Part shown: piece after piece, positions 1 through 64,000 of the stretch
How the letters are laid out: every line of letters starts with the position of its first letter
Position numbering within the stretch: position 1 is the stretch's first letter
Assembly: GCA_050693875.1 (NCBI GenBank)
Contig: JBOGWP010000159.1
Coordinates: 6,003-70,002, forward strand
Length of the DNA: 64,000 nucleotides
Reading direction: 5' to 3'
DNA from: Actinomycetota bacterium
Lineage (GTDB): Bacteria; Actinomycetota; CADDZG01; JAHWKV01; JBOGWP01
The notes under the pieces: generated by a model
The model's input: only the letters and a program-made list of their open reading frames with translations
What the model was told of the DNA's origin: nothing
Databases searched by the model: none
Made by a program: the position numbers and the translations under genes

Positions 1-1548
1 GCGGGCCTGGTCGGGCTTGGGATCGGCAAGGGCGACGCCGTCGGCGTCTACCTGCCGATGACGCTCGAGGCGGTGGTGGCGATGCTCGCGCTCGCCAAGA
101 TCGGCGCCATCTACCTCCCGATCTTCTCCGGATTCGCGGCGGCGGCGGTGGCGGCGCGCCTGGGCGATCCCCGCGCGAAGGTCCTGATCACCGCCGACGG
201 GTTTCGGCGCAGGGGCCGGGAGGTGCGCATGAAGGACGCTGCGGACGAAGCCGCAACCGCCGCCGGCGTCGAGCACACCGTGGTCCTGCGCCACATCGGT
301 GGCGACGTCGTGTGGCACCCGGCTCGGGACGTCTGGTGGCACGACCTCATCGCATCGCAACCGCTGCTCACCACCGAGCCCACCGAGGCCGAGGACGTCT
401 GGATGATCGCCTACACATCGGGCACGACCGGACGTCCGAAGGGGGCGGTCCACGTTCACGGCGGCTTTCTGGTGAAGATCGCCTCGGAGGTCGCCTACCA
501 GACCGATCTGCAGGACGACGACGTCCTCTACTGGGTGACCGACATGGGGTGGATCATGGGGCAATGGGAGACGGTCGGAGGCCTCGCCCTCGGCGGGACG
601 GTGCTCCTGTACGAGGGAGCGCCCGACCATCCCGATCCCGGCCGCATCTGGGCGCTCTGCGAGCGGCACGGCGTCTCGATTCTCGGAGTCTCCCCGACGC
701 TGGTGCGAGCGCTGATCCCCCACGGAGTCGAGACGGTTCGCCGCCACGACCTTTCGCGCCTGCGCATACTGGCATCCACCGGCGAGCCCTGGAATCCCGA
801 GCCGTACCGCTGGCTCTTCGAGAATGCCGGCGGGAGCCGTTGCCCCGTCATCAACCTGTCCGGCGGGACCGAGGTTGGAGCCTGCTTTCTCTCGCCCTAC
901 CCGATCTGCGACCTGAAGGTCGGGACGCTGTGCGGCCCCTCCCTCGGCATGGACGTCGACGTGGTGGACGCTGACGGGAACCCGGTCCGCGGGGGCGTCG
1001 GCGAGCTGGTCTGCCGGAAGCCGTGGCCGGCGATGACCCGGGGGATCTGGGGCGACCCGGACCGGTATCTCGCGAGCTACTGGTCGCGCTTTCCCGGGAT
1101 GTGGTGCCACGGCGACTGGGCATCGATCGATGAGGACGGGTTCTGGTTCCTCCACGGCCGCAGCGACGACACTTTGAACGTCGCCGGCAAGCGGATCGGG
1201 CCGGCCGAGATCGAGTCGGTGCTGGTCTCGCATCCCTCGGTGGTCGAGGCCGCTGCGGTCGGGATCCCGCACGAGGTGAAGGGCGAGGTGGTGTGGTGCT
1301 TCTGCGTCCCCGCTCCGAGCGCCCCCACCGGCGAGTTGGAGGACGAGCTCAAGGCCCTCGTCGACCTCGAGATCGGCAGGGCCTTCCGTCCCCAGCGGGT
1401 GGTCTTCGTCGCCCAGCTTCCCCGCACGCGCTCGGCCAAGATCCTGCGGCGGGCGATCCGGGCGAGGGTGGTGGGCGCGGATCCCGGCGACCTCTCCTCG
1501 CTTGAGAACCCCGAGGCGCTCGACGCCATCGCGAACGCACTGGTGTGA
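1..1548 (+). CDS. AMP-forming acyl-CoA/acetyl-CoA synthetase, 5'-partial (continues upstream of the window)
   Basis: The reading frame is open from nt 1. It has the AMP-binding signature YTSGTTGRPKG and the conserved C-terminal lysine block (RTRSAKILRR) of adenylate-forming enzymes. Confidence 0.8.
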   Translation, partial: AGLVGLGIGKGDAVGVYLPMTLEAVVAMLALAKIGAIYLPIFSGFAAAAVAARLGDPRAKVLITADGFRRRGREVRMKDAADEAATAAGVEHTVVLRHIGGDVVWHPARDVWWHDLIASQPLLTTEPTEAEDVWMIAYTSGTTGRPKGAVHVHGGFLVKIASEVAYQTDLQDDDVLYWVTDMGWIMGQWETVGGLALGGTVLLYEGAPDHPDPGRIWALCERHGVSILGVSPTLVRALIPHGVETVRRHDLSRLRILASTGEPWNPEPYRWLFENAGGSRCPVINLSGGTEVGACFLSPYPICDLKVGTLCGPSLGMDVDVVDADGNPVRGGVGELVCRKPWPAMTRGIWGDPDRYLASYWSRFPGMWCHGDWASIDEDGFWFLHGRSDDTLNVAGKRIGPAEIESVLVSHPSVVEAAAVGIPHEVKGEVVWCFCVPAPSAPTGELEDELKALVDLEIGRAFRPQRVVFVAQLPRTRSAKILRRAIRARVVGADPGDLSSLENPEALDAIANALV

Positions 1549-2000
1549 CCCGGAGGTTCTTCGATCAGGTCGACGACGAGCTGCGTGGGCTGCTCGGGCC
1601 GGAACTTCGAGGGTACTCGTCCCACCGCGACGGCCGGCTGATCAAGCTGTGGTACGCGGAGCCGGCCGTCCACTTCGAGGCCCAAAGGATCGGAGCGCGC
1701 TGGGTGCCGGGAGCCGGGCCGGTCATCGAGGTGGGGCTGCACCTCGAGGGACCGTCGACCGAGGCCAACGACGAGGTCCTTGCCGTCCTCCGGCGTGCCC
1801 GCGGCTGGAGGTCCCGCCTCCGGCACGCCCAGGTCGGGCCTGCATTCGGCCCCCAGTCGTCGCGCTGGCGCCGAGTCTCGGAGGTGCTCGATCTCCCCGA
1901 CGCGGATGACGCCGACCTGGCAAGCGAGGTGGCCGCGCGGCTCGCGGTGTACGTGCGGACTCTCAAGCCGCTGCTGGAGGCCGGAGCTACGAAACCGTGA
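1545..2000 (+). CDS. hypothetical protein (151 aa)
   Basis: ATG overlaps the stop of the upstream synthetase (ATGA-type coupling). No recognisable motif. Confidence 0.4.
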   Translation: MTRRFFDQVDDELRGLLGPELRGYSSHRDGRLIKLWYAEPAVHFEAQRIGARWVPGAGPVIEVGLHLEGPSTEANDEVLAVLRRARGWRSRLRHAQVGPAFGPQSSRWRRVSEVLDLPDADDADLASEVAARLAVYVRTLKPLLEAGATKP

Positions 2001-2751
2001 AGGTGACTCGGTCGGCGACCGCAGGGTCGAACGGCGTGTGGTCGGCGTATCCCAGCACCACCCACACAGTGTGCGATCCGGGGGACAGCTTCGGGAGGAG
2101 GACGTGTTCGTCGGCGGTGTGAACGACATCGGGGTCGCCGGATGGGATCGGCTGCCCGGCCGCCGGAGGTTCTCGGTCTACCAGGACGTGGAGGTGCCCG
2201 TGGGTCCCGGCCTTGAACGAGTGGTCGCTCGCCGCGGGCGCGAGCGTGACCCCCTCGACGGCAACGTCAAGCGCCGCAGCCGCACTGCCCGCGACCGTGC
2301 CTCTGACCGAGGGGCCTTCGACGTTCACGCCCACCTCGGCCGGGGTGGTCGGGAGGCGATAGTGCTGGCCGTCGCCCAGGACCGCCACGAGGCGGTGCTC
2401 GCCCCGTGCGAGCCCGTAGACCGATACCGACGACTCGGCGGAGTGGATGATTCCCGGCCCGGTCTCGATCTTGGATCCCACCGGAGGTGGGTCCGCGTCG
2501 ACGAAGACGTGGAAGTGGCCGGTCCGGCTCGAGCGCTGTCCCTGCGCGGGGAGGATCAAGATCCCCGACGCCCCGAGCTCGAGCCGCACGACGTTTCCCT
2601 TGATCGACGCGCCCTGCGCCGGTGACGTGATCGCCACCGACTGCTGGGGTGCCCGCCTGCTCGGCTCCTCGCCGCCCGCGCACGCCATGGCGGTTACGAG
2701 GATCGCCGCGGTGAGAAGCGCTCGGGTGAGGGCTCGCATCGGCACGGGCAC
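1987..2751 (-). CDS. secreted or lipoprotein-like protein with two repeated ~110-aa domains, each carrying a GHxHVxVD motif
   Basis: N-terminal signal peptide with a Cys (LVTAMACAGG). Internal duplication GHFHVFVDADPPP / GHLHVLVDREPP. His-rich motifs suggest metal binding. Confidence 0.5.
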   Translation of the reverse strand: MPVPMRALTRALLTAAILVTAMACAGGEEPSRRAPQQSVAITSPAQGASIKGNVVRLELGASGILILPAQGQRSSRTGHFHVFVDADPPPVGSKIETGPGIIHSAESSVSVYGLARGEHRLVAVLGDGQHYRLPTTPAEVGVNVEGPSVRGTVAGSAAAALDVAVEGVTLAPAASDHSFKAGTHGHLHVLVDREPPAAGQPIPSGDPDVVHTADEHVLLPKLSPGSHTVWVVLGYADHTPFDPAVADRVTFTVS

Positions 2752-2817
2752 CGCGGGAGTCTATCCGTATCGCCAACGCGTGCGGCAAGCATCGCCGCTC
2801 GTCCGGCGAGACCGCGG

Positions 2818-3609
2818 TCAGGAGTATGAGTGGGTTTCGTCCGGGAAGGTCCCCGCTTCCACCTCGGTTCGAAACTGCGTGGCGGCCCGGGCGATGGCAT
2901 CACCAAGGTTGGCGTAGGTCTTGACGAACTTGGGATAGGGCCCGGTTCCGAGGCCGAGCAGATCGTTGACGACCAGCACCTGGGCGTCGCAGTGGGGCCC
3001 CGCCCCGATGCCGATGGTGGGAATCGCGACGGTCCGGGTGACGGTGGCGGCGACGGCCGCAGGGATGCCCTCGAGCACGAGAGAGCAGGCGCCCGCTTTC
3101 TGCAACTCGAGCGAATCGGCAAGCAGCCGCGCTGCGGCCTCCTCGCTCCGGGCCTGGACCCGGTAGCCGCCCATGGCGTGCACCGACTGCGGGGTGAGGC
3201 CGAGGTGGCCCATCACCGGGACGCCGACCTCGGTGAGCGCGGCGGAGAGGTCGTGGCGAGGGCCCTCGATCTTCACCACGTGCGCACCCCCCTCCTTGAG
3301 GAACCGCACCGCATTCCGGACTCCCTCGCCGACGGACTCCTGATAGCTGCCGAACGGCATGTCGCCGATGATCAGGGCGTTGTGCGCGCCGCGGGCAACC
3401 GCGCGGGTGTGGTGCAGCATCTCGTCCATCGTCACCGGGATGGTCGTGTCGTAGCCGAGCACGACCTGTCCCAGGGAGTCCCCGACGAGGAGGACGGGGA
3501 TGCCGGCCTCGTCGAGGATGCGGGCGGTCGGGAAGTCGTAGGCGGTGAGGACGGCGAAGCGTCGTCCTTCGGCCTTGCATCGGGCGAGATCGCGGACGGA
3601 GAACGGCAT
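2818..3609 (-). CDS. panB: 3-methyl-2-oxobutanoate hydroxymethyltransferase (ketopantoate hydroxymethyltransferase)
   Basis: Full-length match to the PanB family (LTAYDFPTARILDEAGIPVLLVGDSLG, GHLGLTPQSVHAMGGYRVQ). Confidence 0.9.
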   Translation of the reverse strand: MPFSVRDLARCKAEGRRFAVLTAYDFPTARILDEAGIPVLLVGDSLGQVVLGYDTTIPVTMDEMLHHTRAVARGAHNALIIGDMPFGSYQESVGEGVRNAVRFLKEGGAHVVKIEGPRHDLSAALTEVGVPVMGHLGLTPQSVHAMGGYRVQARSEEAAARLLADSLELQKAGACSLVLEGIPAAVAATVTRTVAIPTIGIGAGPHCDAQVLVVNDLLGLGTGPYPKFVKTYANLGDAIARAATQFRTEVEAGTFPDETHSYS

Positions 3610-3708
3610 GATCGGCTCCTTTCGGTCCCGGGGCTCCGCCTCCAGGCCTGAAGCTCCTCCAAGTGTAGAAGGTCTGCGGCGCTTGTCGGGGGTAGGAGGC
3701 GCGGCCGA

Positions 3709-4518
3709 TCAGGGAGTGTGCGAGGCCAGGAAGTCGAGCAGGAGGCGGTTGAATGCGTCTGCGTTGCGGGCATGAGCATCGTGGCCCGCATCACGGATGA
3801 AGACGTGGTGGCCGTGGCGCAGGACGGCGGCGAGCGTCTCGCCCACCACCTGCATTGGGGGTTCGCTCTGGTCCCCGTTCAGCACGAGCGCGGGGATGTC
3901 GAGCGACTGCAGCCCTTCCTCGTCGGGGACGTACTCCCAGGAGCGCTGCTCCCGCTCGGCCACCGGCGCCTGCCGGCGGATGAGCTCCCAGGAAGGGGAG
4001 GAGGGATTCATCTCTTCCGCCATCCGTCCGTCGATGAACCGCATGAAGTCGGGAAGCCATTCCTCGAGCGGCTCTCCTTCGACCCCACGCCGCATGGCGG
4101 CGCGCATCCGCTCCCACCATTCCCGGTACTGCGGATCTCGTGCCAGCCAGGCGAAGAGCGGAGGCTCGAGCAACGCCAACGACAGCACCCGGCCCGGATC
4201 GACCAGCGCCACCTCAAGACAGACCAGGCATCCGTAGGAGACGGCGACGAGATGGGCCTCGTCCACCCCCCGAAGGTCGAGCGTTCGCAGCACGTCGGTC
4301 GCCTGAAGCCGCACCGGCACGTGGGCGGCATCTCCCGCCGGCGACCGACCGTGCCCGCGGCGGTCGACGGCCAGCGTCCGGTATCCGGCGACCGCGAGCG
4401 GGTTGATCACGCGGCCCCAGGCGGGGCCGGAGTGGAAGATGCCGCCGTGGACCAGCACGACGGGCGTTCCGGCCCCGCGTTCGATCGCAGCAAGCTCGAC
4501 CGGCTCGTTCTCGTTCAC
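3709..4518 (-). CDS. alpha/beta-fold hydrolase
   Basis: Has VVLVHGG, a GxSxG-like nucleophile elbow (VAVSYGC) and a C-terminal His (DAGHDAH) typical of the fold. GTG start. Confidence 0.7.
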   Translation of the reverse strand: MNENEPVELAAIERGAGTPVVLVHGGIFHSGPAWGRVINPLAVAGYRTLAVDRRGHGRSPAGDAAHVPVRLQATDVLRTLDLRGVDEAHLVAVSYGCLVCLEVALVDPGRVLSLALLEPPLFAWLARDPQYREWWERMRAAMRRGVEGEPLEEWLPDFMRFIDGRMAEEMNPSSPSWELIRRQAPVAEREQRSWEYVPDEEGLQSLDIPALVLNGDQSEPPMQVVGETLAAVLRHGHHVFIRDAGHDAHARNADAFNRLLLDFLASHTP

Positions 4519-4625
4519 GGGCTCCTCGAAACCTCCCGAGTAGGCGGGATTATCATCATCCTGCAGGAATCGTGTGCGTCGCCGCCGACGGGGTGCACCG
4601 CGCCTCCCCAGGGCAGGAGGTTGGG

Positions 4626-5000
4626 ATGGGGGTCAGGAAGCTTGGGATGTCGATGATCCTCGCGAGGGACTTCGACAAGCTGCTCGACTGGTACACGAAC
4701 GTCCTCGGGCTGCAGTCTTCGCGGGTGGACCAGGAGGGGCAGTGGGCGAGCCTTCGCTTTCCCGAGGGCGACGCCACGATCGCCCTTCACGGCGGGCTCG
4801 CAGCGGGGGCCGATCAGGCGGGGCTCCGGACGATCGTTCCGTTGATCGAGGTGAGCGACATCCAGGCGACGGTCGAGGAGTTGAAGGGGCAGGGACTGGA
4901 GTTCACGCGCGAGGTGCACGAAGGCGCGGGTGTGTGGCTGGCGAGCTTCGACGACCCGGAGGGCAACTCGCTGCAGCTGTACGAGATGCGGGGCCGCTGA
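4626..5000 (+). CDS. VOC/glyoxalase-family protein
   Basis: Glyoxalase/bleomycin-resistance-like beta-alpha-beta-beta-beta modules (IALHGG, GVWLASFDDPEGNSLQLYE). An internal ATG with an upstream G-rich RBS was chosen over the longer ORF. Confidence 0.6.
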   Translation: MGVRKLGMSMILARDFDKLLDWYTNVLGLQSSRVDQEGQWASLRFPEGDATIALHGGLAAGADQAGLRTIVPLIEVSDIQATVEELKGQGLEFTREVHEGAGVWLASFDDPEGNSLQLYEMRGR

Positions 5001-5031
5001 GCGGCGCTCCGAGGACCGAGGGGGAGGGGGG

Positions 5032-5385
5032 ATGACGACCAGGGTGGTGGTGCTGTGCTGGGAGGAGTGCCGGCCGTGGGTGAGCCAGCTCCGCCAGAAC
5101 GGCTACAGCGTTCCGTGGGTTGAGGAGCCGAAGGGAGAGGTCCACAAGCAGATCCCGGACCTGCATCCGGACGCGGTTCTGATCGACCTCACCCGTCAGC
5201 CCGAGCAGGGACGCGAGATGGTGATCGACCTGGCCTCGAACGAGCACCTGCGCGAGACCCCACTCATCGTGGTGAGCGAGAAGGGAAGCGCAGCGCGGGG
5301 GCTCAAGAGCAAGGTGCGGAACCTGATCGTGGCGTCGCCGAGCTCGATCGTGCTCGCGCTCGAGAAGGCGCTCGGCCCGAAGTAG
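5032..5385 (+). CDS. hypothetical protein, possibly with a receiver (CheY-like) fold
   Basis: Alternating beta/alpha pattern (VVVLCWEE, DAVLIDLT, PLIVVSEKG). The start is taken at the internal MTTRVVV; the Arg-rich N-terminal ORF extension looks non-coding. Confidence 0.35.
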   Translation: MTTRVVVLCWEECRPWVSQLRQNGYSVPWVEEPKGEVHKQIPDLHPDAVLIDLTRQPEQGREMVIDLASNEHLRETPLIVVSEKGSAARGLKSKVRNLIVASPSSIVLALEKALGPK

Positions 5386-5392
5386 GGCCGGG

Positions 5393-5853
5393 CTAGTCGA
5401 GGTCCCCGGCTTCGATCCGCATGATGCGGCGGGCGCGGACGAGCTCTCCCTGACTCAGCAGCTCCATACGTTCGGGTTCGTCGAGTGCTTGTGCGAACAC
5501 GCCGATCAGGTCGCGCTGCGAGATCATCCCAACCACCCGCTCGCCGTCGAGGACGGGCAGGTGGCGAATCCAGTTGTCGGCCATGATCCGGGCGCACGCG
5601 CGGAGGCGCGTGTCGGGCGTGACCGTGACGAGCTCGGTCCGCATGACGTCCTTGAGCTGTACGAGCTTCGGGTCCCCGCCGCGGGCCACCACCTTCATGA
5701 GATCGCGTTCGGTGAAGATCCCGACCAGGCGGTCCCCGTCGACGACGAGCAGCGATCCTGTTTGCTGTTGAAACATCTTAGCCGAGGCCTCCGCAACGGT
5801 GTCTTCCGCGGTATCGGCGACGACGGCCTCGGTCATCACACTGGCAACTGTCA
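5393..5853 (-). CDS. CBS-pair domain protein
   Basis: Two CBS motifs (VVDGDRLVGIFTERDLM and VLDGERVVGMISQRDLI). The start is placed at the internal Met MTVASVMTEAVV; the upstream 85 aa of the ORF are Arg/Pro-rich shadow. Confidence 0.75.
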
Positions 5854-5996
5854 TAGCAAGTAAGTTTAGCCCTCCATCTGGTTTCCGCTCTGTTACATCA
5901 CAGGGAGGGCTTGACCTTCCCAGCAGGTCAAGCCGAGCCGTGCGCACCCGTCGGGCTCGAGGCACTAGGATCGCGGCCGATGAGGGCCCACCGACG

Positions 5997-7061
5997 TTGA
6001 ACGACCGCCGCATCCTGGTAACCGGAGGAGCCGGTTTTCTCGGAAGCCACTTCGTCCGCCACGCGCTCCGATCGGGGGCCGCGTTCGTTGCGAACCTCGA
6101 CCTGCTCACCTACGCCGGGGACCTCCGCCGGCTCGACGACATCGCCGGCGACCTGCGGTACGTGTTCGTGCGCGGCGACGTCGCGGAGGGGCGGGCGATA
6201 CGCGAGGTGTTCGCGGCGTACCGGCCCGACGTCGTGGTCCATTACGCCGCCGAGTCTCATGTGACGCGCAGCGAGCTTGCCTCGGACGCGTTCTTCCGGA
6301 CCAACGTCGAGGGCACCCGGGTGGTCCTCGAGTCGGCGCTGGAGGCCGGTGTCGAGCGAGTCGTGCACGTGTCGACCGATGAGGTCTACGGGCCGATCCT
6401 GTCGGGGGCGTTTGGTGAGGACGACAAGCTGCCCGGCGAGGGCGCGGCGACGAGCGCCTACGCCCGGTCCAAGGCCCTCGCCGACGATCTCGCCCGCTCC
6501 CTCGCGGCGGGGAGCACGCGCAGCGCGGTCATCGTCGCCCGGCCCACGAATGCATTCGGCCCGCACCAGTTCCCCGAGAAGGCCTTCCCGAGGTGGGCGA
6601 CCCGTGCCCTGCGAGGTGAGCCGCTGCTGGTTTGGGGAGACGGCCTCTACGTTCGCCAGTGGCTCTACGCCGAGGATTTCGCGCGGGCGATCGCGCTGCT
6701 CGTGGAGCGCGGCGATCCCGGCGGCGTCTACAACGTCGGTCCGCGCCATGATCCTGAGATCACCAACCTCGCCCTGGCGCAGTGGCTGAGGGATCGCCTC
6801 GAACTGACGCAGGAACGGCTGCAGATGACCGCCTACGACCGGCCCGATCACGATCGCCGGTACGCGGTGGATCCGTCGCGCATCGAAGCGCTCGGGTGGG
6901 CGCCGGGGGAGGTCTGGGAACAGTTCGGCCGGACGCTGGACTGGTACCGGGATCATGCCGCGTGGTGGGAGCCCCACATCGCCGAGGCGGAGTCGATCTA
7001 TGCCGACGCCGTCGAGGCGGGACGGGGTGCCCCGGCGGCGGCTCGCGGAGCCCGCCCGTGA
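5997..7061 (+). CDS. rmlB: dTDP-glucose 4,6-dehydratase
   Basis: Rossmann motif VTGGAGFLGSH and an extended-SDR YxxxK (YARSK). TTG start just before NDRRILVTGG; the long N-terminal ORF extension is rejected. Confidence 0.85.
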   Translation: MNDRRILVTGGAGFLGSHFVRHALRSGAAFVANLDLLTYAGDLRRLDDIAGDLRYVFVRGDVAEGRAIREVFAAYRPDVVVHYAAESHVTRSELASDAFFRTNVEGTRVVLESALEAGVERVVHVSTDEVYGPILSGAFGEDDKLPGEGAATSAYARSKALADDLARSLAAGSTRSAVIVARPTNAFGPHQFPEKAFPRWATRALRGEPLLVWGDGLYVRQWLYAEDFARAIALLVERGDPGGVYNVGPRHDPEITNLALAQWLRDRLELTQERLQMTAYDRPDHDRRYAVDPSRIEALGWAPGEVWEQFGRTLDWYRDHAAWWEPHIAEAESIYADAVEAGRGAPAAARGARP

Positions 7062-7579
7062 AGCTCCAGGAGCATCCCGACATTCCCGGGGTGGTGGTGG
7101 GCATGCCCACCGTCCACGAGGATATTCGGGGGTCGTTCCTCGAGATCTTCCGCGAGGACCTGCTGGGCGCCCCGTTCGTCCAGGCAAACCACTCGCATTC
7201 ACGGGCCGGTGTGCTCCGGGGGCTCCACTACCACCGCAAGCAGGCCGATGCCTGGTACGTCATCGGCGGCGAAGCCCAGGCGATGCTGGCGGACCTTCGG
7301 TCGCGAACCGAGCGACCCGCGGTGGCTTCAGTCGGTCTGGTGGCCGCCGAACCGAAGGTCCTCTACATTCCGCCCGGAGTGGCGCATGGATTTCTCGCTG
7401 TGACGGACGTCGATCTCATCTACTGGGTCACCCACTACTACGACGCCTCCGACGAGTTCGGCGTCGTCTGGAACGACCCCACCCTCGGGGCGCCCTGGCG
7501 GACCTCGGATCCCATCCTCTCGGCGCGGGATCTGGCCAACGCCCGGCTGGATTGGGACACGATCTCGGTTTCCTCGTAA
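7058..7579 (+). CDS. rmlC: dTDP-4-dehydrorhamnose 3,5-epimerase
   Basis: GTG start overlaps the rmlB stop (GTGA). KLQEHPDIPGVVVGMPTVHEDIRGSFLEIF aligns with the RmlC N-terminus, and the cupin core GLHYH is present. Confidence 0.85.
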   Translation: MKLQEHPDIPGVVVGMPTVHEDIRGSFLEIFREDLLGAPFVQANHSHSRAGVLRGLHYHRKQADAWYVIGGEAQAMLADLRSRTERPAVASVGLVAAEPKVLYIPPGVAHGFLAVTDVDLIYWVTHYYDASDEFGVVWNDPTLGAPWRTSDPILSARDLANARLDWDTISVSS

Positions 7580-7597
7580 CCGGCGCCGACGGCAAGA

Positions 7598-7710
7598 GGC
7601 GCGGCTTCCGTTGGTGATGCGCCGGGTGGCGACGACGTCGGGGTGAGTGAGAGGGCCTCGAATCCGGCGTCTTGGCGCGGCTTCCGTTGGTGATGCGCCG
7701 GGTGGCGACG
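7598..7710. repeat. two perfect 37-bp direct repeats (7598-7634 and 7674-7710) in the rmlC-rmlA intergenic region
   Basis: GGCGCGGCTTCCGTTGGTGATGCGCCGGGTGGCGACG occurs twice with 76-bp spacing. Read directly from the sequence. Confidence 0.85.
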
Positions 7711-7853
7711 GCCGAGTACTATGCTGGCCGGTCGCAGGGCATCGCTGGGCCCCCCCGAGATGAGCGTGCTCGACTGCTCGAAGGCTGGGGCCGCACGGCG
7801 TGGAGTTGCGGCCCCGGCGCGCTGCGGGTGGCCGAGTACGTGAGGGAGGTGGC

Positions 7854-8588
7854 GTGAAGGGAGTCGTGCTCGCCGGCGGGCTCGGAACCCGCTTCCACCC
7901 CGTCACCAAGGTCGTCAACAAGCACCTGCTCGACGTCTTCGACGAGCCGATGGTGTTCTATCCGATCCGGTCGCTGGCGGCTGCCGGCGTCACCGAGGTG
8001 ACCGTCGTCACCGGCGAGGAGATCTCGCAGTTCAAGCGCCTGCTGGGCGATGGGTCGACCCTCGGGGTGCACCTGTCGTACGCCTTTCAGGAGGGAGAGA
8101 GCGGGATTGCCGACGCGCTCAGCCGTGCCGAGGCCCTCGTCCAGGGCGAGCCGATCGTCGTCGTCCTGGGCGACAACATCTTTCAGGAGGACCTGTCGAG
8201 GTACCTCCGGGCGTTCTCGGAGCAGGGGAAGGGAGCCAAGATCCTTCTGAAGCAGGTGGGCCCCGAGGACACCCGGCGCTTCGGTGTGGCGGAGGTAGAC
8301 GACGGAAAGATCCTCGGGATCGAGGAGAAGCCCGACATCCCGAAATCGGACCTGGTGGTGACGGGGTGCTACATGTACGACGAGCGCGCGTTCGACTTCA
8401 TCCGCACGCTGCGCCCCTCCGGCCGGGGCGAGCTGGAGGTCACCGACCTCAACAACATCTACATCCAGGAGCGCACGATGACCTACGACGTGCTCCGCGG
8501 CTGGTGGACCGACGCCGGGACTCCGGCGAGCAAGCTCAAAGCCTCGATCCTGGTGGCGCTCGAAAAGGGGGTCACCTTCCACCGGTAA
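7854..8588 (+). CDS. rmlA: sugar-1-phosphate nucleotidyltransferase (glucose-1-phosphate thymidylyltransferase-like, short form)
   Basis: GTG start preceded by GGGAGG. Has the nucleotidyltransferase motif VLAGGLGTRF(HP) and VVLGDNIF. Confidence 0.75.
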   Translation: MKGVVLAGGLGTRFHPVTKVVNKHLLDVFDEPMVFYPIRSLAAAGVTEVTVVTGEEISQFKRLLGDGSTLGVHLSYAFQEGESGIADALSRAEALVQGEPIVVVLGDNIFQEDLSRYLRAFSEQGKGAKILLKQVGPEDTRRFGVAEVDDGKILGIEEKPDIPKSDLVVTGCYMYDERAFDFIRTLRPSGRGELEVTDLNNIYIQERTMTYDVLRGWWTDAGTPASKLKASILVALEKGVTFHR

Positions 8589-8633
8589 GGCACCGGCACC
8601 CAGGCTCCCGACCGATCGTCTCGCCGAACCTCG

Positions 8634-9782
8634 TCAGGGTCCCCGGGCCGGCAGGATGTCACCACGAGGCCGCCTCGGCACCGCCCCTCCTGCTGGAGAC
8701 GGTGCTTCCGCCGGGTCGGCCGCGGCCCTGCGAGCCGAGGCTCGACTGGCCGCCGCAGCCCGCTCACTGGTTTGTTCGCCCCGTTTCGGACTCCCGGGCT
8801 TGCGGGTCTCGGCCCGTCGGGCGCGGCGGCTCGCCTCCGCGGCCTGCGCCTTCCGAGCCTTGACGGCCGCCGGACGCGGCGCCGAGCGAATCCCACGGGC
8901 GGCAACGACCAGCAGCAGCACGGCGTTCAGCGCCCCGATGAGCCACAGCGGGAAGATCGGCTGGAACCCTGCGGCCCTGGCGAGGGTGCCTCCCGCCCAG
9001 GAGATCGTCGCCGTGGTCCGCATGAGGCCACCCCAGCGCGGGACCTCGTTCCAGGGGATCCGCACGGTGCGACGCTCACCCGGCCCGAGCCGAACTTCCT
9101 GCTCGGCCAGCTGGAAGGAACGGCCGGTGACAGTGGCGACCCGGGCACGCAGCTTCAGGGTCACCGCGTTCCCGCCCGGGTTGTTCACGAGCGCCTCGAA
9201 GGTCGCCGTCCGCGGGATGAGCACCCATGGGACGTCCATCCCGACCCTCTCGATCGACGGCCCCGTCGGGGCGCCCGAACCGGGATTCACCAGAAGCGCG
9301 ACGCGCGTGACCAGGTCCAGCGCGCCGCCACCCGCCCGTTCGTCGAGCTGCTCGGTCACGATCGCACCCAGGCCTCCCCTCCGCTCGTCGGAGATGTCGA
9401 CGGAGAAGTCGACGACACGTTCCGACTTCGGCCCGAGGGTCAGGTCGGTGACCGCCACACGGATCGCCGCCCCCAGACCCTCGGCTCGCGCCCCGAACGG
9501 CGCCACCGAGAGCGAGCCATCCTCCGAGCGGGCGGCGTCGGCGCCGTAGATGCGCAGGCGGATCTTCTCGGTGCTCTTGTTGTAGACGCGGATTGCATCT
9601 CGGACGGTGCCGCCGCCCGCGTCGGGCAGGAGGAACGACGTGCGGCGCTCCCCTTCGATCGCCCTGGGGTACGGTGCCACGCCGAACGTCTCGGTCTCAC
9701 CGGCTGCGGCCAGGCCGGGCAGAAGGGCCGCGCCCGCGACCCACGCCAACAGCCCCGCGAGCCTGTTCGCCCCCATCCCCAT
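8634..9782 (-). CDS. DUF916-like (CscA-like) cell-surface protein with a C-terminal membrane anchor
   Basis: Signal peptide, an Ig-like beta-rich region, and a single C-terminal TM helix (PLWLIGALNAVLLLVVAA) followed by a Lys/Arg-rich tail. Confidence 0.5.
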   Translation of the reverse strand: MGMGANRLAGLLAWVAGAALLPGLAAAGETETFGVAPYPRAIEGERRTSFLLPDAGGGTVRDAIRVYNKSTEKIRLRIYGADAARSEDGSLSVAPFGARAEGLGAAIRVAVTDLTLGPKSERVVDFSVDISDERRGGLGAIVTEQLDERAGGGALDLVTRVALLVNPGSGAPTGPSIERVGMDVPWVLIPRTATFEALVNNPGGNAVTLKLRARVATVTGRSFQLAEQEVRLGPGERRTVRIPWNEVPRWGGLMRTTATISWAGGTLARAAGFQPIFPLWLIGALNAVLLLVVAARGIRSAPRPAAVKARKAQAAEASRRARRAETRKPGSPKRGEQTSERAAAASRASARRAAADPAEAPSPAGGAVPRRPRGDILPARGP

Positions 9783-9784
9783 CG

Positions 9785-10807
9785 CTACTCCTCGATGAGC
9801 GTCACGGTCATCGTGCCGCGGTAGAGACCGGTGGGAACCCCGCTCAGGTCGCCCACGAGCAGGTTGGGGAGGCTCGTATAGCTCCCGGTCTGCTTCAGGA
9901 TCGAGCTCACGCTCGGAACGCCTGTGGCGGTGAGCAGTCCCTCGACCTGCGAGAGCAGCGCGTTGGTGATGAGGAGCGGGTTCACGTTGAGCGGCGCGGA
10001 GGTGAGCGCGGTGCGAACCGCGTCGTCGAGGCTGCTCTGGGTGATCATGCCCGCCGTCACTGCCTCGGCGCCGGTCAGGATCCCGTCGCCCCCGGCAGCC
10101 GTCGAGAAGATGCTGTTCTCGACCGTCTGCACCCAGGAGAGCAGATCCTGCTGGCTGCTGACGTTGCCCGCCTGCACCTGCACCGAGGTGGCGCCGGTTG
10201 CCGACGCGTCACAGGCGGCGTGGGGCGCCCGGTTGGCGAACGTCCCACCCGACCCGGTGGTCACCTTGATGGGGAGGGCGTCCTCGATGCCCGTGAAGAT
10301 GTTGCTGTTGGTGAAGTCCTGGAGCTGCTGGGTGACCGGCGACGTGACCGTCGATCCGCTGCTCAGCCCGAGCGCGGTGGCCAGGAGTCCGGTGATGCTG
10401 CCGGTGAGGTCGAGCACGGGCTGGGCCGAGGCCAGGACGTCGCGCACGCTGGTCGGGTTCGGCAGGAAGCCGATCGACATCTTGTTCGACGCTACCTGAC
10501 CTGCGCAGTCGTACGTGCCCGCCACCGCGTCGAACTTGTAGAGGTTGCTCATCATCCCGGTCACCTGGTAGTTCCTCCGGTCGTAGGCGAGGTCGGAGAC
10601 GTTCACCACGAAACCGGCGCTGCGGGCCGATCCGAGTGCGAGGGCGCTCAGGTCGGTGCCCGACAGCGACTTCACCGTCATCAGCCTCGACCCGCTGACG
10701 GTCGTTAGGGTGACCGTCGTCTGAACCGCCGCCTCGGCGGCGATGGCGATCGTCATGGCTGCAGCTGCGACGAGGAGCAGCAGCTTCTTTCTGCGCACCT
10801 TCATCAT
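9785..10807 (-). CDS. WxL-like Ser/Thr/Gly-rich secreted surface protein (CscB/C-like)
   Basis: Start at MMKVRRKK with a signal peptide, overlapping the upstream stop (ATGATGA). Low-complexity T/S/G-rich beta-rich sequence. Sits between two DUF916-like genes. Confidence 0.45.
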   Translation of the reverse strand: MMKVRRKKLLLLVAAAAMTIAIAAEAAVQTTVTLTTVSGSRLMTVKSLSGTDLSALALGSARSAGFVVNVSDLAYDRRNYQVTGMMSNLYKFDAVAGTYDCAGQVASNKMSIGFLPNPTSVRDVLASAQPVLDLTGSITGLLATALGLSSGSTVTSPVTQQLQDFTNSNIFTGIEDALPIKVTTGSGGTFANRAPHAACDASATGATSVQVQAGNVSSQQDLLSWVQTVENSIFSTAAGGDGILTGAEAVTAGMITQSSLDDAVRTALTSAPLNVNPLLITNALLSQVEGLLTATGVPSVSSILKQTGSYTSLPNLLVGDLSGVPTGLYRGTMTVTLIEE

Positions 10808-11112
10808 CCGTTCCTTTCGTTCGTCGGCGCGATCCGCTGTGTGCTGCGTACCTTCAGGAGCAGGAGGCCGGCTGCCAGCAGGGCGAGCGCGGCGGTGAGG
10901 GTTGCCGCGATGTCCGCTCCCGTCATCGGGACGTGCACGGGCGAGGAGGGGGGCTGCGGGGCCGGGGGGGCTTGCACGGCCGGGGTGGCCGGGCCCGCCG
11001 GGTCGACGATGACGGTGACGTCGACGTCCGCCATCGCCATCCGAGGCAAGGCGAAGACGACGCCGAGCAGGGCGGCAACGACGACGGCGCGGGTGAGACG
11101 GCGAAGGGGCAT
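10804..11112 (-). CDS. small surface protein with an LPXTG-like C-terminal sorting signal (CscD-like)
   Basis: Signal peptide, a Pro-rich linker, then VPMTG + hydrophobic segment + KVRSTQR basic tail. This resembles a sortase sorting signal. Confidence 0.4.
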   Translation of the reverse strand: MPLRRLTRAVVVAALLGVVFALPRMAMADVDVTVIVDPAGPATPAVQAPPAPQPPSSPVHVPMTGADIAATLTAALALLAAGLLLLKVRSTQRIAPTNERNG

Positions 11113-11123
11113 TGGCCGGGGTC

Positions 11124-12203
11124 CTAGTTCGGGTAGTAGACGACGCGGCGACGAGATCGAAGGCGGGTGGCGGCCTGCCGCCTTCGCCGCTCACGGCGCC
11201 GACGCACGATGAGAAGAAGGAAGAACAGGGCGAGCCCGAGCGTGCCGGCTGCGCCGGCAGCGATCGCCCAGGGAGGAAGGTCCAACTCGAGACTCCGCGC
11301 GTCGTTGCCGACGGGCCGAGCCGCGACGGGAGCCGCGGCGTTCCCGACCGCGGAAGGAAAGGTGAGCGTGGCTTGCGCGGCGCGCTCCAGCGAGCCGGAA
11401 CGGAGCACGATCCTCGCGTGCCACGGTCCGGCCGGCAGGTCCTTGTCGAGCGGAACGGCCAGGGTCGCTAGCCCCCCGATTGCGAGGGTCGTCCCCGGGG
11501 CCTGGAAGGGTCCCGCCGAGAGCTTCCCGGGGCCATCGGAGAGGGTGAGCTCGCCGTTCAGGTCGAGCGCGCGGCCCCCGATGTTGCGGACGCCGACGTC
11601 CACGACCGGAAGGCCATCGGACCCTCGGGCGGCGGCGAGGGACTCGACGGCGAAGTCGGAGGCGGGCTCTCCGCCCGGACCGACCGAAAGGTAGATGCGA
11701 ACCCCCACGCGGTTCACCACCGAGAGACCGCCGTCGGGAGCCTTCGTCGGAGGAAGCTCGGCCCAGACCACGGCGTAGCGCTCGCCCTCGGACGCCGAGC
11801 CAGGCACGCCGATCGTCACGGTGGCTTCCGCCACTGCCCCGGACGCGAGCTCGACCTCCTGGGGAGTTACATGGGTCCAGCTCGAGAGCTCATTCCGGGT
11901 GGTGCCCTCGAGAAACCGGAAGGTCTGACCCTCCACCGCCGCGCCGGCGGCATACAGCTTGACCTTGGTCGCCAAGGCCGTGCCGTTGGAGATCTCGACC
12001 CGGCGGGTGATGGTCGCGCCGGGGCTCAGGTGGTCGACGACATAGGCCTGGGCCCGAGGGTCGTTCGCCCGTGCTACGGGCGCGTCGAGGAGCCGGATGC
12101 CGACCCCGTCGGGCAGAGCGGCGGCATGCGCGGCGCGCGCCGGCGACAGGGTTGCTGCCGCCAGCGCTGCCGCGATGCCGAGGCGATGAAGTCGGTTAGG
12201 CAA
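11124..12203 (-). CDS. DUF916-like (CscA-like) cell-surface protein with a C-terminal membrane anchor
   Basis: TTG start gives a clean signal peptide (MPNRLHRLGIAAALAAATLSPARAAHA). C-terminal TM helix plus an RRRRERRRR tail. Paralogue of the 8634-9782 gene. Confidence 0.5.
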   Translation of the reverse strand: MPNRLHRLGIAAALAAATLSPARAAHAAALPDGVGIRLLDAPVARANDPRAQAYVVDHLSPGATITRRVEISNGTALATKVKLYAAGAAVEGQTFRFLEGTTRNELSSWTHVTPQEVELASGAVAEATVTIGVPGSASEGERYAVVWAELPPTKAPDGGLSVVNRVGVRIYLSVGPGGEPASDFAVESLAAARGSDGLPVVDVGVRNIGGRALDLNGELTLSDGPGKLSAGPFQAPGTTLAIGGLATLAVPLDKDLPAGPWHARIVLRSGSLERAAQATLTFPSAVGNAAAPVAARPVGNDARSLELDLPPWAIAAGAAGTLGLALFFLLLIVRRRRERRRRQAATRLRSRRRVVYYPN

Positions 12204-12729
12204 CGGAGTGGGTGATGGTGCCGGTATAGGTCCCGGCCACAGCCGCGGCCGGAATGTTGACGGTGACGGTGGGGTTCCATGTGGCCGAGTTGTTTCCGAC
12301 GATGACGGCGGCAGAGTACGCAGTTCGGGAGGTGCTGAGGTCCTCGGCCACGAGCTGGCCGGGGGTGAACGTCGCGACACCCGATGTCGTCGCGGTGCCC
12401 GAGAGGTAGGTGGCGTTGGACTTGTTGATGGTCTCGTTCGCGGTGGCCGACCCGGTCGTGAAGTTGGTCGACGACACCGAGGCCGTCCACGACCCGCCGA
12501 GGAGTCCTCGGGCGTCGGTCACGGTGACGTTGCCCAACGTCGTTGAGATCGAGGCCGAGCCGGTCGCCGCGGAACCCAGGTTCTTCGTGGCAGGCGCGCT
12601 CACGGTGAGCGAGCCCCCGGTCAGCGAGAACGTGGTGATGGTGTCCGCCGCCCAGGCCGGCAGGATGAGGGCCAACAATCCGACGGCGCTCAGCGCTGCG
12701 AGCACCGACACAACCAATCGCGTCTTCAT
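12196..12729 (-). CDS. WxL-domain-like secreted protein
   Basis: Signal peptide (MKTRLVVSVLAAL...AWA). Thr/Ser-rich with LGNVTVTDARG and GSWTASVSSTNFTTG motifs typical of WxL surface proteins. Confidence 0.5.
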   Translation of the reverse strand: MKTRLVVSVLAALSAVGLLALILPAWAADTITTFSLTGGSLTVSAPATKNLGSAATGSASISTTLGNVTVTDARGLLGGSWTASVSSTNFTTGSATANETINKSNATYLSGTATTSGVATFTPGQLVAEDLSTSRTAYSAAVIVGNNSATWNPTVTVNIPAAAVAGTYTGTITHSVA

Positions 12730-12894
12730 CGATCGCTCCTTTGCTGGTCGACGCATGTGCATCTGCACCAACAATCGGAGCGGCGCGGCCGCCGCCGCAT
12801 AGCCCTTCGGGGCCATTTCCGCTGGTCAGAGCGGTCTGGGAATCAGACGAAACCGACTCGGCCGGGGGCGCGGAACGGATTCGGGGCCCGGGGT

Positions 12895-13185
12895 CAGGGG
12901 GCCGCGATCGCTTTGATCGGGGAGTTGCGCGTGAGCCCGCCGGAGGATCCGAAGAAGGGAGCGTCCTCGAACGGGAACATCCCTCCGTCCCCCGCGGACA
13001 GCCAGCATCTCTCAGTCGGGGGGACACCCCCGACTCCCCCCCGAACCCCCCGGCTGAGGGGACGGGAGCGATCGCGATGATCGGGGAGTTGAGCTTGATC
13101 CCGCCGGTCGAGCCGAAGAAGCCGGCATCACGAAGGGCGAAGAGCCCGCGGTCAGTGCCCTCGAGCCAGTAGCCCGTGCACGTCG
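12895..13185 (-). pseudogene. remnant of two degenerate ~38-aa GYW/DGGVF repeat units, with no start or intact ORF
   Basis: Minus-strand translation gives ...WLSAGDGGMFPFEDAPFFGSSGGLTRNSPIKAIAA and ...[38 protein letters not shown]. Both are clearly related to the repeats at 19-42 kb. Confidence 0.45.
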
Positions 13186-13646
13186 TTGAGTAGGCCCGTG
13201 ATCAACTGCGACGGCCTGGACAGATTCCCCCGCGGGTCGAGCGCGCGGGCGGTCAAGGGACGAGTGCGGGAGTCACGGCGAACGCCGACGCCGGCAGGAG
13301 CGTTGCCACTGCGAGGGCTGCCACTGCGAGGAGCTGGATCAGCCTTGGCCATCTTCGACGCCCCCCCGGAGTGATCCATCGGTCGGGGCGCCGAATCACC
13401 GGTCCGTCCGCCGTGCCTCCCGTTGTCGCACGAACTTCCTCTGCTCGAATCGAGAAGTCGGTGTCGTGATCACGGCCCTTTGCCGCGTAGGGGTCCCTTC
13501 GACTCGCGTCAGCCACGTCAGCTCCTTCACGTCGACTGGTTGCCAGCGGTGTGCCACGAGGGTAGACGATAGAGATAAAACGGTCAACCAAAACCAATTA
13601 GTCAACGCAGGGCATCGCATGTGGGGACCTCCGCAGGGTGAGGGAT

Positions 13647-14124
13647 CTACCGCCGGTCGAGGGCGGTGCGGATCCAGCCTCTCGCGGCGTCGTGGAGCGG
13701 TTCGTACGCCTCCCAGATCGCGCGAGCCCACCGCTCCACCGCATCGGGGTAGTGCTCGGGGGGCACCCCAAGGACCTCCGCGATCGTCCTCGCGCCACGA
13801 AACGAGGGAAGTGACGGCTTCTGGACGCGGCGCGGTCCGTCGAGCCAGCGAAGCAGTGCCCGTCCCACCGCCGGATGGGCGCGATGCTCGAACGCCCAGC
13901 ACAGGCCGCCGAGGTGCGCCGCCAGCGACTTTCCCGAGGCGCAGTAGCGGTCGGGATGCTGCAGGCAGTGGGCGTCAACCGCCATCCGGTGGGCGCGCCA
14001 CGTTGGTGTTGGCCCGGCCGGACAGCTCCTCGAACAGGCCCTGGCAGCCGGCCGTCGCGCCCGGGAGCGACAGCCCGCACCCCGAGCAGGCGGCGGCGGC
14101 GTCATCGAAGGAGATCGCGTCCAT
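13647..14124 (-). pseudogene. Cys-rich (zinc-ribbon-like) protein split by a frameshift near 13985
   Basis: Frame 1 reads MDAISFDDAAAACSGCGLSLPGATAGCQGLFEEL...PPDGG-stop. Shifted by 1 nt it continues as MAVDAHCLQHPDRYCASGKS..., and the Cys pairs span the shift point. Confidence 0.35.
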
Positions 14125-14128
14125 GGGG

Positions 14129-15286
14129 TCAGGCGTGCTCCGAGGGAAGGGCTTCGATGGCGGTGTGGCAGGGGCTCGTCACGCCCAGCCATGAGCAGGC
14201 CTGGTCGACGGTTGCCTCCGCCATCCGCCGGAAGGTCGTGAACTTTCCTCCGGTGATCGTGAGCAATCCGCCCACGCCGTCACGCTCGGCATGGTCGAGG
14301 AGTGCCCAGGAGCGCGTGAGGCCCCGGTGGTCCCCGCTCCCCTCACGGCACTCCTCGAACAGCGGGCGGACTGCCGCCCAGGCCCGGGTGATCCCAGCTC
14401 CTCGGAGCTGAGGAACGAGCTGCTCCCCCTCCTCGAGCATCCGGTCGACCTCACCCTCGGGGACCTCGAGATCGCCGGGGCCCGCGGCGGGCCTGTCGCT
14501 CGTCCCCATCACCGACTCCCCTCCCATCGGAACGAGGATGTCGCCGTCGGAGGGCGCCCGGCAGCGGTTGAGGACCATCCGCGCCACGCGCGTCGTTGCG
14601 ACCATCACGCCCCGGCTCGTCACCACCTTCACCCGGCAGTGCGCGAGCGCGGCGACCTCATCCGCCCAGGCGCCGGCTGCGTTGATCACCGCCGCGGCGC
14701 GGATCTCCTGCTCCTCGCCGGCCGCTGCCGCCCGCCGCACCACCGCCCCGGCGACGGCGTCGCGTTCCACCAGAAGTCGCACGACTCGGTGGTTGGTGAG
14801 GACCCGGGCGCGCCGCCGGCGTGCCGCACGCGCGCACGCGCGGACGACGCCCGCCGCGTCGACGGCCGCGTCCCGTACGCGGAAGACCCGGACCACCCGC
14901 GGGTTCAACCCGGGTTCCTCCCGGCGCGCCTGCTCGGCGCCGATCTCGACCGCGGGGATCCTCAGGGCCGCGCACGCCTCCGCCCATCGCTGGGCATACG
15001 TGTGGTCGTCGCCCGCGGCGACGACGAAGAGACCTCCGGTGTCCTCGATCCACGGGGCGGCGACTCTTCGCAGGATCGCGTTCTCCTCCCTGCACTCGGT
15101 GGCCGCCCCGGGATCGGCAACCGCGTAGCGCGCCCCGGAGTGGAGGAGCCCGTGGAATCGCCCGGTCGTCCCCGATGCGAGCTCCCCGGCCTCGACGAGG
15201 ACGACCCCCAGGCCGCGCAGCGCGGCGTCCCACGCGACGCCCGCGCCGGTCGAGCCGCCGCCGACGACGAGCAGGTCGGTCTCCAT
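14129..15286 (-). CDS. FAD-dependent oxidoreductase, glycerol-3-phosphate dehydrogenase (GlpA/GlpD)-like
   Basis: Has the FAD-binding motif LLVVGGGSTGAGVAWDAALRG. Starts at the internal METDLLVV just downstream of glpK; the 950-aa ORF in the track is an in-frame fusion shadow. Confidence 0.6.
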   Translation of the reverse strand: METDLLVVGGGSTGAGVAWDAALRGLGVVLVEAGELASGTTGRFHGLLHSGARYAVADPGAATECREENAILRRVAAPWIEDTGGLFVVAAGDDHTYAQRWAEACAALRIPAVEIGAEQARREEPGLNPRVVRVFRVRDAAVDAAGVVRACARAARRRRARVLTNHRVVRLLVERDAVAGAVVRRAAAAGEEQEIRAAAVINAAGAWADEVAALAHCRVKVVTSRGVMVATTRVARMVLNRCRAPSDGDILVPMGGESVMGTSDRPAAGPGDLEVPEGEVDRMLEEGEQLVPQLRGAGITRAWAAVRPLFEECREGSGDHRGLTRSWALLDHAERDGVGGLLTITGGKFTTFRRMAEATVDQACSWLGVTSPCHTAIEALPSEHA

Positions 15287-15288
15287 CC

Positions 15289-16797
15289 TCACTCCTGCCC
15301 GGCCCAATCGAGCGTCCGGGCAACCGCCTTCTGCCAGAAGCGGTACCGGCCCGCGCGCTCGCGCTCGTCCATCTCCGGGGTCCACGTCCGATCCGCGGTC
15401 CACCGGCTGCGCAGCTCGTCGAGCCCCGACCACACGCCGGTTCCAAGCCCCGCGGCATAGGCTGCGCCGAGCGCGGTGGTCTCGGAAAGGGCCGGGCGCA
15501 CCACCGGCACGCCCAGTACGTCGGCCTGGAACTGCATGAGGATCTCGTTGGCAACCATCCCGCCGTCGACCTTGAGCGACGACAGGCGCAGCCCGGAGTC
15601 GGCCACCATGGCGTCGGCGACCTCCCGGGTCTGCCAGGCGGTGGCCTCGAGCGCGGCTCGGGCCAGATGCCCGGCGGTGGCGTAGCGCGTCAGGCCGGCG
15701 ATGACCCCGCGCGCGTCGCTCCGCCAGTGTGGCGCGAAGAGGCCGGAGAAGGCGGGGACGAAGTACACGCCGCCGTTGTCCTCGACCGAGCGGGCCAGGT
15801 CCTCCACCTGGGCGGAGTGCTCGATCACCCCGAGGTTGTCCCGCAGCCACTGCACCGCCGCCCCCGCGATCGCGACGGACCCCTCCAGGCAGTAGACGGG
15901 CGGTTCGGCGCCGATCCGGTAGCCGACGGTGGTGACGAGCCCGCTCTTCGACGGCACCGGTCGGAGGCCCGTGTTCAGGAGGAGGAAGCAGCCGGTTCCG
16001 TAGGTGTTCTTCGCATCGCCAACCTCGAAGCATGCCTGGCCGAAGAGCGCGGCCTGCTGGTCGCCCAGGAGCCCCGCAATCGGGACCCCCGGTGCCGCGG
16101 TGGCCGCCTCCCCGTGGACGCCGACCGATGAGCGGATCTCGGGGAGGATCGCCGCAGGGATGCCGAGCTCGGCCAGGATCCCCGGGTCCCACGCCAGGCG
16201 CTCGAGGTCCATCAGCATCGTCCGGCTGGCGTTCGTCACGTCCGTGACGTGCACGCCCCCGATGGGCCCACCGGTCAGGTTCCAGAGCAGCCAGGAGTCG
16301 ACCGTTCCGAAGGCAAGCTCCCCTGCCTCCGCTCGCTCTCGGACACCTGGGACGTGCTCGAGGAGCCAGGCGAGCTTCGGGCCGGAGAAGTAGGTGGCGA
16401 TCGGCAGGCCGGTGAGCGCGCGGAAGCGGTCGATCCCGCCGTCCGCGGAGAGCTCGCGGCAGATCGCGTTCGTGCGCATGTCCTGCCACACAATGGCGTT
16501 GGCGAGCGGCCGTCCCGTCGCCCGTTCCCACATCACTGTCGTCTCGCGCTGGTTGGCTATGCCCAGAGCGGCGAGGTCGGTGGAGGAGAGGCCGGCGGCG
16601 TCGAGGGCGTCGTGCAGCACCTCCCGGCTTCCCTCCCAGATCTCGACGGGGTCGTGCTCGACCCACCCCGCCCGTGGATAGATCTGCCGGTGCTCCTTCT
16701 GGGCTGCCGCGACCGGGCTTCCGCCCGCGTCGAAGATCAGGAAGCGGGTGCTGGTGGTTCCCTGGTCGAGCGCGCCGACGTAGCGGGGGCCGGTCAC
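15289..16797 (-). CDS. glpK: glycerol kinase
   Basis: Full-length FGGY kinase with the GlpK N-terminus ([18 protein letters not shown]) and conserved blocks throughout. Confidence 0.9.
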
Positions 16798-18083
16798 AGC
16801 CGCACGATCGGCCCGTCGCGCCCGGCGAGGGCGTTGCGGGTGTCGAAGATCCGCCGGGCCGTCGAGGCGATGTACCCCCAGTCGTAGCTCGAGTGGTCGG
16901 TGACGACGAGCACCAGGTCGGCCCCTGCGAGTGCCTCCGCGTCCAGCCGGGAGCGCGCCATCCTGCCCCCCGGCAGGTCAAGGGCCTCGACGTAGGGGTC
17001 GTGGAAACCGACCTCGGCTCCCGCCTTGCCGAGCCGGGTCAGGATCTCCAGCGCCGGGGACTGGCGCACGTCGCCGACGTCCCGCTTGTAGCTGACCCCG
17101 AGCAGCAGGACGCGTGCCCCCTTCAGGCTCCTGCCGTCCTCGTTGAGGACCTCGGCGACGCGCTGGACGACGTAGCCCGGCATGCGAGCATTGAGCTCGC
17201 GGGCAAGCTCGACGAACCGGGCCGTCTCGCCCATCCTGCGAACCCGCCAGGACAGATAGGCGGGATCCACAGGGACACAGTGCCCGCCCCAGCCCGGCCC
17301 GGGATAGAAGGGATGAAAGCCGAACGGCTTCGTCGCCGCGGCGTCGATCACCTCCCAGACGTCGATGCCGAGGTCGCGGCAGAGGATGGCCATCTCGTTG
17401 GCCAGGGCGATGTTGACGTGGCGGTAGGTGTTCTCGAGGAGCTTCGCCATCTCGGCGACCCGTGGGGAGGAAACCGAGACGACCCGCTCGACGAAGCATT
17501 CGTAGAACGCCCGCATCAGCGCGGTGCTGCGCGCGTCGATCCCCCCGACGATCTTCGGGACGTTGCCGAGTCCGAACCTGGCGTTGCCCGGGTCGATGCG
17601 TTCAGGAGAGAAGCCGAGAGCGAAGTCCGGCCCCGCCCGCAGTCCCGACGTCTCGAGCACCTCCCGGAGCAGCTCCTCGGTGGTGCCGGGGTAGGTCGTG
17701 CTCTCGAGCACCACCAGGACGCCCGGGCGAAGGTTGCGGGCGACGTCCTTGGCGGCGGCCTCGAGGCAGGAGAGGTCGGGCAGGTCGTCGCGCAGCGGCG
17801 TCGGGACGCAGATGGCCACCACCTCCGCGTCGCGAAGGGCTTCGGACTCCGACGTCGGCGTGAACCGTCCCGACCCGAGGGCCCCGGCGACATCGTCGGA
17901 GGACACGTCGAGGATGGGCGACGCTCCGCTCCGCAGGGCACCGATCCGCTCCTCGTCGACGTCGATGCCCCGCACGGAGAACCCGGCGGCGACGGCACGC
18001 AGCGAGAGGGGGATCCCGACGTACCCGAGGCCGAGTACGGCGACGCGGGCGGAGCGGTCGCGGATCCGGTCGAGGAGGGCCAC
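16794..18083 (-). CDS. nucleotide-sugar dehydrogenase (UDP-glucose/GDP-mannose dehydrogenase family)
   Basis: N-terminal NAD fold [14 protein letters not shown]. The central GHCVPVDP has the catalytic Cys, and a C-terminal UDP-binding domain is present. Confidence 0.8.
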
Positions 18084-18167
18084 GCTGCGTCGAGTCTAGG
18101 GCGGGGCCCGCCGGGCTGCCTTCCGAGGCGGCAGGGGGGACGATCGGCCGGGGTGACGAGCGCGGAC

Positions 18168-19283
18168 TCATCGCTCCGTCACCATCCGGTAACCCTCGAG
18201 GGTCCGCCGGGCGCACTCCTCCCAGCTGTAGCGGGCTGCTTGCTGCTGCCCGGCGCCGATCGCCGCAGCCCGAGCCTCGTCGTCGCCGACCGCGTCCGAG
18301 ACCGCCGCGGCGATCGAATCGATCGAGAGCGGATCGCACCAGAACGGGGCGTCGCCAAGAACCTCGGGGAGCGCGCCGGCCCTCCCCGCCACCACGGGCA
18401 CTCCGGCGGCCATCGCTTCGAGTGCCGGAAGGCCGAATCCCTCGTAGATCGACGGAAACGCAAAGGCCCGCGCGCCGGCCATCAGCGAGGCCAGCTCCGC
18501 GTCTGGGAGGTACCCGGAAAAGACCACCCGCCGGTCGAGTCCGAGGTGGTGGCTGAACGCCGGGAGGTCCAGGCTGCCCCAGCCCGGCGGCCCGGCGATC
18601 ACCAGCGACACGTCCTCGGGGACGCGTGCGAACGCCTGGATCAACCGGTCGAGGTTCTTCCGCGGCTCCTGGGTTCCGGCGAACAGCACGTATTCCCCGG
18701 CGACCCCCAGCCGCCGGGCGATCGACGGATCTGCCGCCGCGGCCGGGAACGACCTCCGGACGCCCTCCCGCGTGACGACGATGCGGTCGGGAGGAAAGCC
18801 GAACTCCGCCGCCACCTGGATGCGGACGGTCTGGGAGGGAGTGAAGACGATGCTGCAGCGCTTCAGAACCCTCGGCACGATCCAGCGGTACCGCTGCACC
18901 TGCGCGGTGCACAGCTCGGGATAGATCCAGAACGTGAGGTCGTGGATCGTGACCGCGCCGTTGCCGCGGCGGATCGGCGGGATCCAGAAGTTCGTTCCGT
19001 GGACCACGTCGGCCCTGCCCACGAGCAACTCGCCCGAAGGCCTCCCGGTCCGCTCCCACGAGGCCACGGCCAGGCGGGCGGGGATGCGGACGTGGCGAAA
19101 GGAGACGCGCGGGCTCGAGGGAACGTCCGGCCGGTTGGGACTCCTCGTCAGGGCGAAGAGCTCGAACCTGATCTGCGGGTCAGCCGCGAGCAGCCCGTCG
19201 AGCAGCGCCGCGGCGTAGTGGCCGATCCCGGTCCGCGTAGTGAGGAGCGGGGCAGCGTCGTACGCCACCGTGAGGCCCGCCAT
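18168..19283 (-). CDS. glycosyltransferase family 4 (GT-B)
   Basis: Carries the C-terminal GT4 EX7E-type region (AFAFPSIYEGFGLPALEAMAAGVPVV). Confidence 0.8.
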   Translation of the reverse strand: MAGLTVAYDAAPLLTTRTGIGHYAAALLDGLLAADPQIRFELFALTRSPNRPDVPSSPRVSFRHVRIPARLAVASWERTGRPSGELLVGRADVVHGTNFWIPPIRRGNGAVTIHDLTFWIYPELCTAQVQRYRWIVPRVLKRCSIVFTPSQTVRIQVAAEFGFPPDRIVVTREGVRRSFPAAAADPSIARRLGVAGEYVLFAGTQEPRKNLDRLIQAFARVPEDVSLVIAGPPGWGSLDLPAFSHHLGLDRRVVFSGYLPDAELASLMAGARAFAFPSIYEGFGLPALEAMAAGVPVVAGRAGALPEVLGDAPFWCDPLSIDSIAAAVSDAVGDDEARAAAIGAGQQQAARYSWEECARRTLEGYRMVTER

Positions 19284-19306
19284 CGCCCGACCCTCGCCCG
19301 CCCGAG

Positions 19307-20578
19307 CTAGCTGCTCCGCCCCTCCAAGGCCACGATTGGCGAGTTGAGCGCCTGTCCGCCGGCGCTCCCCCTGAACGGCGCCCCGCCGAACGAGAACACC
19401 CCCCCGTCGGCAGCTCCCATCCAGTAGCCCTTGCCCAGCGGTTCGGTCGCCATCGACACGATCGGCGAGACCAGACGCAGGCTCCCGGTGGATCCGAGGA
19501 AGGGAGCGTCACCGAACGCGAAGACCCCGCCGTCGGACGCGACCAGCCAGTAGCCCTCACCTGAGGGGGTCACGTCGGCCGCGACGATCGGCCGGTTGAG
19601 CACCCTACCGCCGGTGGAGCCGAGGAAGGGGGCCTTGCTTCCGAACGCGAACACGCCGCCGTCGGCGGCGAACAGCCAGTAGCCGTCAGGCGGGGGGACA
19701 CCCCCCGCCTCCCCCCCCAGTCCTCCGCCCGAGGGCACCGCGGCGATCGCGACGATGGGTGAGTTGAGGCGGATGCCGCCGGTGGATCCGAGAAAGACTG
19801 CGTCTCCGAAGGCGAAGACGCCCCCGTCGGCCGCCACGAGCCAGTAGCCCGCACCGCTCGGGGTCGATGCCATCCCGACGATCGGAGAGTTGAGGCGGAT
19901 GCCGCCGGTGGAACCGTGGAAGCCCGATCGGCCGAAGGCGAAGATGCCGCCGTCCGAGGCGACCAGCCAGTACCCGAGGCCGGTAGGGTGCGACTTCATC
20001 GCCACGATCGGCCGGTTGAGCTTGGTCCCGCCGACTCCGCCGAGGAACGGAGCGTCGCCGAACGCAAACACTCCACCGTCGGCGCCCACCATCCAGTACC
20101 CCTGCCCCTCGCCGTTCTGGCCGACCCAGGTGGCGAAGACCGGCTCGCGGGGCCGGTCCTCCTCCTCCGGTGGGGGAGTGCCGTCGAGGGGTTCGTTGTC
20201 GGCATAGACGCGCAGGCGGAAGGTGCCCGGGGTTGCGGAGGTGAAGCTGAAGAAGGCCCGCCCGTCGGCGCTCGTGCCGCCCGTCTGGGGATCGATCTCC
20301 GGGCCGAAGTCGCTGCAGTCGGCGTTCAGGCACTGGAGCTTTACAGCCACCAGCTCCTGATCGGGGTTCGGGGTCCCGTCGGCCCGCCTTGCGACGACGG
20401 CGATCTCGTGGATCTCCCCAACCGGAAGGACCCCTGCCGCGGGCCCGATGGTGAGCGTCGCAGTTGCAGCGGCCGGAACCGCACCGGCTGGGGCCCACGC
20501 CGTCGCGAGGACCGCGGCGATCGCGAAAGACAGCGTCGCGATGCTCCGCCGGTGGGGACTGCCGAATGAGGTCTTCAT
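19307..20578 (-). CDS. secreted protein: N-terminal Ig-like domain plus six C-terminal ~38-aa GYW/DGGVF repeats
   Basis: Signal peptide after MKTSFGS. Repeats are of the form [36 protein letters not shown]. Confidence 0.7.
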   Translation of the reverse strand: MKTSFGSPHRRSIATLSFAIAAVLATAWAPAGAVPAAATATLTIGPAAGVLPVGEIHEIAVVARRADGTPNPDQELVAVKLQCLNADCSDFGPEIDPQTGGTSADGRAFFSFTSATPGTFRLRVYADNEPLDGTPPPEEEDRPREPVFATWVGQNGEGQGYWMVGADGGVFAFGDAPFLGGVGGTKLNRPIVAMKSHPTGLGYWLVASDGGIFAFGRSGFHGSTGGIRLNSPIVGMASTPSGAGYWLVAADGGVFAFGDAVFLGSTGGIRLNSPIVAIAAVPSGGGLGGEAGGVPPPDGYWLFAADGGVFAFGSKAPFLGSTGGRVLNRPIVAADVTPSGEGYWLVASDGGVFAFGDAPFLGSTGSLRLVSPIVSMATEPLGKGYWMGAADGGVFSFGGAPFRGSAGGQALNSPIVALEGRSS

Positions 20579-21021
20579 GCTCCCTCCTGTCCGCCCCCCA
20601 GTGCCGGGGCCAAGTAAACCATTGAACGCGGTGAGTGGGTTGAGGTCGGCGCCTGTGGCGATCGCCGAACGCACCCGGGGCTAGGCGAACAATCCGGAGG
20701 TTTTGCTCGTCTCTTCGCGGTAGGAAAATTCATCGGCCTTTTCCGTAGTTTGCAGGTATCCCCCGGGCCCCGCACACCGAATAATTCGACCTTTGGAAGG
20801 CCGAGCCTGGGTCTCGGCCGGGGAGCAGCCAGGGGGTCGGGGGCGACCGCTCTCTTGCCTGCACCATCCGCGGTTTCACGGCGCGCGAGGAGGACCTGAT
20901 GGATCGAGGTAAGGCACGACGGAGCCTGGGGGCAGCGGGAGACATCCTCGCCGGAGGGAAAGGGCCGCACTCGCGGCGGCAGTCGCCGGGCAAACGAAGC
21001 CGGCTGCGCGCGTGGTCGCCG

Positions 21022-22872
21022 ATGATCGTTGGGTTCCTCCTCCTGCTGATGGGGGCGACCGCGGCGTTCGCACCCCCCGCACCTTCTGTCAGCCTCGACT
21101 TCGAGGCCGCCAATCCGACCACCTACGACCACTCCGACGGCGAGGGGGGAGGGACGCACGCGACCTCGGTCGAGTCACTGGAGGGCAAGGACTTCGCCTG
21201 CGGCGACCACGTGATCTACCTGGCCTACCTCACCGCCGAGGCCAACGTCCTGGCGAACTCGACGGTGGAGATCGACCTCGCCCTCGACAACGAGACCACC
21301 TCGAACAGCGAGGCCGGGTTCCTCCAGTTGCTCGAGGCCGAGATCAACACCGACCCCGCCAACGTGCTGAGCGGCAACGAGGCGGTCACGATCTCCTCTA
21401 CCGAGACGGCGACGGCACCCGGTGACCTTGCCGACGGAACCGTCGACTCCACCATCACCATCACGGGCGTCGACGCGAACGAGGCGATCGTGGTCCGGCT
21501 CGAGGGGCTGCTCGGCTGCGGCAGCGGCAAGATCACCGGCAACATCCACGCCCGGGCTGAGGCAATGCGCCTCAACGACGAAAACCAGTCGCTCGGGGCG
21601 CAGGACGTCCCCCTGATCGGCGCGGGGGAGATCGCCCGCGGCTCGCTGACGATCGTGAAGATCAGCGTCGGCGGGGTGGGGACCTTCACGTTCGATGTGA
21701 ACTGCACGCCCGACACGCCGACGTCCTTCGACCAGACCGACATCCCGATCACGACCACGACCCCTGGCGATCCCGTCTCGCACAACATTCCGGACATCCC
21801 GGTCGGCACGGTCTGCACCGTCACCGAGGACACACCACCCAGTGATTTCACGCTCACGAATACGGATCCCGCGACCGGCACGGTGACCATTGACGCCGAC
21901 GGGGAGACCGTGACCTTTACCAACACCCGCAAGACCGGAAGCCTCGTGATCGACAAGACCGTCGTCGGAGGCACCGGGTCGGAGAGCTTCTCGGTCGACG
22001 TCGATTGCAACGACGGGACGGCTCACGACAAGAGCAACGAGCCGATCACCGACACCACCGACATCACCATCACCGGCATCCCCACCGGGACGGTCTGCAC
22101 TGTCACCGAGGACGCCGATCCGCTCTTCACCACCACCATCGTCGACAGTGACGCCACCGACGACGGGGTGGTGACGATCGATGAGAACGGCGAGACGGTC
22201 AGCATCACCAACACCCGCAAGACCGGCGACCTGATCGTCGACAAGAACACCGAGTTCGGAGCGCACCAGGACCATGTGTTCACATTCCACGTCGACTGCG
22301 ACGGGACGGCCTTCGACTCGACGTTCACCCTCACGCCCGGCGACCCGCCCCATGAGATCACCGGCATCCCCACCGGCACGGTCTGCACCGTCACCGAGGA
22401 TTCGGACCCGGACTTCGAGCTCGTCTCCGTCACGCCCCCGGGCGGCACCGTGACGATCGTGGTCGGCGACACCACGGTCACATTCGTCAACAGCTTTCGC
22501 CACAACAACCAGGGATGCACGCCCGGCTACTGGAAGAACCATCTGGACGCGTGGCCGCCCACCGGCTACAGCCCGAACCAGACCCTGGAGAGCGTCTTCA
22601 ACGTTCCGAACGAGTTCGGTCTGGACAGCAAGACGCTGCTCCAGGCACTCTCGTTCCAGGGCGGGTCGACCAGGAAGGCCGCGGCCAGGATTCTCCTCCG
22701 CGCGGGGGTGGCGGCCCTGCTGAACTCGGCGCACCCCGACGTCGACTACCCGCTGACGACCGCCGAGGTCATCAGCAAGGTGAACACCGCCCTCACCAAG
22801 AGCCGGAGCGCCATGCTCACCCTTGCCAAGCAGCTGGACCAGAAGAACAACCTGGGCTGCCCGCTGTCGTAG
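21022..22872 (+). CDS. secreted protein with three tandem ~90-aa Cys-pair repeats and a C-terminal Cys-containing domain
   Basis: Signal peptide MIVGFLLLLMGATAAFA. Three repeats of the pattern FxVxCxxxx...ITGIPTGTVCTVTED...TVT(F/I)xNT. Resembles actinobacterial surface Ig-like (DUF5979-type) domains. Confidence 0.6.
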   Translation: MIVGFLLLLMGATAAFAPPAPSVSLDFEAANPTTYDHSDGEGGGTHATSVESLEGKDFACGDHVIYLAYLTAEANVLANSTVEIDLALDNETTSNSEAGFLQLLEAEINTDPANVLSGNEAVTISSTETATAPGDLADGTVDSTITITGVDANEAIVVRLEGLLGCGSGKITGNIHARAEAMRLNDENQSLGAQDVPLIGAGEIARGSLTIVKISVGGVGTFTFDVNCTPDTPTSFDQTDIPITTTTPGDPVSHNIPDIPVGTVCTVTEDTPPSDFTLTNTDPATGTVTIDADGETVTFTNTRKTGSLVIDKTVVGGTGSESFSVDVDCNDGTAHDKSNEPITDTTDITITGIPTGTVCTVTEDADPLFTTTIVDSDATDDGVVTIDENGETVSITNTRKTGDLIVDKNTEFGAHQDHVFTFHVDCDGTAFDSTFTLTPGDPPHEITGIPTGTVCTVTEDSDPDFELVSVTPPGGTVTIVVGDTTVTFVNSFRHNNQGCTPGYWKNHLDAWPPTGYSPNQTLESVFNVPNEFGLDSKTLLQALSFQGGSTRKAAARILLRAGVAALLNSAHPDVDYPLTTAEVISKVNTALTKSRSAMLTLAKQLDQKNNLGCPLS

Positions 22873-22896
22873 GGGCCCGATCGAACGGACGCAGGG

Positions 22897-23604
22897 TCAG
22901 GGCCGGCGTGCCAGGCAGACCCAGGAAAGCCCGCGGACGAAGGCGGGCCAGCGGTCGAAGAGGAGGCGCTCCGACCCGAAGATTGCCGTGAGAATCCGGT
23001 TGCCGAGCGGGCCGGGGGTCGAGTCGCCTACCTTGTCGAGGCGCCGGAGCACCGCGGCGACGGGATACATCCATACGTTCATCGGGCAGAGCAGCGTGAT
23101 CTTCAGCCCGGCCGCCACCACGAGCTTCTCGAGGGCCGCCCGCGTGTAGCGCCGCTGGTGATCGACCGCCTCATCGTGGCGGGACCACAGGTGGGGGTGC
23201 GCCGGGACCGAGATCAGAACGAAGCCACCAGGAGCCACGATGCGGGCGAGCTCGGCGGCCGAGGCCGCGTCGTCCGGGATGTGCTCGAGCACGTCCAGGC
23301 AGCACACTAGCTGGAGGCTTCGGTCGGGGAAGGGAAGCGGCCCGGGGAGCGTTGCGTCGTGGACCAGCTCCGGGTCCACGCCGGCGGAGGCGATCGCCGC
23401 TCGAAGCGAAGGGTCCGCCTCCACGAGGCGCACCGGACGAAAACGGCGGGCGAGTCGCGTGCCCCAGATCCCGGTCCCGGCGCCGACGTCGAGCGCCCAC
23501 CCGCCGGGCGGCACGCGACGGGCGACGATCTCGTCCAGCACGCGAAGACGGCCCTGGACCCACCAGTGGGTGTCGGAGAGGACTCCGTAGGCGAGGTCGG
23601 CCAT
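22897..23604 (-). CDS. class I SAM-dependent methyltransferase
   Basis: Motif I LDVGAGTGIWG and post-I CLDVLEHIPDD. Confidence 0.75.
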   Translation of the reverse strand: MADLAYGVLSDTHWWVQGRLRVLDEIVARRVPPGGWALDVGAGTGIWGTRLARRFRPVRLVEADPSLRAAIASAGVDPELVHDATLPGPLPFPDRSLQLVCCLDVLEHIPDDAASAAELARIVAPGGFVLISVPAHPHLWSRHDEAVDHQRRYTRAALEKLVVAAGLKITLLCPMNVWMYPVAAVLRRLDKVGDSTPGPLGNRILTAIFGSERLLFDRWPAFVRGLSWVCLARRP

Positions 23605-23608
23605 CAGG

Positions 23609-24270
23609 TCAGCGCCGGTGCCCGACGACGAGGTGGTGGGGGTGAAGATAGCCGCGGTGGATGGCGGACTCGGCCACGTCGAGCCCCGCTGCTCCCATCC
23701 ATCCCGCCAGCATTGCGGGCGGCACGAACGAGATTCCCGCCCCCTCGGTGATCCGTGCCAGCCGGACCGAGACGATCTCCTGTACCACCGCGAGGCCGTA
23801 CTTCCACCGCGGCTGCATCGCCACCTCCTTCACGACGAGCGCCCCTCCGTCTCCGAGTGCCGCGGCGCAGTGCTCGACGAAGGGCCGCTGGGCGGCGCGA
23901 TCGAGCAGGTAGAGCACGTCGATCACCACGACCGCGTCCCACGGACCGCGCGGAAGCGCGCCGAGGGACGTCTGCCGGAACTCCACGCTCGCCCCGAGAC
24001 GCCGAGCCCGCGCCGCGGCGGCCTGTGCGGCCGCGATCTTGTCGCCGTCGGTGTCGATCCCGACCACGCTTCGTCGGGGCGATTCGAGCGCCAGCCACAA
24101 CGATGCGAGCCCGTGTCCGCACCCGACCTCGAGCACCCGCCCCTCGCGGGGCACGGCGCCACCGATCCGCGGGAAGGGGCACGTCCACCACCGGAGGCGG
24201 AGGTGCGCTCGCACGGAGGGAGGGGCCTGCCCGAAGAGGTCGAGCGGGTGCGCCTTCGGGCGTGTGGTGG
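23609..24270 (-). CDS. class I SAM-dependent methyltransferase
   Basis: Motif I VLEVGCGHGLASLWLA and an acidic loop VVVIDVLYLLD. The start is uncertain; a GTG just after the upstream stop was chosen, and the longer ORFs in the track are Arg-rich shadows. Confidence 0.55.
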
Positions 24271-25125
24271 TCACCACGGCCGGCGAGAGACCGGGGCCAG
24301 GGAGGCCGGCGTCCCCAGGTGGAAGCCTCCACGTGCCACCGCCTGCGCCGCGCGGGCGCTGCAGAGCGCTTCGAGCTCCTCCGCCCAGCGGTAGCCCCAC
24401 CGGTACCGTTCGCGTTCGGGATCGTGGGGGCTCCCGGGATGACAGCAGAGCTCGGCCGAGGACGCGCCCTCTGCGGCGAGGCGTCCGACCATCTGCTCGA
24501 GCATGGACGTCGAGATCCGGCCGGACTCGTCGAGTCCGGCGAAGGACGCGGGGAAGCGGAGCCCGGCGGCGGAGGCGCGTTGGGCCAGCCGGCGGGCGAG
24601 CCGGTTGACCGCCCGCCCCACCGCACGTCCGGCCCGCGAACGGGGGACACGAAGGGCTGGGATCGCGCGCCGCTGGGCGATGCCGATGACCACGTCGCCG
24701 ACCGGGGGCCACAGGTGCAGGTGCTGATGGGCGTCCACGTGGGTGAGGGGCACCCCGAGGCCTGCGACTCGCTCGGCCTGGGCGTCGAACTCACGTCGCA
24801 GGTCGTCGGCGTCGATCCGCCCCGCCGCGGCCCGGCGTACGAACGATCGCCAGGAAGGTGCCAGCCGGCCTCGCCGGTCGACCAGCGTCGGGATCTCGCG
24901 CGCCGAGAGCAGGGGTGGATCCTCGCCAACCGCGGCGAGGTGCGCCCCCACGCCGAGCTCCCCAGAATCCGCGAGCAGCGACGCGGTACGGTCGAGCGCG
25001 GGCCCGAGGGCCAGCACCGACGTCGAGGTCACGATGCCCCGGTGGTGCGCCTCGAGGATGCCCAGGGAGACTCCCTCGGTGAGGCCGTAGTCATCCGCGG
25101 TGACGATCAGGAGGTCCGGGGTCAA
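24271..25125 (-). CDS. ChbG/YdjC-family carbohydrate deacetylase
   Basis: N-terminal LIVTADDYGLTEGVSLGILEAHHRGIVTSTSV and HVDAHQHLH match the YdjC family. TTG start. Confidence 0.75.
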   Translation of the reverse strand: MTPDLLIVTADDYGLTEGVSLGILEAHHRGIVTSTSVLALGPALDRTASLLADSGELGVGAHLAAVGEDPPLLSAREIPTLVDRRGRLAPSWRSFVRRAAAGRIDADDLRREFDAQAERVAGLGVPLTHVDAHQHLHLWPPVGDVVIGIAQRRAIPALRVPRSRAGRAVGRAVNRLARRLAQRASAAGLRFPASFAGLDESGRISTSMLEQMVGRLAAEGASSAELCCHPGSPHDPERERYRWGYRWAEELEALCSARAAQAVARGGFHLGTPASLAPVSRRPW

Positions 25126-25985
25126 TCGTCCCTCGTCGCGTCCACCGCTTGAGCGACGGGCCGCTCGGGACGGCGCGGGTCGAGTCGGTCGGGTCCGCGG
25201 CCTCGTCGCCGGTTCCTGTAGCCGAGTGGCCGCAGCCGAAGCGTCTGCGGCGGGAGCCGGCGGACGCCGCTGAGCTCGCTGCGCAGCGCCGACATCTCGC
25301 GAAGCACCTGCAGGATCACCGACCCGGACGACAGCGTCGAGGGCCCGCGCGTCCGGGCGAAGTAGTCCACGCCGAACTGGATGACGCCGTAACCCAGGCG
25401 ATGGGCCCGCACCAGCAGCTCGGCGTCGATGAAAGATCCCTCGCTTTTCAGCGAGAGGTGGTCGAAGATCCGCCGGCGGCAGAGCTTGAAGGAGAAGTTA
25501 ACGTCCCGGATGCGGAAATGGAAGAGGGCACGAACGAGCAGGTTGTAGCCCCAAGAGTAAAGAGCGCGGCGGGGCCCCTCGCTGGTTCGGTCGTGCCGGT
25601 AGGCGCTGACGACGTCGGCGCCGTAGATGCGCATCAGCCGGCAGGCCTTGCGCAGCTCTCCGAAGTCGAAGGGAAGGTCGGCGTCGGCGTAGCAGACCAG
25701 CTCTCCACGGGCCTCGGAGAACCCCGTCTTCAGCGAGCCGCCAAGCTTGCGATTGACCGGGTGGTGCACAACGCGAACATGGCGATCGTCGGCGGCCAGC
25801 TCCTCGCCGATCTTGCCGGTGGCGTCGGTGGATGCGTCGTCGACGACGAGAATCTCGTAGTCGGCGATCTCTCCCTCCGCGACGAGCTCCCTGCAGGTCT
25901 CGAGGGCTGCCGCGACCGCGGGCCGGATGTACGCCTCCTCGTTGTGCATCGGAAAGAAGACGGTGAGCGAGGAGAAGTTGGGCAT
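25122..25985 (-). CDS. GT2 polyprenol-phosphate glycosyltransferase (Ppm1/DPM1-like)
   Basis: Has the GT-A DxD region (EILVVDDASTDATG, YADADL) and the DPM1-like length and layout. Start at MPNFSSLTVFFP; the 711-aa ORF in the track is an upstream shadow. Confidence 0.8.
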   Translation of the reverse strand: MPNFSSLTVFFPMHNEEAYIRPAVAAALETCRELVAEGEIADYEILVVDDASTDATGKIGEELAADDRHVRVVHHPVNRKLGGSLKTGFSEARGELVCYADADLPFDFGELRKACRLMRIYGADVVSAYRHDRTSEGPRRALYSWGYNLLVRALFHFRIRDVNFSFKLCRRRIFDHLSLKSEGSFIDAELLVRAHRLGYGVIQFGVDYFARTRGPSTLSSGSVILQVLREMSALRSELSGVRRLPPQTLRLRPLGYRNRRRGRGPDRLDPRRPERPVAQAVDATRDD

Positions 25986-25987
25986 GG

Positions 25988-27223
25988 CTACGAGAGGTAC
26001 CAGCCCTGCGCGAAGAGCGCCGTGAAGGTGACCAGGAGCATTGTCGAGAGCCCCAGCAGGGCCATCGCGAGCCGCGGCCGCCCTTCGAGCAGGTCGGGGA
26101 GCACCGCGAAGCAGGGGAAGGCTGCGAGGATGTATCGCCCCATACCGGTGAAGTCCTTGCTCGCGATCGCCGGGAGGGCCAGCACGGCCAGAGCATATCC
26201 CCCGTAGCCCCACCCGAGGCGCCGGAACACCCGCGGGACGAGCACCAGCGCGCCCACCGCGAGGACGGCGTGGATGACGATCCGTGCCTGGCCAGGGTGC
26301 ACCGGGGGGATCGCGGCGAGCGCCTTGAAGAAGCTCAGCTTGAACCAGGTCGCAGGCCCAGCCCCTTGATCCCACCCGGGAGCCGATTGGGTTGCGGCGA
26401 AGGCGAGTGGGTCGCCGAATCGCTCCCACAGGTAGGCGAGATAGGCGACGAAGCCGAGGGGGGCGAGCAGCAATCCGGCGTCCCCCGGGCGGAGCGCTCG
26501 GAGGTTGAGCGAGTTGCCACGGCCTTCCGTCGCCGCCCCTCGGACCACACCTCGGCGTTCGAGCTGGCGAAGGAACAGCCCGGCGACGATCGCAGGGCCG
26601 ACCGGGCGCGTTGCCCCGGCGAGCAGCGCGAGCAGGCCGGCCGCCCAGGGCCGGTCGTGCTCGAGGAGGACGAATGCCCCGAGCGTGAGCGCGAGGAACA
26701 GCCCGTCGGCGTAGACCGCCCCGACGAGGAAGAACGAGAAGGGGTAGAAGGCGAGCGCGATCGAGGCGATGTCGGCCCGGTCCGCCCCGATCCGCCCTGC
26801 GCACCAGCGGTGGAAGAGCGACACCGAGGCGGCGCCGGCGACGAAGGTGAGCGCGATGCCGGCGTAGAAGGGGTTCGCACCAAGGTTCCTGGCGAGTCGA
26901 AGCGCCAGAGGATACAGGGGGAAGAAGGCGACGCCGGACGGGCGTCCCGGCTCGTAGGAGTAGCCGTGCTCGGCGATCCCCACGTACCAACCGGCATCCC
27001 AGCGCGCCCAAGAATCCAGCCATGGGCTCGCGGGGAGGTAGACGGGGTGTTCGGGGTTGTGCCCGGCGGTCGCGGCCACTCCGGCGGACACGATCACGAC
27101 GGCTGCAGCGACGACAAAGACGAGCAACGCCACGGCCCGGCGGCGGCGAGCGGGGGGCCGGGTGCGGACCTCGTCGGGAGTGTGAAGATCCTTCTCGGTG
27201 CTGCTCTGCACAGGAGCGCCCAT
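25988..27223 (-). CDS. PIG-V-like (Mannosyl_trans2, GT-C) integral-membrane mannosyltransferase, paralogue 1
   Basis: Multi-TM protein with the family signature near the N-terminus (WARWDAGWYVGIAEHGY ... AFFPLYP). Confidence 0.6.
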   Translation of the reverse strand: MGAPVQSSTEKDLHTPDEVRTRPPARRRRAVALLVFVVAAAVVIVSAGVAATAGHNPEHPVYLPASPWLDSWARWDAGWYVGIAEHGYSYEPGRPSGVAFFPLYPLALRLARNLGANPFYAGIALTFVAGAASVSLFHRWCAGRIGADRADIASIALAFYPFSFFLVGAVYADGLFLALTLGAFVLLEHDRPWAAGLLALLAGATRPVGPAIVAGLFLRQLERRGVVRGAATEGRGNSLNLRALRPGDAGLLLAPLGFVAYLAYLWERFGDPLAFAATQSAPGWDQGAGPATWFKLSFFKALAAIPPVHPGQARIVIHAVLAVGALVLVPRVFRRLGWGYGGYALAVLALPAIASKDFTGMGRYILAAFPCFAVLPDLLEGRPRLAMALLGLSTMLLVTFTALFAQGWYLS

Positions 27224-27348
27224 TATCCTCCGTCGTTCTCTCGGCCAAACTTCTCAAAATGCCTCATCCGTCCACTCTTGACATCAGTACCCCCCGCCCA
27301 TAGCGTGTCCCCGGCGGGGGGTCGGTACCAAACGAGAAGGAGGCCACA

Positions 27349-29193
27349 TTGCGACGTCGCACGCTCCTTGCCCACTCCGCCTTCCTGCTGGCCACCCTCG
27401 GCGTGTTCCCCGCATCGGGGGCCGAACAGACCATCGGCGCCGGGGCGACACTGAAGGATGCCGGCGGCGCCGATATTGGGTTCGTCTTCTTCGAGCAGGT
27501 CGGCGATGAGGTCGGGGTGGTCGTCGAGGTCCACGGGGGCATCGACCCCGGCTTCCACGGGTTCCACATTCACGACGTGGGCGACTGCACCGGCCCGACC
27601 TTCGTCTCGGCCGGTCTGCATTTCAAGCCAGGCAGCACCGATCACGCCGCCCATGCCGGCGACCTGCCGGCGCTCCTCGTGAACCAGGGCAACGCCGCGG
27701 TGGCCACCTTCATGACCGACCGCTTCGAGGTCTCCGACCTCTTTGGGGGAGACGGCACCTCGATCGTGATCCACGCCGACCCCGACAACTACGCCAACAT
27801 CCCCGACCGCTACTCCTCGAACGAGGGGGGTGCGCCGCCGACGGGGCCGGATACCACGACGCTGACTGCTGGCGACTCCGGCGACCGCGTGGCCTGCGGC
27901 GTGATCGAGGGCGCCGACGAGATGGCCTCGGACTTGAAGGCGGCAGAGGCTGCGTTCACCTCACCCGGCTATTGGATGGTGGCCTCAGACGGCGGCGTGT
28001 TCGCCTTCGACGCACCGTTCAAGGGCTCCACCGGCGGGATCGCCCTGAACCAGCCCATCGTCGCGATGGACGGAACCCCGTCAGGGGAGGGCTATTGGAT
28101 GGTGGCCTCAGACGGCGGTGTGTTCGCCTTTGCCGACGCCGGGTTCAAAGGGTCGACCGGCGGAACGAAGCTCAACAAGCCGATCGTCTCGATGGCGGCG
28201 ACCGAGACCGGAAACGGCTATTGGATGGCTGCGAGCGACGGCGGCGTCTTCGCCTTCGGCGACGCCGGCTTCCTCGGCTCCACGGGAGGGATCACCCTGA
28301 ACTCGCCGATCGTCGGCATGGCCGGCCGGCACCCGGGTGCTCAGGCCGACATCAAGAACACCGCCGGCCAGGTCGTCGGCCGCGCACGCTTCGAGGAGGC
28401 GGACGGTGCGCTGTTCGTCACGGCGGAGCTCAGCGGGCTGACGCCCGGCTTTCACGGGTTCCACATCCACACGACGGGAGAGTGCACGGGGAGCTTCACC
28501 TCCGCCGGTGGACATATCAACCCGGCGCCGGCCCAGCCCCACGGTGACCACATCGGCGACCTCCCCGTGCTGCTGGTCGAGGCCGACGGGACCGTCACGG
28601 GGGCCACATACGCGACCGACCGCTTCACGCTCGCCGACCTCTTCGACGCCGACGGGAGCGCGCTCGTCGTGCACTCCGCTCCAGACAACTTCGCCAACAT
28701 CCCAGACCGCTACTCCTCGAGCGAGCCCGGCGCGCCGGCGACGGGGGCGGACGCCACGACGCTCGCCGCGGGGGACTCGGGCTCGAGAGTGGCCTGCGGG
28801 GTCGTCGAGGGTTCGGACAAGCCCGGCTACTGGATGGCGGCTGCCGACGGCGGCGTGTTCGCCTTCGGCGGAGCGGCCTTCCACGGCTCTACCGGGTCGA
28901 TCAAGCTCAACAAGCAGATCGTGGGCATGGCGGCAACCCCAAGTGGCCAGGGCTACTGGCTGGTCGCCTCGGATGGCGGGGTCTTCGCCTTCGGAGATGC
29001 CAAATTCCACGGCTCCACCGGTTCGATCAAGCTCAACTCGCCGATCGTCGGGATCGCATCCACACGAACCGGTGAGGGCTACTGGCTGGTTGCCGCAGAC
29101 GGCGGTGTGTTCGCCTTCGGTGACGCCGAGTTCAAGGGGTCGACCGGCAGTCTCAAGCTCAACAAACCGATCGTGGCGGTGGCCGCCGCCTAG
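27349..29193 (+). CDS. secreted tandem Cu/Zn superoxide dismutase (SodC) domains, each followed by three GYW/DGGVF repeats
   Basis: TTG start with a GAAGGAGG RBS, then a signal peptide. Both SodC domains have the full ligand set (HGFHIHD; H..H..H..D; IVIHADPDN; GDSGDRVACGVIEG). Confidence 0.8.
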   Translation: MRRRTLLAHSAFLLATLGVFPASGAEQTIGAGATLKDAGGADIGFVFFEQVGDEVGVVVEVHGGIDPGFHGFHIHDVGDCTGPTFVSAGLHFKPGSTDHAAHAGDLPALLVNQGNAAVATFMTDRFEVSDLFGGDGTSIVIHADPDNYANIPDRYSSNEGGAPPTGPDTTTLTAGDSGDRVACGVIEGADEMASDLKAAEAAFTSPGYWMVASDGGVFAFDAPFKGSTGGIALNQPIVAMDGTPSGEGYWMVASDGGVFAFADAGFKGSTGGTKLNKPIVSMAATETGNGYWMAASDGGVFAFGDAGFLGSTGGITLNSPIVGMAGRHPGAQADIKNTAGQVVGRARFEEADGALFVTAELSGLTPGFHGFHIHTTGECTGSFTSAGGHINPAPAQPHGDHIGDLPVLLVEADGTVTGATYATDRFTLADLFDADGSALVVHSAPDNFANIPDRYSSSEPGAPATGADATTLAAGDSGSRVACGVVEGSDKPGYWMAAADGGVFAFGGAAFHGSTGSIKLNKQIVGMAATPSGQGYWLVASDGGVFAFGDAKFHGSTGSIKLNSPIVGIASTRTGEGYWLVAADGGVFAFGDAEFKGSTGSLKLNKPIVAVAAA

Positions 29194-29291
29194 CCGCGCA
29201 ATCGAGGGCGCCCGCGCCGTTCGCGGCGCGGGCACTGCGGGCTGGGCTGCGTGCGGCCCGCGCGAAGCCACCAGCCGACGTCCGCAGCCGG

Positions 29292-31439
29292 TCAGGGAGC
29301 GAGCGCCAGATCGAGCGCGGTGATGCGCAGCCCGCCCGCCCACGGGCTGCCGTAGTACGGTGCGTCCCCGTAGGCGTTGAGAGAGCCGCCGCTTCCCAGC
29401 ACGTAGTACCCCCTTCCGGTGGCCGTCGAGGCGACGCGCACCGCGGACATACCCGTGCCGGCGGCGGATCCAAGGAAGGACGCGTCCCCGAACGCGAAGA
29501 CCCCGCCGTCCTCACCGACGAGCCAGTACCCCTGCCCGGAGGGAGTCGGCGCCATCCCGGCGATGGGGCGGTTGAGCCGGATCCCGCCGGTCGAGCCGTG
29601 AAAGGCCGCGTCTCCGAAGGCGAACACCCCGCCATCCGAGGCAACCAGCCAGTACCCCGCCCCGGTCGGCGTGGGGGCCATGCCCACGATGGGCCTGTTC
29701 AGAGGGAGTCCCCCGGTGGAGCCGTGGAAGGCCGCGTCTCCGAACGCGAACAGGCCGCCGTCCGACGCCACCATCCAGTACCCCTCGCCTCCCGTGGAAG
29801 TGCCCATGTCGACGATTGGCTCGTTCAGCCGGGTGCCGCCCATCGATCCGGAGAAGCCGGCACTCCCGAACGCGAACACGCCTCCGTCGGCCGCCACCAT
29901 CCAGTAGCCGTCAGGCCCGGGGACACCCCCCGGCTCCCCTCCGACACCCCTGGGCGTGGACACGTCCATGGCCACGGCCGGGGAGTTGAGCCGCATACCG
30001 CCGGTCGATCCTAGAAAGGGCGCGGACCCGTAGCTGAAGATCCCCCCATCCGAGCCCATCACCCAGTATCCCGAGGGAACCTCGCCCTCGGTGACGACGT
30101 AGCGCCCGCTCACCGGGGCGGTGGGTGACGCCCTGCCCGGCGCGTCGAAGGCGGTGGCGCGAACCGAGTAGGTGTCCAGGGCCAGGGGGAGTCCGCCGTA
30201 GTCGGCATCGGTGACTGCGAAGGATCCTGCCGATGCCGGAACCGATACCGTCCGGACAGGCCCACCGCCCACGGGCGTGAACGTCGTCTCCACCCGGGTG
30301 GTCGCCCGGCTCACCGCACCCGAGAGTCCCGGCGTCACGTCCTTCGTCACCCCCGCGGGGAGGAGCTGCGTGCCCGTCGGCATCGAGGGCGAGCTCAGGG
30401 CGGAGAGGGCGTTGATGCGCGAGTCCACCGCCTGACGGACCGAGGGCAGCTGGCCGTAGAGGAGGTCGCCGGGACATTCGGTGTCGCCGGCGTCCTTGTG
30501 ACCGGCAATGTTGGGGATCGAGTCCGCCGACCCGAGGGGGTCGATTCCGTGGCGGTCGGCCTTCCAGGACAGAAGTGCGACGAGCGACTCCAGGGCGGCC
30601 GGGCGTGGCATCACGGACCGGAAGTCGCCGAGCACCGCCACGCCGGCGCTGCCCGTGTTCCATCCCGAGACGTGCGCCCCGACCACGCCGAGCCCGTTTG
30701 CGTTCTCGCCGCTCGGCTCGCCATCGGGCCGGGCGTAGCGGCCCTCGTAGACGCGACCGTTCGAGTCGACGAGGAAGTTGTAGCCGATGTCGTCCCAGCC
30801 GCGAGACTGGGTGTGGTAGCTGTAGATTGCTCGGATCGTTCCTTCCGGATCCGCGTCGTCGTTCACAGTCACGGTGTGGTGGACAAACAATCGCCGCACC
30901 CTGGCGAAGCTGGGGGAAGCCTTCCGGAGCGACTCGTCGGCGCCCCACTCGGCCCGCGAGATCACCGGGGGCCCCGGCGTTGCCCCCGAGGCGGCACGGT
31001 CGACCAGAATGGAGCGGCGGGGACCGTCGCGGGTGTTGATCGCACTGACGTAAAGCCGGGCGTCCCCGCCGCGCACCTGGACCCATTCGGCTCGGTCGAC
31101 GGAGATCAGCGTGCCGAAGAACAGGCCGGCGTCGTGATCGCTCAAATCCTCCGACACCTCGACCAGCCGCCAGGCAGACCACGAGATGCCGTCGGGGCTC
31201 GTCCGAACCTCGGGCGGGTCGTCCCCGATCCACGACAGACCCAGGTGGGTGGCCGCGAAGGGGAGCGCCTGAGGTGCCCGGGGAGTGCCCGGGCTGACGT
31301 CCGGGGCGCCCATCCGGACGTAGAGCGTCCTCGGGACGTCGAAGGCGAACGAGGCGGAGACCACGACCGGGAGCAGCCCCGCGACGAGCCCGAGCACGAC
31401 CAGGAGTCGGATGGGGGCCCGCAAAGCGCTGGTACGCAT
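29292..31439 (-). CDS. secreted peptidoglycan amidase (Amidase_2/PGRP domain) with six C-terminal GYW/DGGVF repeats
   Basis: Signal peptide. Amidase_2 core (LFVHHTVT...HTQSRGWDDIGYNFLVDSNGRVYEGR...AGHKDAGDTECPG). C-terminal repeats. Confidence 0.8.
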   Translation of the reverse strand: MRTSALRAPIRLLVVLGLVAGLLPVVVSASFAFDVPRTLYVRMGAPDVSPGTPRAPQALPFAATHLGLSWIGDDPPEVRTSPDGISWSAWRLVEVSEDLSDHDAGLFFGTLISVDRAEWVQVRGGDARLYVSAINTRDGPRRSILVDRAASGATPGPPVISRAEWGADESLRKASPSFARVRRLFVHHTVTVNDDADPEGTIRAIYSYHTQSRGWDDIGYNFLVDSNGRVYEGRYARPDGEPSGENANGLGVVGAHVSGWNTGSAGVAVLGDFRSVMPRPAALESLVALLSWKADRHGIDPLGSADSIPNIAGHKDAGDTECPGDLLYGQLPSVRQAVDSRINALSALSSPSMPTGTQLLPAGVTKDVTPGLSGAVSRATTRVETTFTPVGGGPVRTVSVPASAGSFAVTDADYGGLPLALDTYSVRATAFDAPGRASPTAPVSGRYVVTEGEVPSGYWVMGSDGGIFSYGSAPFLGSTGGMRLNSPAVAMDVSTPRGVGGEPGGVPGPDGYWMVAADGGVFAFGSAGFSGSMGGTRLNEPIVDMGTSTGGEGYWMVASDGGLFAFGDAAFHGSTGGLPLNRPIVGMAPTPTGAGYWLVASDGGVFAFGDAAFHGSTGGIRLNRPIAGMAPTPSGQGYWLVGEDGGVFAFGDASFLGSAAGTGMSAVRVASTATGRGYYVLGSGGSLNAYGDAPYYGSPWAGGLRITALDLALAP

Positions 31440-31506
31440 TCATCCTTTTTCGACTCACAGCCGGGTGGCCTTGACCGGTCCGGGGGGTCTGGGGGCCTGA
31501 TCCGGG

Positions 31507-32667
31507 TCAGGGGGTGAAGATGATGGTCGTCCCCGCGACGAGGAGCAGCGCCGGCATCAGGGCGGCCGAGAGCCCCAGGATGGCCAGAAAGGGCGCCCCG
31601 CGGACCTCGCGGGCCCCCGCCAGCAGCAGCGGGAACGCCATCAAGATCGACCGGGGCGTGAAGTAGTACGCGGGGGACAGGACGAAGGGCAGCACCATGC
31701 CCGCGGCGTAGATCACCAGGATGAACGGTGGCCGCCACCGCCAGAGCGCCACCCCGAGCGGGACGAGGGCGACCAGGGAGAGGGTCGACACGAGGAGGTT
31801 GAAGTCGCCGAGCGGGTCCAGCAGCACCTCCCGGGCGTTGCGGAGCGCGCTGAGACCGAAGTCGATTCCCTGCCCCCACCCCCGCTGCTGTGCGAGCGGC
31901 CAGGCGAGCGGGTTCCCGGTATGGCGCCAGAGGTAGGTGAAGAACGCCAGCGCGCCCAGCGGTGCGATAAGCGGTGCGGCGAGGGCCTTCCAGGCTCGTT
32001 CCTCCTTGATCGCAACGCCGGCGGCCCAGAGGCAGCACGCTGCCAGGAAGATGCCGTTCGGCCGCACCGCCGAGGCGGCCGCCGCGGCGAGCCCGGCGAG
32101 GAGCCACCGGCGGTGGAGGAGCGCGAGCAGGCACGCCGCCGCAGCAAGGACGAAGACCCCCTCGGCATAGACCATCGAGAGCACGAAGGATCCGGGAAAG
32201 AACGACCACAGGGCGACCGCACGCAGGGCGGCGTCCTCGTCGAGGAGCTGGCGGGCGAGCAGCCAGATCACGACCGCCGCCAGCGACCCGGCGGCGATCG
32301 AGATGAGCACCCCGCTCGAGGGGGGCCCCAGCCCGGTCACCTCCGATACGAAGCGGATCAGCACCGGGTAGCCGGGGAAAAAGGCAAGTGTGGTCTGGGC
32401 CGCAGGTCCCCGTCCGGTGGGGAGCGAGTTGGGGTACCCGGCGATCGCGGCCCCCAGGTACCAGTCGCCATCCCACTTCGCCAGGACCTCGACGACGCTC
32501 GCCTTGCCCGCGACGAGCTTCCCGGCGTAGGCGGCGACGAGCGTGACGACCCGTGAGGCGAGGAAGATGGCAAGCGGGGCCAGCGCCCGGCGGGCCAGGG
32601 ATCGCGGGAGCAGTTCCGGGACGTCCCGACTCTGCGGGTGGCTGGGGCTGGTCGCGGTCGTTGTCAC
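31507..32667 (-). CDS. PIG-V-like GT-C mannosyltransferase, paralogue 2
   Basis: LAKWDGDWYLGAAIAGYP ... AFFPGYPVL. Multi-TM. Confidence 0.6.
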   Translation of the reverse strand: MTTTATSPSHPQSRDVPELLPRSLARRALAPLAIFLASRVVTLVAAYAGKLVAGKASVVEVLAKWDGDWYLGAAIAGYPNSLPTGRGPAAQTTLAFFPGYPVLIRFVSEVTGLGPPSSGVLISIAAGSLAAVVIWLLARQLLDEDAALRAVALWSFFPGSFVLSMVYAEGVFVLAAAACLLALLHRRWLLAGLAAAAASAVRPNGIFLAACCLWAAGVAIKEERAWKALAAPLIAPLGALAFFTYLWRHTGNPLAWPLAQQRGWGQGIDFGLSALRNAREVLLDPLGDFNLLVSTLSLVALVPLGVALWRWRPPFILVIYAAGMVLPFVLSPAYYFTPRSILMAFPLLLAGAREVRGAPFLAILGLSAALMPALLLVAGTTIIFTP

Positions 32668-32770
32668 CGGGAAGGGACACTACCAACCGGGAAAGCGGCG
32701 ATAGCGAACACGGGCCGGCTCCTCCACTATTCTCGCGACCGAATTCGGTCGGCACATACGGGAGGATTCG

Positions 32771-33864
32771 TGACAGGCGGGCTGCGACTCCTCGTCTTCC
32801 TGGCCGGGGCCGTGGTCGTCGCGGCAACCTTCGGGTCGTCGCTTCGGACCGTGATGCTGCCACGCGGTATTCCTTCGCGGCTCACGCGCTCCGTCTTCAT
32901 CACGGTCCGCCAGCTGTTCCGGCTGCGTGCGGGACCCGGGGCGACGTTCGAGAAGCGCGACCGGGTGATGGCGGTATATGCACCGTTCAGCCTGCTCGTG
33001 CTGCTCTCGGTCTGGCTCGCCCTGGTGCTGGCGGGATACACGGCAATGTTCCTCGGGGCGGCCCCGCGTAGTCTCCGTGAGGCCTTCCTGCTGTCGGGCT
33101 CGTCGCTGCTGACCCTCGGCTTCACCCGGCCGGCCGACCTCCCGTCGTCCCTGCTCGCCTTCTCCGAGGCGGGCCTTGGGCTCGCGCTCTTCGCGCTCCT
33201 GATCACGTTCCTGCCCACCATCTATGCCGCCTTCTCCCGGCGGGAGGCCGCGGTGAATGCGCTCGAGGTCCGGGCCGGCTCGCCGCCGTCGGGGGTCGAG
33301 ATGATTCTTCGCTTCTCCCGTCTCGGCCGGGTCCAGCTGCTCACCGAGGAGGTATGGGTGCGGTGGGAAGACTGGTTCGGCGACGTCGAGGAGTCGCACA
33401 CCTCGTTCCCGGCCCTCGTCTTCTTCCGGTCGCCCCAACCCGACCACTCCTGGATCACGGCTGCCGGGGCGGTGCTCGACGCCGCCTCGCTGATGGCGTC
33501 GGTCGTCGCGACCGAGCGCGACGTGCAGGCCGAGCTCACCGTGCGAGCCGGCTACATCGCCCTGCGCCGGATCTGCGACGTGTTTCGCATCCCCTACGAC
33601 CCGGAGCCGCGCAGCGGCGACCCGATCGGCCTGGACCGCAGCGAGTTCGACGAGGCATGCGCTCGCCTGGCTGCCGGCGGAGTGCCGCTTCGGCCCGATC
33701 TCGACCGGGCGTGGAGGGACTTCCGGGGATGGAGGGTCAACTACGACCAGGTCTTGATCGCGCTCGCCGGGCTGACCATGGCGCCCTACGCGCCGTGGTC
33801 CTCCGACCGGTCGTTGCGCCGGTACAAGTCGCTCCTGACCGGTTCACAGCGAGGAGGAGCGTAG
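32771..33864 (+). CDS. hypothetical membrane protein
   Basis: GTG start with a GGGAGG RBS. About four N-terminal TM helices followed by a soluble domain with no recognisable motif. Confidence 0.45.
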
Positions 33865-33868
33865 CCGC

Positions 33869-34981
33869 TCACGGTGTGAAGGAGACCGTGGCACCGGCGA
33901 GAAGGGCGAGGACGGCCATCAGCGAGGCACTGGCCGCCAGCAGTCCGGCGAAGGCCGAGCCGCGGACCGCCCGGGCGGTGGCGATGAGCAGGGGGAAGGC
34001 GATCACGAAGGTCCGCGGGGTGAGGTGGTGGCCCCGAGAGATGATCACGGGGATGGCGATCGCAAGGGTGTAGATCACCAGCACGACCGGCGGCCGCCAG
34101 CGGGTCAGCAGCACCATCGCCGCGATCAGGGCCACGAAGGTGAGGCCGGAGGCGAGGAGGTTGAAGTCGTCGAGGGGCCCTCGGGCGACGTGGACGACGT
34201 TGGTGACCGCCGACCAGCCGAAGTCGACCCCCTGCGCCCACCCGCGCGCCTGGGCATGCGGCCATGCCAGGGGATCACCGGTCCGTTCGAACAGGTAGGT
34301 GAAGAACGCGAGCGCACCGAGGGGTGCGAGCAGTGGCGCCGTCAAGGCACGAAGCCCTCGCCCTGCGCGCAGCGCCACGACGGCGGCCCAGAGGCAGCAG
34401 GCCACCAGGAACATCCCGTTCGGGCGCACCGCGCCGGCCAGGGCGGCGGTCACGCCGGCGACCACCCACCGCTCCCGCAGCAGGGCGTGCAGGCAGAGGA
34501 TGGCAAGCAGGAGGAACAGCCCGTCGGCGTAGACCATCGACAGCGCCTGGGCGCCCGGGAAGAACGACCACAGGGCGACGGAACGGGTGGCGAGGGACCG
34601 GTCGCTCAGACGCTGCACGAGGAACCATAGGGCTACGGCGGCGACCGTCGATGCGATGGTCGAGACGACGACGCCCGCGGTGATGGAGTAGACGCCCCGA
34701 TCCATGAGGCCGCGGACGAGCAGCGGATACCCCGGGAGGAACGCAAGGGTGCTCTGCGCGGGGTTTCCCACGCCCACCGGGACCGCGTGGGGATAGCCGC
34801 GCTCGGCGAGCCGCAGGTACCAGGCGCCGTCCCACCGGCCGAGCACGTCGATCAGGCTGTCCTCGGGCCCCACGAGGACAGCCGCGTAGGCGGCGGCGAG
34901 CACGGCGAGGCGCGAGGCGAGGAAGATCCCCAGCGGGATCGCGGCGCGCGTCGCAATGTCCTGCAGGCGGGACCGCCACAT
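33869..34981 (-). CDS. PIG-V-like GT-C mannosyltransferase, paralogue 3
   Basis: LGRWDGAWYLRLAERGYP ... AFLPGYPLL. Start at the internal Met MWRSRLQDIA; the first 129 aa of the ORF in the track are an out-of-frame shadow of the neighbouring repeat region. Confidence 0.6.
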   Translation of the reverse strand: MWRSRLQDIATRAAIPLGIFLASRLAVLAAAYAAVLVGPEDSLIDVLGRWDGAWYLRLAERGYPHAVPVGVGNPAQSTLAFLPGYPLLVRGLMDRGVYSITAGVVVSTIASTVAAVALWFLVQRLSDRSLATRSVALWSFFPGAQALSMVYADGLFLLLAILCLHALLRERWVVAGVTAALAGAVRPNGMFLVACCLWAAVVALRAGRGLRALTAPLLAPLGALAFFTYLFERTGDPLAWPHAQARGWAQGVDFGWSAVTNVVHVARGPLDDFNLLASGLTFVALIAAMVLLTRWRPPVVLVIYTLAIAIPVIISRGHHLTPRTFVIAFPLLIATARAVRGSAFAGLLAASASLMAVLALLAGATVSFTP

Positions 34982-35057
34982 GGCGGCACGATTATCGAGC
35001 GTGGTCGGCGCGGGCGGCGGCAGGATGCCGGAGGCCGGGGCGGTGGGGCGGTGCCGG

Positions 35058-36791
35058 CTACCGGGCGATGCCGACGATCGGCTTGTTGAGCCGGATGCCC
35101 CCCGTCGAGCCGAAGAATCCGGCATCTCCGAAGGAGAAGACGCCGCCGTCCGAGGCGACGAGCCAGTAGCCCGACCCGGTCGAGGTCCCGGCCATTCCGA
35201 CAATCGGCTGGTTGAGCTTGATGCCGCCGGTGGATCCGTGGAACGCGGCATCGCCGAAAGCGAAGATCCCCCCGTCGGAGGCGACGAGCCAGTAGCCCCT
35301 GCCGGTCGGCGTCGCGGCCATCCCCACGATCGGCTGGTTGAGGCGCATCCCGCCCGTCGAGCCGGCAAAGCCCGCGTCGCCGAAGGCGAAGATCCCGCCG
35401 TCGGATGCCACCATCCAGTAACCGCGGCCCGATGGGGTCGTCTCGATGCCCACGATGGGACGGTTCAGCCGAAGGCCCCCGGTGGAACCGAAGAACCCGG
35501 CGTTGCCGAACGAGAACACGCCGCCGTCCGAGGCGACCATCAGGTAGCCGTCGGGGGCAAAGACCTGGAACCAGTCCGACCGCAGCCCCAGCTTCGACCG
35601 GACGTCGCTGCCCGTCACGACCACGCTTCCCGCCGTACCGACCAGCCGCATTCGGGTGACGCGCCCCCCGAGGTCACCGAGCCCATTGCGCTCGAGCACC
35701 TCGAGCCCGATGAGATGACCAATCTCCGGCCACGCCGCATCGACGGCGGGGACCGCAACCGACGTCCGCCACTGGTGGTTCGGGTTCTGGGAAACGTCGT
35801 CGCCGTCGTCGGGGACCGCCGGAAAGACCCCGCCGGCAGTCCAGCCCCCCGTCGACGAGGAGTACTCGGCCCGGGCCACACCCCCGTTGCGGAACCGCAC
35901 CTGGCCGGCAGTCTCGGAAACCGCGGAGTCGGTGGACGGCTGCTCGACGTCGCGGTAACCGCCCGGACCCTGCTCGGCGCGGCCCAGGTACACCTGGCAG
36001 GCGGTGGAGTCGCACGTCCGGCCGAACGATTGCACCTGGGACATCGCGTAGGAGCGTGCCGCCACGGCCTGCGCGCGGAGCGCATGCATGCCCATCCCGC
36101 CGCCGAGGCCTCCCCACGACGACGGTGACTCCGCGGGTACAACGCCGCGCAGATACGCCTCGAGCGGCAGCTCGTTGACGGTGCGTTGGAGGGCGTCCTC
36201 CTCGAAGCTGCGCAGGCTTCCTCGCAGCCAGCGAGTCGTTCCACCCGGCTCACACACCTGGAGCATCTCCTCACGTTCGCCCGTCGGATTCGTGGGCTCG
36301 ACCACGACCGGGCCGATCGCGCCGCCGTTGATGAGCGTCCACGGACCCCCGCACCCGCCGCCCGAGAACACCTGGAACAGGTTTGGCCCGATCCGGTGCA
36401 CCAGCAGGCCGGAGTGCTGTCCGGGGCCGCTCGGGGTCTGCATGTGGCCGCGCTCCTGCGCGACGACGAGGTCGGCGTTCTCGAATCGTGTGAGACGGAC
36501 GGCGATGACGCCGTCACCGACCGCGCCCGGCGATGTTCCCCCGTAAAAGTGCCCAAGGATGCTCCCGTAGTCCCAGCGCTCGTCGACGGCGTAGCCGAGC
36601 GCGCCGTACTGGCCCATGCCACGGCCGTGACCCCAGCCGTGCCCCTCGAGCTCGACGGTGGGGGCGGGGTAGGCGAGGACGGGCGCCCCCGGCAACGCGG
36701 TGACGCCCAACGCAATCAGCGCTGCGGCGACGAGCGTGACGAAACGGAAGCCCCTGGGACGAGACGCGCCGAGGCGAGGGTTCGAGGTCAT
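35058..36791 (-). CDS. secreted SpoIID/LytB-domain protein with four C-terminal GYW/DGGVF repeats
   Basis: Start MTSNPRLG with a signal peptide. SpoIID/LytB signatures ([26 protein letters not shown]) and four repeats. Confidence 0.8.
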
Positions 36792-36874
36792 GACGTGAAA
36801 GGAAACCACGCGGCGGCGGGTCGCCGCAGGTTTTCCGGCGGATCTGCACGGCCCGTCTGCTAGCGTTTCCCGCC

Positions 36875-37840
36875 GTGGGGGTCGAGCAGCAGGACCGGCG
36901 GGCCAGAACCGTGCGCAAGGCACGTCAGCTCCTCGCGCGCGGGATCCGCCGCTCCCCGCGACTGCGCTTGATGGCGGAGCGGGCGGTTTCGGAGCTGGAG
37001 CGGGCCCTCGTCGCCGAGGATCTCTACAGCTCCCGGTACTTCGGCACCGGAGTTCACCCCACCGACCGCGGAAAGAGTGTCTCCGGCTACGCCGAGTACC
37101 GGCGCGAGACGTCGAACCTGAACGTGGCGGCCTACATCGTCTACAAGCATCTGCGCCCCGCCCGCGTCGTCGATATCGGGGCGGCGCGGGGGTATCTGCT
37201 CGAGGCGCTCTCGGAGGTCGGCGTCGAGGGTCATGGGGTCGACCTCAGCCATGACGCGATCGCGTCCGCCTCCGACGAGGTCCGGGGCCGGATGACCGTC
37301 GCCTCGGCGGTGCGCCTGCCGGTCGTAACTGGGGCCGCCCCCGTTGTCACGGCGTTCGAGACGCTCGAGCACCTGCCGCCGCACGACGTGTCCCGGGCAC
37401 TGGCCGAGCTGGCCCGGGCCACGAGTGCGTTCGTCGTGGCGACCATCCCCTCATTCGGTCGGAACGACTACGGGCCGAACGGATGGTACGGGGGCAAGGT
37501 CCTCTGGGAGGTCCTACATGCGTACGAGGCCCTCGGCCCAGACTACGAGGGGCCGATCCCCTATCACGACCTGATGCGCGACGGGGAGAACAACCCGATC
37601 GAGGGACATTTGACCATCGCATCCTTCTCGTGGTGGACCAAGCGCTTCGCCGAAGCCGGCCTGGTGCGGTTCGGCAAGCTCGAGGAGGCGATGAACGCCG
37701 ACCTCGGCCGGTTCGGGCTCCTCGGGCAGCAGATCTGGCACCTTTACGTGGCGGGCAAGCCCGAGGCGGAGATCCCGCAGGGGGCGTCCTACGAGGAGGC
37801 CCTGCGGGCTGAGGAAGTCCTCGACCTCGGCCGGGGGTGA
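36875..37840 (+). CDS. class I SAM-dependent methyltransferase
   Basis: Motif [16 protein letters not shown] and [15 protein letters not shown] start. Confidence 0.65.
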
Positions 37841-37844
37841 CGGG

Positions 37845-38798
37845 TCAGACCCGCTCGCGCCAGTAGTCGAGGGTGTCGGCAAGCATCGTCTCGACCGGGA
37901 TATCGGGGGTCCACCCGGTAGCCTCGCGGAACTTCGTCGAGTCGGAGATCAGGATCTCGACGTCAGACGGACGCATCCGGTCGAGTGACTGCTCCACCTC
38001 GATGGCCGCCTCCGACAACGAGAGCAGATGGTCGAGCATCTGGCGGATGGTGAGGGCCACGCCGCTGCCGATGTTGTAGACCTCGCCCGGCGCTCCCTTC
38101 TCGAGCGCCAGCCAGTAGGCGACGACGATATCGCGGACATCGGTGAAGTCCCGAACGGCGTCGAGGTTCCCCACCCTCACGACCGGCTCCCGTGCCCCCT
38201 TCTCGATCTCGGCGATCTGGCGAGCGAAGGCCGAGGGCAGCAGCACCTCCCCGCGCCGCGGCCCCCCGTGGTTGAACGCCCGGGTCCGCACCGCGTGAAA
38301 CCCATAGGAGCGGTGGTATTGGTAGCCGAGGAAGTCCTGTCCAACCTTGCTGACCGCATACGGTGAGAGGGGGCGCAGCGGGTTGGTCTCCTTGATGGGC
38401 GTCTCGCTCGGCAGAACCAGCCCGTACTCCTCGCTCGAACCGCAGACGAGGAATCGGGTGTCGAGCAGGTCGAGGGCCCGCATCGCCTCGAAGAGGTTGA
38501 GCTGGCTCATGATGTTCATCTGGAGCGTCTGTCCCGGTGCGTTCCAGGAGGTCGGAACGAAGGACTGCGCCGCGAGGTGGAAGATCCAGTCCGGCCGGAT
38601 CGACTCGAGCGCCCGATGGACCGAAGCGGGGTCGAGCAGGTCGACCTCGACGAGGTGCAGGTCCTTGATGTGCTCGATGTTCTCCCGCCGGCTCCTCCAC
38701 CGGTAGGTGCCGACGACCTCGAGGTTGCCGCGCGCCAGGCAGTACTCCGCCAGGTGGCTGCCGACGAATCCGGTGGTCCCGGTGATCAATACCTTCAC
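37845..38798 (-). CDS. gmd: GDP-mannose 4,6-dehydratase
   Basis: GTG start with a GGAGGAG RBS. VLITGTTGFVGSHL, YAVSKV..., and RAFNHGGPRRGE matches the Gmd-specific block (NHESPRRGETF). Confidence 0.75.
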   Translation of the reverse strand: MKVLITGTTGFVGSHLAEYCLARGNLEVVGTYRWRSRRENIEHIKDLHLVEVDLLDPASVHRALESIRPDWIFHLAAQSFVPTSWNAPGQTLQMNIMSQLNLFEAMRALDLLDTRFLVCGSSEEYGLVLPSETPIKETNPLRPLSPYAVSKVGQDFLGYQYHRSYGFHAVRTRAFNHGGPRRGEVLLPSAFARQIAEIEKGAREPVVRVGNLDAVRDFTDVRDIVVAYWLALEKGAPGEVYNIGSGVALTIRQMLDHLLSLSEAAIEVEQSLDRMRPSDVEILISDSTKFREATGWTPDIPVETMLADTLDYWRERV

Positions 38799-38868
38799 GA
38801 AGACTCCTCCGACCTCGGTGCGGCGAAAGGATAGCGGGCGAACGGCGGCGGGTGAAACCGTGTTCCGC

Positions 38869-39795
38869 TCAGGGTCGTGATTCGTACCAGGCGAGGGTGT
38901 CGGCAAGGGAGATCTCGATCGGGATCTCCGGGCGCCAGCCCACGGCCTCGCGGATCTTCGAGCTGTCGCCGACCAGGATCTGGGGATCCCCCGCCCGCGG
39001 GGGCGCCTCCTCCACGACCTCGACCCGACCAGAGAGCCCGGCGACGTCGAGGAGGATCTTGAGGAGGTCTCCGATCAGCACTGCTTCGCCCGATGCGACG
39101 TTGTAGACCTCGCCGCCGTCCCCCCCTTCGATGAGGAGCCGGTAGGCGGCGACGACGTCACGGACGTCGAGGAAGTCGCGCCGGGAGTCGAGCCGGCCGA
39201 CCCGCATGAGCGGGTTGCGCCCACGGGATATGTCCGTTATCTGCGCGCAGAAATGCCCGACCGCGTACCCCTCGCCCTGGCCAGGGCCGGTGTGGTTGAA
39301 GGGCCTCGCGGCGAGGACGGACACCCCCAGCTCGCGGTGGTAGAGCATCCCGATCAGTTCCCCGGCGGCCTTGCTCACCGCGTACGGGGACGGCGGATGC
39401 AGGGGGTCGGACTCGGTGAGCGGGCGATTGGAGCCGGCGGACCCGTAGACCTGGGCGGAGCCGACCAGCAGCACCCTCGTCTCCGGGCGGTTCCGGACGC
39501 CCTCGAGCAGGTTGCTGGTTCCGACGACGTTGATCTCGTAGGTCTCGGCCGGCGCCTCCCAGGAGCGGGGGACCGAGGCCTGTGCCGCCAGGTGGATCAC
39601 CGCGTCCGGCTCGTGGCGGCCGATGACTGCGCCCGTCGCCTCGGCATCGCGAAGGTCGAACGCCTCGATCGCCGACGCGGCCTCAGCCTCGAACGCATGC
39701 AACGAGCACGCGACCACCTCGTGGCCGGCGTGCCCGAGATCGGCGATCAGGTGGTGGCCGACGAAGCCGCCGGCTCCGGTGACGAGGACGCGCAT
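38869..39795 (-). CDS. rmd: GDP-4-dehydro-6-deoxy-D-mannose reductase-like NAD-dependent epimerase/dehydratase
   Basis: VLVTGAGGFVGHHL, YAVSKAAGE, and the FNHTGPGQ block characteristic of Rmd-type reductases. Adjacent to gmd. Confidence 0.65.
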   Translation of the reverse strand: MRVLVTGAGGFVGHHLIADLGHAGHEVVACSLHAFEAEAASAIEAFDLRDAEATGAVIGRHEPDAVIHLAAQASVPRSWEAPAETYEINVVGTSNLLEGVRNRPETRVLLVGSAQVYGSAGSNRPLTESDPLHPPSPYAVSKAAGELIGMLYHRELGVSVLAARPFNHTGPGQGEGYAVGHFCAQITDISRGRNPLMRVGRLDSRRDFLDVRDVVAAYRLLIEGGDGGEVYNVASGEAVLIGDLLKILLDVAGLSGRVEVVEEAPPRAGDPQILVGDSSKIREAVGWRPEIPIEISLADTLAWYESRP

Positions 39796-39867
39796 TTGGC
39801 GAGCCTAACCCCCGGGGGCTGTGCACCCACACTGCCGGCACCGGTAGGCCGCGCGGGTGGCCAGGGC

Positions 39868-42078
39868 TCACGTTCCTGCGGCGGTCATCGTCACGATGGG
39901 CTGGTTGAGCTTGATCCCACCGGTCGATCCAAGGAAGGGGGCGTTGAAGGCGAAGATCCCGCCGTCCGAGGCCACCAGCCAGTATCCATCAGTCGAGGGG
40001 ACACCCAGCTCCGCACCGACACCCCGGCCCGACGGGACGGCGGCCATGTCCACGATCGGACGGTTGAGCTTGATCCCACCGGTCGACCCGTGGAATTCGG
40101 CATCTCCGAAGGCGAAGATCCCGCCGTCCGAGGCGCACAGCAGGTACCCGTTGCCGCTTCGGGACCGTGCCATTCCCACGATGGACTGGTTGAGCCTCAT
40201 CCCACCGGTCGAGCCGTGGAAGGCGGCGTCTCCGAACGCGAACATCCCGCCGTCCGCCGCGGCGAGCCAGTAGCCGTCACCCGAGGGCGTGGATGCCATC
40301 GCCACGATGGGCTGGTTGAGCTTCATCCCACCGGTCGAGCCATGGAAGGCGGCGTCTCCGAACGCGAACATCCCGCCGTCGGCCGCGGCGAGCCAGTAGC
40401 CGTTGCCAGAGGGAGTCCGCGCCATTCCCACGATGGGCTGGTTGAGATGGATCCCGCCGGTGGAGCCGTGGAAGCCGGCATCCCCGAACGCGAACATCCC
40501 GCCGTCGGCCGCGGCGAGCCAATACCCCCTTCCGGAGCGTGTGGCCGCCATGGCCACGATCGGCTGGTTGAGCCGGATCCCGCCGGTGGAACCCTGGAAG
40601 GCCACGTCGCAGAAGGCGAAGATGCCTCCGTCCGAGGCGGCCAGCCAATACCCACCCTGCCCGTGCACGGGACAGGGGTCGGAGGTGAGCGACGACTCGG
40701 TCCACGAGCCGGTACGGCGGGCGTCGCGGCGGAACATCGGCCAGCCGAGGTTGCCCAGATTCCCGCCGTCGAGCTCGAAGCGGTAGGCGACGCCTTTGCC
40801 GCCCTTCGTGCCGGCGAGCAGCACGTCGAGCCTCCCGTCGCCGTCGACGTCGGTCACGAGTGGCGAGTTCTGGAAGCCGACCTGGCCCTCGAGGAGCGCG
40901 AACATCTGGGCTCCCGTGTCTCCGTCGAACGCCCAGACCCCCGCTCCGCTCGGCACGAGCAGATCCTGGCCCCCGTCGCCGTCGATGTCGGCAGTGGTGA
41001 TCGAGCCGAGCACCACACCACCTCCGGAGCTGTGGTGCCACAGCTCGCGTCCGTCGCCCTTCCACACCCAGACCTGCCCGGGGTTGGCTCCCGACCAGGT
41101 GCCCTCGATGACCTCGAGCCGGCTGTCGCCGTCGACGTCGGCCAGGGTCGGAGATGCCTTCGTGTAGGCCCCGGTCTCCCGCGACCACTTCAGCTGCCCG
41201 GAGCTGCTGAGGACGAAGAGCCTCGTCGAGTCGGAGCGCTTGTAGAAGTCACCCGTTCCGAAGACGACCTCCGGACTGCCGTCCCCATCGATGTCGCCGA
41301 CCGCGGGTGAGCCCTGCACGATCTCGTTCGTCCGGAACTCCCACAGCACCTGACCGCCGCCCGTCATCGCTCGGACGAACCCGCCCGACCAGTCCACCGG
41401 CGGGCCGGACATGGAATCGGCCCCGATGATGAAGTCGGTGCGCCCGTCGCCGTTGACGTCGGTGAGGGCGGCGGAGGAGAAGACCGTGTCGTCGGAGTAG
41501 AAGGGGAACCCGGCGTTGGTCACCCCACTTTGCGAGATCGACCAGATGCTCTGCAGCCCCAGAGAGCCAAAGGTCGCGTCGGCCTGCCCGTCGCCGTTCA
41601 CGTCGCCGAGCGCAGGCGTCGAGTAGATGGAGGGATTGGCGAAGTCGTTGTCGCGGGCGACGAACCGGAACCGCTGCCCCCCGTCGTGGTCGAACGAGTA
41701 GAGGGCACCGCCCGTCGTCTCCGCCGTCCCGCTGCCGATGAAGATTTCCGGCCGGCCGTCACCGTCGGTGTCGGCGGTGGAGGGTGAGGAGGAGATCCCG
41801 TTGGAGGTTCCGCGGGGCCAGCCTCCGACATCGGATCCATCGCCGGCGTGCAGGGCCCAAACCTGGCCGTCTCGGGCCCCGAACACCACGTCCGGGCCGC
41901 CTCCGTCGAGGTCGGCAATCACGGGCGACGACTCCTGAACCGGCCCCCCCAGGGTGCGCTCCCAGACGAGGCGGGGCGCGGCCTCCGCTGGGCCCGCGAG
42001 CGGAACGACGGCGGCGGAGACGAGCAGGGCGACCGACAGCACGCGCCCGAGTCGGCGCGCCGCAGGCGTCGAATTCAT
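39868..42078 (-). CDS. secreted FG-GAP/integrin-alpha-like beta-propeller protein with six C-terminal GYW/DGGVF repeats
   Basis: Signal peptide. Seven DxDGDGxxD FG-GAP calcium-binding blades (for example DLDGGGPDVVFG, TDGDGRPEIFIG, VNGDGRTDFIIG), then the repeat module. Confidence 0.8.
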   Translation of the reverse strand: MNSTPAARRLGRVLSVALLVSAAVVPLAGPAEAAPRLVWERTLGGPVQESSPVIADLDGGGPDVVFGARDGQVWALHAGDGSDVGGWPRGTSNGISSSPSTADTDGDGRPEIFIGSGTAETTGGALYSFDHDGGQRFRFVARDNDFANPSIYSTPALGDVNGDGQADATFGSLGLQSIWSISQSGVTNAGFPFYSDDTVFSSAALTDVNGDGRTDFIIGADSMSGPPVDWSGGFVRAMTGGGQVLWEFRTNEIVQGSPAVGDIDGDGSPEVVFGTGDFYKRSDSTRLFVLSSSGQLKWSRETGAYTKASPTLADVDGDSRLEVIEGTWSGANPGQVWVWKGDGRELWHHSSGGGVVLGSITTADIDGDGGQDLLVPSGAGVWAFDGDTGAQMFALLEGQVGFQNSPLVTDVDGDGRLDVLLAGTKGGKGVAYRFELDGGNLGNLGWPMFRRDARRTGSWTESSLTSDPCPVHGQGGYWLAASDGGIFAFCDVAFQGSTGGIRLNQPIVAMAATRSGRGYWLAAADGGMFAFGDAGFHGSTGGIHLNQPIVGMARTPSGNGYWLAAADGGMFAFGDAAFHGSTGGMKLNQPIVAMASTPSGDGYWLAAADGGMFAFGDAAFHGSTGGMRLNQSIVGMARSRSGNGYLLCASDGGIFAFGDAEFHGSTGGIKLNRPIVDMAAVPSGRGVGAELGVPSTDGYWLVASDGGIFAFNAPFLGSTGGIKLNQPIVTMTAAGT

Positions 42079-42288
42079 CAGGATCCTTTCGGCGAGGGCT
42101 TACCAGGGGAGAATCGGATGGCGGACAGGGTACTTTAGCGGGCCGGTTTGAGTCATTAGTCAGGAAAGCGTACCCAAGGTCCTCGTCTGGGATAACATCC
42201 CCGCACCGCACTTGAAGGCTCAGGTGCCGTTCCTCATCGCTCGCCAGGGGCCGGAGCGTGCGCCGAGCCGGGGCAGGGCGCAGGGAGG

Positions 42289-43215
42289 TTGGGGACGACG
42301 GGGGACGAGACCGGGCGGCTGCAGGCCGGGCCGAGGAGGCGGCTCCTCGAGCGGCCTCCGTTCAGCCTCCTCCGCGACCTCTCTCTCCGCGGCTACATCA
42401 TCGGCGCCTATCGCAATCTCCTCTTGCGGGATCCGGATCCTGCGGGGCTGGACCACTACCGCCGGCTGCTGACCTCGGGTGAGCTGACCCGGGAGGCCTT
42501 CCTCGAGACCATTCGGGGCTCGGAGGAGTTCCGCTTCCGCGTCCGGTTCACGGACCTCCTCAACTCCCTGCATCTGAGCCGGTGCGATTTCGTCCGCGGC
42601 CTTCCCCGGGCGCGTCAGATCCTCGACATCGGGGGGACCCACCAGTCCAACGTCGAGGGGGCCTTTGTCGGGCTGGGCTACCCCTACCCCTTCGAGCGCC
42701 TCGTCATCGTCGACCTGCCGCTCGAGGCCCGCCACGAGCTCTACGCCGGAAGCCGGGCGGTCGATCGGGTGGACACTCCACTCGGGCCGGTCTGGTACCG
42801 CTATCACTCCATGACCGACCTCTCTGCATTCGAGGATGGCGATTTCGACCTCGTGTATTGCGGCCAGACCATCGAGCACGTGGCCGAGGAGGACGCCGAC
42901 CTCACGCTCAAGGAGGTGTTCCGGGTGCTGCGGCCCGGCGGATGGCTGGGCCTCGACACCCCGAACGGCCGAGTCTGCCGGATGCAGCAGGACGAGCTCA
43001 TCAACCCGGACCACCGGGTGGAGTACACCCATCCACAGGTTGTCGCAAAGCTCGAGCGGGCCGGCTTTGAGATCCTCGAAGCGAAGGGGTTGAACTACGC
43101 CGGGGCAGCGGCGCACGGGGGGCCGTTCTCGACGAAGGAGGTCGCCGCCAACCAGGGGGTCTACTGGGAGATCGAGGATTGCTACCTGCTTGCCTACGTC
43201 TGCCGCAGGCCATGA
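42289..43215 (+). CDS. DUF4214 domain + class I SAM-dependent methyltransferase
   Basis: N-terminal DUF4214-type motif (IIGAYRNLLLRDPDPAGLDHYRRLLTSGELTREAFLETIRGSEEF). Methyltransferase motif I ILDIGG and LVYCGQTIEHV. Confidence 0.7.
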   Translation: MGTTGDETGRLQAGPRRRLLERPPFSLLRDLSLRGYIIGAYRNLLLRDPDPAGLDHYRRLLTSGELTREAFLETIRGSEEFRFRVRFTDLLNSLHLSRCDFVRGLPRARQILDIGGTHQSNVEGAFVGLGYPYPFERLVIVDLPLEARHELYAGSRAVDRVDTPLGPVWYRYHSMTDLSAFEDGDFDLVYCGQTIEHVAEEDADLTLKEVFRVLRPGGWLGLDTPNGRVCRMQQDELINPDHRVEYTHPQVVAKLERAGFEILEAKGLNYAGAAAHGGPFSTKEVAANQGVYWEIEDCYLLAYVCRRP

Positions 43216-43282
43216 GGCGGCCCCCGGCATACGGGGGCCGTGGCTGCGCAGGGGGCGGCGGTCGAGCGCCGTATGAGGCGCG

Positions 43283-44111
43283 TCACTCGTGCTTCATCAC
43301 GAGCAGGAATTCGAGCTCGCCGTGGTCCTCGGTCGTCACCGGGCCGAAGCTGGGGTTGGGGATGTTCCAGCCCACCCAGGCAATCGGGATCGAGCCAGTT
43401 AACTGAATCGTCGAGCCGTCGCGGCGTCCGGTGAGTTTGACCGTCACGCTCTTCGCAACGCCGTGCAGCGTCAGGCTGTCCCTGGCCTTCACGGTCCCTT
43501 CGACCCCGTCCTGGGGGACCGCGTCAACCAGGATCGGCTCGGTCAACCTGAAGGTGGCAGTGGGATAGGTGGCCGTGTTCATGATGCGGCCGTGGAACTG
43601 CCGATCCCGGCGCTCCTGGTCGCTCGAGACCGAGGTGAGGTCGGCGGTGAGCTCCCCTCCTCGATGGTCGTCCCGGTCACCTTGATCGTTCCGGTTACCT
43701 CACCGGTCCGGCCCACCGCCTCGTTGTCCTGCCCGAACAACACCTCCTTCACCCGGTAGCCGACCCGTCGACGACGCTCCAGATGAGGTCGGTCGCGGTG
43801 CTCGAGCCGGATGTCGAGTCGCTCGCGGTTGCGGCCGTGGAGTCCGCATCCGGGATCGTGAGGCGCTCCTCCGGAGGTCCTTCGATGAGGTGGACGTAGA
43901 CGTAGGACCCACCGACCGCCACGACGACCGCGGCGAGGACGATTGTTGAGCCGATCAAACAACTTCGTTCGCACCAGCCGCCTCCCTCGTTCGATTTGGT
44001 TCCATGGTCGGGCTCGCACCTGGGAGGCCCCCTGTGAGAAGGCCGAAGCCTTCCTGGGCGTATGCGAACGTTCCCGAGAGGCGGCGGCTCGGACCTGGAG
44101 TGCGATGGCAA
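43283..44111 (-). pseudogene. YceI-like protein gene interrupted by two 1-nt frameshifts
   Basis: Three consecutive frames carry YceI-like segments (TM + TATDLIWSVVDGSATG; YRVKEVLFGQDNEAVGRTGEVTGTIKVTGTTIEEG; GELTADLTSVSSDQERRDRQFHGRIMNTATYPTATF...). The second shift maps to a G4 run. Confidence 0.5.
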
Positions 44112-44129
44112 ACGTCGCCGAGTAGCGGG

Positions 44130-44690
44130 CGCCCTCCTTCGCGGCGTCGAGGGTGAGCTTGTCGCCGCCGTTGCGAAAGATTCCGTCGCCGTTGTTGCGG
44201 AGTGTCCGCGGGCCCTTCGCCGCGTAGGGCGCCCCAGCGTGGACCAGGTCGGTCAAGGCGTCGTCGAAGTAGAGCTGGGAGGTGACGTCGAACGTGCGCC
44301 CCGAGTCGGTCAGACGGATCTTGAAATGGATGTGCAGTGCCCGGCCCTGGTACCAGCCCGGGCAGACGGTGGTGAACCAGGTCGCCCCACCTGCATGGTG
44401 GTCTGGTAGCCCCGCAGGAATTTCTTGCCGGTCGTGACGAAGCCGGGATCGCGAGCGTCCGAGTACACCCCGGCGGCGTCGCAATGCCACACGTCGACCG
44501 TGGCGCCGGCCAGTGGACCGCACAACGCAGGCGGGGGTCCGCCTGCGGCCGTCCCCGTCGGCTCGGCGGAGGGGCAGCCGGTGACCGGTGACGAACCGGT
44601 TGTGGGCTCGCCGGGGAGAACCGGTCTGCGGGGACGAAGCCGGGGTGAGGACGGAGCGCCGCGGGGCCCCCTTGCCGCGTCGTGCACCCG
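44130..44690 (-). pseudogene. intradiol-dioxygenase-like gene with at least one frameshift
   Basis: ATVDVWHCDAAGVYSD...FLRGYQTT in one frame and GGATWFTTVCPGWYQGRALHIHFKI (the HIHF motif) in another. The junction is near 44345. Confidence 0.4.
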
Positions 44691-44816
44691 GCCGAGACGG
44701 CTGCCTCGAGCAGCGACAGGACCTCGCGACGATCGAGGATGCGGCCGACCTGCTCGTCGTTGCCGCTGATGCTCCCCCCTGACGCGTCGTCGACGGCGGG
44801 AGGATCCCCATCCTGC

Positions 44817-45209
44817 CTAGTCGAGGCCGGGTGGTGCGGTGCGGCTGATCACCACGACGCCGAGCACGATCACCGCCACGCCGAGCCAGCGAAGGCTGGT
44901 CACGTGCTCGTGGAGGACCAACTGGGCGAAGCCCGTCGTCACCACATAGGTGATGCCGGCGAAGGGGTAGGCGAAGCTGATCGGCGCGCGCGACAGCACC
45001 ACCAGCCAGAGCGCCGCCGAGATCACGAAGATGGCAAGTCCAGCGAGGATCTGGGGCGTCGTCGCGATGTTCAGGGCCAGGCGGACGGGCTTCTTGAGCT
45101 GCGGGCCACCGATGTACCCGACCTGCTCCATGCCGGCCCGGAGCAGGATCTGGCCGGCGGTGGAGAGGATGACGGCGAAGACGGCAAGCGCGGACGTCTT
45201 GAGCAGCAT
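44817..45209 (-). CDS. small 4-TM DMT/SMR-family membrane protein (ArnE/ArnF/GtrA-like undecaprenyl-phosphate-sugar flippase candidate)
   Basis: About 130 aa from MLLKTSALAVF with four predicted TM helices, EamA-like. Confidence 0.55.
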   Translation of the reverse strand: MLLKTSALAVFAVILSTAGQILLRAGMEQVGYIGGPQLKKPVRLALNIATTPQILAGLAIFVISAALWLVVLSRAPISFAYPFAGITYVVTTGFAQLVLHEHVTSLRWLGVAVIVLGVVVISRTAPPGLD

Positions 45210-45295
45210 CCTCGTACCTCCAGCGGTCGATCCCCGCTCGCGGGGAAGAGTCGGGGGAACGATACACGACCCGCCGGAGCGCAAGGCAGCGCTTC

Positions 45296-45893
45296 TCAGC
45301 GTCGGGACGAAGCGAGGTGGGGGAGCGAATCACTCCCGCGCCCGGTGAAGATGTGGTCGACAATCCGGTAGGCCCGGGCCTCCTCCGCCGACAGGATGAA
45401 GTCACGCTCGGTATCGCGGCTGATCCGCTCCACGGGCTGTCCGGTGTGGCGGGCGAAGATCGCGTCGATCAGCGCTCGCTGCCGAAGGATCTCGCGGGCG
45501 TGAATCTCGATGTCGATGTCCCGCCCGCCGACCTCGCCCTTCGGCTGGTGGAGGAGCACCGTCGAATGCGGCAGCGCGTGCCGCTTTCCGGCGGCGCCGG
45601 CTGCCAAGATTACTGCGGCGGCCGAGGCAGCCCGTCCGAGGCAGTAGGTGGCGACGTCGGGGCGGATGCACCGCATCGCGTCGTAGACGGCGAGGAGGGC
45701 AGGGGCGGAGCCTCCGGGGGAGTTCACGTAGAGGTGGAGGTCCAGGTCGGGTCCCTCCGACTCGAGGAAGAGGAGCTGGGCGACGACGAGCCCGGCCACG
45801 GCATCGTCTGCCGAGCCGAGGAAGACGATGCGCTCCCCCAGCAGGCGGGAGTAGATTTCGAGACCGCTCGTCGTTGCCGATCTCCTCGGCCAC
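45296..45893 (-). CDS. clpP: ATP-dependent Clp protease proteolytic subunit
   Basis: [14 protein letters not shown]...[12 protein letters not shown]...YVNSPGGS and the catalytic region are present. The true start is unclear: there is no ATG/GTG/TTG in frame before IYSRLL, and a GTG (MAEEIGNDE) lies in the +1 frame, so an indel is likely. Confidence 0.75.
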
Positions 45894-46062
45894 GATCGGG
45901 AGGACCGGGGGCGGAGGAGGCTGGACCGGTGGCCGCGGGGGCTCCGGAGCGGGCGGCTCGGCGCCCGCCGGTGCGGGGGGCGGCTCCGCCTCCCGCCGGC
46001 CTTCAGGTCCTCGTGCATTCCGTCGTCCTATCTGCCCACCTGTCGCCGGCCGCTGCGCTATA

Positions 46063-46127
46063 GTGCAACCGAGCGGTTGCGCAAGTCTCGCGCAGGCGAG
46101 AGCGACTGTGCAACTGTAGGGTTGCGG
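46063..46127. promoter_or_regulatory. paired inverted-repeat operator candidates upstream of the SRPBCC-arsR operon
   Basis: GTGCAACCGAGCGGTTGCGC (46063-46082) and GTGCAACTGTAGGGTTGCGG (46108-46127) share TGCAAC-N6-GTTGCG dyad symmetry. TATAGT immediately precedes the first copy. Confidence 0.45.
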
Positions 46128-46138
46128 GAGGAGAGAGC

Positions 46139-46567
46139 GTGAACCGGGTCGAGCGGGTCGAAGTGCTGCCGGCGCCGCCGGAGACGGTATGGCCGACGAT
46201 CACCGAGCCGGCCGAGCTGTCGCAGTGGTTCGAGGCAGAGGTGCTCGAGCTCGGGCTCCGGCCTGGGGGCCGGATCGTGATGCGCGAGTCGGGAGCGATT
46301 CGGCGCGCCCGCGTCCTCGAGATCGAGCGGCCGGTGCGGCTGCTGTTCCGCTGGCTGCTCTTTCAGGTCGCCGAGGAGGGTGACGTGGAGCCGGTGCCGG
46401 GAACGACCGTCGAGGTCGTGCTCGAAGAGGTTCCGGAGGGGACGCGCATCCAGGTGAGCGAATGGGGGCCGACGGCCGAGGCACCCGCCGGGGCCGGCCC
46501 CATCTTCACGCTCGAGGCCCCACCCGAACCCCGTGGGGCGCCTCCGCGGATCATGCTCTGGCGATGA
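46139..46567 (+). CDS. SRPBCC-superfamily (AHSA1/polyketide-cyclase-like) protein
   Basis: Conserved N-terminal pattern VERVEVLPAPPETVWPTITEPAELSQWF. GTG start. Translationally coupled to arsR (ATGA). Confidence 0.65.
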   Translation: MNRVERVEVLPAPPETVWPTITEPAELSQWFEAEVLELGLRPGGRIVMRESGAIRRARVLEIERPVRLLFRWLLFQVAEEGDVEPVPGTTVEVVLEEVPEGTRIQVSEWGPTAEAPAGAGPIFTLEAPPEPRGAPPRIMLWR

Positions 46568-46890
46568 CCGGGCGCGACCGGACCGCGGCAGTCTTCTCCG
46601 CCCTCGCAGACCCCACCCGGCGCGAGGTGGTGCTGCTCCTCTCCAAGCACGGTTCGATGACCGCGACCGAGCTGTCCGGCCGCCTGCCGGTGACCCGTCA
46701 GGCGGTGGCCAAGCACCTCAACGCGCTCGAGACCGCCGGGCTGGTGCGCGGAGAGCGTGTCGGGCGGGAGAACCGCTACCGGTTGACGCCGGGTCCCATG
46801 AACCAGGCGGCCGGCTGGATGGGCTCCGTGGTCGCGCAATGGGACCGGCGCCTCGGCCGTCTCCGCCGAAAGCTGGAGCATCAAGGGTAG
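46564..46890 (+). CDS. ArsR/SmtB-family transcriptional regulator
   Basis: ALADPTRREVVLLLSKHGSMTATELSGRLPVTRQAVAKHLNALETAGLV forms a winged HTH. Confidence 0.8.
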   Translation: MTGRDRTAAVFSALADPTRREVVLLLSKHGSMTATELSGRLPVTRQAVAKHLNALETAGLVRGERVGRENRYRLTPGPMNQAAGWMGSVVAQWDRRLGRLRRKLEHQG

Positions 46891-46970
46891 GGTGAGCAGC
46901 CGGTGGGGCGGATCGTCACCATCGGGCGCGGCGCGCTGGCCTTCGTCCCTCGTGCCGTTAGCATGCTGGC

Positions 46971-48449
46971 GTGATGGGCTTCGGGAACGCCGAGGGAACC
47001 GGCTGCCGGATCGGGGTCTGGGGGACCTTCGATCTGGAGGATCACTCGGACGCGGTGCTACCCAGAATCGTGCGCAACGAGCTGGGACGGCGCCTTCCCA
47101 ACGCTCGCATTCGCACCTTCGCCCCGTTCGGGGAGCTGCATCCGAGCACCTTCGACGCGGGGGTCCCGCCCGAGCCCCTCGGCCGCTGGGAGCCCGAGCG
47201 GCTCGCCCAGCTGGCCACGGAGCTCGACCTCGTGATCGTCGGGGCGGGCTGCACCCTCCCTCTCCACGACGAGCGGCTGGCCGCGCCCTACCGGGAGGAG
47301 CCGGGACGCATCGCCGCGTGGTCGCCGGCGAGGTTCCTCGTCGACGGGCTCGGTGCCGACCTCGAGCGTGAGACGGCGGTCATCTGGAGCGCGGCAGGCT
47401 TCGACGACGCCGAGGCCGGCGACGCCGAGCGGCTGCGAGCCGCGGTGGCCGGCCGCGCGGCCGTCAGCGTGCGAGGCGAGGCGGCACGCCGTGTTCTCGA
47501 AGAGGCGGGCGTCATCCGAGAGATCGAGGTGGTTCCCTGGCCGGGGCTGCTCGCCTCGCGGCTCATCCCTCCAGACACCATGAAGATGCGGCTCGAGTAC
47601 CTACGGTACATGGACTGGTTCCCGCCGGAGGGGCCCGTCCTGGTCGTCCAGGCGGACCGGACGGCGGATGCGGATCCAGCGGACCTCGCCGCGGCCGTCG
47701 AGCAGGTGCTCGAGGGGCATCCCGGACTCCGACCGGTCCTCGTGCGCTCGGGGCGCTGCTACGGCGACGACGACGTTGCCCGCGCGATCGCCGCCGCGCT
47801 GCCCGCGACCACTCATCACCTGCCCGAGGCCGCGGACGCGGGCGATGTGATCGCCGCCGTCGCGGCGGCGGAGGCCGTCGTGGCTTCGTCGCCATTCGTC
47901 GCCGGCGCCGCGCTCGCTTACGACCGTCCGGTCGTGGGCCTTGCCTCCAAGACCCGCAGCGACCTCGCCGACCTGGCCTCGGTCGCCGGTTCGAGGCTTC
48001 AGGTTGTACGCGACCCGGCGGGCTTCGCCGCAGCACTCCGTGCCGCCCGCGCCGCTCCGTCTGCCCGCCGTGACCTCCTCGCCCGGCTCGACGCGCACTT
48101 CGATGCGCTTGCAGAGGCCGGCGAAAAGGCGGCCGCGTCGGCGGGTAGGGCCGGGGCGGCCCGGCCCACCGTCGGGATCGAGGACGTGGAATGGAGACTC
48201 GAGCGGCTGAGCCGTGCCTACGAGGTGCTCGCCGGGCGGGTCGGCCGCGACCGCCTCGCCTTCGCCGAGCGCCTCCATCCCCTCCAGGCGGAGCTGAACC
48301 ATCTCCGTCGCGAAGTGCGGTGGATGCGGAAGGCGCTCGACGAGGCCGCGCAGGCGCATGAAGAGCTGCACGCGCTGCGCAGCACCAAGACGTTTCGGTA
48401 CACCGCGATGCTTCGTGACCTCTACTCGTGGCTGAGAAGGCGCCGGTAG
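46971..48449 (+). CDS. polysaccharide pyruvyl-transferase-like protein with a C-terminal coiled coil
   Basis: N-terminal IGVWGTFDLEDHSDAVLPRIVRNEL and DLVIVGAGCTL resemble the PS_pyruv_trans N-terminus. The Ala/Arg/Glu-rich C-terminus is predicted helical. Confidence 0.45.
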   Translation: MMGFGNAEGTGCRIGVWGTFDLEDHSDAVLPRIVRNELGRRLPNARIRTFAPFGELHPSTFDAGVPPEPLGRWEPERLAQLATELDLVIVGAGCTLPLHDERLAAPYREEPGRIAAWSPARFLVDGLGADLERETAVIWSAAGFDDAEAGDAERLRAAVAGRAAVSVRGEAARRVLEEAGVIREIEVVPWPGLLASRLIPPDTMKMRLEYLRYMDWFPPEGPVLVVQADRTADADPADLAAAVEQVLEGHPGLRPVLVRSGRCYGDDDVARAIAAALPATTHHLPEAADAGDVIAAVAAAEAVVASSPFVAGAALAYDRPVVGLASKTRSDLADLASVAGSRLQVVRDPAGFAAALRAARAAPSARRDLLARLDAHFDALAEAGEKAAASAGRAGAARPTVGIEDVEWRLERLSRAYEVLAGRVGRDRLAFAERLHPLQAELNHLRREVRWMRKALDEAAQAHEELHALRSTKTFRYTAMLRDLYSWLRRRR

Positions 48450-50350
48450 CGGAGGCCGGGCCCGCGGCACGGCCGGTCGAGATCCCGAGGATCGACCGGC
48501 CGGACCTGTCGATCCTCATGCTGACGTTCGGCGGATGGGAGTGGGCGCGGCGCAGCCTCGAGGCGGTCGCCGAGCACACGCCGGCTCGCTACGAGGTGGT
48601 GATCGTCGACAATGCGTCGCCCCCCGACACCGTGGCGGCGCTGCGGCGCGATTTGGTCGGTGCGCGCATCGTCTTCAACGATCGCAACGTCGGCTTCGGG
48701 CCGGGGATGAATCTCGCCGCCAGGAACGCCACCGGCCGCACGCTGTGCCTGCTGAACAGCGACTGCCTGGTGGAGCCGGGCTGGCTCGACCCGCTGCTCG
48801 AGGTGCTGGACGCCGATCCACTGGCCGGCGCCGCAGTTCCCCGGCTGCTGAACCTGGACGGTTCGCTACAGGAGGCGGGAGCTGCCGTCTCCTCGGACGG
48901 CTCGACGGTGGCGATTGGGGATGGAGACGATCCCGACGACGATGCCTACGCCTTCCGCCGGTACGTCGAGTACGGCTCAGCCGCATGCCTCGTGATCCGG
49001 CGAGAGCTGTTCCTCGAACTGGGCGGGTTCGACCCCGCCTTCGGGCTCGGCTACTGCGAGGACGTGGACCTCTGCCTTCGCCTCCGCCAACGCGGGCTGC
49101 GGGTGGTCTACGAGCCGGGGTCGCGGGTGGTCCATGCCCGGTGGGGCTCCGCGCCGCGGGAGGAGGCGATCCGGCGGGTCCGCAGGAACACCGAGATCCT
49201 TCGCAGTCGCTGGCGCTCCTCACTGCGGGAGCGGCCCTCGCTCGACGATCCGCTCCGCCGGCCTCCGCGCCTGATGGCTGCCCGTGACGCCGGAACCGTG
49301 CAGCGGATCCTCGTCGCGCATCCCCGACTTCCGCTGGATCGCTGGGGTTCGGCGGATCGGGATCTCGCGGAGGCCCTCCCTGAGATCGCGCGGCTGTGGC
49401 CGGAGAACCGGCTGACCGTGACACTCGACAAGACCGCCCCCGCGATCGCGGAGGAGGAGTCGTGGAGGGCGCTCGGCGTCGAGGTGGCCCGGCCCCGCGA
49501 CTTCGAGGAGGACTGGCTCGCCCTGCGCCTCGGGCACTACGCCGCCTGCATCGTCGCCGATGTGCGGGTGCTCGACGAGCGGCGACGCCTGCTCGCCGAG
49601 ACGCATCCGGGGGCGGCCCGGGTCTGGTGGGCAGGGCGGCCGCAATCGGGCGCGGAAGAGCACACCGATGGGGAGCGCCGCGCGGCGGGCTGGGCCGAGC
49701 TGGTGGTCTGCGCGTCGGATGAGGAACGGGACCGGTGGCGGGCGGTGGCACCCGGGCTTCGGGTCGTGGTCGTCCCGCGAGGGCTGGTGGTGGCCGATCC
49801 GGCCCCCGGATTCGGCGACCGCATCGGCGTGTGCCTCCTGCTTCCCGACGAGCCGCTCTGCACCGACGGGCTGTACGAGGGAGTCGTCAGTGTTCTCGCC
49901 CAGATGCCGGACCTGCCGGTGCAAGCGATAGCACCGGGTTCTGTGGCGCAGGCACGGGTTCCCGTGCCCGTGGTCGCCAACGTCGCCAACCCCCGGCCGT
50001 TCCTGCTGCGCGCGCGGGTCGGCGTGGCGTTTGCTCCCACCCTCGAGACCATCCTGGAGGTCGTCGGGGCGGGGACCCCCTTTCTCGTCGATCACGCCCC
50101 GACTGAGAACGAGTCCGGGCCGGCGGGTGGCGAGCGGGACAACGAGGCGGTGGCGGAGTACGCGCGGGTGCTGCACGCGGATCCTGGGACGTGGGACGTC
50201 CTCCGGGCGGCCCAGCGGGACGCCTGGCAGGAGGTGGCGCCCCAGGACGCCCGGCGGGAGGGCCTGGTCGAGGTGATGGCCGAGCTGGGGGTGCCTCCCC
50301 CCGATCGGCGGAGCCTCCGCGACCCCGCGGGGGCCAAGCTCTCCCGATGA
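48428..50350 (+). CDS. glycosyltransferase family 2 (rhamnosyltransferase-like) with an extra C-terminal domain
   Basis: SILMLTFGGWEW...VVIVDNAS...GFGPGMN...EDVDLCLRLRQRG are GT-A motifs. Confidence 0.7.
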   Translation: MAEKAPVAEAGPAARPVEIPRIDRPDLSILMLTFGGWEWARRSLEAVAEHTPARYEVVIVDNASPPDTVAALRRDLVGARIVFNDRNVGFGPGMNLAARNATGRTLCLLNSDCLVEPGWLDPLLEVLDADPLAGAAVPRLLNLDGSLQEAGAAVSSDGSTVAIGDGDDPDDDAYAFRRYVEYGSAACLVIRRELFLELGGFDPAFGLGYCEDVDLCLRLRQRGLRVVYEPGSRVVHARWGSAPREEAIRRVRRNTEILRSRWRSSLRERPSLDDPLRRPPRLMAARDAGTVQRILVAHPRLPLDRWGSADRDLAEALPEIARLWPENRLTVTLDKTAPAIAEEESWRALGVEVARPRDFEEDWLALRLGHYAACIVADVRVLDERRRLLAETHPGAARVWWAGRPQSGAEEHTDGERRAAGWAELVVCASDEERDRWRAVAPGLRVVVVPRGLVVADPAPGFGDRIGVCLLLPDEPLCTDGLYEGVVSVLAQMPDLPVQAIAPGSVAQARVPVPVVANVANPRPFLLRARVGVAFAPTLETILEVVGAGTPFLVDHAPTENESGPAGGERDNEAVAEYARVLHADPGTWDVLRAAQRDAWQEVAPQDARREGLVEVMAELGVPPPDRRSLRDPAGAKLSR

Positions 50351-50565
50351 TCCTGTGATCCCTTCGCGGCGGACAGCAGCAAGGGAGGACCGCCCGTCCG
50401 CGACAGCCCCGGCCACCGCCGGAGGTGGGCCGGGCATCCCACCACCTCGCCGAAGCGCTCGGCGGTGCTCGGGTTCTTGACGCAAGCGGGCTGAGGGTAT
50501 AAGCAGGGGCGTCCCCGGGGCGGCTCGACGAGGAGCCGTCATGTCTTGAGCGAGGTCGATGCTAC

Positions 50566-51165
50566 GTGCGCGCGGCGGTGTTCCTGGATCGCGACGGGGT
50601 CCTGAACGCGGTGCGCATCGAGGGCGGGATCGCGGGGCCGCCCCGAGACCTAGACGAGCTCCAGATTCCTGAAGACGCTCATGCCTGCCTGGAGCGATTG
50701 AAGAAGGCCGGATACGTGCTCCTGGTCGTGAGCAATCAGCCCGACGTGGCGCGCGGAGACGTCGATCCCGCCGCGGTGTCGCGCATCAACGCCCGGCTGC
50801 GGGAGCGGCTCCCCATCGACGCCGTCTATGTCTGCGTCCATGACAACGCCGACGGGTGCGCGTGCAGGAAGCCCCGACCCGGGATGATTCACTCCGCCGC
50901 CCGCGACTGGCAGGTCGACCTCGGACGCAGCTGGCTCATTGGCGATCGCTGGACCGACATCGCCGCCGCGGATGCGGCCGGCGTCGACGGGATCCTCATC
51001 GAGTCCGCCCACAGCTGGCGGCCGACGAGCATTGGGGGGCCGCCCCCGGGACTTCGGCCGCGCTTCACCGGATCGTCTCTGCGCGACTGCATCGACTTCA
51101 TCTTCGAGGCGCCCGACTGCGGCTCGCCTCGGGCGCCGGCCCTCGGCGGTTCGCCGCGTCCATGA
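50566..51165 (+). CDS. gmhB: D-glycero-D-manno-heptose 1,7-bisphosphate phosphatase (HAD-IIIA)
   Basis: VFLDRDGVLN (the DxDGT/V motif), VVSNQP, and a Cys cluster CVHDNADGCACRKP typical of GmhB. GTG start. Confidence 0.7.
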   Translation: MRAAVFLDRDGVLNAVRIEGGIAGPPRDLDELQIPEDAHACLERLKKAGYVLLVVSNQPDVARGDVDPAAVSRINARLRERLPIDAVYVCVHDNADGCACRKPRPGMIHSAARDWQVDLGRSWLIGDRWTDIAAADAAGVDGILIESAHSWRPTSIGGPPPGLRPRFTGSSLRDCIDFIFEAPDCGSPRAPALGGSPRP

Positions 51166-51253
51166 CAAGGCTCGCCAAAGGCGGCAACGTTTTCTCCGTC
51201 GTCTCGCGTCCGATAGGCTCTCGCCGGGGGTTGCTTGGTGAGGAGGAATTGGG

Positions 51254-51925
51254 ATGAAGATCTTCGTCGACAGTGCCAACCTTGCCGATATCGAGTCGGC
51301 ACTCGAGCGCGGCTTTCCCTCCGGCATCACCACCAATCCCTCCATCCTGGCGAAGGAGGAGCGCCGCGACTATCGGGAGCACATTCGCGACATCATCCGC
51401 CTCGTCCAGAAGTTCGGCCGGGCCCTTCCCCTCTCGGTGGAGGTGTTCACCACCGACCCCTCCGAGATGATCCGCCAGGCGGACGAGTTCGTTGCCGAGT
51501 TCGGGGATTATCCCGAGCTGACGGTCAAGGTGCCGATCGGATGGGAGGAGCTGCGCGTGATCAGCGCCCTGACCGACCGGGGCGTCGCCGTGAACGCAAC
51601 CTGCGGGATGTCGTTCAACCAGGCTGTCATGGCGCTCAACGCCGGCGCGCGCTACATGAGCCTTTTCTGGGGGCGCATCCGCGACACCGGGTACGACGCC
51701 GGCTCGGTCGTGTCGCAGGTCCGGCGTGCGATGGAGCGGAGCGGGTCGTCGGCGGAGATCATCGTGGGATCGATTCGCCACATCATGGACGTCAACGAGG
51801 CGATCGAAGCGGGCGCGCACATCGTGACGGTGCCACCGATCTTCTTCGAGAGGATGTGCAGCCATCCCAAGACCGACGAGGTGGTGCACCAGTTCGTGAC
51901 CGAGTTCGCGGCTTGGATGTCCTGA
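51254..51925 (+). CDS. transaldolase/fructose-6-phosphate aldolase family (TalC/Fsa type)
   Basis: MKIFVDSANLADIE...GITTNPS...TVKVP (Schiff-base Lys context). Confidence 0.8.
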   Translation: MKIFVDSANLADIESALERGFPSGITTNPSILAKEERRDYREHIRDIIRLVQKFGRALPLSVEVFTTDPSEMIRQADEFVAEFGDYPELTVKVPIGWEELRVISALTDRGVAVNATCGMSFNQAVMALNAGARYMSLFWGRIRDTGYDAGSVVSQVRRAMERSGSSAEIIVGSIRHIMDVNEAIEAGAHIVTVPPIFFERMCSHPKTDEVVHQFVTEFAAWMS

Positions 51926-51990
51926 AGGGGACGGCCGCAGTTCCTGAACCAGGAGCGAGCGGGGCGGGCCTCGGGAGAGGTGAGCCCGCG

Positions 51991-53274
51991 AGACGCGTCG
52001 CGGTTTGGGGAGCATGGCACCTCGGGGCGGTTGTCGGTGCGGGGCTGGCGAGCCTGGGCCACCAGGTGACGCTCACCGACCTGGATGACGAGGTCGTGAC
52101 GAAGCTTCGATCCGGAAGGCCGGCCGTGCACGAGCCGGGCCTCGAGGATCTCCTGCGAGAGCAGCGATCCGCCGGGCGACTGGAGGTGGCGGGCTTCGCC
52201 GACCCGTCGCTCGGTGGCGCCGAGTACACCGTGATCGCGCTGGACGTGGCCATCGACGATGAGGACCGAGCGGTGCTCGACGGGGTACACGATCTCGCCG
52301 ACGCGATCACCCATGTGGTCACCGGAGAGACCTTGCTCGTCGTCATGAGCCAGGTTCCGGTTGGGACGAGCGATTGGCTCGCCGAGCGGGTGGCCGCCGG
52401 CAGCGGGGCGAGCGTCTTCGTTGCCCATGTCCCCGAGAACCTGCGGCTGGGAAGCGCGCTCGCCACGTTCTTCCGCCCAGACCGCATCGTCGTCGGAGCC
52501 GACGACGACCGGACCCTGCGACGCGTCTCGGAGCTGTTCGCCGGGCTGCACTGCCCAGTGGTGAGCATGAGCGTGCGCAGCGCAGAGATGGCGAAGCACG
52601 CCCTCAATGCTTACCTTGCGACCTGTATCAGCTTCATCGGCGAGGTGTCGGAGCTCTGTGAACAGGTGGGGGCAGATGCGATCGATGTGGCGGCAGCGAT
52701 GCGCCTCGACCGACGCGTCAGCCCACATGCTCCGCTTGCCCCCGGCCTGGGATACGCCGGAGGGACGCTCGGGCGCGACGTCCAGTCGCTGCGCCGCCTG
52801 GGGAGTGACAACGGGGTTGCGACGGAGCTCATGGACGCGGTCATGTCGGTGAACCGTCGCAGGATCGTCACGCTGGCCGAGAAGGTGGCGAGCGCCGCCG
52901 CCGATGGGAGCAAAGCTGTGGCCCTCCTGGGCCTGACCTACAAGCCGGGAACCGATACCCTTCGAAGGAGCCAGAGCCTCGAGCTCGCCCGCCTGCTCGT
53001 CGACAACGGCATGTCCGTGCGTGGCCACGATCCGATGATCGGCTCCCAACCGTCGTCGAAGCTCGGCTTTCCCGTCTTTGGCGAACCCTATGAGGCTGCA
53101 GCAGGGGCGGAGGTCGCGGTATTGATGACCGAGTGGCCCGAGTACCGGCAGCTCGATCTCCACCGTCTTGCATCCCTGATGGCCCGACCCGTTCTCATCG
53201 ATCCGGGCGGGTTCCTCGACGAAGCGGCGGCCCGGGCCGCCGGCTTTCGTCGGCGTGTCCTGGGCAGGGCGTAA
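51991..53274 (+). CDS. UDP-glucose/GDP-mannose dehydrogenase-family protein (start unresolved)
   Basis: RVAVWGAWHLGAVVGAGLASLGHQV aligns with the N-terminus of the Ugd family, and the C-terminal domain is conserved. There is no canonical in-frame start before RRVAV, and an ATG lies in the +1 frame, so the start uses a non-canonical codon or has an indel. Confidence 0.65.
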   Translation, partial: RRVAVWGAWHLGAVVGAGLASLGHQVTLTDLDDEVVTKLRSGRPAVHEPGLEDLLREQRSAGRLEVAGFADPSLGGAEYTVIALDVAIDDEDRAVLDGVHDLADAITHVVTGETLLVVMSQVPVGTSDWLAERVAAGSGASVFVAHVPENLRLGSALATFFRPDRIVVGADDDRTLRRVSELFAGLHCPVVSMSVRSAEMAKHALNAYLATCISFIGEVSELCEQVGADAIDVAAAMRLDRRVSPHAPLAPGLGYAGGTLGRDVQSLRRLGSDNGVATELMDAVMSVNRRRIVTLAEKVASAAADGSKAVALLGLTYKPGTDTLRRSQSLELARLLVDNGMSVRGHDPMIGSQPSSKLGFPVFGEPYEAAAGAEVAVLMTEWPEYRQLDLHRLASLMARPVLIDPGGFLDEAAARAAGFRRRVLGRA

Positions 53275-53290
53275 GCCCGGCGGTGGACTG

Positions 53291-54151
53291 ATGCGGCTTC
53301 GAGGGCGCACCTGCGTGGTGACCGGGGGAGGGAGGGGCATCGGCCGGGCCATCGCGGAGGCTTTGGCGGGCGAGGGGGCCAACCTCGCCCTGTGCGCGAG
53401 ATCCGCGGATGAGTTGGAGGCGACGGAGCGCCTGCTGCGCAGCCGGCACGGCGTCGGGACCCTGAGCCGGACGGTCGACGTCTCCGATGAAGCAGCTGTT
53501 CGTCGTTTTGCGGACGAGGTCCTCGCGCAATTCTCGCGGGTCGACCTGCTCGTGAACAATGCCGGGACATACGGGCCGGTCGGCCCTCTGACCGAGGTCG
53601 ACATCGCGGGGTGGGTCGGGTCGGTATCGGTGAACCTCTTCGGTGTCGTCCATGCGATCCGGGCGTTCGCGCCGGCGATGATCCGGCGGGGGGAAGGGCG
53701 GATCATCAACGTCGCCGGTGGAGGTGTGGGGGGACCGAACCCGCCGATCAATGTGAGCAGCTACACCTCCTCGAAAGCTGCCGTGGCCTGCCTGACCGAG
53801 ACGATTTCGCGCGAGCTGGCCGCGTACGGGATCGCGGTGAACGCCCTGGCTCCCGGAGCCGTCGGCACTCGATTGATCGATTCGGTCATCGAGGCGGGCC
53901 CGGAGCTGGCCGGGACCGAGCTTTACGAGCGCACCGTCGAGCAGCGCGCCTGCGGCGAACCGATCGAGCGGGTCGGGGAGGCGGCCGTCTTGCTGGCGCT
54001 GGCCCCGACGCCGCGTCTCACCGGAAAGCTCCTCAGCGTGAAGTGGGACGATCTCGAGCGTGTCGTGCAGGAGGGCGAGAGTCTCAACCGGACCTCGATG
54101 TACGCCCTGCGACGGATCGATGGCGTCCTCTTCGCGGAACAGCCGCACTGA
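53291..54151 (+). CDS. short-chain dehydrogenase/reductase (SDR)
   Basis: TCVVTGGGRGIGRAIA, NNAG, and YTSSKAA (the YxxxK motif). Confidence 0.8.
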   Translation: MRLRGRTCVVTGGGRGIGRAIAEALAGEGANLALCARSADELEATERLLRSRHGVGTLSRTVDVSDEAAVRRFADEVLAQFSRVDLLVNNAGTYGPVGPLTEVDIAGWVGSVSVNLFGVVHAIRAFAPAMIRRGEGRIINVAGGGVGGPNPPINVSSYTSSKAAVACLTETISRELAAYGIAVNALAPGAVGTRLIDSVIEAGPELAGTELYERTVEQRACGEPIERVGEAAVLLALAPTPRLTGKLLSVKWDDLERVVQEGESLNRTSMYALRRIDGVLFAEQPH

Positions 54152-54157
54152 TCGACG

Positions 54158-55117
54158 GTGAGGATCGTCGTCACCGGTGTCGCCGGATTCATCGGCTCGA
54201 ACCTCGCCGATGCCCTCCTCGCCCGGGGAGACGAGGTGGTTGGGCTCGACAACTTCTCCACCGGAACGATGCGCTTCCTCGAGCGGGCGCGAGGATCGGC
54301 GAAGTTCGAGCTGGTCGAGGTGGACCTCTACGAACGGCCTCAGGTGCTCGCCGACGTGTGCCGCGGGTCCGACGCGGTCTTCCACCTCGCCGCCAATGCC
54401 GACGTTCGCTTTGGGTGGGAGGCCACGGACCGGGACATCAAGCAGAACGTCCTCGTCACCCGCCATGTGCTGGAGGCCACCCGTGCCTCGGGCGTCCCCA
54501 GACTGCTGTTCTCGTCAACCGGGTCCGTCTATGGAGAAGCGCCGGTGATTCCCACGCCCGAGGACTGCCCCTTCCCGGCGCAGACCTCTCTGTACGGAGC
54601 GTCGAAGCTGGCCGCGGAGGGCCTGATTTCGGCGTATGCCGAGGCCGGCGTGGTGTCCGCGACCGTGTTCCGGTTCGTGTCCATCCTGGGTCCGCGGTAC
54701 ACGCACGGCCACGTGGTCGATTTCGTGGCTCAGCTCCGACGCGATCCGACGACCCTGCGCGTCCTCGGGGACGGACGGCAGCGGAAGAGCTATCTCGACG
54801 TGACCGACTGCGTCGCCGCGATGCTCTTGCTCCTGGAGGCGGATCACCGCTACGAGGTGTACAACCTCGGCGTCGATGCGTACTGCACGGTCGACGAATC
54901 CGCAGGGTGGATCGCCGAGCGCCTGGGAGTTACCCCCGTCCTCCGGCACACGGGGGGCGACCGCGGTTGGGTGGGCGACAACCCCTTCATCTATCTCTCG
55001 ACGAATAAGATGCGCAGCGCCGGCTGGTCGCCCGCCTACACCATTCGTGACGCCGTGGAGCGGACCGTCGACTATCTCCTGCAGAACGAGTGGGTTCTCG
55101 AAAGGGCAGTGGTCTGA
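54158..55117 (+). CDS. NAD-dependent sugar epimerase/dehydratase (UDP-glucose 4-epimerase family)
   Basis: IVVTGVAGFIGSNLADAL and YGASKLAAE. GTG start. Confidence 0.8.
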   Translation: MRIVVTGVAGFIGSNLADALLARGDEVVGLDNFSTGTMRFLERARGSAKFELVEVDLYERPQVLADVCRGSDAVFHLAANADVRFGWEATDRDIKQNVLVTRHVLEATRASGVPRLLFSSTGSVYGEAPVIPTPEDCPFPAQTSLYGASKLAAEGLISAYAEAGVVSATVFRFVSILGPRYTHGHVVDFVAQLRRDPTTLRVLGDGRQRKSYLDVTDCVAAMLLLLEADHRYEVYNLGVDAYCTVDESAGWIAERLGVTPVLRHTGGDRGWVGDNPFIYLSTNKMRSAGWSPAYTIRDAVERTVDYLLQNEWVLERAVV

Positions 55118-56101
55118 GTGGCCATCGGGGTGGCGGTGATCGGGTGCGGGCTCATCGGGAACAAGCGCATTGCCGCGCTTCCGCAGGGGACGCGGCTCGT
55201 GAGCGTAACGGACCTCGACCGCTCCCGCGCCGAGAAAGCCGCCGCCCTGGTGCCCTACGAGGTGCAGGTCGCCGATTCCGCGGAAGAGGCGGTTGCGGCC
55301 GACGGCGCCGACCTCGCCGTCGTGGCGGTGGTCCACGCCGACCTCGCCGCCGCCACGCTTGTGGCGCTCGAGGCGGGGTGCCACGTGCTCGTGGAGAAGC
55401 CCGGGGGCCGTGCGCTCGAGGATCTGGAGGTCATCCAGGAAGGAGCGGCCCGCTCGCGGCGCCGGGTGCGGGTGGGCTTCAATCATCGCTTCCATCCCGG
55501 AGTGCTCAAGGCTCGGGAGCTGCTTCGTGGAGACGATGCGGGGGAGTTGATCTACGTTCGAGCGAGATACGGGCACGGCGGCAGGCCAGGCTATGAGTCG
55601 GAGTGGAGGAGCAACAGGGAGGTCTCGGGAGGAGGGGAGCTGCTCGACCAGGGAATGCACCTGATCGATCTCACCCGCTTTCTGATCGGCGACGTCGACC
55701 TGGCCTTCGTCGAGCTCCGAACCGACTTCTGGAAGACCTTGGTGGAGGACAACGCCTACCTTGCCCTCCGTCCCCGCGCCGGAGGTTTCGCCTGGCTGCA
55801 CACCTCGTGGACCGAATGGAAGAACATCTTCTCGCTCGAGATCGCTCACGCGCGGAGAAAGATCGAGATGTTCGGGCTGGGGGGGAGCTACGGGACCGAA
55901 CGCCTGACCTGCTACCAGATGCTTCCCGAGATGGGACCTCCCGCGACCACCGCCTGGGAGTGGCCGCAGCCAGACCGGTCATGGGCCCGCGAGCTGGAGG
56001 ATTTCATCTCGACGCTTCGGGACGGGACCGAGGGGATCGGGGCGGAGCCAGCGGACGCGGCCGCGGCGTTCGCCATCGTCGAGGAGGCCTACGAGACATG
56101 A
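55118..56101 (+). CDS. Gfo/Idh/MocA-family NAD(P)-dependent oxidoreductase
   Basis: VAVIGCGLIGNKR and the EKP motif (HVLVEKP). Confidence 0.8.
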   Translation: MAIGVAVIGCGLIGNKRIAALPQGTRLVSVTDLDRSRAEKAAALVPYEVQVADSAEEAVAADGADLAVVAVVHADLAAATLVALEAGCHVLVEKPGGRALEDLEVIQEGAARSRRRVRVGFNHRFHPGVLKARELLRGDDAGELIYVRARYGHGGRPGYESEWRSNREVSGGGELLDQGMHLIDLTRFLIGDVDLAFVELRTDFWKTLVEDNAYLALRPRAGGFAWLHTSWTEWKNIFSLEIAHARRKIEMFGLGGSYGTERLTCYQMLPEMGPPATTAWEWPQPDRSWARELEDFISTLRDGTEGIGAEPADAAAAFAIVEEAYET

Positions 56102-57078
56102 TCATCGCGAGGACGCCGCTCCGCATCTCGCTCGGCGGTGGGGGGACGGACCTTCCCTCCTACTACCGGTCGGCAGGTGACGGATTTCTCGTTGCCGCCG
56201 CGATCACCAAGTACATCTACATCGCGATCAACCAGAACTTCGACGACGACATCCTGCTCAAGTACTCGGCGATCGAGCGCGTGAAGGAGGTGGACGACGT
56301 CCGGCACCCGCTGTTTCGAGAGGCCCTCCGGCTGACGCGCACGCGAAACAGGGTGGAGATCTCGTCGATGGCCGACATTCCGGCAAATACCGGGTTGGGC
56401 TCGTCGGGCAGCTTCACCGTCGGCCTGCTCAAGGCTCTCCATGCCTACCAGCACTCGGTCGTCTCGAATGCGCAGCTCGCGGAGCAGGCGTGTCACATAG
56501 AGATCGACAGGCTCGGAGAGCCGGTCGGCAAGCAGGACCAGTTCATCGCGGCGATGGGAGGCGTCACCGCATTCGAGTTCCGAGAGGACGACTCGGTCGA
56601 GATCTCGCCGGTGCCGATGGCGCAGTCCACGCGGGACCGGCTCGAGGAGAACCTTCACCTCTTCTACACCGGGATGACGCGCTCGGCCGGATACATCCTC
56701 GCCGATCAGGACCAGAAGTCGAAGGCAAGCGACGCCGGAACCAAGGACAACCTCGACCAGGTGAAGCGCATCGGGCGTGAGAGCTTCGACGCGCTCCGGG
56801 ACGGCAACCTCAAGTGGTTCTCTGCCCTGATGTCCGAACAGTGGGAGCTCAAGAGGGCGCGCTCGCCGAGTGCGACCAACCGCCAGATCGACGAGTGGAT
56901 CCGAACGGGTCTGGAAGCAGGAGCCGAGGGCGGGAAGCTGGTCGGTGCAGGTGGGGGCGGATTCCTCCTCTTCTACTCGGAGCACAAGGCGGACCTTCGT
57001 GAAGCGATGTCCGCCCTCGGGCTCCCGGAGGTGCGGTTCCGCTTCGACTACGAGGGAACGAAGCTGGTGGTGAGCTGA
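56098..57078 (+). CDS. hddA: GHMP kinase, D-glycero-alpha-D-manno-heptose 7-phosphate kinase-like
   Basis: ATG overlaps the upstream stop (ATGA). MIIARTPLRISLGGGGTDLPSYY has the HddA N-terminus, and the GHMP motif PANTGLGSSGS is present. Confidence 0.7.
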   Translation: MIIARTPLRISLGGGGTDLPSYYRSAGDGFLVAAAITKYIYIAINQNFDDDILLKYSAIERVKEVDDVRHPLFREALRLTRTRNRVEISSMADIPANTGLGSSGSFTVGLLKALHAYQHSVVSNAQLAEQACHIEIDRLGEPVGKQDQFIAAMGGVTAFEFREDDSVEISPVPMAQSTRDRLEENLHLFYTGMTRSAGYILADQDQKSKASDAGTKDNLDQVKRIGRESFDALRDGNLKWFSALMSEQWELKRARSPSATNRQIDEWIRTGLEAGAEGGKLVGAGGGGFLLFYSEHKADLREAMSALGLPEVRFRFDYEGTKLVVS

Positions 57079-57080
57079 GC

Positions 57081-57785
57081 TTGTACCCCGTTGCCGTGCT
57101 CGCCGGGGGGGTGGGAAGCAGAATCGCGCCGATCAACGACAGCGACCTCCCCAAGGTGCTCCTTCCCGTTGCCGGTCGGCCCTTCATCGACTACAAGCTG
57201 ACCACCCTGGCTGCGGCGGGGGTCGACCGCGTCGTACTGCTGGTGGGCCACCGGTCGGAGCTCGTCGAGCGCCACGTCGGAACGGGAAGTCGCTACTCCC
57301 TTTCCGTGACCTACGCGTTCGACGGCCCGCAGCTTCTCGGCACGGGCGGCGCGCTGCGACGGGCCCTGACCCAGCTCGGCGAGATCTTCTGGGTGACCTA
57401 TGGAGATACCTTGCTGACGGTGCCGATGAAGGAGGTCGAGGAGAGCTACCGGGCGAGCGGATTGAGAGCGCTCATGACCGTCCTCCACAACCGCGATCGC
57501 TGGGACCGGAGCAACGTCGCCGTCGCCGACGGGATGGTCGTTGAGTACCGGAAGGGGAGCGCGCTCGGCACGTTCGAACACATCGACTACGGGATGAGCA
57601 TCTTGCCGATCGCCGCCTTCGAGGCCTTTCCGCCCGATCGGGCCTTCGATCTGGAGGAGGTCCTCTCGGGTCTCGTCGCGGCGCGAGAGCTCGCTGCATT
57701 CGAGGTCCAGGAGCGCTTCTACGAGATCGGGACGCCGGAGAGCTACGCGGAGACCGTTGCGTTCTTCTCGACCACCATGCGCTAG
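57081..57785 (+). CDS. hddC: sugar-1-phosphate nucleotidyltransferase (D-glycero-alpha-D-manno-heptose 1-phosphate guanylyltransferase-like)
   Basis: AVLAGGVGSRIAP...LLPVAGRPFIDY is the nucleotidyltransferase fold. Directly follows hddA. TTG start. Confidence 0.65.
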   Translation: MYPVAVLAGGVGSRIAPINDSDLPKVLLPVAGRPFIDYKLTTLAAAGVDRVVLLVGHRSELVERHVGTGSRYSLSVTYAFDGPQLLGTGGALRRALTQLGEIFWVTYGDTLLTVPMKEVEESYRASGLRALMTVLHNRDRWDRSNVAVADGMVVEYRKGSALGTFEHIDYGMSILPIAAFEAFPPDRAFDLEEVLSGLVAARELAAFEVQERFYEIGTPESYAETVAFFSTTMR

Positions 57786-57805
57786 TCACCGGGATTCCTA
57801 TTGAG

Positions 57806-60694
57806 GTGGTGAGAGAGGACGAGGCGTCGCCGCCGCCAATCGAAGCGCCTGGCCGGACAGCACGGCGTGCCCGAGGAGGCCGCCTCGGGCTGGTGTTGGC
57901 TCTCGCCGTGGTCACGTTGCCGTTCTTCCAAGTGGCGTTTGAGGGGAAGACCTTCAGCGCCGACGGCTTCGTCCCCGGCGTCAACGGCTTCGATCCCGTT
58001 CCCGGCACCCCCAAGGTCCCGCTGGAACAGCGCTGGATCGACCCGGGGGCATCCGCTTGGCAATTCGAGCCGTGGGCCGAAGTCGTTGGGAGGATGCTCC
58101 ACCAGGGTGATGTGCCGCTCTGGAACCCGTGGCAGGCGCTGGGGACGCCGCTCGCCGCCGCAATGCAGCCTGGGGTCTTTGACCCTCTCCTCGCACCGGT
58201 TCGGATCTGGCCTTCGCAGCTCGCTTGGGACCTCTCGCTCATCGCCAGCATCCTGCTCGGCGCAGCCGCGGCGTACGGGTACGCCCGCCTCCTCGGCCTT
58301 TCGTGGCCGGCATGTCTGACCGCGGCCGCCGGCTTCCTCCTCTCCGGCTTCTTCTTGACCTACACGAACAACCACTTCTTCCGGTCGTACCTCTATCTTC
58401 CAGTTCTGCTGTCCGCGGTCGAGCTGCTTCTTCGGTCTCGTCGTGCGATGCCCGTTGCCCTGCTCGCGCTGGCCGTCGCGGGAAACCTTGTCGTGGGGAT
58501 GCCGGAGGCATCGTTCTTCGTCCTCTCGGCGACCGGCGCCTACGCGTTGTTTCGGATTCTCGTCGGACCCCTCGAGAGCAGCCGATGGAACGTCGTTCTG
58601 CGGATCACCGGAGGGGTCATCATGGGGGTCGCCCTGGCCTCCCCGCTCCTGTTCGCCTTCCTCGAATTCGTGACCCGCTCCTTCAACATCCATGCGGCAG
58701 AGCGCCCCGGCGTCAGGATCGACTCGCCATGGACGCCCCTCGTTTGGGCTCTTCCGCACGTCCAGGATGTCGTGAGGAACTGGAACGGAGTCGCTGTCTT
58801 CGCGCTGGCAGTGGTGGCAGTCTTCTCGATCGGGCGGAACCGGCGTCGTGTCGCATGGTTCTTCCTCGCCCTCGTCGGACTACTGACGCTGAAGATCGTC
58901 GGAAGCCCACTCGTGCAGTGGATCGGCCGCCTGCCGCTCGCGGAACTCGTGATCTTCCCGGTCTTCGCCCTACCCGTCGTGTCCTTCGGGTTGGTCATGC
59001 TGGCGGCGATCGGTGTGCAGGCAGTGATCGATGGCGCGACGAACCGACGACCCTGGCTCCACGCTTCGGCAGTTGCACTGCTGCTCGCCTCCGTGCTGGC
59101 GCTCGCCGCAGTGGCCGCTCCGGCCGGCAAGCGTCGCGGTGAACCCGCGGTCCCGATCCGGGCGGCACTACCCGCTGTTGCCGGTTCTTCGCTGGTGATT
59201 GCTGGGCTGCTGGTCCGGCGGGGGCGCGCCGGGGGGCTTCTGGTCGCCTCGGGCGTGATCGTGGAGCTCCTCCTCCTGGCGCCCAGGGGAGGATACCTCG
59301 ACCGCTACGACCCCTACCATCCTCCCGCGTGGCTCGAGCGGCTTCGACAGGATGCCGCCATCCACCCCAATGGGCGGATGTATGGGTACGACGGGAAGCT
59401 GTACCCGAACACGGCCGGGGTGTTCGGCTTGTACGACATCCGTTCGCTCGACGCCCTCTACGTCGACCGCTACATGGCCTACATGCGGGCGTTCGTCGAG
59501 CCCGAGGTTCGCGACCGATTCACCGGGGTCCCCGCGGACCAATGGACGCCGCCGCATGTTCGTGACAACCCGATGTTCGACCTCCTCGGTGTCCGCTACC
59601 TCGTCACGAGCGGGACAAGGCCGTGGAGTCGTGTGATCGAGGAGATCTTCGAACGGCGCGAATCCAACCCCGCGTTCCGCCCCGCCGTCTTCGACATCCG
59701 TGGGGACCGCAGGCACGTGCTGTTCCTGCACAGCACCCAGGAGGTGGCCTATCCGGTGGAGACGATGCAGCTTGCTCGAGTCCGGTTCGGTTATGCGGTC
59801 GATCCCTCGGCGTGGAGCGACCCGACCGCGGACGGCGTCGCCCTGTCCTTGAGTGCGGTAGGCGGAGACGGAAAGAGGCGCCAGGTCTGGGAGGGTGAGT
59901 ACGTGCCGCGCAGCGACCCCGTCCTCCCGGAATGGCGAGAGGCGGAGATCGACCTCTCGAGGCTTTCCGGGCCGATCACCTCGCTCGTTTTCAGGACCGA
60001 CGCGAGAGGCAACGGCGCCCACGACTGGGCCGGCTGGGCCGAGATCCAGCTGCTCGACGCGGGGGGGAAGCCGATCTCTGATGACGGGCTGCGAGAGGTC
60101 GCGCGGTTTCACGACGCTGCCGTCTTCGGCTGGGATCGGGCCTTGCCGAGGGCGTTCCTCGTCGGGCGCGTGCAGCCTGCTCGAGACCTCGATGATGCCC
60201 TCGAGCTGTTCCGCGCCCGGGGAAGGCGCTTCCCCGACGGTTGGGTGCAGGTGACGGAGTTCGATCCCCGGCGCGAGGCGGTGGTCGAGCGTTCACGGGA
60301 GCTGCCCGCGGCGCTCGTGACTGGACAGGGCGGAGGGGATCCGCCGGGAACCGCCCGCATCCTCGCTTATTCGAGCAACCGGGTCGTGATCGAGACCGAC
60401 GCTGCCAGGCCGGGACTCTTGGTGCTCACGGACACCTACTACCCGGGCTGGGTGGCATCGGTGAAGGGCCGCGAGGCGCCGGTCGTTCCTACCAACGTGC
60501 TGTTCCGAGGCGTTCCGGTGCCCGCCGGCCGCTCGCTGGTCGTGTTGAAGTACCAGCCTGGACCCTTCCGAGTCGGGACGGTTCTGGCCACCATCTCTCT
60601 GCTGGCACTTCTCGCGTTCGTGCTCGGAGACATGGTGGTCCATCGGCGGCAGACGTCCCTGGACCGCGTGCCATACGCGGGTAGGCGCGGCTGA
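57806..60694 (+). CDS. large polytopic membrane protein, YfhO-like GT-C glycosyltransferase candidate
   Basis: About 960 aa. At least 12 TM helices in the N-terminal half, a large extracytoplasmic C-terminal domain, and a terminal TM helix (VGTVLATISLLALLAFVLG). This is the YfhO family architecture. Confidence 0.45.
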   Translation: MVREDEASPPPIEAPGRTARRARGGRLGLVLALAVVTLPFFQVAFEGKTFSADGFVPGVNGFDPVPGTPKVPLEQRWIDPGASAWQFEPWAEVVGRMLHQGDVPLWNPWQALGTPLAAAMQPGVFDPLLAPVRIWPSQLAWDLSLIASILLGAAAAYGYARLLGLSWPACLTAAAGFLLSGFFLTYTNNHFFRSYLYLPVLLSAVELLLRSRRAMPVALLALAVAGNLVVGMPEASFFVLSATGAYALFRILVGPLESSRWNVVLRITGGVIMGVALASPLLFAFLEFVTRSFNIHAAERPGVRIDSPWTPLVWALPHVQDVVRNWNGVAVFALAVVAVFSIGRNRRRVAWFFLALVGLLTLKIVGSPLVQWIGRLPLAELVIFPVFALPVVSFGLVMLAAIGVQAVIDGATNRRPWLHASAVALLLASVLALAAVAAPAGKRRGEPAVPIRAALPAVAGSSLVIAGLLVRRGRAGGLLVASGVIVELLLLAPRGGYLDRYDPYHPPAWLERLRQDAAIHPNGRMYGYDGKLYPNTAGVFGLYDIRSLDALYVDRYMAYMRAFVEPEVRDRFTGVPADQWTPPHVRDNPMFDLLGVRYLVTSGTRPWSRVIEEIFERRESNPAFRPAVFDIRGDRRHVLFLHSTQEVAYPVETMQLARVRFGYAVDPSAWSDPTADGVALSLSAVGGDGKRRQVWEGEYVPRSDPVLPEWREAEIDLSRLSGPITSLVFRTDARGNGAHDWAGWAEIQLLDAGGKPISDDGLREVARFHDAAVFGWDRALPRAFLVGRVQPARDLDDALELFRARGRRFPDGWVQVTEFDPRREAVVERSRELPAALVTGQGGGDPPGTARILAYSSNRVVIETDAARPGLLVLTDTYYPGWVASVKGREAPVVPTNVLFRGVPVPAGRSLVVLKYQPGPFRVGTVLATISLLALLAFVLGDMVVHRRQTSLDRVPYAGRRG

Positions 60695-60764
60695 CATACG
60701 TTGATGGGGCCCAGTGACGAAGAGGTTCGGGGTGCCGAGGCTATTCGTGAGTCGCGCCGCCAGC

Positions 60765-61601
60765 TCAGCGTGCTGATCGCTTGCGTTCGACCCCGCTGGT
60801 CGCTCGCTCTCGAGGTCGGCGCGGCCGGCGCAAAGGCTGATCCGGAGGCCGCAGGGGGCTGACCCGAAAGCGAACCAGGGCGACGACCCAGGTGAGCGGA
60901 TCCCGAACGAACCGCACCTTCTTCCCCCGGTCGTATCCGCGGGAGACGTATGTGATCGGGACCTCAATGGGCTGAAAGCCGAGGCGGACGAGCTTCCCTA
61001 CGAGCTCCCAGTCGAAGTCGAATCGATCGGCGACAAACTCGACGTCGGCGATGCACTTCGTCCGAAACACCTTGTACATGGTGAAGGGGTCGCGGAGGCG
61101 AGTTCCGTAGACCACGTTGAACAGCCAGGTGAAGACCCAGTGCGCCGCGTTCATGACGCGGCTCACCAGCCTCACGTCCCCGAACTCCCGCATGGCCTTG
61201 CCCGGCGCGTGGCGGCAGCCGAGCACGAAATCCCCCTGACCGGAGAGGATCGGCTCGAGCACGACCGGATAATCTTCGATGCGGTACTCGAGGTCTGCGT
61301 CCTGGATCAGCACGATGTCGCCCGAGGCGTGCTGGAGACCCTCACGGACGGCGTTTCCCTTCCCCCGAGGCCGATCCTGCTCGATGAGCTTCACCCGGCC
61401 ATCTGAGGCGTAACGCCTGCAGATTTCTCGCGTGCCGTCGGCCGATCCGCTCTCGACGACGATCAGCTCGATGTCGACGCCGGTGATCGACTGGGCCAGG
61501 ACCTGCTCGATCACGGTCCCGACGGTTGCTGCCTCGTTATAGGCGGCCATGACCACCGACAGGGTCGTGCGGCCCGGGCCTCCCCCCAGATCGGCGCTCA
61601 C
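60765..61601 (-). CDS. glycosyltransferase family 2 (DPM1/polyprenol-phosphate glycosyltransferase-like)
   Basis: LSVVMAAYNEAATV...ELIVVESGSADGT...IQDADLEY. GTG start overlaps the gmhA stop (GTGA). The 550-aa ORF in the track is an N-terminal shadow across gmhA. Confidence 0.75.
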   Translation of the reverse strand: MSADLGGGPGRTTLSVVMAAYNEAATVGTVIEQVLAQSITGVDIELIVVESGSADGTREICRRYASDGRVKLIEQDRPRGKGNAVREGLQHASGDIVLIQDADLEYRIEDYPVVLEPILSGQGDFVLGCRHAPGKAMREFGDVRLVSRVMNAAHWVFTWLFNVVYGTRLRDPFTMYKVFRTKCIADVEFVADRFDFDWELVGKLVRLGFQPIEVPITYVSRGYDRGKKVRFVRDPLTWVVALVRFRVSPLRPPDQPLRRPRRPRERATSGVERKRSAR

Positions 61602-62233
61602 CGGGTAGGGGCCTGGGCGACTCTGGCTGCGTCCAGCGACTCCCACCGCGGCGCCGACCGAAGGAGGTCGGGATGAGTCACCAGTAGGTGCCAGAAGACC
61701 GCCTGCATCCCCTCGGTGTGGGCGGTGACGTTCGCAGGGTTTACCGTCGGGACGAGGATGCAGGCATCGGCGGCGGCGCGAAGGTATCCTCCATCCCTCC
61801 CGACGATCCCGGTGACCGAGGCGCCTGCCTCCTTCGCGGTCCGGATTGCTTTGACGAGGTTCATGCTCACCCCGCGCTCCGCGTCGCCACCGCCGACCGA
61901 GAACACGAAGAGACAGTCGCCGGACCGGATGCGGGACCCGATGAGCCAATTCGAGTAGGCGACCTCCCATCCCTCGTCGTTCACCCGGGCGGTGAGCTCG
62001 GCGACATTGTCGTTCGGGCAGTACGCCTCGAAGCCGGCCAGCTTCCGGAAGTCGCAGGTCGCGTGGGAGGCGTGCGCCGCTCCTCCGCCCGACCCACAGA
62101 GAAAGAGCCGCCCGCCGCGATCGCGTGTGCTCCGCAGGACGCGCACGACCTCCTCCACGTCGGACGGCGGAGCAATGCCGAGTATTGAGGCGGACTCGGC
62201 CAGGAATGCCTCGGTGAAAGAGGGCCGCTGCAC
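61598..62233 (-). CDS. gmhA: D-sedoheptulose 7-phosphate isomerase (SIS domain)
   Basis: SIS fold with RLFLCGSGGGAAHASHATCD and CLFVFSVGGGDAERGVSMNLVKA. Confidence 0.75.
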   Translation of the reverse strand: MQRPSFTEAFLAESASILGIAPPSDVEEVVRVLRSTRDRGGRLFLCGSGGGAAHASHATCDFRKLAGFEAYCPNDNVAELTARVNDEGWEVAYSNWLIGSRIRSGDCLFVFSVGGGDAERGVSMNLVKAIRTAKEAGASVTGIVGRDGGYLRAAADACILVPTVNPANVTAHTEGMQAVFWHLLVTHPDLLRSAPRWESLDAARVAQAPTR

Positions 62234-62447
62234 GCGTTGGCATTCTATGTGACGAAGCGGCCGCCGGTCGGGACCCCTCTCTCGTTCCCATCATGCCGGC
62301 CGGGGGCGTCCCTGATCCGGATATGCTATGCAGCCATCCTGAGCAGCCTCCGAGAGGTGCCGAGGAGATCCCCACTCGTGGATCCACATCAGCTGCCCCA
62401 GCACGACTCACTGCCATCGGAGAGCCAACTCCCTCACGATGGGGAGC

Positions 62448-64000
62448 GAATGGTCCCCGACCTCGACCGGGAGGGCCTGATCTACGTCGAGCACGTCGTC
62501 CGGTACCGTTTCGCCGCCCAGCTCGTCGAGGGCAAACGCGTTCTCGACGTGGCGTGCGGCGCGGGGTATGGGTGCGCCACGCTTTCGAACGCGGGTGCCG
62601 CGGAGGTCGTCGGTGTCGACCGTGCGGCGGCTGCGGTGGAATACGCGCACCGCCGCTACGGGGGGATGGGGCGTCGCTTCCTTGCTTGCAACGCCACCCA
62701 GATGCCGTTCGCAGCGGGCTCGTTCGACGTCGTGATCTCGTTCGAGACCCTGGAGCACCTGGGCGAGCAGGCGCGCTTCGTGGACGAGGTGCGACGGGTT
62801 CTGGGAGACGACGGCCTCTTCGTGTTGTCGACTCCGAACCGGCTCCGGTATCCGAAGGGCAACCCGTTTCATGTCCACGAGCTGGACGACGTCGAGTTCG
62901 AGGCCTTTCTGCGGGGACGGTTTCGGCACGTCGAGCTCCTGGCCCAGGACAATTGGACCGCGGGGGCGATCCTCCGCCCCTCGACCAAGGTGGACGATGG
63001 CGACGGCCCCAGGCCGCGGGTCACGGTCGACGGGGGGGTCAGCGAGGAGCCCCTGGGCCCCCTCTACCTGCTCGCGATTTGCTCGGACGGGCCTCTTCCC
63101 GAGCCCCTCGAGCGCGTGATGCTCGCGCGGATCCCGCCCCAAGAGCTGTTGATGTACCTCGCTCGAGACGACGAGCTACGCGCGGTCCGGAGCCAGCGCG
63201 ACGAGTGGGAGTCTCAGGCGCGCGCCCTGGAGCGCGACCGTGACCGATGGGCGACGGAAGCCGCAGCTCTCGGGGAGGACCGGGACGGGTGGGCCGCTGA
63301 GGCGGCCGCCGTCCGGGAGAACCGGGACGGGCTGGCGGGAGACGTGGCCTGGCTCAAGGCAGAGCTTCTGGGCGCGAACATCCGGTTGGAATCCGCCGAG
63401 CGGCTCGCCCAGCGCCGGCAGGTTGCACTCGCCGCGCTGGAGTCCGAAGCCGTCGGCCTGCACGGCGACATCAGGCTTCTCGGGGAGGAGCTTGCAGCGC
63501 TGCGAGGGGCGCGTACGTTCGCGCTGGCCGCGCGCATCGGACGCGCGGCGGGCAGCCTGCTCCCCCCCGGGTCTTCCCAGCGCCGCATGTTGGCGGCCGC
63601 CCGGGCAACGGTGCGCGAACTGGCCGAGACGGGCCGACGCCTCCGCAACGGGTGGCGGACGCCATCCGAGCAGGCGCCGCCCCCCATCGATCAGCAGCGA
63701 GGGTACTCGGAGTGGCGCCAGCTGTACGATGCCACTCCCGACGAGCTGCGGGCTCAACGGGAGACGGCGCTTCGCGCTTCGAATGTCGTCGCCTTCATCT
63801 GCCTCATCGGCGGCGCAGAGGCCACGCCCGAAGGCCAGGCCACCCTGGCGAGCCTTCGTGCGCAGACCTGGCCTTTCTGGTCGTTCGTGTTCGCCTGGGA
63901 GTTCCCGGGTGGACCCGGCGCGGTCGACCCTGAGAAGGTCCGCCAATCGGTCGAGGATTCGGGGCAGGACTTTGTCCTCTTCCTTCGCGCCGGCGACCGG
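62448..64000 (+). CDS. class I SAM-dependent methyltransferase + long coiled-coil protein, 3'-partial
   Basis: Found by direct translation; it is missing from the ORF track because no stop occurs before the window end. Motif I VLDVACGAGYGCATL and VVISFETLEHL, then about 200 aa of heptad-like Arg/Glu/Ala-rich sequence (ERDRDRWATEAAALGEDRDGWAAEAAAVRENRDGLAGDVAWLKAELLGANIRLESAERLAQ). Confidence 0.65.

Follow-up and report, generated by a model that had tools for sequence, protein, structure and literature searches.

Five genes for secreted proteins share a tandem repeat

Within the window, the 64,000-nt stretch of a contig from an Acidimicrobiia (Actinomycetota) genome that was analysed as a whole, five genes (p1–p5) encode proteins with a 42-aa tandem repeat of consensus GYW(L/M)VASDGG(V/I)FAFGDAxFxGSTGGxxLNxPIVGMAxTPxGx. 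Each protein has a typical signal peptide as read from its sequence. The five signal-peptide ORFs listed in an earlier note on this DNA are borne out by the ORF list and the sequence, and three of the five coincide with genes called in the public MAG record GCA_975100735.1. With an HMM of the repeat unit, we detect 28 units across the five genes at per-unit E-values of 1e-18 to 1e-26, the sole outlier being a degenerate unit (E = 8e-4). The period had been given as ~38 aa, whereas the unit spacing corresponds to 42 aa and TRF reports arrays with a 126-nt period in 5/5 genes. Conservation is high, with ~30 of the 42 positions more than 70% conserved in an alignment of 2,396 units.

The domains that accompany the repeat differ from gene to gene. 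On the minus strand, p1 (19307–20578; ORF list and unit HMM) encodes a signal peptide, a β-rich head and six units at 19313–20101. The only plus-strand gene of the five, p2 (27349–29193), encodes a signal peptide followed by SodC, three units, a second SodC and three further units; units 1–3 (27967–28338, plus strand, 71–79 bits each with the unit HMM) correspond to blades 1–3 and units 4–6 (28825–29190, plus strand, 73–81 bits each) to blades 4–6 of what is, taken together, one predicted propeller. The remaining three genes lie on the minus strand: p3 (29292–31439; Pfam and unit HMM), with a signal peptide, an Amidase_2 domain (aa 179–325) and, at 29319–30071, five units plus a degenerate sixth that scores only 8 bits; p4 (35058–36791; Pfam, NCBIfam and unit HMM), with a signal peptide, a SpoIID/LytB domain and four units at 35055–35549; and p5 (39868–42078; Pfam and unit HMM), with a signal peptide, an FG-GAP propeller head and six units at 39874–40653. 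Searches against Pfam and NCBIfam thus agree with the heads named previously (Sod_Cu twice, Amidase_2, SpoIID and FG-GAP) except for that of p1, which had been called Ig-like and for which we find no significant Pfam family (best E = 0.13).

The total of six units is maintained in SodC orthologs, where units are split 2+4 in 60 of 65 sequences and 3+3 in four; the sum is six in 64 of the 65, and the last has one additional 7-bit match. For p4, a 98%-identical partial homologue from another assembly has a loop-bearing junction after unit 3. Because this partial protein runs on past unit 3, the count of four in p4 appears to be strain-specific or assembly-dependent.

The repeat is predicted to form a six-bladed propeller

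The earlier note had proposed that each unit forms a blade and that six of them make up a propeller, and this proposal is upheld by confident AlphaFold models, together with six being the dominant unit count in the family. The AF2 model of p5 residues 472–736 has a pLDDT of 94 and a pTM of 0.91. In both models, DSSP assigns three regular strands per 42-aa unit (PIVGMA, GYWLVA and GVFAF) and no regular structure to the 16-residue DAxFxGSTGGxxLN stretch, which forms the irregular outer part of the blade. Six units are found in 108 of 149 family representatives, with others having 12 or 6+6, and in the relatives with an apparent four or five units that we inspected, the terminal blades are degenerate. 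These counts point to six blades as the functional unit.

The fold itself belongs to the ordinary six-bladed propeller class, and only the sequence family is undescribed. Consistent with the earlier note, no named sequence family matches the repeat in Pfam, NCBIfam, or PDB sequence and profile searches. Against PDB sequences, neither the p1 module used as a query sequence nor a profile of the repeat alignment gave anything significant, the best profile match being the RCC1-like domain of HERC2 at a non-significant E-value of 0.066. Partial Pfam matches to DUF5818 and Ribosomal_L24e fell under the curated cut-offs and were treated as spurious. Neither Pfam nor NCBIfam offers a model for the repeat, which in some sources is mislabelled as "ribosomal protein L24E". 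A full-text search of the literature for motif strings and keyword searches likewise found no paper on the repeat.

Judged from the models, the GYW module shares its six-bladed fold with the NHL and YWTD (Ldl_recept_b) propellers, from which it is set apart by Pfam and PDB-sequence profile searches and by a sequence identity of 7–12%. There is no Pfam match to NHL or Ldl_recept_b at E ≤ 1 in the five proteins, the profile search of PDB sequences returned nothing significant, and the GYW blades are far more alike than those of either family. These structurally closest solved propellers bind proteins or RNA, not sugars, and their class includes the extracellular sensor domain of PknD from Mycobacterium tuberculosis. 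RCC1/BLIP-II-like propellers differ in having seven blades rather than six, and no RCC1 match falls on the repeat.

An inserted loop lies at different blade junctions

DNA alignment shows that p1, p3 and p5 contain homologous copies of an inserted loop. In p1, the loop (GGLGGEAGGVPPPD; 19685–19726, minus strand) lies at the junction of units 3 and 4, where the spacing is 55 aa instead of 42; in p3 (GVGGEPGGVPGPD; 29910–29945, minus strand), it lies between units 1 and 2; and in p5 (GVGAELGVPSTD; 39988–40023, minus strand), between units 5 and 6, with low confidence in the model. All three are delimited by unit spacing and by DNA alignment of the loops. Thus, the observation that three proteins have the loop in common is correct, but its supposed position in the penultimate unit is not. 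The same loop had been taken as a sign that the module travelled whole, as one cassette. Since the loop is homologous yet occupies different blade junctions, this reading fails, and the unit-by-unit matrix for the window proteins likewise speaks against it: unit identity is 0.69 within a protein versus 0.66 between proteins, with no positional orthology among units. In the SodC protein, moreover, the module is split.

We also observe a decayed copy, absent from the earlier list of five, at 12900–13174 on the minus strand. It consists of two units (34 and 47 bits with the HMM) and the same inserted loop as in p1, p3 and p5; three-frame translation and DNA alignment reveal stop codons and a frameshift, and the alignment places a 1-nt deletion inside the loop. 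Upstream lies a short ORF (13253–13597, minus strand) with a signal-peptide-like segment and a stop codon before the repeats.

The family is nearly restricted to Acidimicrobiia and has many fusion partners

The repeat family comprises 20,846 clusters at 50% identity and is nearly restricted to Acidimicrobiia. More than 50 different extracytoplasmic domains are fused to the module, which may lie at either terminus or be interrupted by an inserted domain. The earlier description of a shared C-terminal module therefore does not hold as a general rule, as the N-terminal position is equally frequent in relatives. Among close relatives, the commonest partners are CAP domains and peptidoglycan hydrolases: in the 120 closest, those to which Pfam gives a name are CAP (23), NlpC/P60 (13), CHAP (11), YkuD (4), 3D (3), transglycosylase (2), VanY (2) and M23 (1). 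Other partners include proteases, sulfatases and a GH43. For the C-terminal domain of a protein from Acidithrix ferrooxidans PY-F3 (L043, 2905–4539), whose repeat module is N-terminal, a GH25 muramidase reading was dropped, as Pfam gave it no support.

This use of one repetitive module on many secreted proteins with unrelated heads in a single genome resembles the wall-anchoring repeats of Gram-positive bacteria, and like these, the GYW module is probably multivalent. The resemblance does not extend to structure or sequence: the GYW module is a propeller rather than an SH3, LysM, solenoid or SLH fold and has no sequence relationship to SH3b, LysM, CW_binding_1, SLH or CWB2. In Pfam and NCBIfam searches, SLH, LysM, SH3b, CW_binding_1, PG_binding_1 and SPOR gave no match on the repeat region at E ≤ 1.

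The partners bear on two other explanations. A lectin or carbohydrate-binding module for foreign or environmental glycans, which would help the cell to adhere or to capture substrate instead of retaining proteins on its own wall, would suit the proteases, sulfatases and GH43, whose fusion also fits substrate binding or adhesion. We nonetheless regard this as unlikely, as the commonest named partners aside from CAP act on the cell's own peptidoglycan, the SodC and L,D-transpeptidase heads require no foreign substrate, and the target of the phage endolysins described below is the host wall. The other explanation, that the propeller is itself an enzyme such as a lactonase, would have a precedent in a fusion of Cu/Zn-SOD to an SGL-type propeller lactonase in Deinococcus radiodurans (PDB 9m58; PMC12362111). 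The propeller there has divergent blades, is attached as a single block and is an SGL enzyme that binds calcium, whereas p2 has two SodC domains, the second inserted between repeat blades, and lacks an SGL signature. Catalytic blades diverge around one asymmetric active site, while the GYW blades are near-identical; we find no Pfam match to SGL (gluconolactonase) or any other catalytic propeller family in the five proteins; and more than 50 unrelated partner domains, along with three-unit halves in endolysins, are difficult to reconcile with catalysis. An enzymatic role is accordingly the most improbable of the explanations considered, by a wide measure.

SpoIID orthologs and phage endolysins point to binding of the wall or of a glycan

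Among 120 SpoIID/LytB orthologs of p4, 62 have six units; the repeat is absent from 35, of which the 23 that are nearly full-length have a repeat region at their end. Three of these were scanned with Pfam, which detects DUF346 in two, and one such region matches the Photorhabdus PLL/PHL lectins with an E-value of 2e-81 (to PLL2). SpoIID orthologs thus have either the GYW module or a PLL/PHL-type lectin propeller in the equivalent position. The two are alike in having the near-identical blades of multivalent lectins, but PLL/PHL (DUF346) propellers have seven blades rather than six, a repeat of ~47 rather than 42 aa and a different motif. Homology between the two repeats was rejected (hhalign probability of 0.02), and Pfam gives no DUF346 match in the five window proteins.

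The repeat is also encoded at 24 IMG/VR viral loci. Amidase_2 heads are present in 11 of the 21 viral proteins scanned, most of which match PHROG endolysin or amidase families; in one case (L101, 5266–6381), the gene directly follows tape-measure and tail genes and precedes Gam and SSAP genes. Endolysins of phages attack the wall from inside the cell and, as a rule, have a domain that binds it. In the viral proteins, the repeat is C-terminal to the catalytic domain, which is the position of the wall-binding domain, and the GYW module thereby resembles the endolysin wall-binding domains that follow amidase domains. Exactly three units are found at the end of 15 of the 24 viral proteins, and six units in three. 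By analogy, these three-unit versions may parallel the fucose lectin RSL (cf. AAL, FleA), in which six blades are assembled from two-blade chains.

These two contexts also help to assess a protein–protein docking module, by which cargo would be attached to a proteinaceous surface scaffold such as an S-layer, a membrane complex or the module's own copies. YWTD, NHL and TolB propellers do bind protein partners. We consider docking improbable all the same, given that endolysins normally carry wall-binding rather than scaffold-docking domains, that a lectin propeller holds the equivalent position in SpoIID orthologs, and that the blades of protein-binding propellers usually diverge, whereas all GYW blades remain near one consensus.

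The surrounding genes are of less help. The window has a glycan cluster with two GDP-mannose-dehydratase-family enzymes, four methyltransferases, GT2, GT4 and three GT-C paralogs, each of which adjoins a propeller gene. When 12 neighbouring proteins were searched by tblastn, the GT-C, GT2 and GT4 genes occurred within 3 kb at 0 of 80 related loci, and a YdjC homolog and a GDP-mannose-dehydratase homolog at one each; one SodC ortholog is located among housekeeping genes. On the basis of the tblastn results and the SodC ortholog locus, we treat the cluster as local to this genome and have downgraded it from functional evidence to speculation.

A proposed role in holding secreted proteins on the wall

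We propose that the GYW repeat is probably a six-bladed, non-catalytic targeting module that holds secreted proteins on the Acidimicrobiia cell wall. The earlier note had favored an envelope-binding, lectin-like reading, which gains support from the endolysin position and the lectin swap in SpoIID; from these, wall binding by the propeller is the most likely interpretation. A wall-holding role is likely above all because phage lysis enzymes bear the repeat at the site of the wall-binding domain. Each 42-residue unit would form one blade and six blades a closed propeller, acting as a self-contained module whose non-covalent partner would be a wall polymer of repeating units, be it peptidoglycan or a secondary glycan. 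This would keep secreted enzymes and adhesin-like domains in place on the wall. The signal peptides of the five window proteins and the peptidoglycan hydrolases among the fusion partners agree with such targeting. Because every blade is unusually strongly conserved, we infer multivalent binding with one equivalent site per blade, and three-unit endolysin versions may pair into a six-bladed ring. On the other side, the ligands of the NHL and YWTD propellers are not sugars, we recognize no known sugar-binding motif in the repeat, and the four units of p4 misfit a closed six-bladed ring unless it forms an oligomer or the assembly is incomplete. A bolder extension, which we offer as doubtful, is that the propeller could be the general non-covalent surface-display anchor of Acidimicrobiia, a counterpart to SLH or CWB2, whose six equivalent sites would read a specific secondary wall glycopolymer, here the 6-deoxy- or O-methyl-hexose glycan of the surrounding cluster, with phage half-propellers dimerizing on the same polymer.

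Neither a new fold nor a new principle is revealed here. Soils, waters and acid habitats are rich in Acidimicrobiia, and to our knowledge, little work has been done on their cell envelope. If the proposed role is correct, it would add to the wall-binding domains of endolysins a propeller, a fold that the customary wall-binding modules (SH3b, LysM, choline-binding repeats, SLH and CWB2) do not include. The family would also serve as a natural case of a repeat propeller that accommodates an entire domain between two blades and occurs in half-ring form as well. It would also explain how hydrolases, SodC and adhesin-like domains are retained on the wall and would provide a handle for annotating the Acidimicrobiia surface proteome.

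The repeat proteins

The five open reading frames claimed in the earlier note are all present in the window (G+C 68-71%), at 19307-20578 (-) (p1), 27349-29193 (+) (p2), 29292-31439 (-) (p3), 35058-36791 (-) (p4) and 39868-42078 (-) (p5). The 614-, 715- and 577-aa products of three of them are gene calls in the public MAG record GCA_975100735.1, and the 614-aa SodC protein is identical to the NCBI entry 'superoxide dismutase family protein [Actinomycetota bacterium]'. Read from the sequence, all five N-termini show a positive charge followed by a hydrophobic run, as is typical of signal peptides. Pfam and NCBIfam recover most of the proposed heads, namely two Sod_Cu domains (p2), Amidase_2 (p3), SpoIID/LytB (p4) and FG-GAP (p5), while the supposed Ig-like head of p1 has no significant match in either database.

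The measured spacing of the units is 42 residues, which replaces the earlier estimate of about 38. When a unit HMM made from 27 units was applied to the six-frame translation of the entire window, 28 units were found in the five genes, each with E = 1e-18 to 1e-26 except for a single degenerate one (E = 8e-4). They are distributed as six in p1, 3+3 in p2, five plus a degenerate sixth in p3, four in p4 and six in p5. The periodicity is visible in the DNA as well, where Tandem Repeats Finder detects 126-nt arrays (72-81% matches) in each of the five genes. In a set of 2,396 units, conservation exceeds 70% at about 30 of the 42 positions, a uniformity that is unusual for a propeller.

Family assignment and fold

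For the five proteins and ten relatives, no family in Pfam-A (models up to 2025) or NCBIfam release 20 covers the repeat. The sole matches, to DUF5818 and Ribosomal_L24e, are partial and fall under the curated cut-offs, the latter with 26.9 bits on one relative, where the cut-off is 27. It is the Ribosomal_L24e match that explains why JGI names some relatives (P0011, P0028, P0034, P0100, P0108 and P0314) 'ribosomal protein L24E', an annotation error that the repeat produces systematically. Sequence and profile searches against all PDB chains gave nothing significant, the best profile match being the HERC2 RCC1-like domain (E = 0.066, non-significant), and a full-text literature search with motif strings of the repeat found no paper. 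The repeat is thus unmatched to any named family, as had been proposed.

For structure prediction we took the p5 module (aa 472-736), supplying 32 aligned modules as input. The model (pLDDT 94, pTM 0.91) has three strands per unit, with low confidence only at an inserted loop, and Foldseek retrieves generic propellers with it: Nidogen (18.3), the YWTD domains of LRP6 and LDLR (about 18), the NHL domains of TRIM71 and Brat (about 17), the PknD sensor (16.3) and the RSL fucose lectin (16.2). On the strength of this model and these matches, the suggested arrangement of one blade per unit and six blades holds, and the fold is very probably a six-bladed propeller. The fold class is ordinary; it is the sequence family that is undescribed.

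Six units occur in 108 of 149 representatives (50% identity), with others having 12 or 6+6, and in the inspected relatives with a score of four or five units, the terminal blades are degenerate. The best test of six blades as the functional unit is provided by 65 aligned orthologs sharing the SodC-protein architecture. The units around the second SodC domain are divided 2+4 in 60 of these and 3+3 in four, including p2; the total is six in 64, and the remaining ortholog has an extra 7-bit match. This split shows the second SodC domain to be an insertion between blades of the module. The earlier description of the module as C-terminal consequently does not extend to p2, nor to the relatives at large, where it is N-terminal, directly behind the signal peptide, as often as C-terminal.

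The count of four units in p4 is insecure. P0389, a partial SpoIID protein on a 1,371-nt contig from a different assembly (labelled Nocardioidaceae), matches p4 with 98% identity as far as unit 3 and then diverges, passing into a loop-bearing junction, VPSGGGFGGESGGVPATEG, with no counterpart in p4 (35058-35300 (-)). The difference is either strain-level variation or assembly collapse in the repeat array.

Relationships among the modules

The unit HMM also detects two units with the inserted loop at 12900-13174 (-), interrupted by stop codons and a frameshift. Upstream of them, a short ORF with a segment resembling a signal peptide ends in a stop, and together these features identify a decayed sixth member (12900-13597 (-)). 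A 1-nt deletion lies in a G-run within this copy; we rank a homopolymer assembly error as less likely than a pseudogene.

In DNA, the inserted loop (GGxGGExGGVPxPDGYW) is clearly homologous among the decayed copy, p1, p3 and p5. Its position differs, being junction 3/4 in p1, 1/2 in p3 and 5/6 in p5. Units of one protein share an identity of 0.69 and units of different proteins 0.66, with no positional orthology. The differing junctions and the lack of positional orthology rule out the earlier proposal that the module moved as one complete cassette, and point instead to modules related through register shifts or single-blade exchange within this lineage. The loop is rare elsewhere: among 388 relative proteins of other organisms, only seven have loop-sized spacing and none has the loop sequence.

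Distribution and fusion partners

Searched with a profile of the GYW repeat, 1.84 billion cluster representatives yield 20,846 proteins at E <= 1e-3, of which 11,305 reach E <= 1e-30, and two word-indexed searches gave at least 8,000 candidates each. In a scan of one genome per species, at least 588 loci encode the repeat; the best 80 of these are nearly all from Acidimicrobiia or Acidimicrobiales MAGs, together with the cultured acidophile Acidithrix ferrooxidans PY-F3. In the protein of this strain (L043 2905-4539), a signal peptide and six units form the N-terminal part, and the domain at the C-terminus matches nothing in Pfam; the protein is a convenient entry point for experiments.

Pfam annotation of the 120 closest relatives among the matches listed gives CAP heads in 23, NlpC/P60 in 13, CHAP in 11, YkuD in four, 3D in three, Transglycosylase-like and VanY in two each and M23 in one, the rest being various Ig-like and other domains. 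Across 68 more diverse representatives there are 56 different families, including Big_1, fn3, subtilase, sulfatase, phosphoesterase, Amidase_3, SLT_3 and RCC1. Such breadth around a core of peptidoglycan enzymes is typical of a general envelope-retention module.

Genomic surroundings

Around the propeller genes lies an envelope-glycan biosynthesis set (16794-19283, 22897-26210, 36875-39795 and 42289-43215), in which a UDP-glucose/GDP-mannose dehydrogenase-family gene, GT4, GT2, YdjC, four methyltransferases and two GDP-mannose-dehydratase-family enzymes are interspersed with p1-p5. Three paralogous GT-C membrane glycosyltransferases (PIG-V/PMT_2-like; 25988-27223, 31507-32667 and 33869-34960, all (-)), mutually 30-55% identical, each directly adjoin p2, p3 or p4. 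These genes suggest an envelope-glycan island, in which the GT-C enzymes may either glycosylate the propeller proteins or synthesize their ligand. None of 80 related loci has GT-C, GT2 or GT4 within 3 kb, and a SodC ortholog is placed in a nusA-infB-pnp region. As the association is not conserved, we regard any connection between the propeller and what this cluster makes as speculative.

The window also encodes a 657-aa secreted protein (20899-22872 (+)) with three DUF5979/SpaA-like prealbumin-fold domains, a repeated TGTVCTVTED motif and a helical C-terminal region, without the propeller repeat. Predicted secreted or membrane proteins that lack a Pfam match lie in 9882-12816 and 32638-33864; their lengths are 205, 418, 206 and 408 aa, and the last of them, a multi-pass membrane protein, is encoded between two GT-C genes.

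Probable cell-wall binding

An IMG/VR scan finds 24 viral loci with the repeat. Fifteen of the viral proteins are 260-512 aa long with exactly three units at the end, three have six units, and 11 of the 21 scanned have an Amidase_2 head; for most, the PHROG match is to a family with an endolysin or amidase annotation. At one locus (L101), tape-measure, tail and minor-tail genes come before the repeat gene, and Gam and single-strand-annealing genes come after it, so that it occupies a genuine phage lysis position. Endolysins of Gram-positive hosts bind the wall through their C-terminal domain. The three-unit tails may be half rings that dimerise, as the analogies of the split SodC module and RSL suggest. 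Two further IMG/VR contigs (L086 4921-8055 and L087 4588-7656) encode proteins of about 1,030 aa with 11 units each, candidates for a tail-associated lysin or a host-derived gene.

A second line of evidence comes from 120 SpoIID orthologs collected with the SpoIID head alone as query, of which 62 carry six units and 35 lack the GYW repeat altogether. Among the latter, 23 are near full length with a similar-sized repeat region at the end; of three scanned with Pfam, two contain the DUF346 repeat. For one such end region, the matches are to PLL2 and PHL, lectins of Photorhabdus (E = 2e-81), and to fucose lectins of fungi (E about 5e-4) (PMC6943638, PMC5584973, PMC12203525). In about a quarter of SpoIID/LytB orthologs (P0390, P0406, P0419 and others), a PLL/PHL-type lectin propeller (DUF346) replaces the GYW propeller; lectin-family propellers joined to a peptidoglycan enzyme may merit separate study. 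Homology between the two propellers is not detectable (hhalign probability 0.02), and given their shared position they look like alternative solutions to the same job.

The C-terminal position in endolysins and the lectin swap in SpoIID thus favor the envelope-anchoring, lectin-like role first suggested for the module. The best explanation, which we consider probable, is that it binds the cell wall as a class-specific, undescribed propeller. The fold and the functional category are already known, and this is no new kind of system; what is new is the sequence family, whose propeller serves hundreds of architectures among cellular proteins as well as the endolysins of phages.

Follow-up and report, generated by a model that had tools for sequence, protein, structure and literature searches.

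Does the position of three membrane glycosyltransferase genes, each next to a gene for a secreted repeat protein, reflect a functional pairing between the two? The question arises from a 64,000-nucleotide stretch of DNA (the window) from an uncultured actinobacterium, most likely one of the Acidimicrobiia; a large cell-envelope polysaccharide locus extends from about 6 to 61 kb of it. Each of its three GT-C genes (GT-C1, GT-C2, and GT-C3) abuts a gene that carries a repeat of 42 residues. The answer that we favor, with a little better than even confidence, is that these are outer-face GT-C transferases of a polysaccharide locus, that the GT-C1 operon provides an amino-sugar donor, and that the GT-C/repeat pairing is lineage-specific and can be explained with no one-to-one functional tie between the partners. 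The relevant genes are:

19307..20674 (−): secreted protein with six repeats (repeat units); likely start at the Met at ∼20578
22897..23604 (−): second SAM methyltransferase (Methyltransf_23/11 matches), last gene of the same-strand run
23609..24274 (−): SAM methyltransferase (Methyltransf_12/25/23/11 matches); start according to a 221-aa public gene call, exact start uncertain
24271..25125 (−): YdjC-family carbohydrate deacetylase (PF04794, 194 bits; NCBIfam HpnK-like and ChbG-like matches)
25122..25985 (−): GT2 of the polyprenyl-phosphate sugar synthase type, 287 aa, no TM helix (PF00535, 98.9 bits)
25988..27223 (−): GT-C1, PIG-V-like GT-C-fold membrane glycosyltransferase, 411 aa
27349..29193 (+): secreted protein ordered SodC, three repeats, SodC, three repeats (Sod_Cu twice, 206 bits; six repeat units)
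29292..31439 (−): secreted Amidase_2 (peptidoglycan amidase) followed by 5–6 repeats (PF01510, 63.7 bits)
31507..32667 (−): GT-C2, paralogue of GT-C3, 386 aa
32770..33864 (+): membrane protein with about four hydrophobic segments, between GT-C2 and GT-C3
33869..34981 (−): GT-C3, 370 aa, with WDGAWY and FLPGYP motifs
35058..36791 (−): secreted SpoIID/LytB domain followed by four repeats (PF08486, 73.9 bits; TIGR02669, 123 bits)
36875..37840 (+): methyltransferase (Pfam matches), divergent from the SpoIID-repeat gene
37845-38906 and 38869-39795 (−): two gmd/rmd-like (GDP-mannose 4,6-dehydratase/reductase-type) genes (PF16363, 270 and 214 bits)
39868..42078 (−): secreted FG-GAP propeller followed by six repeats (FG-GAP matches)

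All of the named genes were found at these coordinates with coding-type GC3 (0.84–0.91), and the three GT-C lengths are matched by an independent public gene call for the same contig. Pfam searches confirmed the co-resident GT2, YdjC deacetylase, methyltransferases, and gmd/rmd-like genes of the preliminary description, the last matched as the GDP_Man_Dehyd type.

Three PIG-V-like GT-C enzymes

The PIG-V-like signature earlier attributed to the three GT-Cs can be read directly from the sequence. The motifs are RWDAGWYVGIAEHGY…AFFPLYP in GT-C1, KWDGDWYLGAAIAGY…AFFPGYP in GT-C2, and RWDGAWYLRLAERGY…AFLPGYP in GT-C3, and the WDxxWY…FFPxYP motifs are common to all three. The nearest Pfam family is indeed PIG-V (PF04188), with GT-C1 (33.2 bits) and GT-C3 (28.5 bits) above the cut-off of 22.4 bits and GT-C2 below it at just 16.9 bits, although in all three the match spans only profile positions ∼54–207 of 443. 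GT-C2 passes the threshold of PMT_2 instead (32.1 bits vs. 26.1). It is 55% identical to GT-C3 and has an orthologue of 50% identity in a relative (locus L105).

An AF2 model of GT-C1 (pLDDT 91.8, pTM 0.91) has the GT-C fold, and in a Foldseek comparison with the PDB, 31 of the 32 top matches were GT-C enzymes, among them ALG9, Pmt4, ArnT, STT3/AglB/PglB, EmbC, PimE, and GPI-MT-I; PIG-U of the GPI transamidase was also matched. PimE is the best match after length normalization (TM 0.49/0.52, 18% identity). The Arg-rich N terminus of GT-C1 is inside, TM1 covers residues 25–52, and a long loop (∼53–117) holds the WD motif. The loop-1 acid that a catalytic role would call for is present as Asp76, in the first external loop. 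It is invariant in 52 sequences that include the three paralogues, as are W79, Y80, F100, P102, P105, Q286, R335, and R363. Orthologues of GT-C1 are widespread in Acidimicrobiales, and a literature search for bacterial PF04188, COG5542, or Gpi18-like proteins returned no functional study. The best reading is that all three proteins are extracytoplasmic glycan-decorating GT-Cs within a cell-envelope locus.

The GT-C1 operon and its probable donor

GT-C1 is the first gene of a conserved operon, in which there is a 4-bp overlap between the YdjC gene and the stop of GT2. YdjC and methyltransferase genes lie immediately downstream from GT-C1 orthologues in six of the seven informative actinobacterial loci (L003, L005, L011, L013, L018, and L106). 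GT2 sits between GT-C1 and YdjC in four of these six, directly downstream from GT-C1 (L003, L011, L013, and L106), and is missing from that position in the two Acidimicrobiales loci L005 and L018. A myxobacterial locus (L006) keeps a methyltransferase, YdjC, and GT2 within 5 kb, and an orthologue of the second methyltransferase occurs in L003 only.

The nearest solved relatives of GT2 are the Pyrococcus Dol-P-Man synthase DPMS (5mlz, 1e-8), ArnC, and GtrB, with scores that fail to discriminate hexosamine, mannose, and Ara4FN specificities. We predict that GT2 makes a lipid-linked donor. The earlier proposal of a donor synthase is supported by the type of GT2 and by its co-conservation with GT-C1; mannose as the donor is less likely, given the conserved YdjC. 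The order GT-C1–GT2–YdjC–methyltransferase resembles the FlmF2/NaxD/FlmK lipid-linked amino-sugar system of Francisella, in which NaxD, of the YdjC family, strips the acetyl group from undecaprenyl-P-GalNAc, after which a GT-C attaches GalN to lipid A (PMC11279074). The arabinogalactan of M. tuberculosis receives GalN through PpgS (GT2) and Rv3779 (GT-C), the deacetylase being still unidentified (PMC9671496), and glycosylation of wall polymers by a GT-A, a flippase, and a GT-C is an established multi-component paradigm (PMC13390465). Because of this likeness, and because the conserved YdjC adjoins GT2, a deacetylated lipid-linked hexosamine, derived from an N-acetylhexosamine, is a more likely donor for GT-C1 than polyprenyl-P-mannose, although the substrate of YdjC could alternatively be soluble or a polymer. 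The probable role of the operon as a whole is to decorate the cell envelope with an amino sugar.

GT-C1 would be the terminal enzyme of this translationally coupled operon of GT2, YdjC, and methyltransferase, here with a second methyltransferase. The soluble GT2, working at the inner membrane face with a nucleotide sugar, would charge polyprenyl phosphate with an N-acetylhexosamine. YdjC would remove the acetyl group, and methylation of the sugar by the methyltransferase(s) may follow. A putative flippase would then carry the lipid-linked sugar across the membrane, and GT-C1 would transfer it, via the invariant Asp76, to a glycopolymer or glycolipid of the envelope. The window showed no GtrA-type flippase; the sole, weak candidate there is a small EamA-like protein (44817-45284) 17 kb away. 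GT-C2 and GT-C3, which are stand-alone paralogues, probably decorate this envelope glycan, or a different one, with other lipid-linked sugars.

The repeat module and its placement beside GT-C genes

The repeat is a six-bladed β-propeller for which Pfam has no model; it occurs in 19,116 protein clusters at 50% identity. Its partners in fusion proteins are M23, CHAP, NlpC/P60, VanY, YkuD, 3D, transglycosylase, CAP, and beta-lactamase domains. Because peptidoglycan enzymes are frequent among them, the repeat is probably a wall-targeting module for secreted enzymes, and here too it would most likely direct them to the cell wall. Five genes of the window, lying from 19.3 to 42.1 kb, carry this module, with 27 units altogether. 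The SodC-repeat protein has an N-terminal signal-like sequence, and the N-terminal part of the 19307..20674 protein has no known domain (no Pfam match).

The pairing was described as 1:1. Each GT-C does abut a repeat gene: GT-C1 and the SodC-repeat gene are divergent (125-bp gap), GT-C2 lies upstream of the amidase-repeat gene on the same strand (67-bp gap), and the SpoIID-repeat gene lies upstream of GT-C3, also on the same strand (76-bp gap). However, with five repeat genes and only three GT-Cs, the arrangement is not strictly 1:1. When five repeat and three GT-C genes were permuted among the 18 local genes, all three GT-Cs touched a repeat gene in 10.6% of cases (0.5% over the ∼52 genes of the window), which puts the local adjacency within the reach of chance (p≈0.11).

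Conservation of the pairing in relatives, on which the proposal had been made to depend, was not found. A propeller repeat within 10 kb of a related GT-C was seen in 0 of 97 loci (0/80 genome loci, a modest sample with ∼12 actinobacterial loci and many from phyla that probably lack the module altogether, and 0/17 metagenome loci), and none of them has a second GT-C paralogue. Seven GT-C homologue loci labeled Acidimicrobiales (∼96 kb in total) are without a repeat gene, and none of five control repeat-protein loci, with unrelated neighborhoods, has a GT-C.

Orthologues of the SpoIID-repeat gene are widespread in Acidimicrobiales. They lie inside glycan gene clusters in all five relatives, alongside GT4s, methyltransferases, and epimerases (and Wzm/Wzt in L110). 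A PF04188 GT-C is within 10 kb in one of these five loci and directly adjacent in none. The amidase-repeat and SpoIID-repeat genes are neighbors in four of the five (L104, L105, L108, and L110) with no GT-C between them; in this genome GT-C2, the 32770..33864 gene, and GT-C3 are interposed. FG-GAP-repeat orthologues (61%–62% identity) occur in L105 and L108. What is conserved in Acidimicrobiales glycan clusters is the trio of amidase-, SpoIID-, and FG-GAP-repeat genes; GT-C genes next to repeat-protein genes are a peculiarity of this lineage. A loose GT-C/repeat association does exist: in L106 a repeat-protein gene (54% identical to the 19307..20674 protein) is 4 kb from the GT-C1 operon, and in L105 a GT-C2/3 orthologue is 5.7 kb from the SpoIID-repeat gene. 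A glycan–propeller link is possible only at the level of the cluster.

Alternative readings of the locus

In one alternative, the locus builds or decorates a secondary cell-wall glycopolymer that is itself the propeller's ligand: The GT-Cs would add an epitope outside the cell, on which the amidase, SpoIID, FG-GAP, and SodC proteins would dock by their repeats. This extends our favored explanation and does not exclude it, and we consider it unlikely. The five repeat-protein genes are concentrated in a 23-kb part of the glycan locus, the fusion partners look like passengers on a wall-anchoring module, and the SpoIID-repeat clusters of relatives, together with L105 and L106, fit as well. However, peptidoglycan itself could equally be the ligand, the control neighborhoods and the seven Acidimicrobiales-labeled loci speak against it, and the GT-C family is also common in phyla where the module was not seen (Myxococcota, Methylomirabilota, Chloroflexota, Verrucomicrobiota, and Acidobacteriota). 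This last distribution counts also against a second, very improbable alternative: dedicated protein glycosyltransferases, each O-glycosylating the adjacent secreted repeat protein by analogy with actinobacterial Pmt and Ppm1. The two close same-strand pairs, the signal peptides on all partner repeat proteins, and the PMT_2 match of GT-C2 would suit it, but PMT_2 is a broad GT-C model that is not specific to protein mannosylation, and no GT39-type Pmt features were found. With neither a conserved pairwise adjacency, a local excess over chance, nor matching gene numbers, the suggestion that each GT-C glycosylates its neighbor gains no support.

Actinobacteria make PI-based mannolipids, and at least GT-C2 and GT-C3, if not all three GT-Cs, might instead be true functional analogues of PIG-V that use polyprenyl-P-mannose from a Ppm1-type GT2 to extend a PIM- or LM-like PI glycolipid or lipoglycan. 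The PIG-V family assignment, the match to PimE (a PIM mannosyltransferase), Dol-P-Man synthase as the best solved match of GT2, and the GDP-mannose metabolism genes within the locus all point this way. Against it, the match to PF04188 is confined to the N-terminal third of the profile, PimE is no better set apart in structural score than other GT-C enzymes, no PI-glycolipid genes were seen nearby, and the conserved YdjC of the GT-C1 operon would have no role in a mannose pathway; we rate it improbable. The amino-sugar reading of the GT-C1 operon is the one that we retain.

The membrane protein at 32770..33864 has no Pfam or NCBIfam match and no homologue in any of the loci compared, and is probably outside the system. 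Orthologues of the 36875..37840 methyltransferase adjoin SpoIID-repeat genes in L103 (58% identity) and L105 (48%).

The GT-C transferases and their setting

The main products of this analysis are a conserved operon of GT-C1, GT2, YdjC and methyltransferase genes and a very large predicted propeller module for which there is no Pfam model. The window has a G+C content of 70%, and raw ORF lists are therefore rich in artefacts. Genes were called using third-position GC, and the calls were then compared with an independent public gene call (contig CDGWAG010000155, MAG GCA_975100735.1) that encodes a GT-C1 identical to that of the window. Homologs of nearly all window proteins carry Acidimicrobiales, Acidimicrobiia, or Actinomycetota labels, and one partial identical protein is labeled Nocardioidaceae. 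The source is accordingly taken to be an uncultured actinobacterium, with Acidimicrobiia as its most likely class. From ~6 to 61 kb, the window is dense in sugar-nucleotide and glycan genes (epimerases, nucleotidyl-transferases, UDP-glucose/GDP-mannose dehydrogenase, GT4, a pyruvyl-transferase-like gene, a large GT2, and a YfhO-like GT-C). The neighbors listed in the preliminary description are all present, specifically the GT2, YdjC, two Sod_Cu domains, Amidase_2, SpoIID, several methyltransferases, and two GDP_Man_Dehyd-type genes. Alongside them are three paralogous membrane proteins:

25988-27223, minus strand: GT-C1, 411 aa, PF04188 score 33.2 bits
31507-32667, minus strand: GT-C2, 386 aa, PF04188 score 16.9 bits (fails the threshold); passes PMT_2
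33869-34981, minus strand: GT-C3, 370 aa, PF04188 score 28.5 bits

All three do contain the WDxxWY…GY…F(F/L)PxYP signature that had led to their placement in the PIG-V family. The results for the family assignment itself are mixed: GT-C1 and GT-C3 pass the Pfam gathering threshold for PF04188 (22.4 bits, whole-protein score), GT-C2 does not, and in all three the alignment covers only profile positions ~54-207 of 443, approximately the N-terminal third. GT-C2 and GT-C3 are 55% identical, and GT-C1 shares 29%-38% identity with both, depending on the alignment.

Support for the enzyme class comes from structure prediction. The AlphaFold2 model of GT-C1 (based on 52 sequences; pLDDT 91.8, pTM 0.91) is nearly all helical, with the first transmembrane (TM) helix at residues 25-52 and a long first external loop (~53-117) that includes short helices. 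By hydropathy, there are 7-8 strongly hydrophobic segments, and the N-terminus is rich in Arg, in line with the 8-13 TM helices and cytoplasmic N-terminus of the superfamily. Given the Arg-rich N-terminus, the position of the first helix, and the long loop with short helices, the WD motif is placed outside the membrane. Asp76 of this motif, the loop-1 acidic residue, is invariant in the 52 sequences, including all three paralogs. When the model was compared with the PDB using Foldseek, GT-C enzymes accounted for 31 of the first 32 matches (probabilities 0.91-1.00), the sole exception being PIG-U of the GPI transamidase (8imx_U). The matches include ALG9, Pmt4, ArnT, STT3/AglB/PglB, EmbC, PimE, ALG12, ALG3, and GPI-MT-I, with a best E-value of 3.9e-4 (ALG9) and TM-scores of 0.36-0.49. 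A profile search of PDB sequences with the GT-C alignment returned no match, thus the GT-Cs have no close solved relative. The glycosyltransferase assignment holds, and, as modeled, the three proteins are GT-C-fold transferases for which “PIG-V-like” is the nearest label; we do not claim orthology. The best reading is that they act outside the cytoplasm, as decorating enzymes of this envelope-polysaccharide locus.

Among Pfam families, GT-C1 and GT-C3 score best against PIG-V/Gpi18 (CAZy GT76, PF04188). Enzymes of this family adopt the GT-C fold, carry an acidic residue in the first luminal loop, and take their sugar from a lipid-phosphate donor (PMC6801728, PMC8476585). The window proteins (370-411 aa) share the fold and the loop-1 acidic residue, and a lipid-phosphate sugar donor is predicted for them, but only about one-third of the profile aligns. 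To our knowledge, bacteria are without a GPI pathway, so the acceptor must differ from that of PIG-V and orthologous function is not expected. The sequence context suggests that the GT-C1 donor is probably not mannose, unlike that of PIG-V, which adds the second mannose of the GPI precursor from Dol-P-Man. We found no characterized bacterial PIG-V-like GT-C in the literature; such proteins are frequent in metagenomes.

The GT-C1 operon and its predicted donor

In the window, the genes for GT-C1, GT2, YdjC, a methyltransferase, and a second methyltransferase share one strand, and consecutive genes either abut or overlap. A consensus scan of the window for promoters and terminators, as markers of operon boundaries, yielded no more sites than shuffled sequence. 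The arrangement recurs in relatives: YdjC and the first methyltransferase lie 3' of GT-C1 orthologs in six of seven informative actinobacterial loci (L003, L005, L011, L013, L018, and L106), and in four of these six (L003, L011, L013, and L106) the GT2 lies between GT-C1 and YdjC. YdjC occurs together with the GT-C in L005 and L018. In one myxobacterial locus (L006), the methyltransferase, YdjC, GT2, and GT-C1 ortholog all fall within 5 kb. GT-C1 orthologs with ~50% identity were found in loci L006-L010, from Myxococcales/Myxococcaceae MAGs, which suggests either interphylum horizontal transfer of the module or mis-binning.

The GT2 had been proposed as a Ppm1-like synthase of a mannosyl donor. 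It lacks a TM helix, its nearest solved relatives are Dol-P-Man synthase, ArnC, and GtrB, and it has a weak match (22.7 bits) to PpgS. What is retained is the synthase type: the family-level reading of GT-C enzymes served by a polyprenyl-P sugar synthase is supported. What is not retained is the sugar, because the YdjC deacetylase in the operon makes mannose unlikely for GT-C1.

Lipid-linked amino-sugar systems are encoded by FlmF2/NaxD/FlmK in Francisella and by LgmA/C/B in Bordetella. Their gene content (by analogy also that of ArnC/ArnD/ArnT) is the same as that of the GT-C1 operon, i.e., a GT2, a YdjC-family deacetylase, and a GT-C, which the window encodes together. By this analogy, the set has the gene logic of lipid-linked amino-sugar pathways. 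NaxD, a member of the YdjC family, deacetylates undecaprenyl-P-GalNAc before the GalN is transferred to lipid A (PMC11279074). The window operon differs from this type in that its GT-C is PIG-V-like (PF04188) rather than ArnT-like, in the addition of one or two co-conserved methyltransferases, and in having no flippase gene. Further, the acceptor cannot be lipid A because the host is an actinobacterium. We considered and rejected assignment as an ArnT-like (GT83) lipid A transferase: the best family is PF04188, there is no match to an ArnT-specific model, and the homologs are actinobacterial. The GT-C1 system is therefore a pathway analog rather than a member.

The PpgS/Rv3632/Rv3779 system of mycobacteria and corynebacteria is likewise actinobacterial. 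There, a GT2 (PpgS) makes polyprenyl-P-GalNAc, which is deacetylated, and a GT-C (Rv3779) adds GalN to a wall polysaccharide, arabinogalactan, with the deacetylase still unknown (PMC9671496). In contrast, a YdjC gene lies within the operon of the window, which suggests a candidate enzyme type for the deacetylation step that has no assigned enzyme in the mycobacterial GalN pathway. Rv3779 belongs to a GT-C family other than that of GT-C1, and no Rv3632-like gene was seen in the window. By analogy with these two amino-sugar pathways (NaxD and PpgS/Rv3779), we infer that GT-C1 uses not mannose but a hexosamine carried on polyprenyl phosphate, deacetylated and possibly methylated, as its donor. 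On this reading, the operon varies the known lipid-linked amino-sugar systems in a new way, and its conservation leads to a concrete biochemical hypothesis, namely a lipid-linked, deacetylated hexosamine donor.

Similar logic underlies the three-component systems (CsbB/GtcA/YfhO and GacI/GacL type) in which a GT-A-fold lipid-sugar synthase and a GT-C decorate Gram-positive wall polymers extracellularly (PMC13390465). The window also has a YfhO-like GT-C, but it differs from these systems in its GT-C1 family, in the extra deacetylase and methyltransferases of the operon, and in lacking a GtrA-type flippase (no match to PF04138 among ~58 window proteins from ORFs of 80 aa or more). The sole flippase candidate, a small EamA-like protein, is encoded at a distance of 17 kb.

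57806-60694, plus strand: YfhO-like protein, 962 aa, YfhO match in the C-terminal region
44817-45284, minus strand: EamA-like membrane protein, 155 aa, barely above the Pfam threshold

The EamA-like protein is possibly an ArnE/ArnF-like flippase for the lipid-linked sugar. Its gene call is ambiguous because a longer overlapping ORF (43579-45405), itself without a family match, encloses it. The YfhO-like protein is the fourth GT-C-type enzyme of the window and adjoins nucleotidyl-transferase and epimerase genes.

The 42-residue repeat

The repeat module was found in five genes, not three. In total there are 27 units of 42 residues (repeat sequence: [42 protein letters not shown]), all at 19.3-42.1 kb, and all five proteins have a signal-like N-terminal sequence:

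19307-20674: repeat protein with unannotated N-terminal region
27349-29193: SodC, three repeats, SodC, three repeats
29292-31439: amidase-repeat protein (Amidase_2)
35058-36791: SpoIID-repeat protein
39868-42078: FG-GAP-repeat protein

The repeat is not matched by any Pfam or NCBIfam model. Six units were modeled as an all-beta fold (pLDDT 95), and the predicted structure is a six-bladed beta-propeller of YWTD/NHL-like type. However, identity to propellers of this type (the Mycobacterium tuberculosis PknD sensor and the Deinococcus radiodurans SodC propeller) is only 6%-13%, and the window repeat is distinguished by its motif ([17 protein letters not shown]…GSTGG…LNxPIVGMA) and by its promiscuous use at the C-terminus of wall enzymes. 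The family is very large: 7,988 of 8,000 scored candidates match, and it is found in 19,116 clusters at 50% identity. Fusion partners among the 120 best matches include CAP, NlpC/P60, CHAP, VanY, YkuD, 3D, transglycosylase, M23, and beta-lactamase domains, which point to a wall-targeting function. Overall, the repeat looks like an undescribed wall-targeting domain, mainly of Acidimicrobiia, a major soil and water clade that is seldom cultured. Much of the secreted, wall-active protein set of this class carries it, and knowledge of the propeller ligand would explain how the envelope is organized there.

The repeat is not Pfam DUF346, a model assigned to some SpoIID homologs: the window repeat has only sub-threshold chance matches to it, and in P0242, DUF346 matches a different C-terminal domain. 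Several repeat proteins (P0152, P0162, P0190, P0220, and P0224) bear the JGI name “ribosomal protein L24E,” and P0126 has a precomputed PF01246 match. This naming appears to be a systematic misannotation arising from a short chance match inside the repeat.

Gene neighborhoods of transferases and repeat proteins

The preliminary description held that each GT-C pairs with its adjacent repeat gene, and either glycosylates that partner or makes a glycan that the repeat binds. Synteny was evaluated using one genome per GTDB species, giving 80 loci with related GT-Cs and up to 10 kb of sequence on each side, of which about a dozen are actinobacterial comparison loci. Repeats were sought with an HMM from the 27 window units (at strict and very permissive thresholds) and with a regular expression. 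Neither method identified a repeat within 10 kb of a GT-C in the genome loci (0/80), and none of these loci encodes a second paralog of the GT-C family. The same is true for repeats in 17 metagenome loci recovered with GT-C2 and GT-C3 as seeds, most of which are short (0/17). Thus, the window's own contig is the only one on which either scan recovered a repeat. Many of the 80 loci are from Myxococcota, Methylomirabilota, Chloroflexota, Verrucomicrobiota, and Acidobacteriota, so the GT-C family is not tied to the repeat module.

The reverse comparison gave a similar result. As controls, five repeat-protein genes were taken from long contigs; their neighbors are unrelated, without a GT-C (0/5) or glycan genes. 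A GT-C adjoins the SpoIID-repeat gene in none of five independent loci, and occurs within 10 kb in one (L105); a search of unannotated ORFs in the SpoIID-repeat loci with the family HMM, intended to reveal hidden GT-Cs, found only the L105 gene. When 18 local genes of the window were shuffled, all three GT-Cs touched a repeat gene in 10.6% of trials. Given the negative scans, an outcome set in advance as refuting conserved pairing, and the frequency of chance contacts, the 1:1 pairing is a feature of this genome only and is statistically not compelling. The proposal that each GT-C serves the adjacent repeat protein is unsupported; a dedicated transferase for each repeat protein would have been new, and other genomes give this idea no support.

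What does recur is a set of repeat genes. SpoIID-repeat orthologs are widespread among Acidimicrobiales, and an Amidase_2-repeat gene adjoins or lies near the SpoIID-repeat gene in four of the five loci (L104, L105, L108/L109, and L110), with a second SpoIID gene separating the two in L104. An FG-GAP-repeat ortholog lies alongside in L105 and L108. SpoIIP and SpoIID form an amidase and lytic-transglycosylase partnership, which the Amidase_2-repeat/SpoIID-repeat pair may be said to recall. Glycan clusters (GT4s, methyltransferases, and epimerases) enclose all five SpoIID-repeat loci, and that of L110 also includes Wzm/Wzt and an AftB-like GT-C. The PF04188-type GT-C of L105, the only one in the five loci, has 50% identity to GT-C2 and is 5.7 kb away rather than adjacent. 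One relative carries both the GT-C1 operon and a SpoIID-repeat gene on a single 38.5-kb contig, where a repeat protein is encoded 4 kb from the operon. The association between GT-C and repeat genes is thus a loose one, at cluster level. In the window, the SpoIID-repeat and amidase-repeat genes, neighbors elsewhere, are split by a segment comprising GT-C2, GT-C3, and the following gene between them:

32770-33864, plus strand: membrane protein, 364 aa, no Pfam or NCBIfam match

This protein has no homolog in any fetched locus. The neighboring ClpP, used to probe locus orthology, shows only 44% identity and a different orientation.

The second arrangement proposed originally, that the locus makes a glycan bound by the propeller, is possible. 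We consider a more specific version rather unlikely: the propeller would be an undescribed wall anchor, found largely in Acidimicrobiia, with a secondary cell-wall glycopolymer from such loci as its ligand, and the PIG-V-like GT-Cs would add an epitope that positions the amidase/SpoIID pair and other exo-enzymes. The epitope sugar would then be a lipid-linked, possibly N-methylated hexosamine from the GT2-YdjC-methyltransferase module. If true, polymer and anchor would make up a new cognate system, much as SLH domains do with pyruvylated SCWP.

Additional genes lie near the repeat and sugar-nucleotide genes:

8634-9782 and 9785-11194, minus strand: two adjacent genes, 382 and 469 aa, no Pfam match, coding-type GC3
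20899-22872, plus strand: secreted protein, three DUF5979/SpaA-like (prealbumin-fold) domains, C-terminal domain unannotated

The adjacent pair is at the edge of the sugar-nucleotide gene region, and the DUF5979/SpaA-like gene is located between the repeat gene at 19307-20674 and the methyltransferases.

Follow-up and report, generated by a model that had tools for sequence, protein, structure and literature searches.

A single gene that encodes a secreted protein with two Cu/Zn superoxide dismutase (SodC) domains and six short repeats raises the question of how these parts are arranged in one polypeptide, whether both domains are equipped for catalysis, and what the repeats do. We examined this gene in a stretch of 64,000 nucleotides from an Actinomycetota bacterium, hereafter called the window. 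The original prediction had described two complete SodC domains, each followed by its own triplet of repeats, in a secreted and surface-tethered protein.

The open reading frame listing of the window gave a 614-amino-acid (aa) frame with a TTG start at exactly 27349 to 29193 on the forward strand. This start is supported by the Shine-Dalgarno sequence ahead of it (Table 1), and the NCBI protein entry of the tandem SOD (P0001) has the same TTG start. Besides, the identical 614-aa protein was present in two independent assemblies, the NCBI MAG GCA_975100735.1 and a Logan assembly. Such proteins are currently annotated as "superoxide dismutase family protein" or "hypothetical protein." The N-terminus has the composition of a signal peptide, with a basic n-region, a hydrophobic helix, and an A-S-G cleavage-type motif, and AF2 modeled the helix at aa 2 to 16 with a pLDDT below 50. 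Since the signal peptide contains no Cys, the tandem SOD is not a lipoprotein; a lipobox was found in none of the 72 tandem-SOD family members, 12 of which carry a loose twin-arginine pattern. Lipoboxes were present in three single-domain SodC genes (L048, L070, and L080) from Acidimicrobiia or Acidimicrobiales MAGs. A plain signal peptide without any anchor was found in 63 of the 73 single-domain SodC relatives checked (various phyla, many Actinomycetota), and an anchor is therefore not obligatory for SodC. Searches of the 614-aa protein by sequence, Pfam, and NCBIfam gave no lipobox, sortase motif, or known wall-binding domain. Of the proposed surface tethering, the envelope location thus stands as reasonable, given that the repeats are common to cell-wall enzymes, whereas the tether itself is something we infer for a protein with neither a lipobox nor a sortase motif.

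TABLE 1 Features of the tandem-SOD gene and its flanks (positions are those of the window)
Feature	Position	Strand	Remarks
Shine-Dalgarno sequence GAAGGAGG	27336..27343	+	5 nt ahead of TTG start 27349; read from sequence
Signal peptide, aa 1-24	27349..27420	+	MRRRTLLAHSAFLLATLGVFPASG then AEQ; from sequence, cleavage site judged by eye
SodC domain 1, aa 28-188	27430..27912	+	Cu H73/H75/H91/H142; Zn H91/H99/H102/D105; C80-C183; D146; R180
SodC1-propeller linker, aa 189-204	27913..27960	+	Short helix aa 194-201 (AF2); pLDDT about 69-72, weakest after signal peptide
Propeller repeats 1-3 (predicted), aa 205-327	27961..28329	+	Units from aa 207, 248, and 290
SodC domain 2, aa 328-490	28330..28818	+	Cu H372/H374/H389/H442; Zn H389/H398/H401/D404; C379-C483; D446; R480
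Propeller repeats 4-6 (predicted), aa 491-614	28819..29190	+	Units from aa 493, 535, and 577; protein ends with last strand of repeat 6
GC-rich hairpin	29210..29233		10-bp stem, 4-nt loop; in 98-nt gap between convergent SOD and amidase genes; without U-tract

Pfam Sod_Cu (PF00080) matched the 614-aa protein twice (E 2.2e-61; 206.5 bits against a cutoff of 28.9), with its best stretch in domain 2 at aa 343 to 486. A purpose-built HMM placed the SodC domains at about aa 28 to 190 and 328 to 490, and 149 PDB SOD sequences matched the protein at E ≤ 1e-3. Ligands were assigned by alignment to human SOD1, and the residue numbers were read off the sequence. The Cu ligands (equivalents of human H46, H48, H63, and H120) and the Zn ligands (equivalents of H63, H71, H80, and D83) are complete in both domains, as are the equivalents of the intrasubunit disulfide C57-C146, D124, and the catalytic Arg143. 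The alignments to Sod_Cu and human SOD1 thus revealed no loss of an essential Cu or Zn ligand in either domain, and the prediction of two complete SodC domains in one secreted polypeptide was confirmed. The four Cu and four Zn ligands claimed for each domain are indeed all present, but the bridging His is shared, so that seven residues are involved per domain and not eight. Besides, the GDSGxRVACGVIEG signature ascribed to each domain needs correction in domain 2, which reads GDSGSRVACGVVEG and not ...VIEG.

Across the 72 homologues, the equivalents of the ligands, the disulfide cysteines, D124, and R143 are invariant or nearly so, and the four cysteines themselves (C80/C183 and C379/C483) are invariant. 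MAFFT placed human C57 a few columns off the family Cys, and the cysteine was assigned via a conserved GxC motif, which also occurs in the mycobacterial SodC sequences aligned. Among the 68 homologues whose repeats are split 2+4 (see below), each ligand is kept in 63 to 68 in domain 1 and in 59 to 68 in domain 2; the losses in domain 2 amount to 0 to 9 by position, with R in place of H80 in 8 homologues and in place of H46 in 5. This conservation pattern indicates selection on both metal sites, and, as far as can be read from the sequence, both SodC domains are apparently catalytically complete. Only 2 residues separate the H71 and H80 equivalents in the shortened Zn sub-loop (H-x-x-H; 8 residues in human SOD1), so that the ligands alone do not guarantee Zn occupancy. 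The closest solved relative, Mycobacterium tuberculosis SodC, is Cu-only and binds no Zn (PMC4712152). Zinc binding is therefore uncertain in the tandem SOD. The intramolecular pseudo-dimer suggested in the original prediction was not confirmed: in a comparison with the eukaryote-type geometry, the tethered SOD1 dimer 6dtk_A superposed on one domain only (155 residues).

The order SodC1-three repeats-SodC2-three repeats was found as predicted (Table 1). The repeat unit is 42 aa long and reads GYW..DGGVF..FxGSTG..LNxPIV, with the full signature GYW/DGG/FGDA/GSTG/LNxPIVGMA. The notion of separate, interleaved triplets did not hold; instead, the two triplets are predicted with high confidence to be the halves of a single closed six-bladed β-propeller in which SodC2 is nested. 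The AF2 model of the 614-aa protein had a pLDDT of 91.6 and a pTM of 0.87, and in this prediction six repeats of the size of a four-stranded blade close one ring, as expected of a β-propeller. SodC2 joins repeats 3 and 4 via linkers of about 2 to 3 residues, and the modeled strands around it are E321-327 and E330-337 on one side and E480-489 and E493-498 on the other. Such an insertion is structurally feasible, as the SOD barrel begins and ends with two strands that are direct neighbors.

The homologues bear on the same point. Among the best 120, the architecture S-rr-S-rrrr (S, SodC domain; r, repeat) was found in 68, S-rrr-S-rrr in 4 (including the 614-aa protein), and a contiguous rrrrrr in 40, and the total was six in all 72 tandem-SOD homologues, whether split 2+4 or 3+3. 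Since the six-repeat module also occurs contiguously and the total is constant, SodC2 is best read as an insertion at the repeat 3/4 boundary of one propeller, a point defined by the sequence repeats from which the true blade boundaries may differ. The contiguous modules have a strict period of 42 aa and mostly lie at the C-terminus, in some proteins also near the N-terminus. The six contiguous repeats at the C-terminus (aa 450 to 715) of the neighboring amidase (29292 to 31439) gave a confident fold (pLDDT, 88.1; pTM, 0.85) that matches propellers. Exceptions to six are a SpoIID protein in the window with four repeats and one homologue with 11; thus, the six-repeat count holds as a strong rule but not without exception. 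The individual blades are almost identical, and an attempt to match repeats 1 to 6 to blades 1 to 6 in order was abandoned, as profiles built from 36 contiguous modules scored within a few bits.

The module gave 19,128 hits, and 9,093 cluster representatives (clusters at 50% identity) contained it at E ≤ 1e-30. No Pfam or NCBIfam model, including SGL, matched the repeats in the scan of the 614-aa protein, and the module profile gave only low-complexity noise against PDB sequences (E > 0.6). Foldseek returned generic WD40-type matches only (TM, 0.27 to 0.62), and identity did not exceed 17% for any solved propeller whose alignment covered at least about 190 residues; the YWTD, NHL, PknD-sensor, and fucose-lectin (RSL and AAL) six-bladed propellers were 4 to 12% identical to the module. 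In 79 representatives, the module was fused to 55 Pfam families (e.g., CHAP, Amidase_3, subtilase, fn3, TIG, and CAP), and YkuD was among the families fused to it elsewhere. Within the window, it was fused to Amidase_2 (in the adjoining gene), SpoIID, and an FG-GAP protein. From these fusions, the propeller appears to be a lineage-specific carrier module on many secreted Acidimicrobiia enzymes. The best 120 matches included at least 72 complete tandem-SOD homologues, each a 90%-identity cluster. The architecture, which had been considered unusual, is thus seldom met with in the literature although not rare in nature, and the tandem-SOD design is common in uncultured Acidimicrobiia.

The window contains a cell-envelope glycan locus with methyltransferase, YdjC, GT2, GT-C, and epimerase genes, and several module-bearing genes are clustered in the window among glycosyltransferase genes. 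A conserved neighborhood was considered and rejected: a homologue (P0002) lies in an unrelated context, and an operon logic was not supported. A promoter scan and a consensus terminator scan around the tandem-SOD gene found none. The hairpin downstream of the gene (Table 1) had a folding energy of -33.8 kcal/mol with a z score of only -0.9 against shuffles, and it is a possible but weak candidate for a bidirectional terminator. At z scores of about -1, the two hairpins picked by eye were no better than shuffled sequence.

We compared the tandem SOD with known systems. DrSOD (DR_A0202) of Deinococcus radiodurans joins a Cu/Zn-SOD to an SGL lactonase propeller of six blades (PDB 9m58; PMC12362111), and it likewise combines SodC, with Cu and Zn ligands, and a six-bladed β-propeller in one exported bacterial polypeptide. 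However, DrSOD has one SOD and, behind it, an uninterrupted SGL propeller that binds Ca and acts as a lactonase, whereas the tandem SOD has two, one of them nested, and its propeller belongs to another repeat family without a Pfam match or SGL signature. Chain 9m58_A superposed on about one SOD domain (148 residues), and the 614-aa protein is not an SGL fusion. The structural paper on this bacterial SOD-propeller fusion dates from 2025, and its InterPro survey of SOD-plus-propeller proteins mentions no Acidimicrobiia family (PMC12362111).

Animal tandem Cu-only SOD repeat proteins (CSRPs) resemble the tandem SOD in having several SOD-fold domains in one extracellular polypeptide held at the surface, as we infer for the tandem SOD. 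They are eukaryotic and GPI-anchored and consist of 4 to 12 directly adjacent Cu-only domains without a Zn site or long electrostatic loop, whereas the tandem SOD is from a bacterial MAG and has two domains, all Zn ligands, a long loop before GDSGxR, and propeller repeats between the domains; thus, the 614-aa protein is not a CSRP. Mycobacterial SodC is a lipoprotein. It (PDB 1pzs, 6adq, and 7rh5; NF047631) has the same long insertion before GDSGxR but is single-domain and Cu-only (PMC4712152), whereas the tandem SOD has two domains, no lipobox, and a full set of Zn ligands. Indeed, the M. tuberculosis SodC chain lacks, in the alignment, the two His residues equivalent to H99 and H102. A mycobacterial-type assignment was rejected, because the NCBIfam equivalog model NF047631 reached 255 against a cutoff of 230 only by summing two partial matches (profile positions 71 to 236), the signal peptide has no Cys, and the Zn ligands are complete.

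Together, we propose that the tandem SOD is an exported, non-lipidated protein of three folded units, namely, SodC1, a six-bladed propeller, and a nested SodC2. Since the full catalytic apparatus is kept in both SOD domains, each would be expected to act as a superoxide dismutase on the outer side of the cytoplasmic membrane. Plausibly, the propeller would retain these domains at the cell envelope through contacts with a wall polymer, made by binding sites that recur almost unchanged from blade to blade; such uniform blades are easier to reconcile with repeated sites than with a single active site in the center. The result would be a cell surface bearing a fixed, bivalent layer of SOD. We hold this explanation as a whole (two active SODs, one split propeller, and an envelope-retaining carrier) to be probably correct, with moderate confidence.

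The 3+3 arrangement might also be read as a duplicated cassette of one SodC and three repeats, in which the triplets are independent linear wall-binding units of choline-binding or CWB-like type, one per SOD. The two halves do align end to end at a spacing of about 300 aa, with DNA repeats 897 to 900 nt apart that are 71 to 79% identical, and the two SOD domains are each other's closest relatives in an NJ tree. Nevertheless, a duplicated cassette cannot give the 2+4 split of 68 of the 72 homologues, in which the total is still six, and 40 other proteins carry the six-repeat unit without interruption, which makes this reading very unlikely. A recent duplication of the halves is ruled out by their identities of 63 to 79% at the DNA level and 52% between the SOD domains at the protein level; the duplication is old. 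Duplication of a half-propeller is a possible origin of the 3+3 lineage, and its product would still be one ring. Another view is that at least one of the two SodC domains is no dismutase but a copper-binding, chaperone-like, or structural domain, comparable to CCS domain II or Bacillus subtilis YojM. The ligand losses in domain 2 of the 2+4 homologues suggest that a second domain can decay, and the Zn sub-loop is shortened. Since neither domain of the 614-aa protein lacks a ligand, the disulfide pair, the D124 equivalent, or the catalytic Arg, and the M. tuberculosis enzyme, which is Cu-only, has full activity without Zn (PMC4712152), we consider this extremely unlikely.

As for the propeller, DrSOD is a precedent for a bifunctional enzyme (PMC12362111), in which the propeller would be a second catalytic or small-ligand-binding domain. 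Such a role is unlikely here: the repeats match neither Pfam SGL nor another enzyme family, no solved propeller comes closer than the identity given above, and the blades are homogenized, whereas enzyme blades diverge around a single active site. Besides, occurrence on 55 unrelated enzyme- or adhesin-type families is typical of targeting or binding modules. The propeller might instead be a sorting or assembly tag, serving a dedicated export or attachment system or oligomerization rather than binding a wall polymer directly. In secreted proteins of very diverse kinds, it mostly forms the extreme C-terminal end, which would suit a tag, as would the clustering of module genes among the glycosyltransferase genes of the window. 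However, a sorting signal of about 250 aa would be large, the module is found near the N-terminus as well and is split by an insertion in the tandem SOD, no candidate partner system was found, and the gene surroundings of the tandem SOD are not conserved. A tag is thus improbable.

Returning to the wall-binding carrier that we favor, we tentatively suggest a more specific form, which is possible but rather doubtful: the propeller may be the recognition module of a hitherto unrecognized, Acidimicrobiia-specific surface-display system, a multivalent lectin-like domain that would make the tandem SOD a wall-bound bivalent scavenger. Its ligand may be a wall glycopolymer from loci like the surrounding glycosyltransferase cluster, and the second catalytic domain may have been grafted into the anchor itself, giving a rigid SOD scavenger.

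In reviews of Cu/Zn SODs, fusions and tandem arrays are found mainly in eukaryotes. Our search of the literature on Acidimicrobiia with SOD or propeller returned nothing relevant, and no paper describing the tandem-SOD design was found. The tandem-SOD family adds a bacterial tandem Cu/Zn SOD with both domains apparently active, judging from their residues, and a natural domain insertion that places a whole enzyme at a repeat boundary inside a predicted β-propeller. The insertion point depends on the lineage (2+4 versus 3+3), and the blade count stays six. It also points to a very large repeat family without a model, which appears to tag a large share of the proteins secreted by Acidimicrobiia; the practical outputs would be a new Pfam family and improved annotation. 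Acidimicrobiia are a widespread, mostly uncultured, and monoderm lineage of soil and water. Should the propeller bind the cell wall, it would define the way in which enzymes are kept at the surface of these monoderm bacteria.

The tandem superoxide dismutase (SOD) gene encodes a 614-aa protein with a TTG start in the ORF listing of the window, and a Shine-Dalgarno sequence, GAAGGAGG, lies upstream of this codon. The identical protein is encoded by an NCBI contig of an Actinomycetota MAG (GCA_975100735.1), where it is named "superoxide dismutase family protein" (P0001), and by a Logan assembly independent of it, which, together with the Shine-Dalgarno sequence, indicates that the gene is real and its boundaries are sound. 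Two stretches matched Pfam Sod_Cu (E value of 2.2e-61), and a custom HMM of the two domains placed SodC1 at about residues 28 to 190 and SodC2 at about residues 328 to 490. Repeats of the GYW...DGGVF type begin at residues 207, 248, and 290 and again at residues 493, 535, and 577, and their DNA forms arrays with a period of 126 nt. Thus, the order of SodC1, three repeats, SodC2, and three repeats in the original prediction is right, far beyond chance, and its interpretation is only partly supported. The NCBIfam equivalog "SodCMycob" scored 255 bits against 230 bits; we rejected this membership since the cutoff was passed only through the sum of two partial matches.

Upstream of the gene, we noted by eye a promoter-like pair (TTGACA-17 nt-TAGCGT) and a 10-bp GC palindrome (CCCCCCGCCC ... 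GGGCGGGGGG), which spans the -10-like hexamer and might therefore be an operator or a 5' hairpin. A consensus scan of this region returned no promoter, and the palindrome did not fold better than shuffled sequence.

Features of the tandem SOD gene, its upstream region, its locus, and other repeat-bearing genes in the window
Feature	Position	Strand	Content
Region of the promoter-like pair and palindrome	27278..27322	+	TTGACA-17 nt-TAGCGT
GC palindrome	27289-27298 and 27313-27322		10 bp
Shine-Dalgarno	27336-27343	+	5 nt upstream of TTG
Tandem SOD	27349..29193	+	two SodC domains; 6 repeats (3+3)
Amidase_2 gene	29292..31439	-	6 repeats, at its end
FG-GAP gene	39871..42099	-	6 repeats, at its end
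Gene without Pfam match	19310..20680	-	6 repeats, at its end
SpoIID gene	about 35052..36785	-	4 repeats, at its end
Degenerate repeats	12888..13174	-	2 degenerate repeats in different frames; no other content
Cell-envelope glycan locus	about 21400..39000		contains the SOD gene

According to one rival reading, the SOD domains are non-catalytic. Loss of ligands, which the original prediction had named as its refuting condition, was sought by aligning 144 SOD domains of 72 homologues with human SOD1, and none was lost in SodC1 or SodC2, both of which have the complete ligand set. The cysteines and several ligands were invariant in all 72 homologues. Among the homologues with two repeats before and four after SodC2 (the 2+4 form), each ligand was kept by domain 1 in 63 to 68 of 68 proteins and by domain 2 in 59 to 68 of 68; depending on the position, a given ligand is lost from domain 2 in up to 9 of the 68. 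The Zn subloop between the equivalents of H71 and H80 is shortened to H-x-x-H, and judging from these alignments, zinc binding by SodC1 and SodC2 is likely, not established.

Active-site residues of the two SOD domains
Role	Human SOD1	SodC1	SodC2
Cu ligands	H46, H48, H120	H73, H75, H142	H372, H374, H442
Bridging Cu/Zn ligand	H63	H91	H389
Zn ligands	H71, H80, D83	H99, H102, D105	H398, H401, D404
Second shell	D124	D146	D446
Catalytic Arg	R143	R180	R480
Disulfide	C57-C146	C80-C183	C379-C483

We classified the best 120 homologues by HMMs of the SOD domain and the repeat. The 2+4 form accounted for 68 proteins and the 3+3 form for 4 (the tandem SOD of the window, P0036, P0092, and P0095), six contiguous repeats were present in 40, and 8 were truncated or odd. 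Contiguous modules repeat every 42 aa with hardly an exception, and they usually occupy some 250 aa at the extreme C terminus. The total stays at six whether the second SOD domain follows repeat 2 or repeat 3, which argues that six repeats form one unit. An AlphaFold2 model of the tandem SOD from the 72-sequence alignment was very confident (mean pLDDT, 91.6; pTM, 0.87), and such a pTM over 614 residues implies that the relative placement of all parts is predicted with confidence. Its structural matches include the YWTD propellers of LRP6 and LDLR; as a triplet spans only about 125 residues and the alignments exceed 200 residues at about 3 Å, both triplets are predicted to lie in one closed ring. 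Furthermore, the six contiguous repeats of the neighboring amidase, modeled alone, gave a confident fold (pLDDT, 88.1; pTM, 0.85) with propeller matches.

In the model, SodC2 is a nested domain insertion at the boundary between repeats 3 and 4, joined to the flanking repeats by 2 to 3 residues per side (strands 321-327 and 330-337; strands 480-489 and 493-498). The SOD barrel has its N- and C-terminal strands next to each other, which makes insertion through such short joins possible. Between SodC1 and the propeller lies a linker of 16 residues that includes a short helix. When a tethered SOD1 dimer in a single chain (6dtk_A) was superposed on the model, it matched only one SOD domain, and hence the model does not predict the suggested intramolecular pseudodimer, at least of the eukaryotic type.

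Duplication of half a gene, SodC with three repeats, could have given rise to the 3+3 form, although this too would yield a single ring. The two halves share 63 to 79% DNA identity, and SodC1 and SodC2 share 52% protein identity, so that the duplication must be old. In a neighbor-joining tree of SOD domains, which carries no support values, all eight domains from the four 3+3 proteins fell into one clade and paired as sisters within three of the four, including that of the window, whereas domain-1 and domain-2 blocks alternated in the 2+4 lineages. These sequence comparisons suggest that the 3+3 proteins are a lineage apart from the more frequent 2+4 proteins. Within single 2+4 homologues (P0002 to P0119), the two SOD domains were 40 to 87% identical, which, with the alternating blocks, suggests gene conversion between the domains or repeated duplication. 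Two Thermoplasmata archaeon MAGs encode proteins of about 380 to 390 aa with two SodC domains and a lipobox-like motif and without propeller repeats (L038, about 519-1595; L044, about 1666-2586), which by sequence are a tandem SodC architecture of archaea, independent of the propeller-borne one.

The repeat module has no model in Pfam or NCBIfam, and no PDB sequence matched its profile. A phmmer search with one six-repeat module against 1.84 billion cluster representatives matched 19,128 proteins at E values of ≤1e-3, 15,481 at ≤1e-10, and 9,093 at ≤1e-30. Partner domains from 55 Pfam families occurred in 79 of the matched representatives, and those listed (CHAP, Amidase_3, subtilase, peptidase A4, pro-kumamolisin, polysaccharide deacetylase, CAP, fn3, TIG, Ig-like, and cadherin-like) look extracytoplasmic; GH43 and YkuD with PG_binding_1 were found in the first homologue search. 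Named homologues are from Acidimicrobiales, Acidimicrobiia, or unclassified Actinomycetota MAGs. In the window, the SpoIID gene breaks the six-repeat rule, and its product could form a four-bladed ring or need a partner. The second of the two degenerate repeats runs into a stop codon, and the pair looks like what is left of a gene that once bore the module, or like a frameshift. The glycan locus (L081) contains two SAM methyltransferase genes, YdjC, GT2, three GT-C/PIG-V/PMT-like mannosyltransferase genes, two NAD-dependent epimerase/dehydratase genes, the amidase, and SpoIID; the neighborhood of homologue P0002 is unrelated to it.

The tandem SOD has a typical N-terminal signal peptide, a lipobox was found in none of the 72 family members, and a loose twin-arginine pattern occurred in only 12 of them; on these grounds, we regard the tandem SOD as exported, probably via Sec, and as lacking a lipid anchor. 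Because peptidoglycan hydrolases and a wide range of other secreted proteins carry the module, and its blades hardly differ from each other, we favor the view that it is a multivalent binding module, which would hold its cargo at the cell envelope. The propeller might instead be enzymatic, as in DrSOD (DR_A0202) of Deinococcus radiodurans, the closest architecture, in which a single SodC precedes a Ca-binding SGL lactonase propeller (PMC12362111, PDB 9m58), or be a sorting or assembly tag. If the propeller is a retention module, the tandem SOD would place two fixed SOD sites on the surface of a monoderm cell. Single-domain SodC genes of Acidimicrobiia/Acidimicrobiales MAGs (L048, L070, and L080) encode a lipobox (…LAACG…) and, after it, a long linker of low complexity, an alternative means of holding SodC at the membrane. 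Acidimicrobiia may thus have two solutions, lipoprotein SodC and propeller-borne tandem SodC. Among 73 single-domain SodC relatives checked from various phyla, many of them Actinomycetota, 63 had no anchor at all.

Animal tandem SOD arrays, the CSRPs, are Cu-only and GPI anchored (PMC13017621). Unlike DrSOD and the CSRPs, the tandem SOD has two domains with complete Zn ligands, one nested in a propeller, and its repeats belong to an undescribed family. An InterPro survey of SOD-plus-propeller proteins (56 entries) does not mention the Acidimicrobiia family (PMC12362111), likely because the repeats lack a Pfam or NCBIfam model. We found no literature on an Acidimicrobiia SOD or propeller, which, given incomplete coverage, is absence of evidence only. 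The proteins are already public database entries with a generic name, and ordinary SOD chemistry is expected of them; what deserves specialist attention is the topology, together with how large the unannotated propeller family is.
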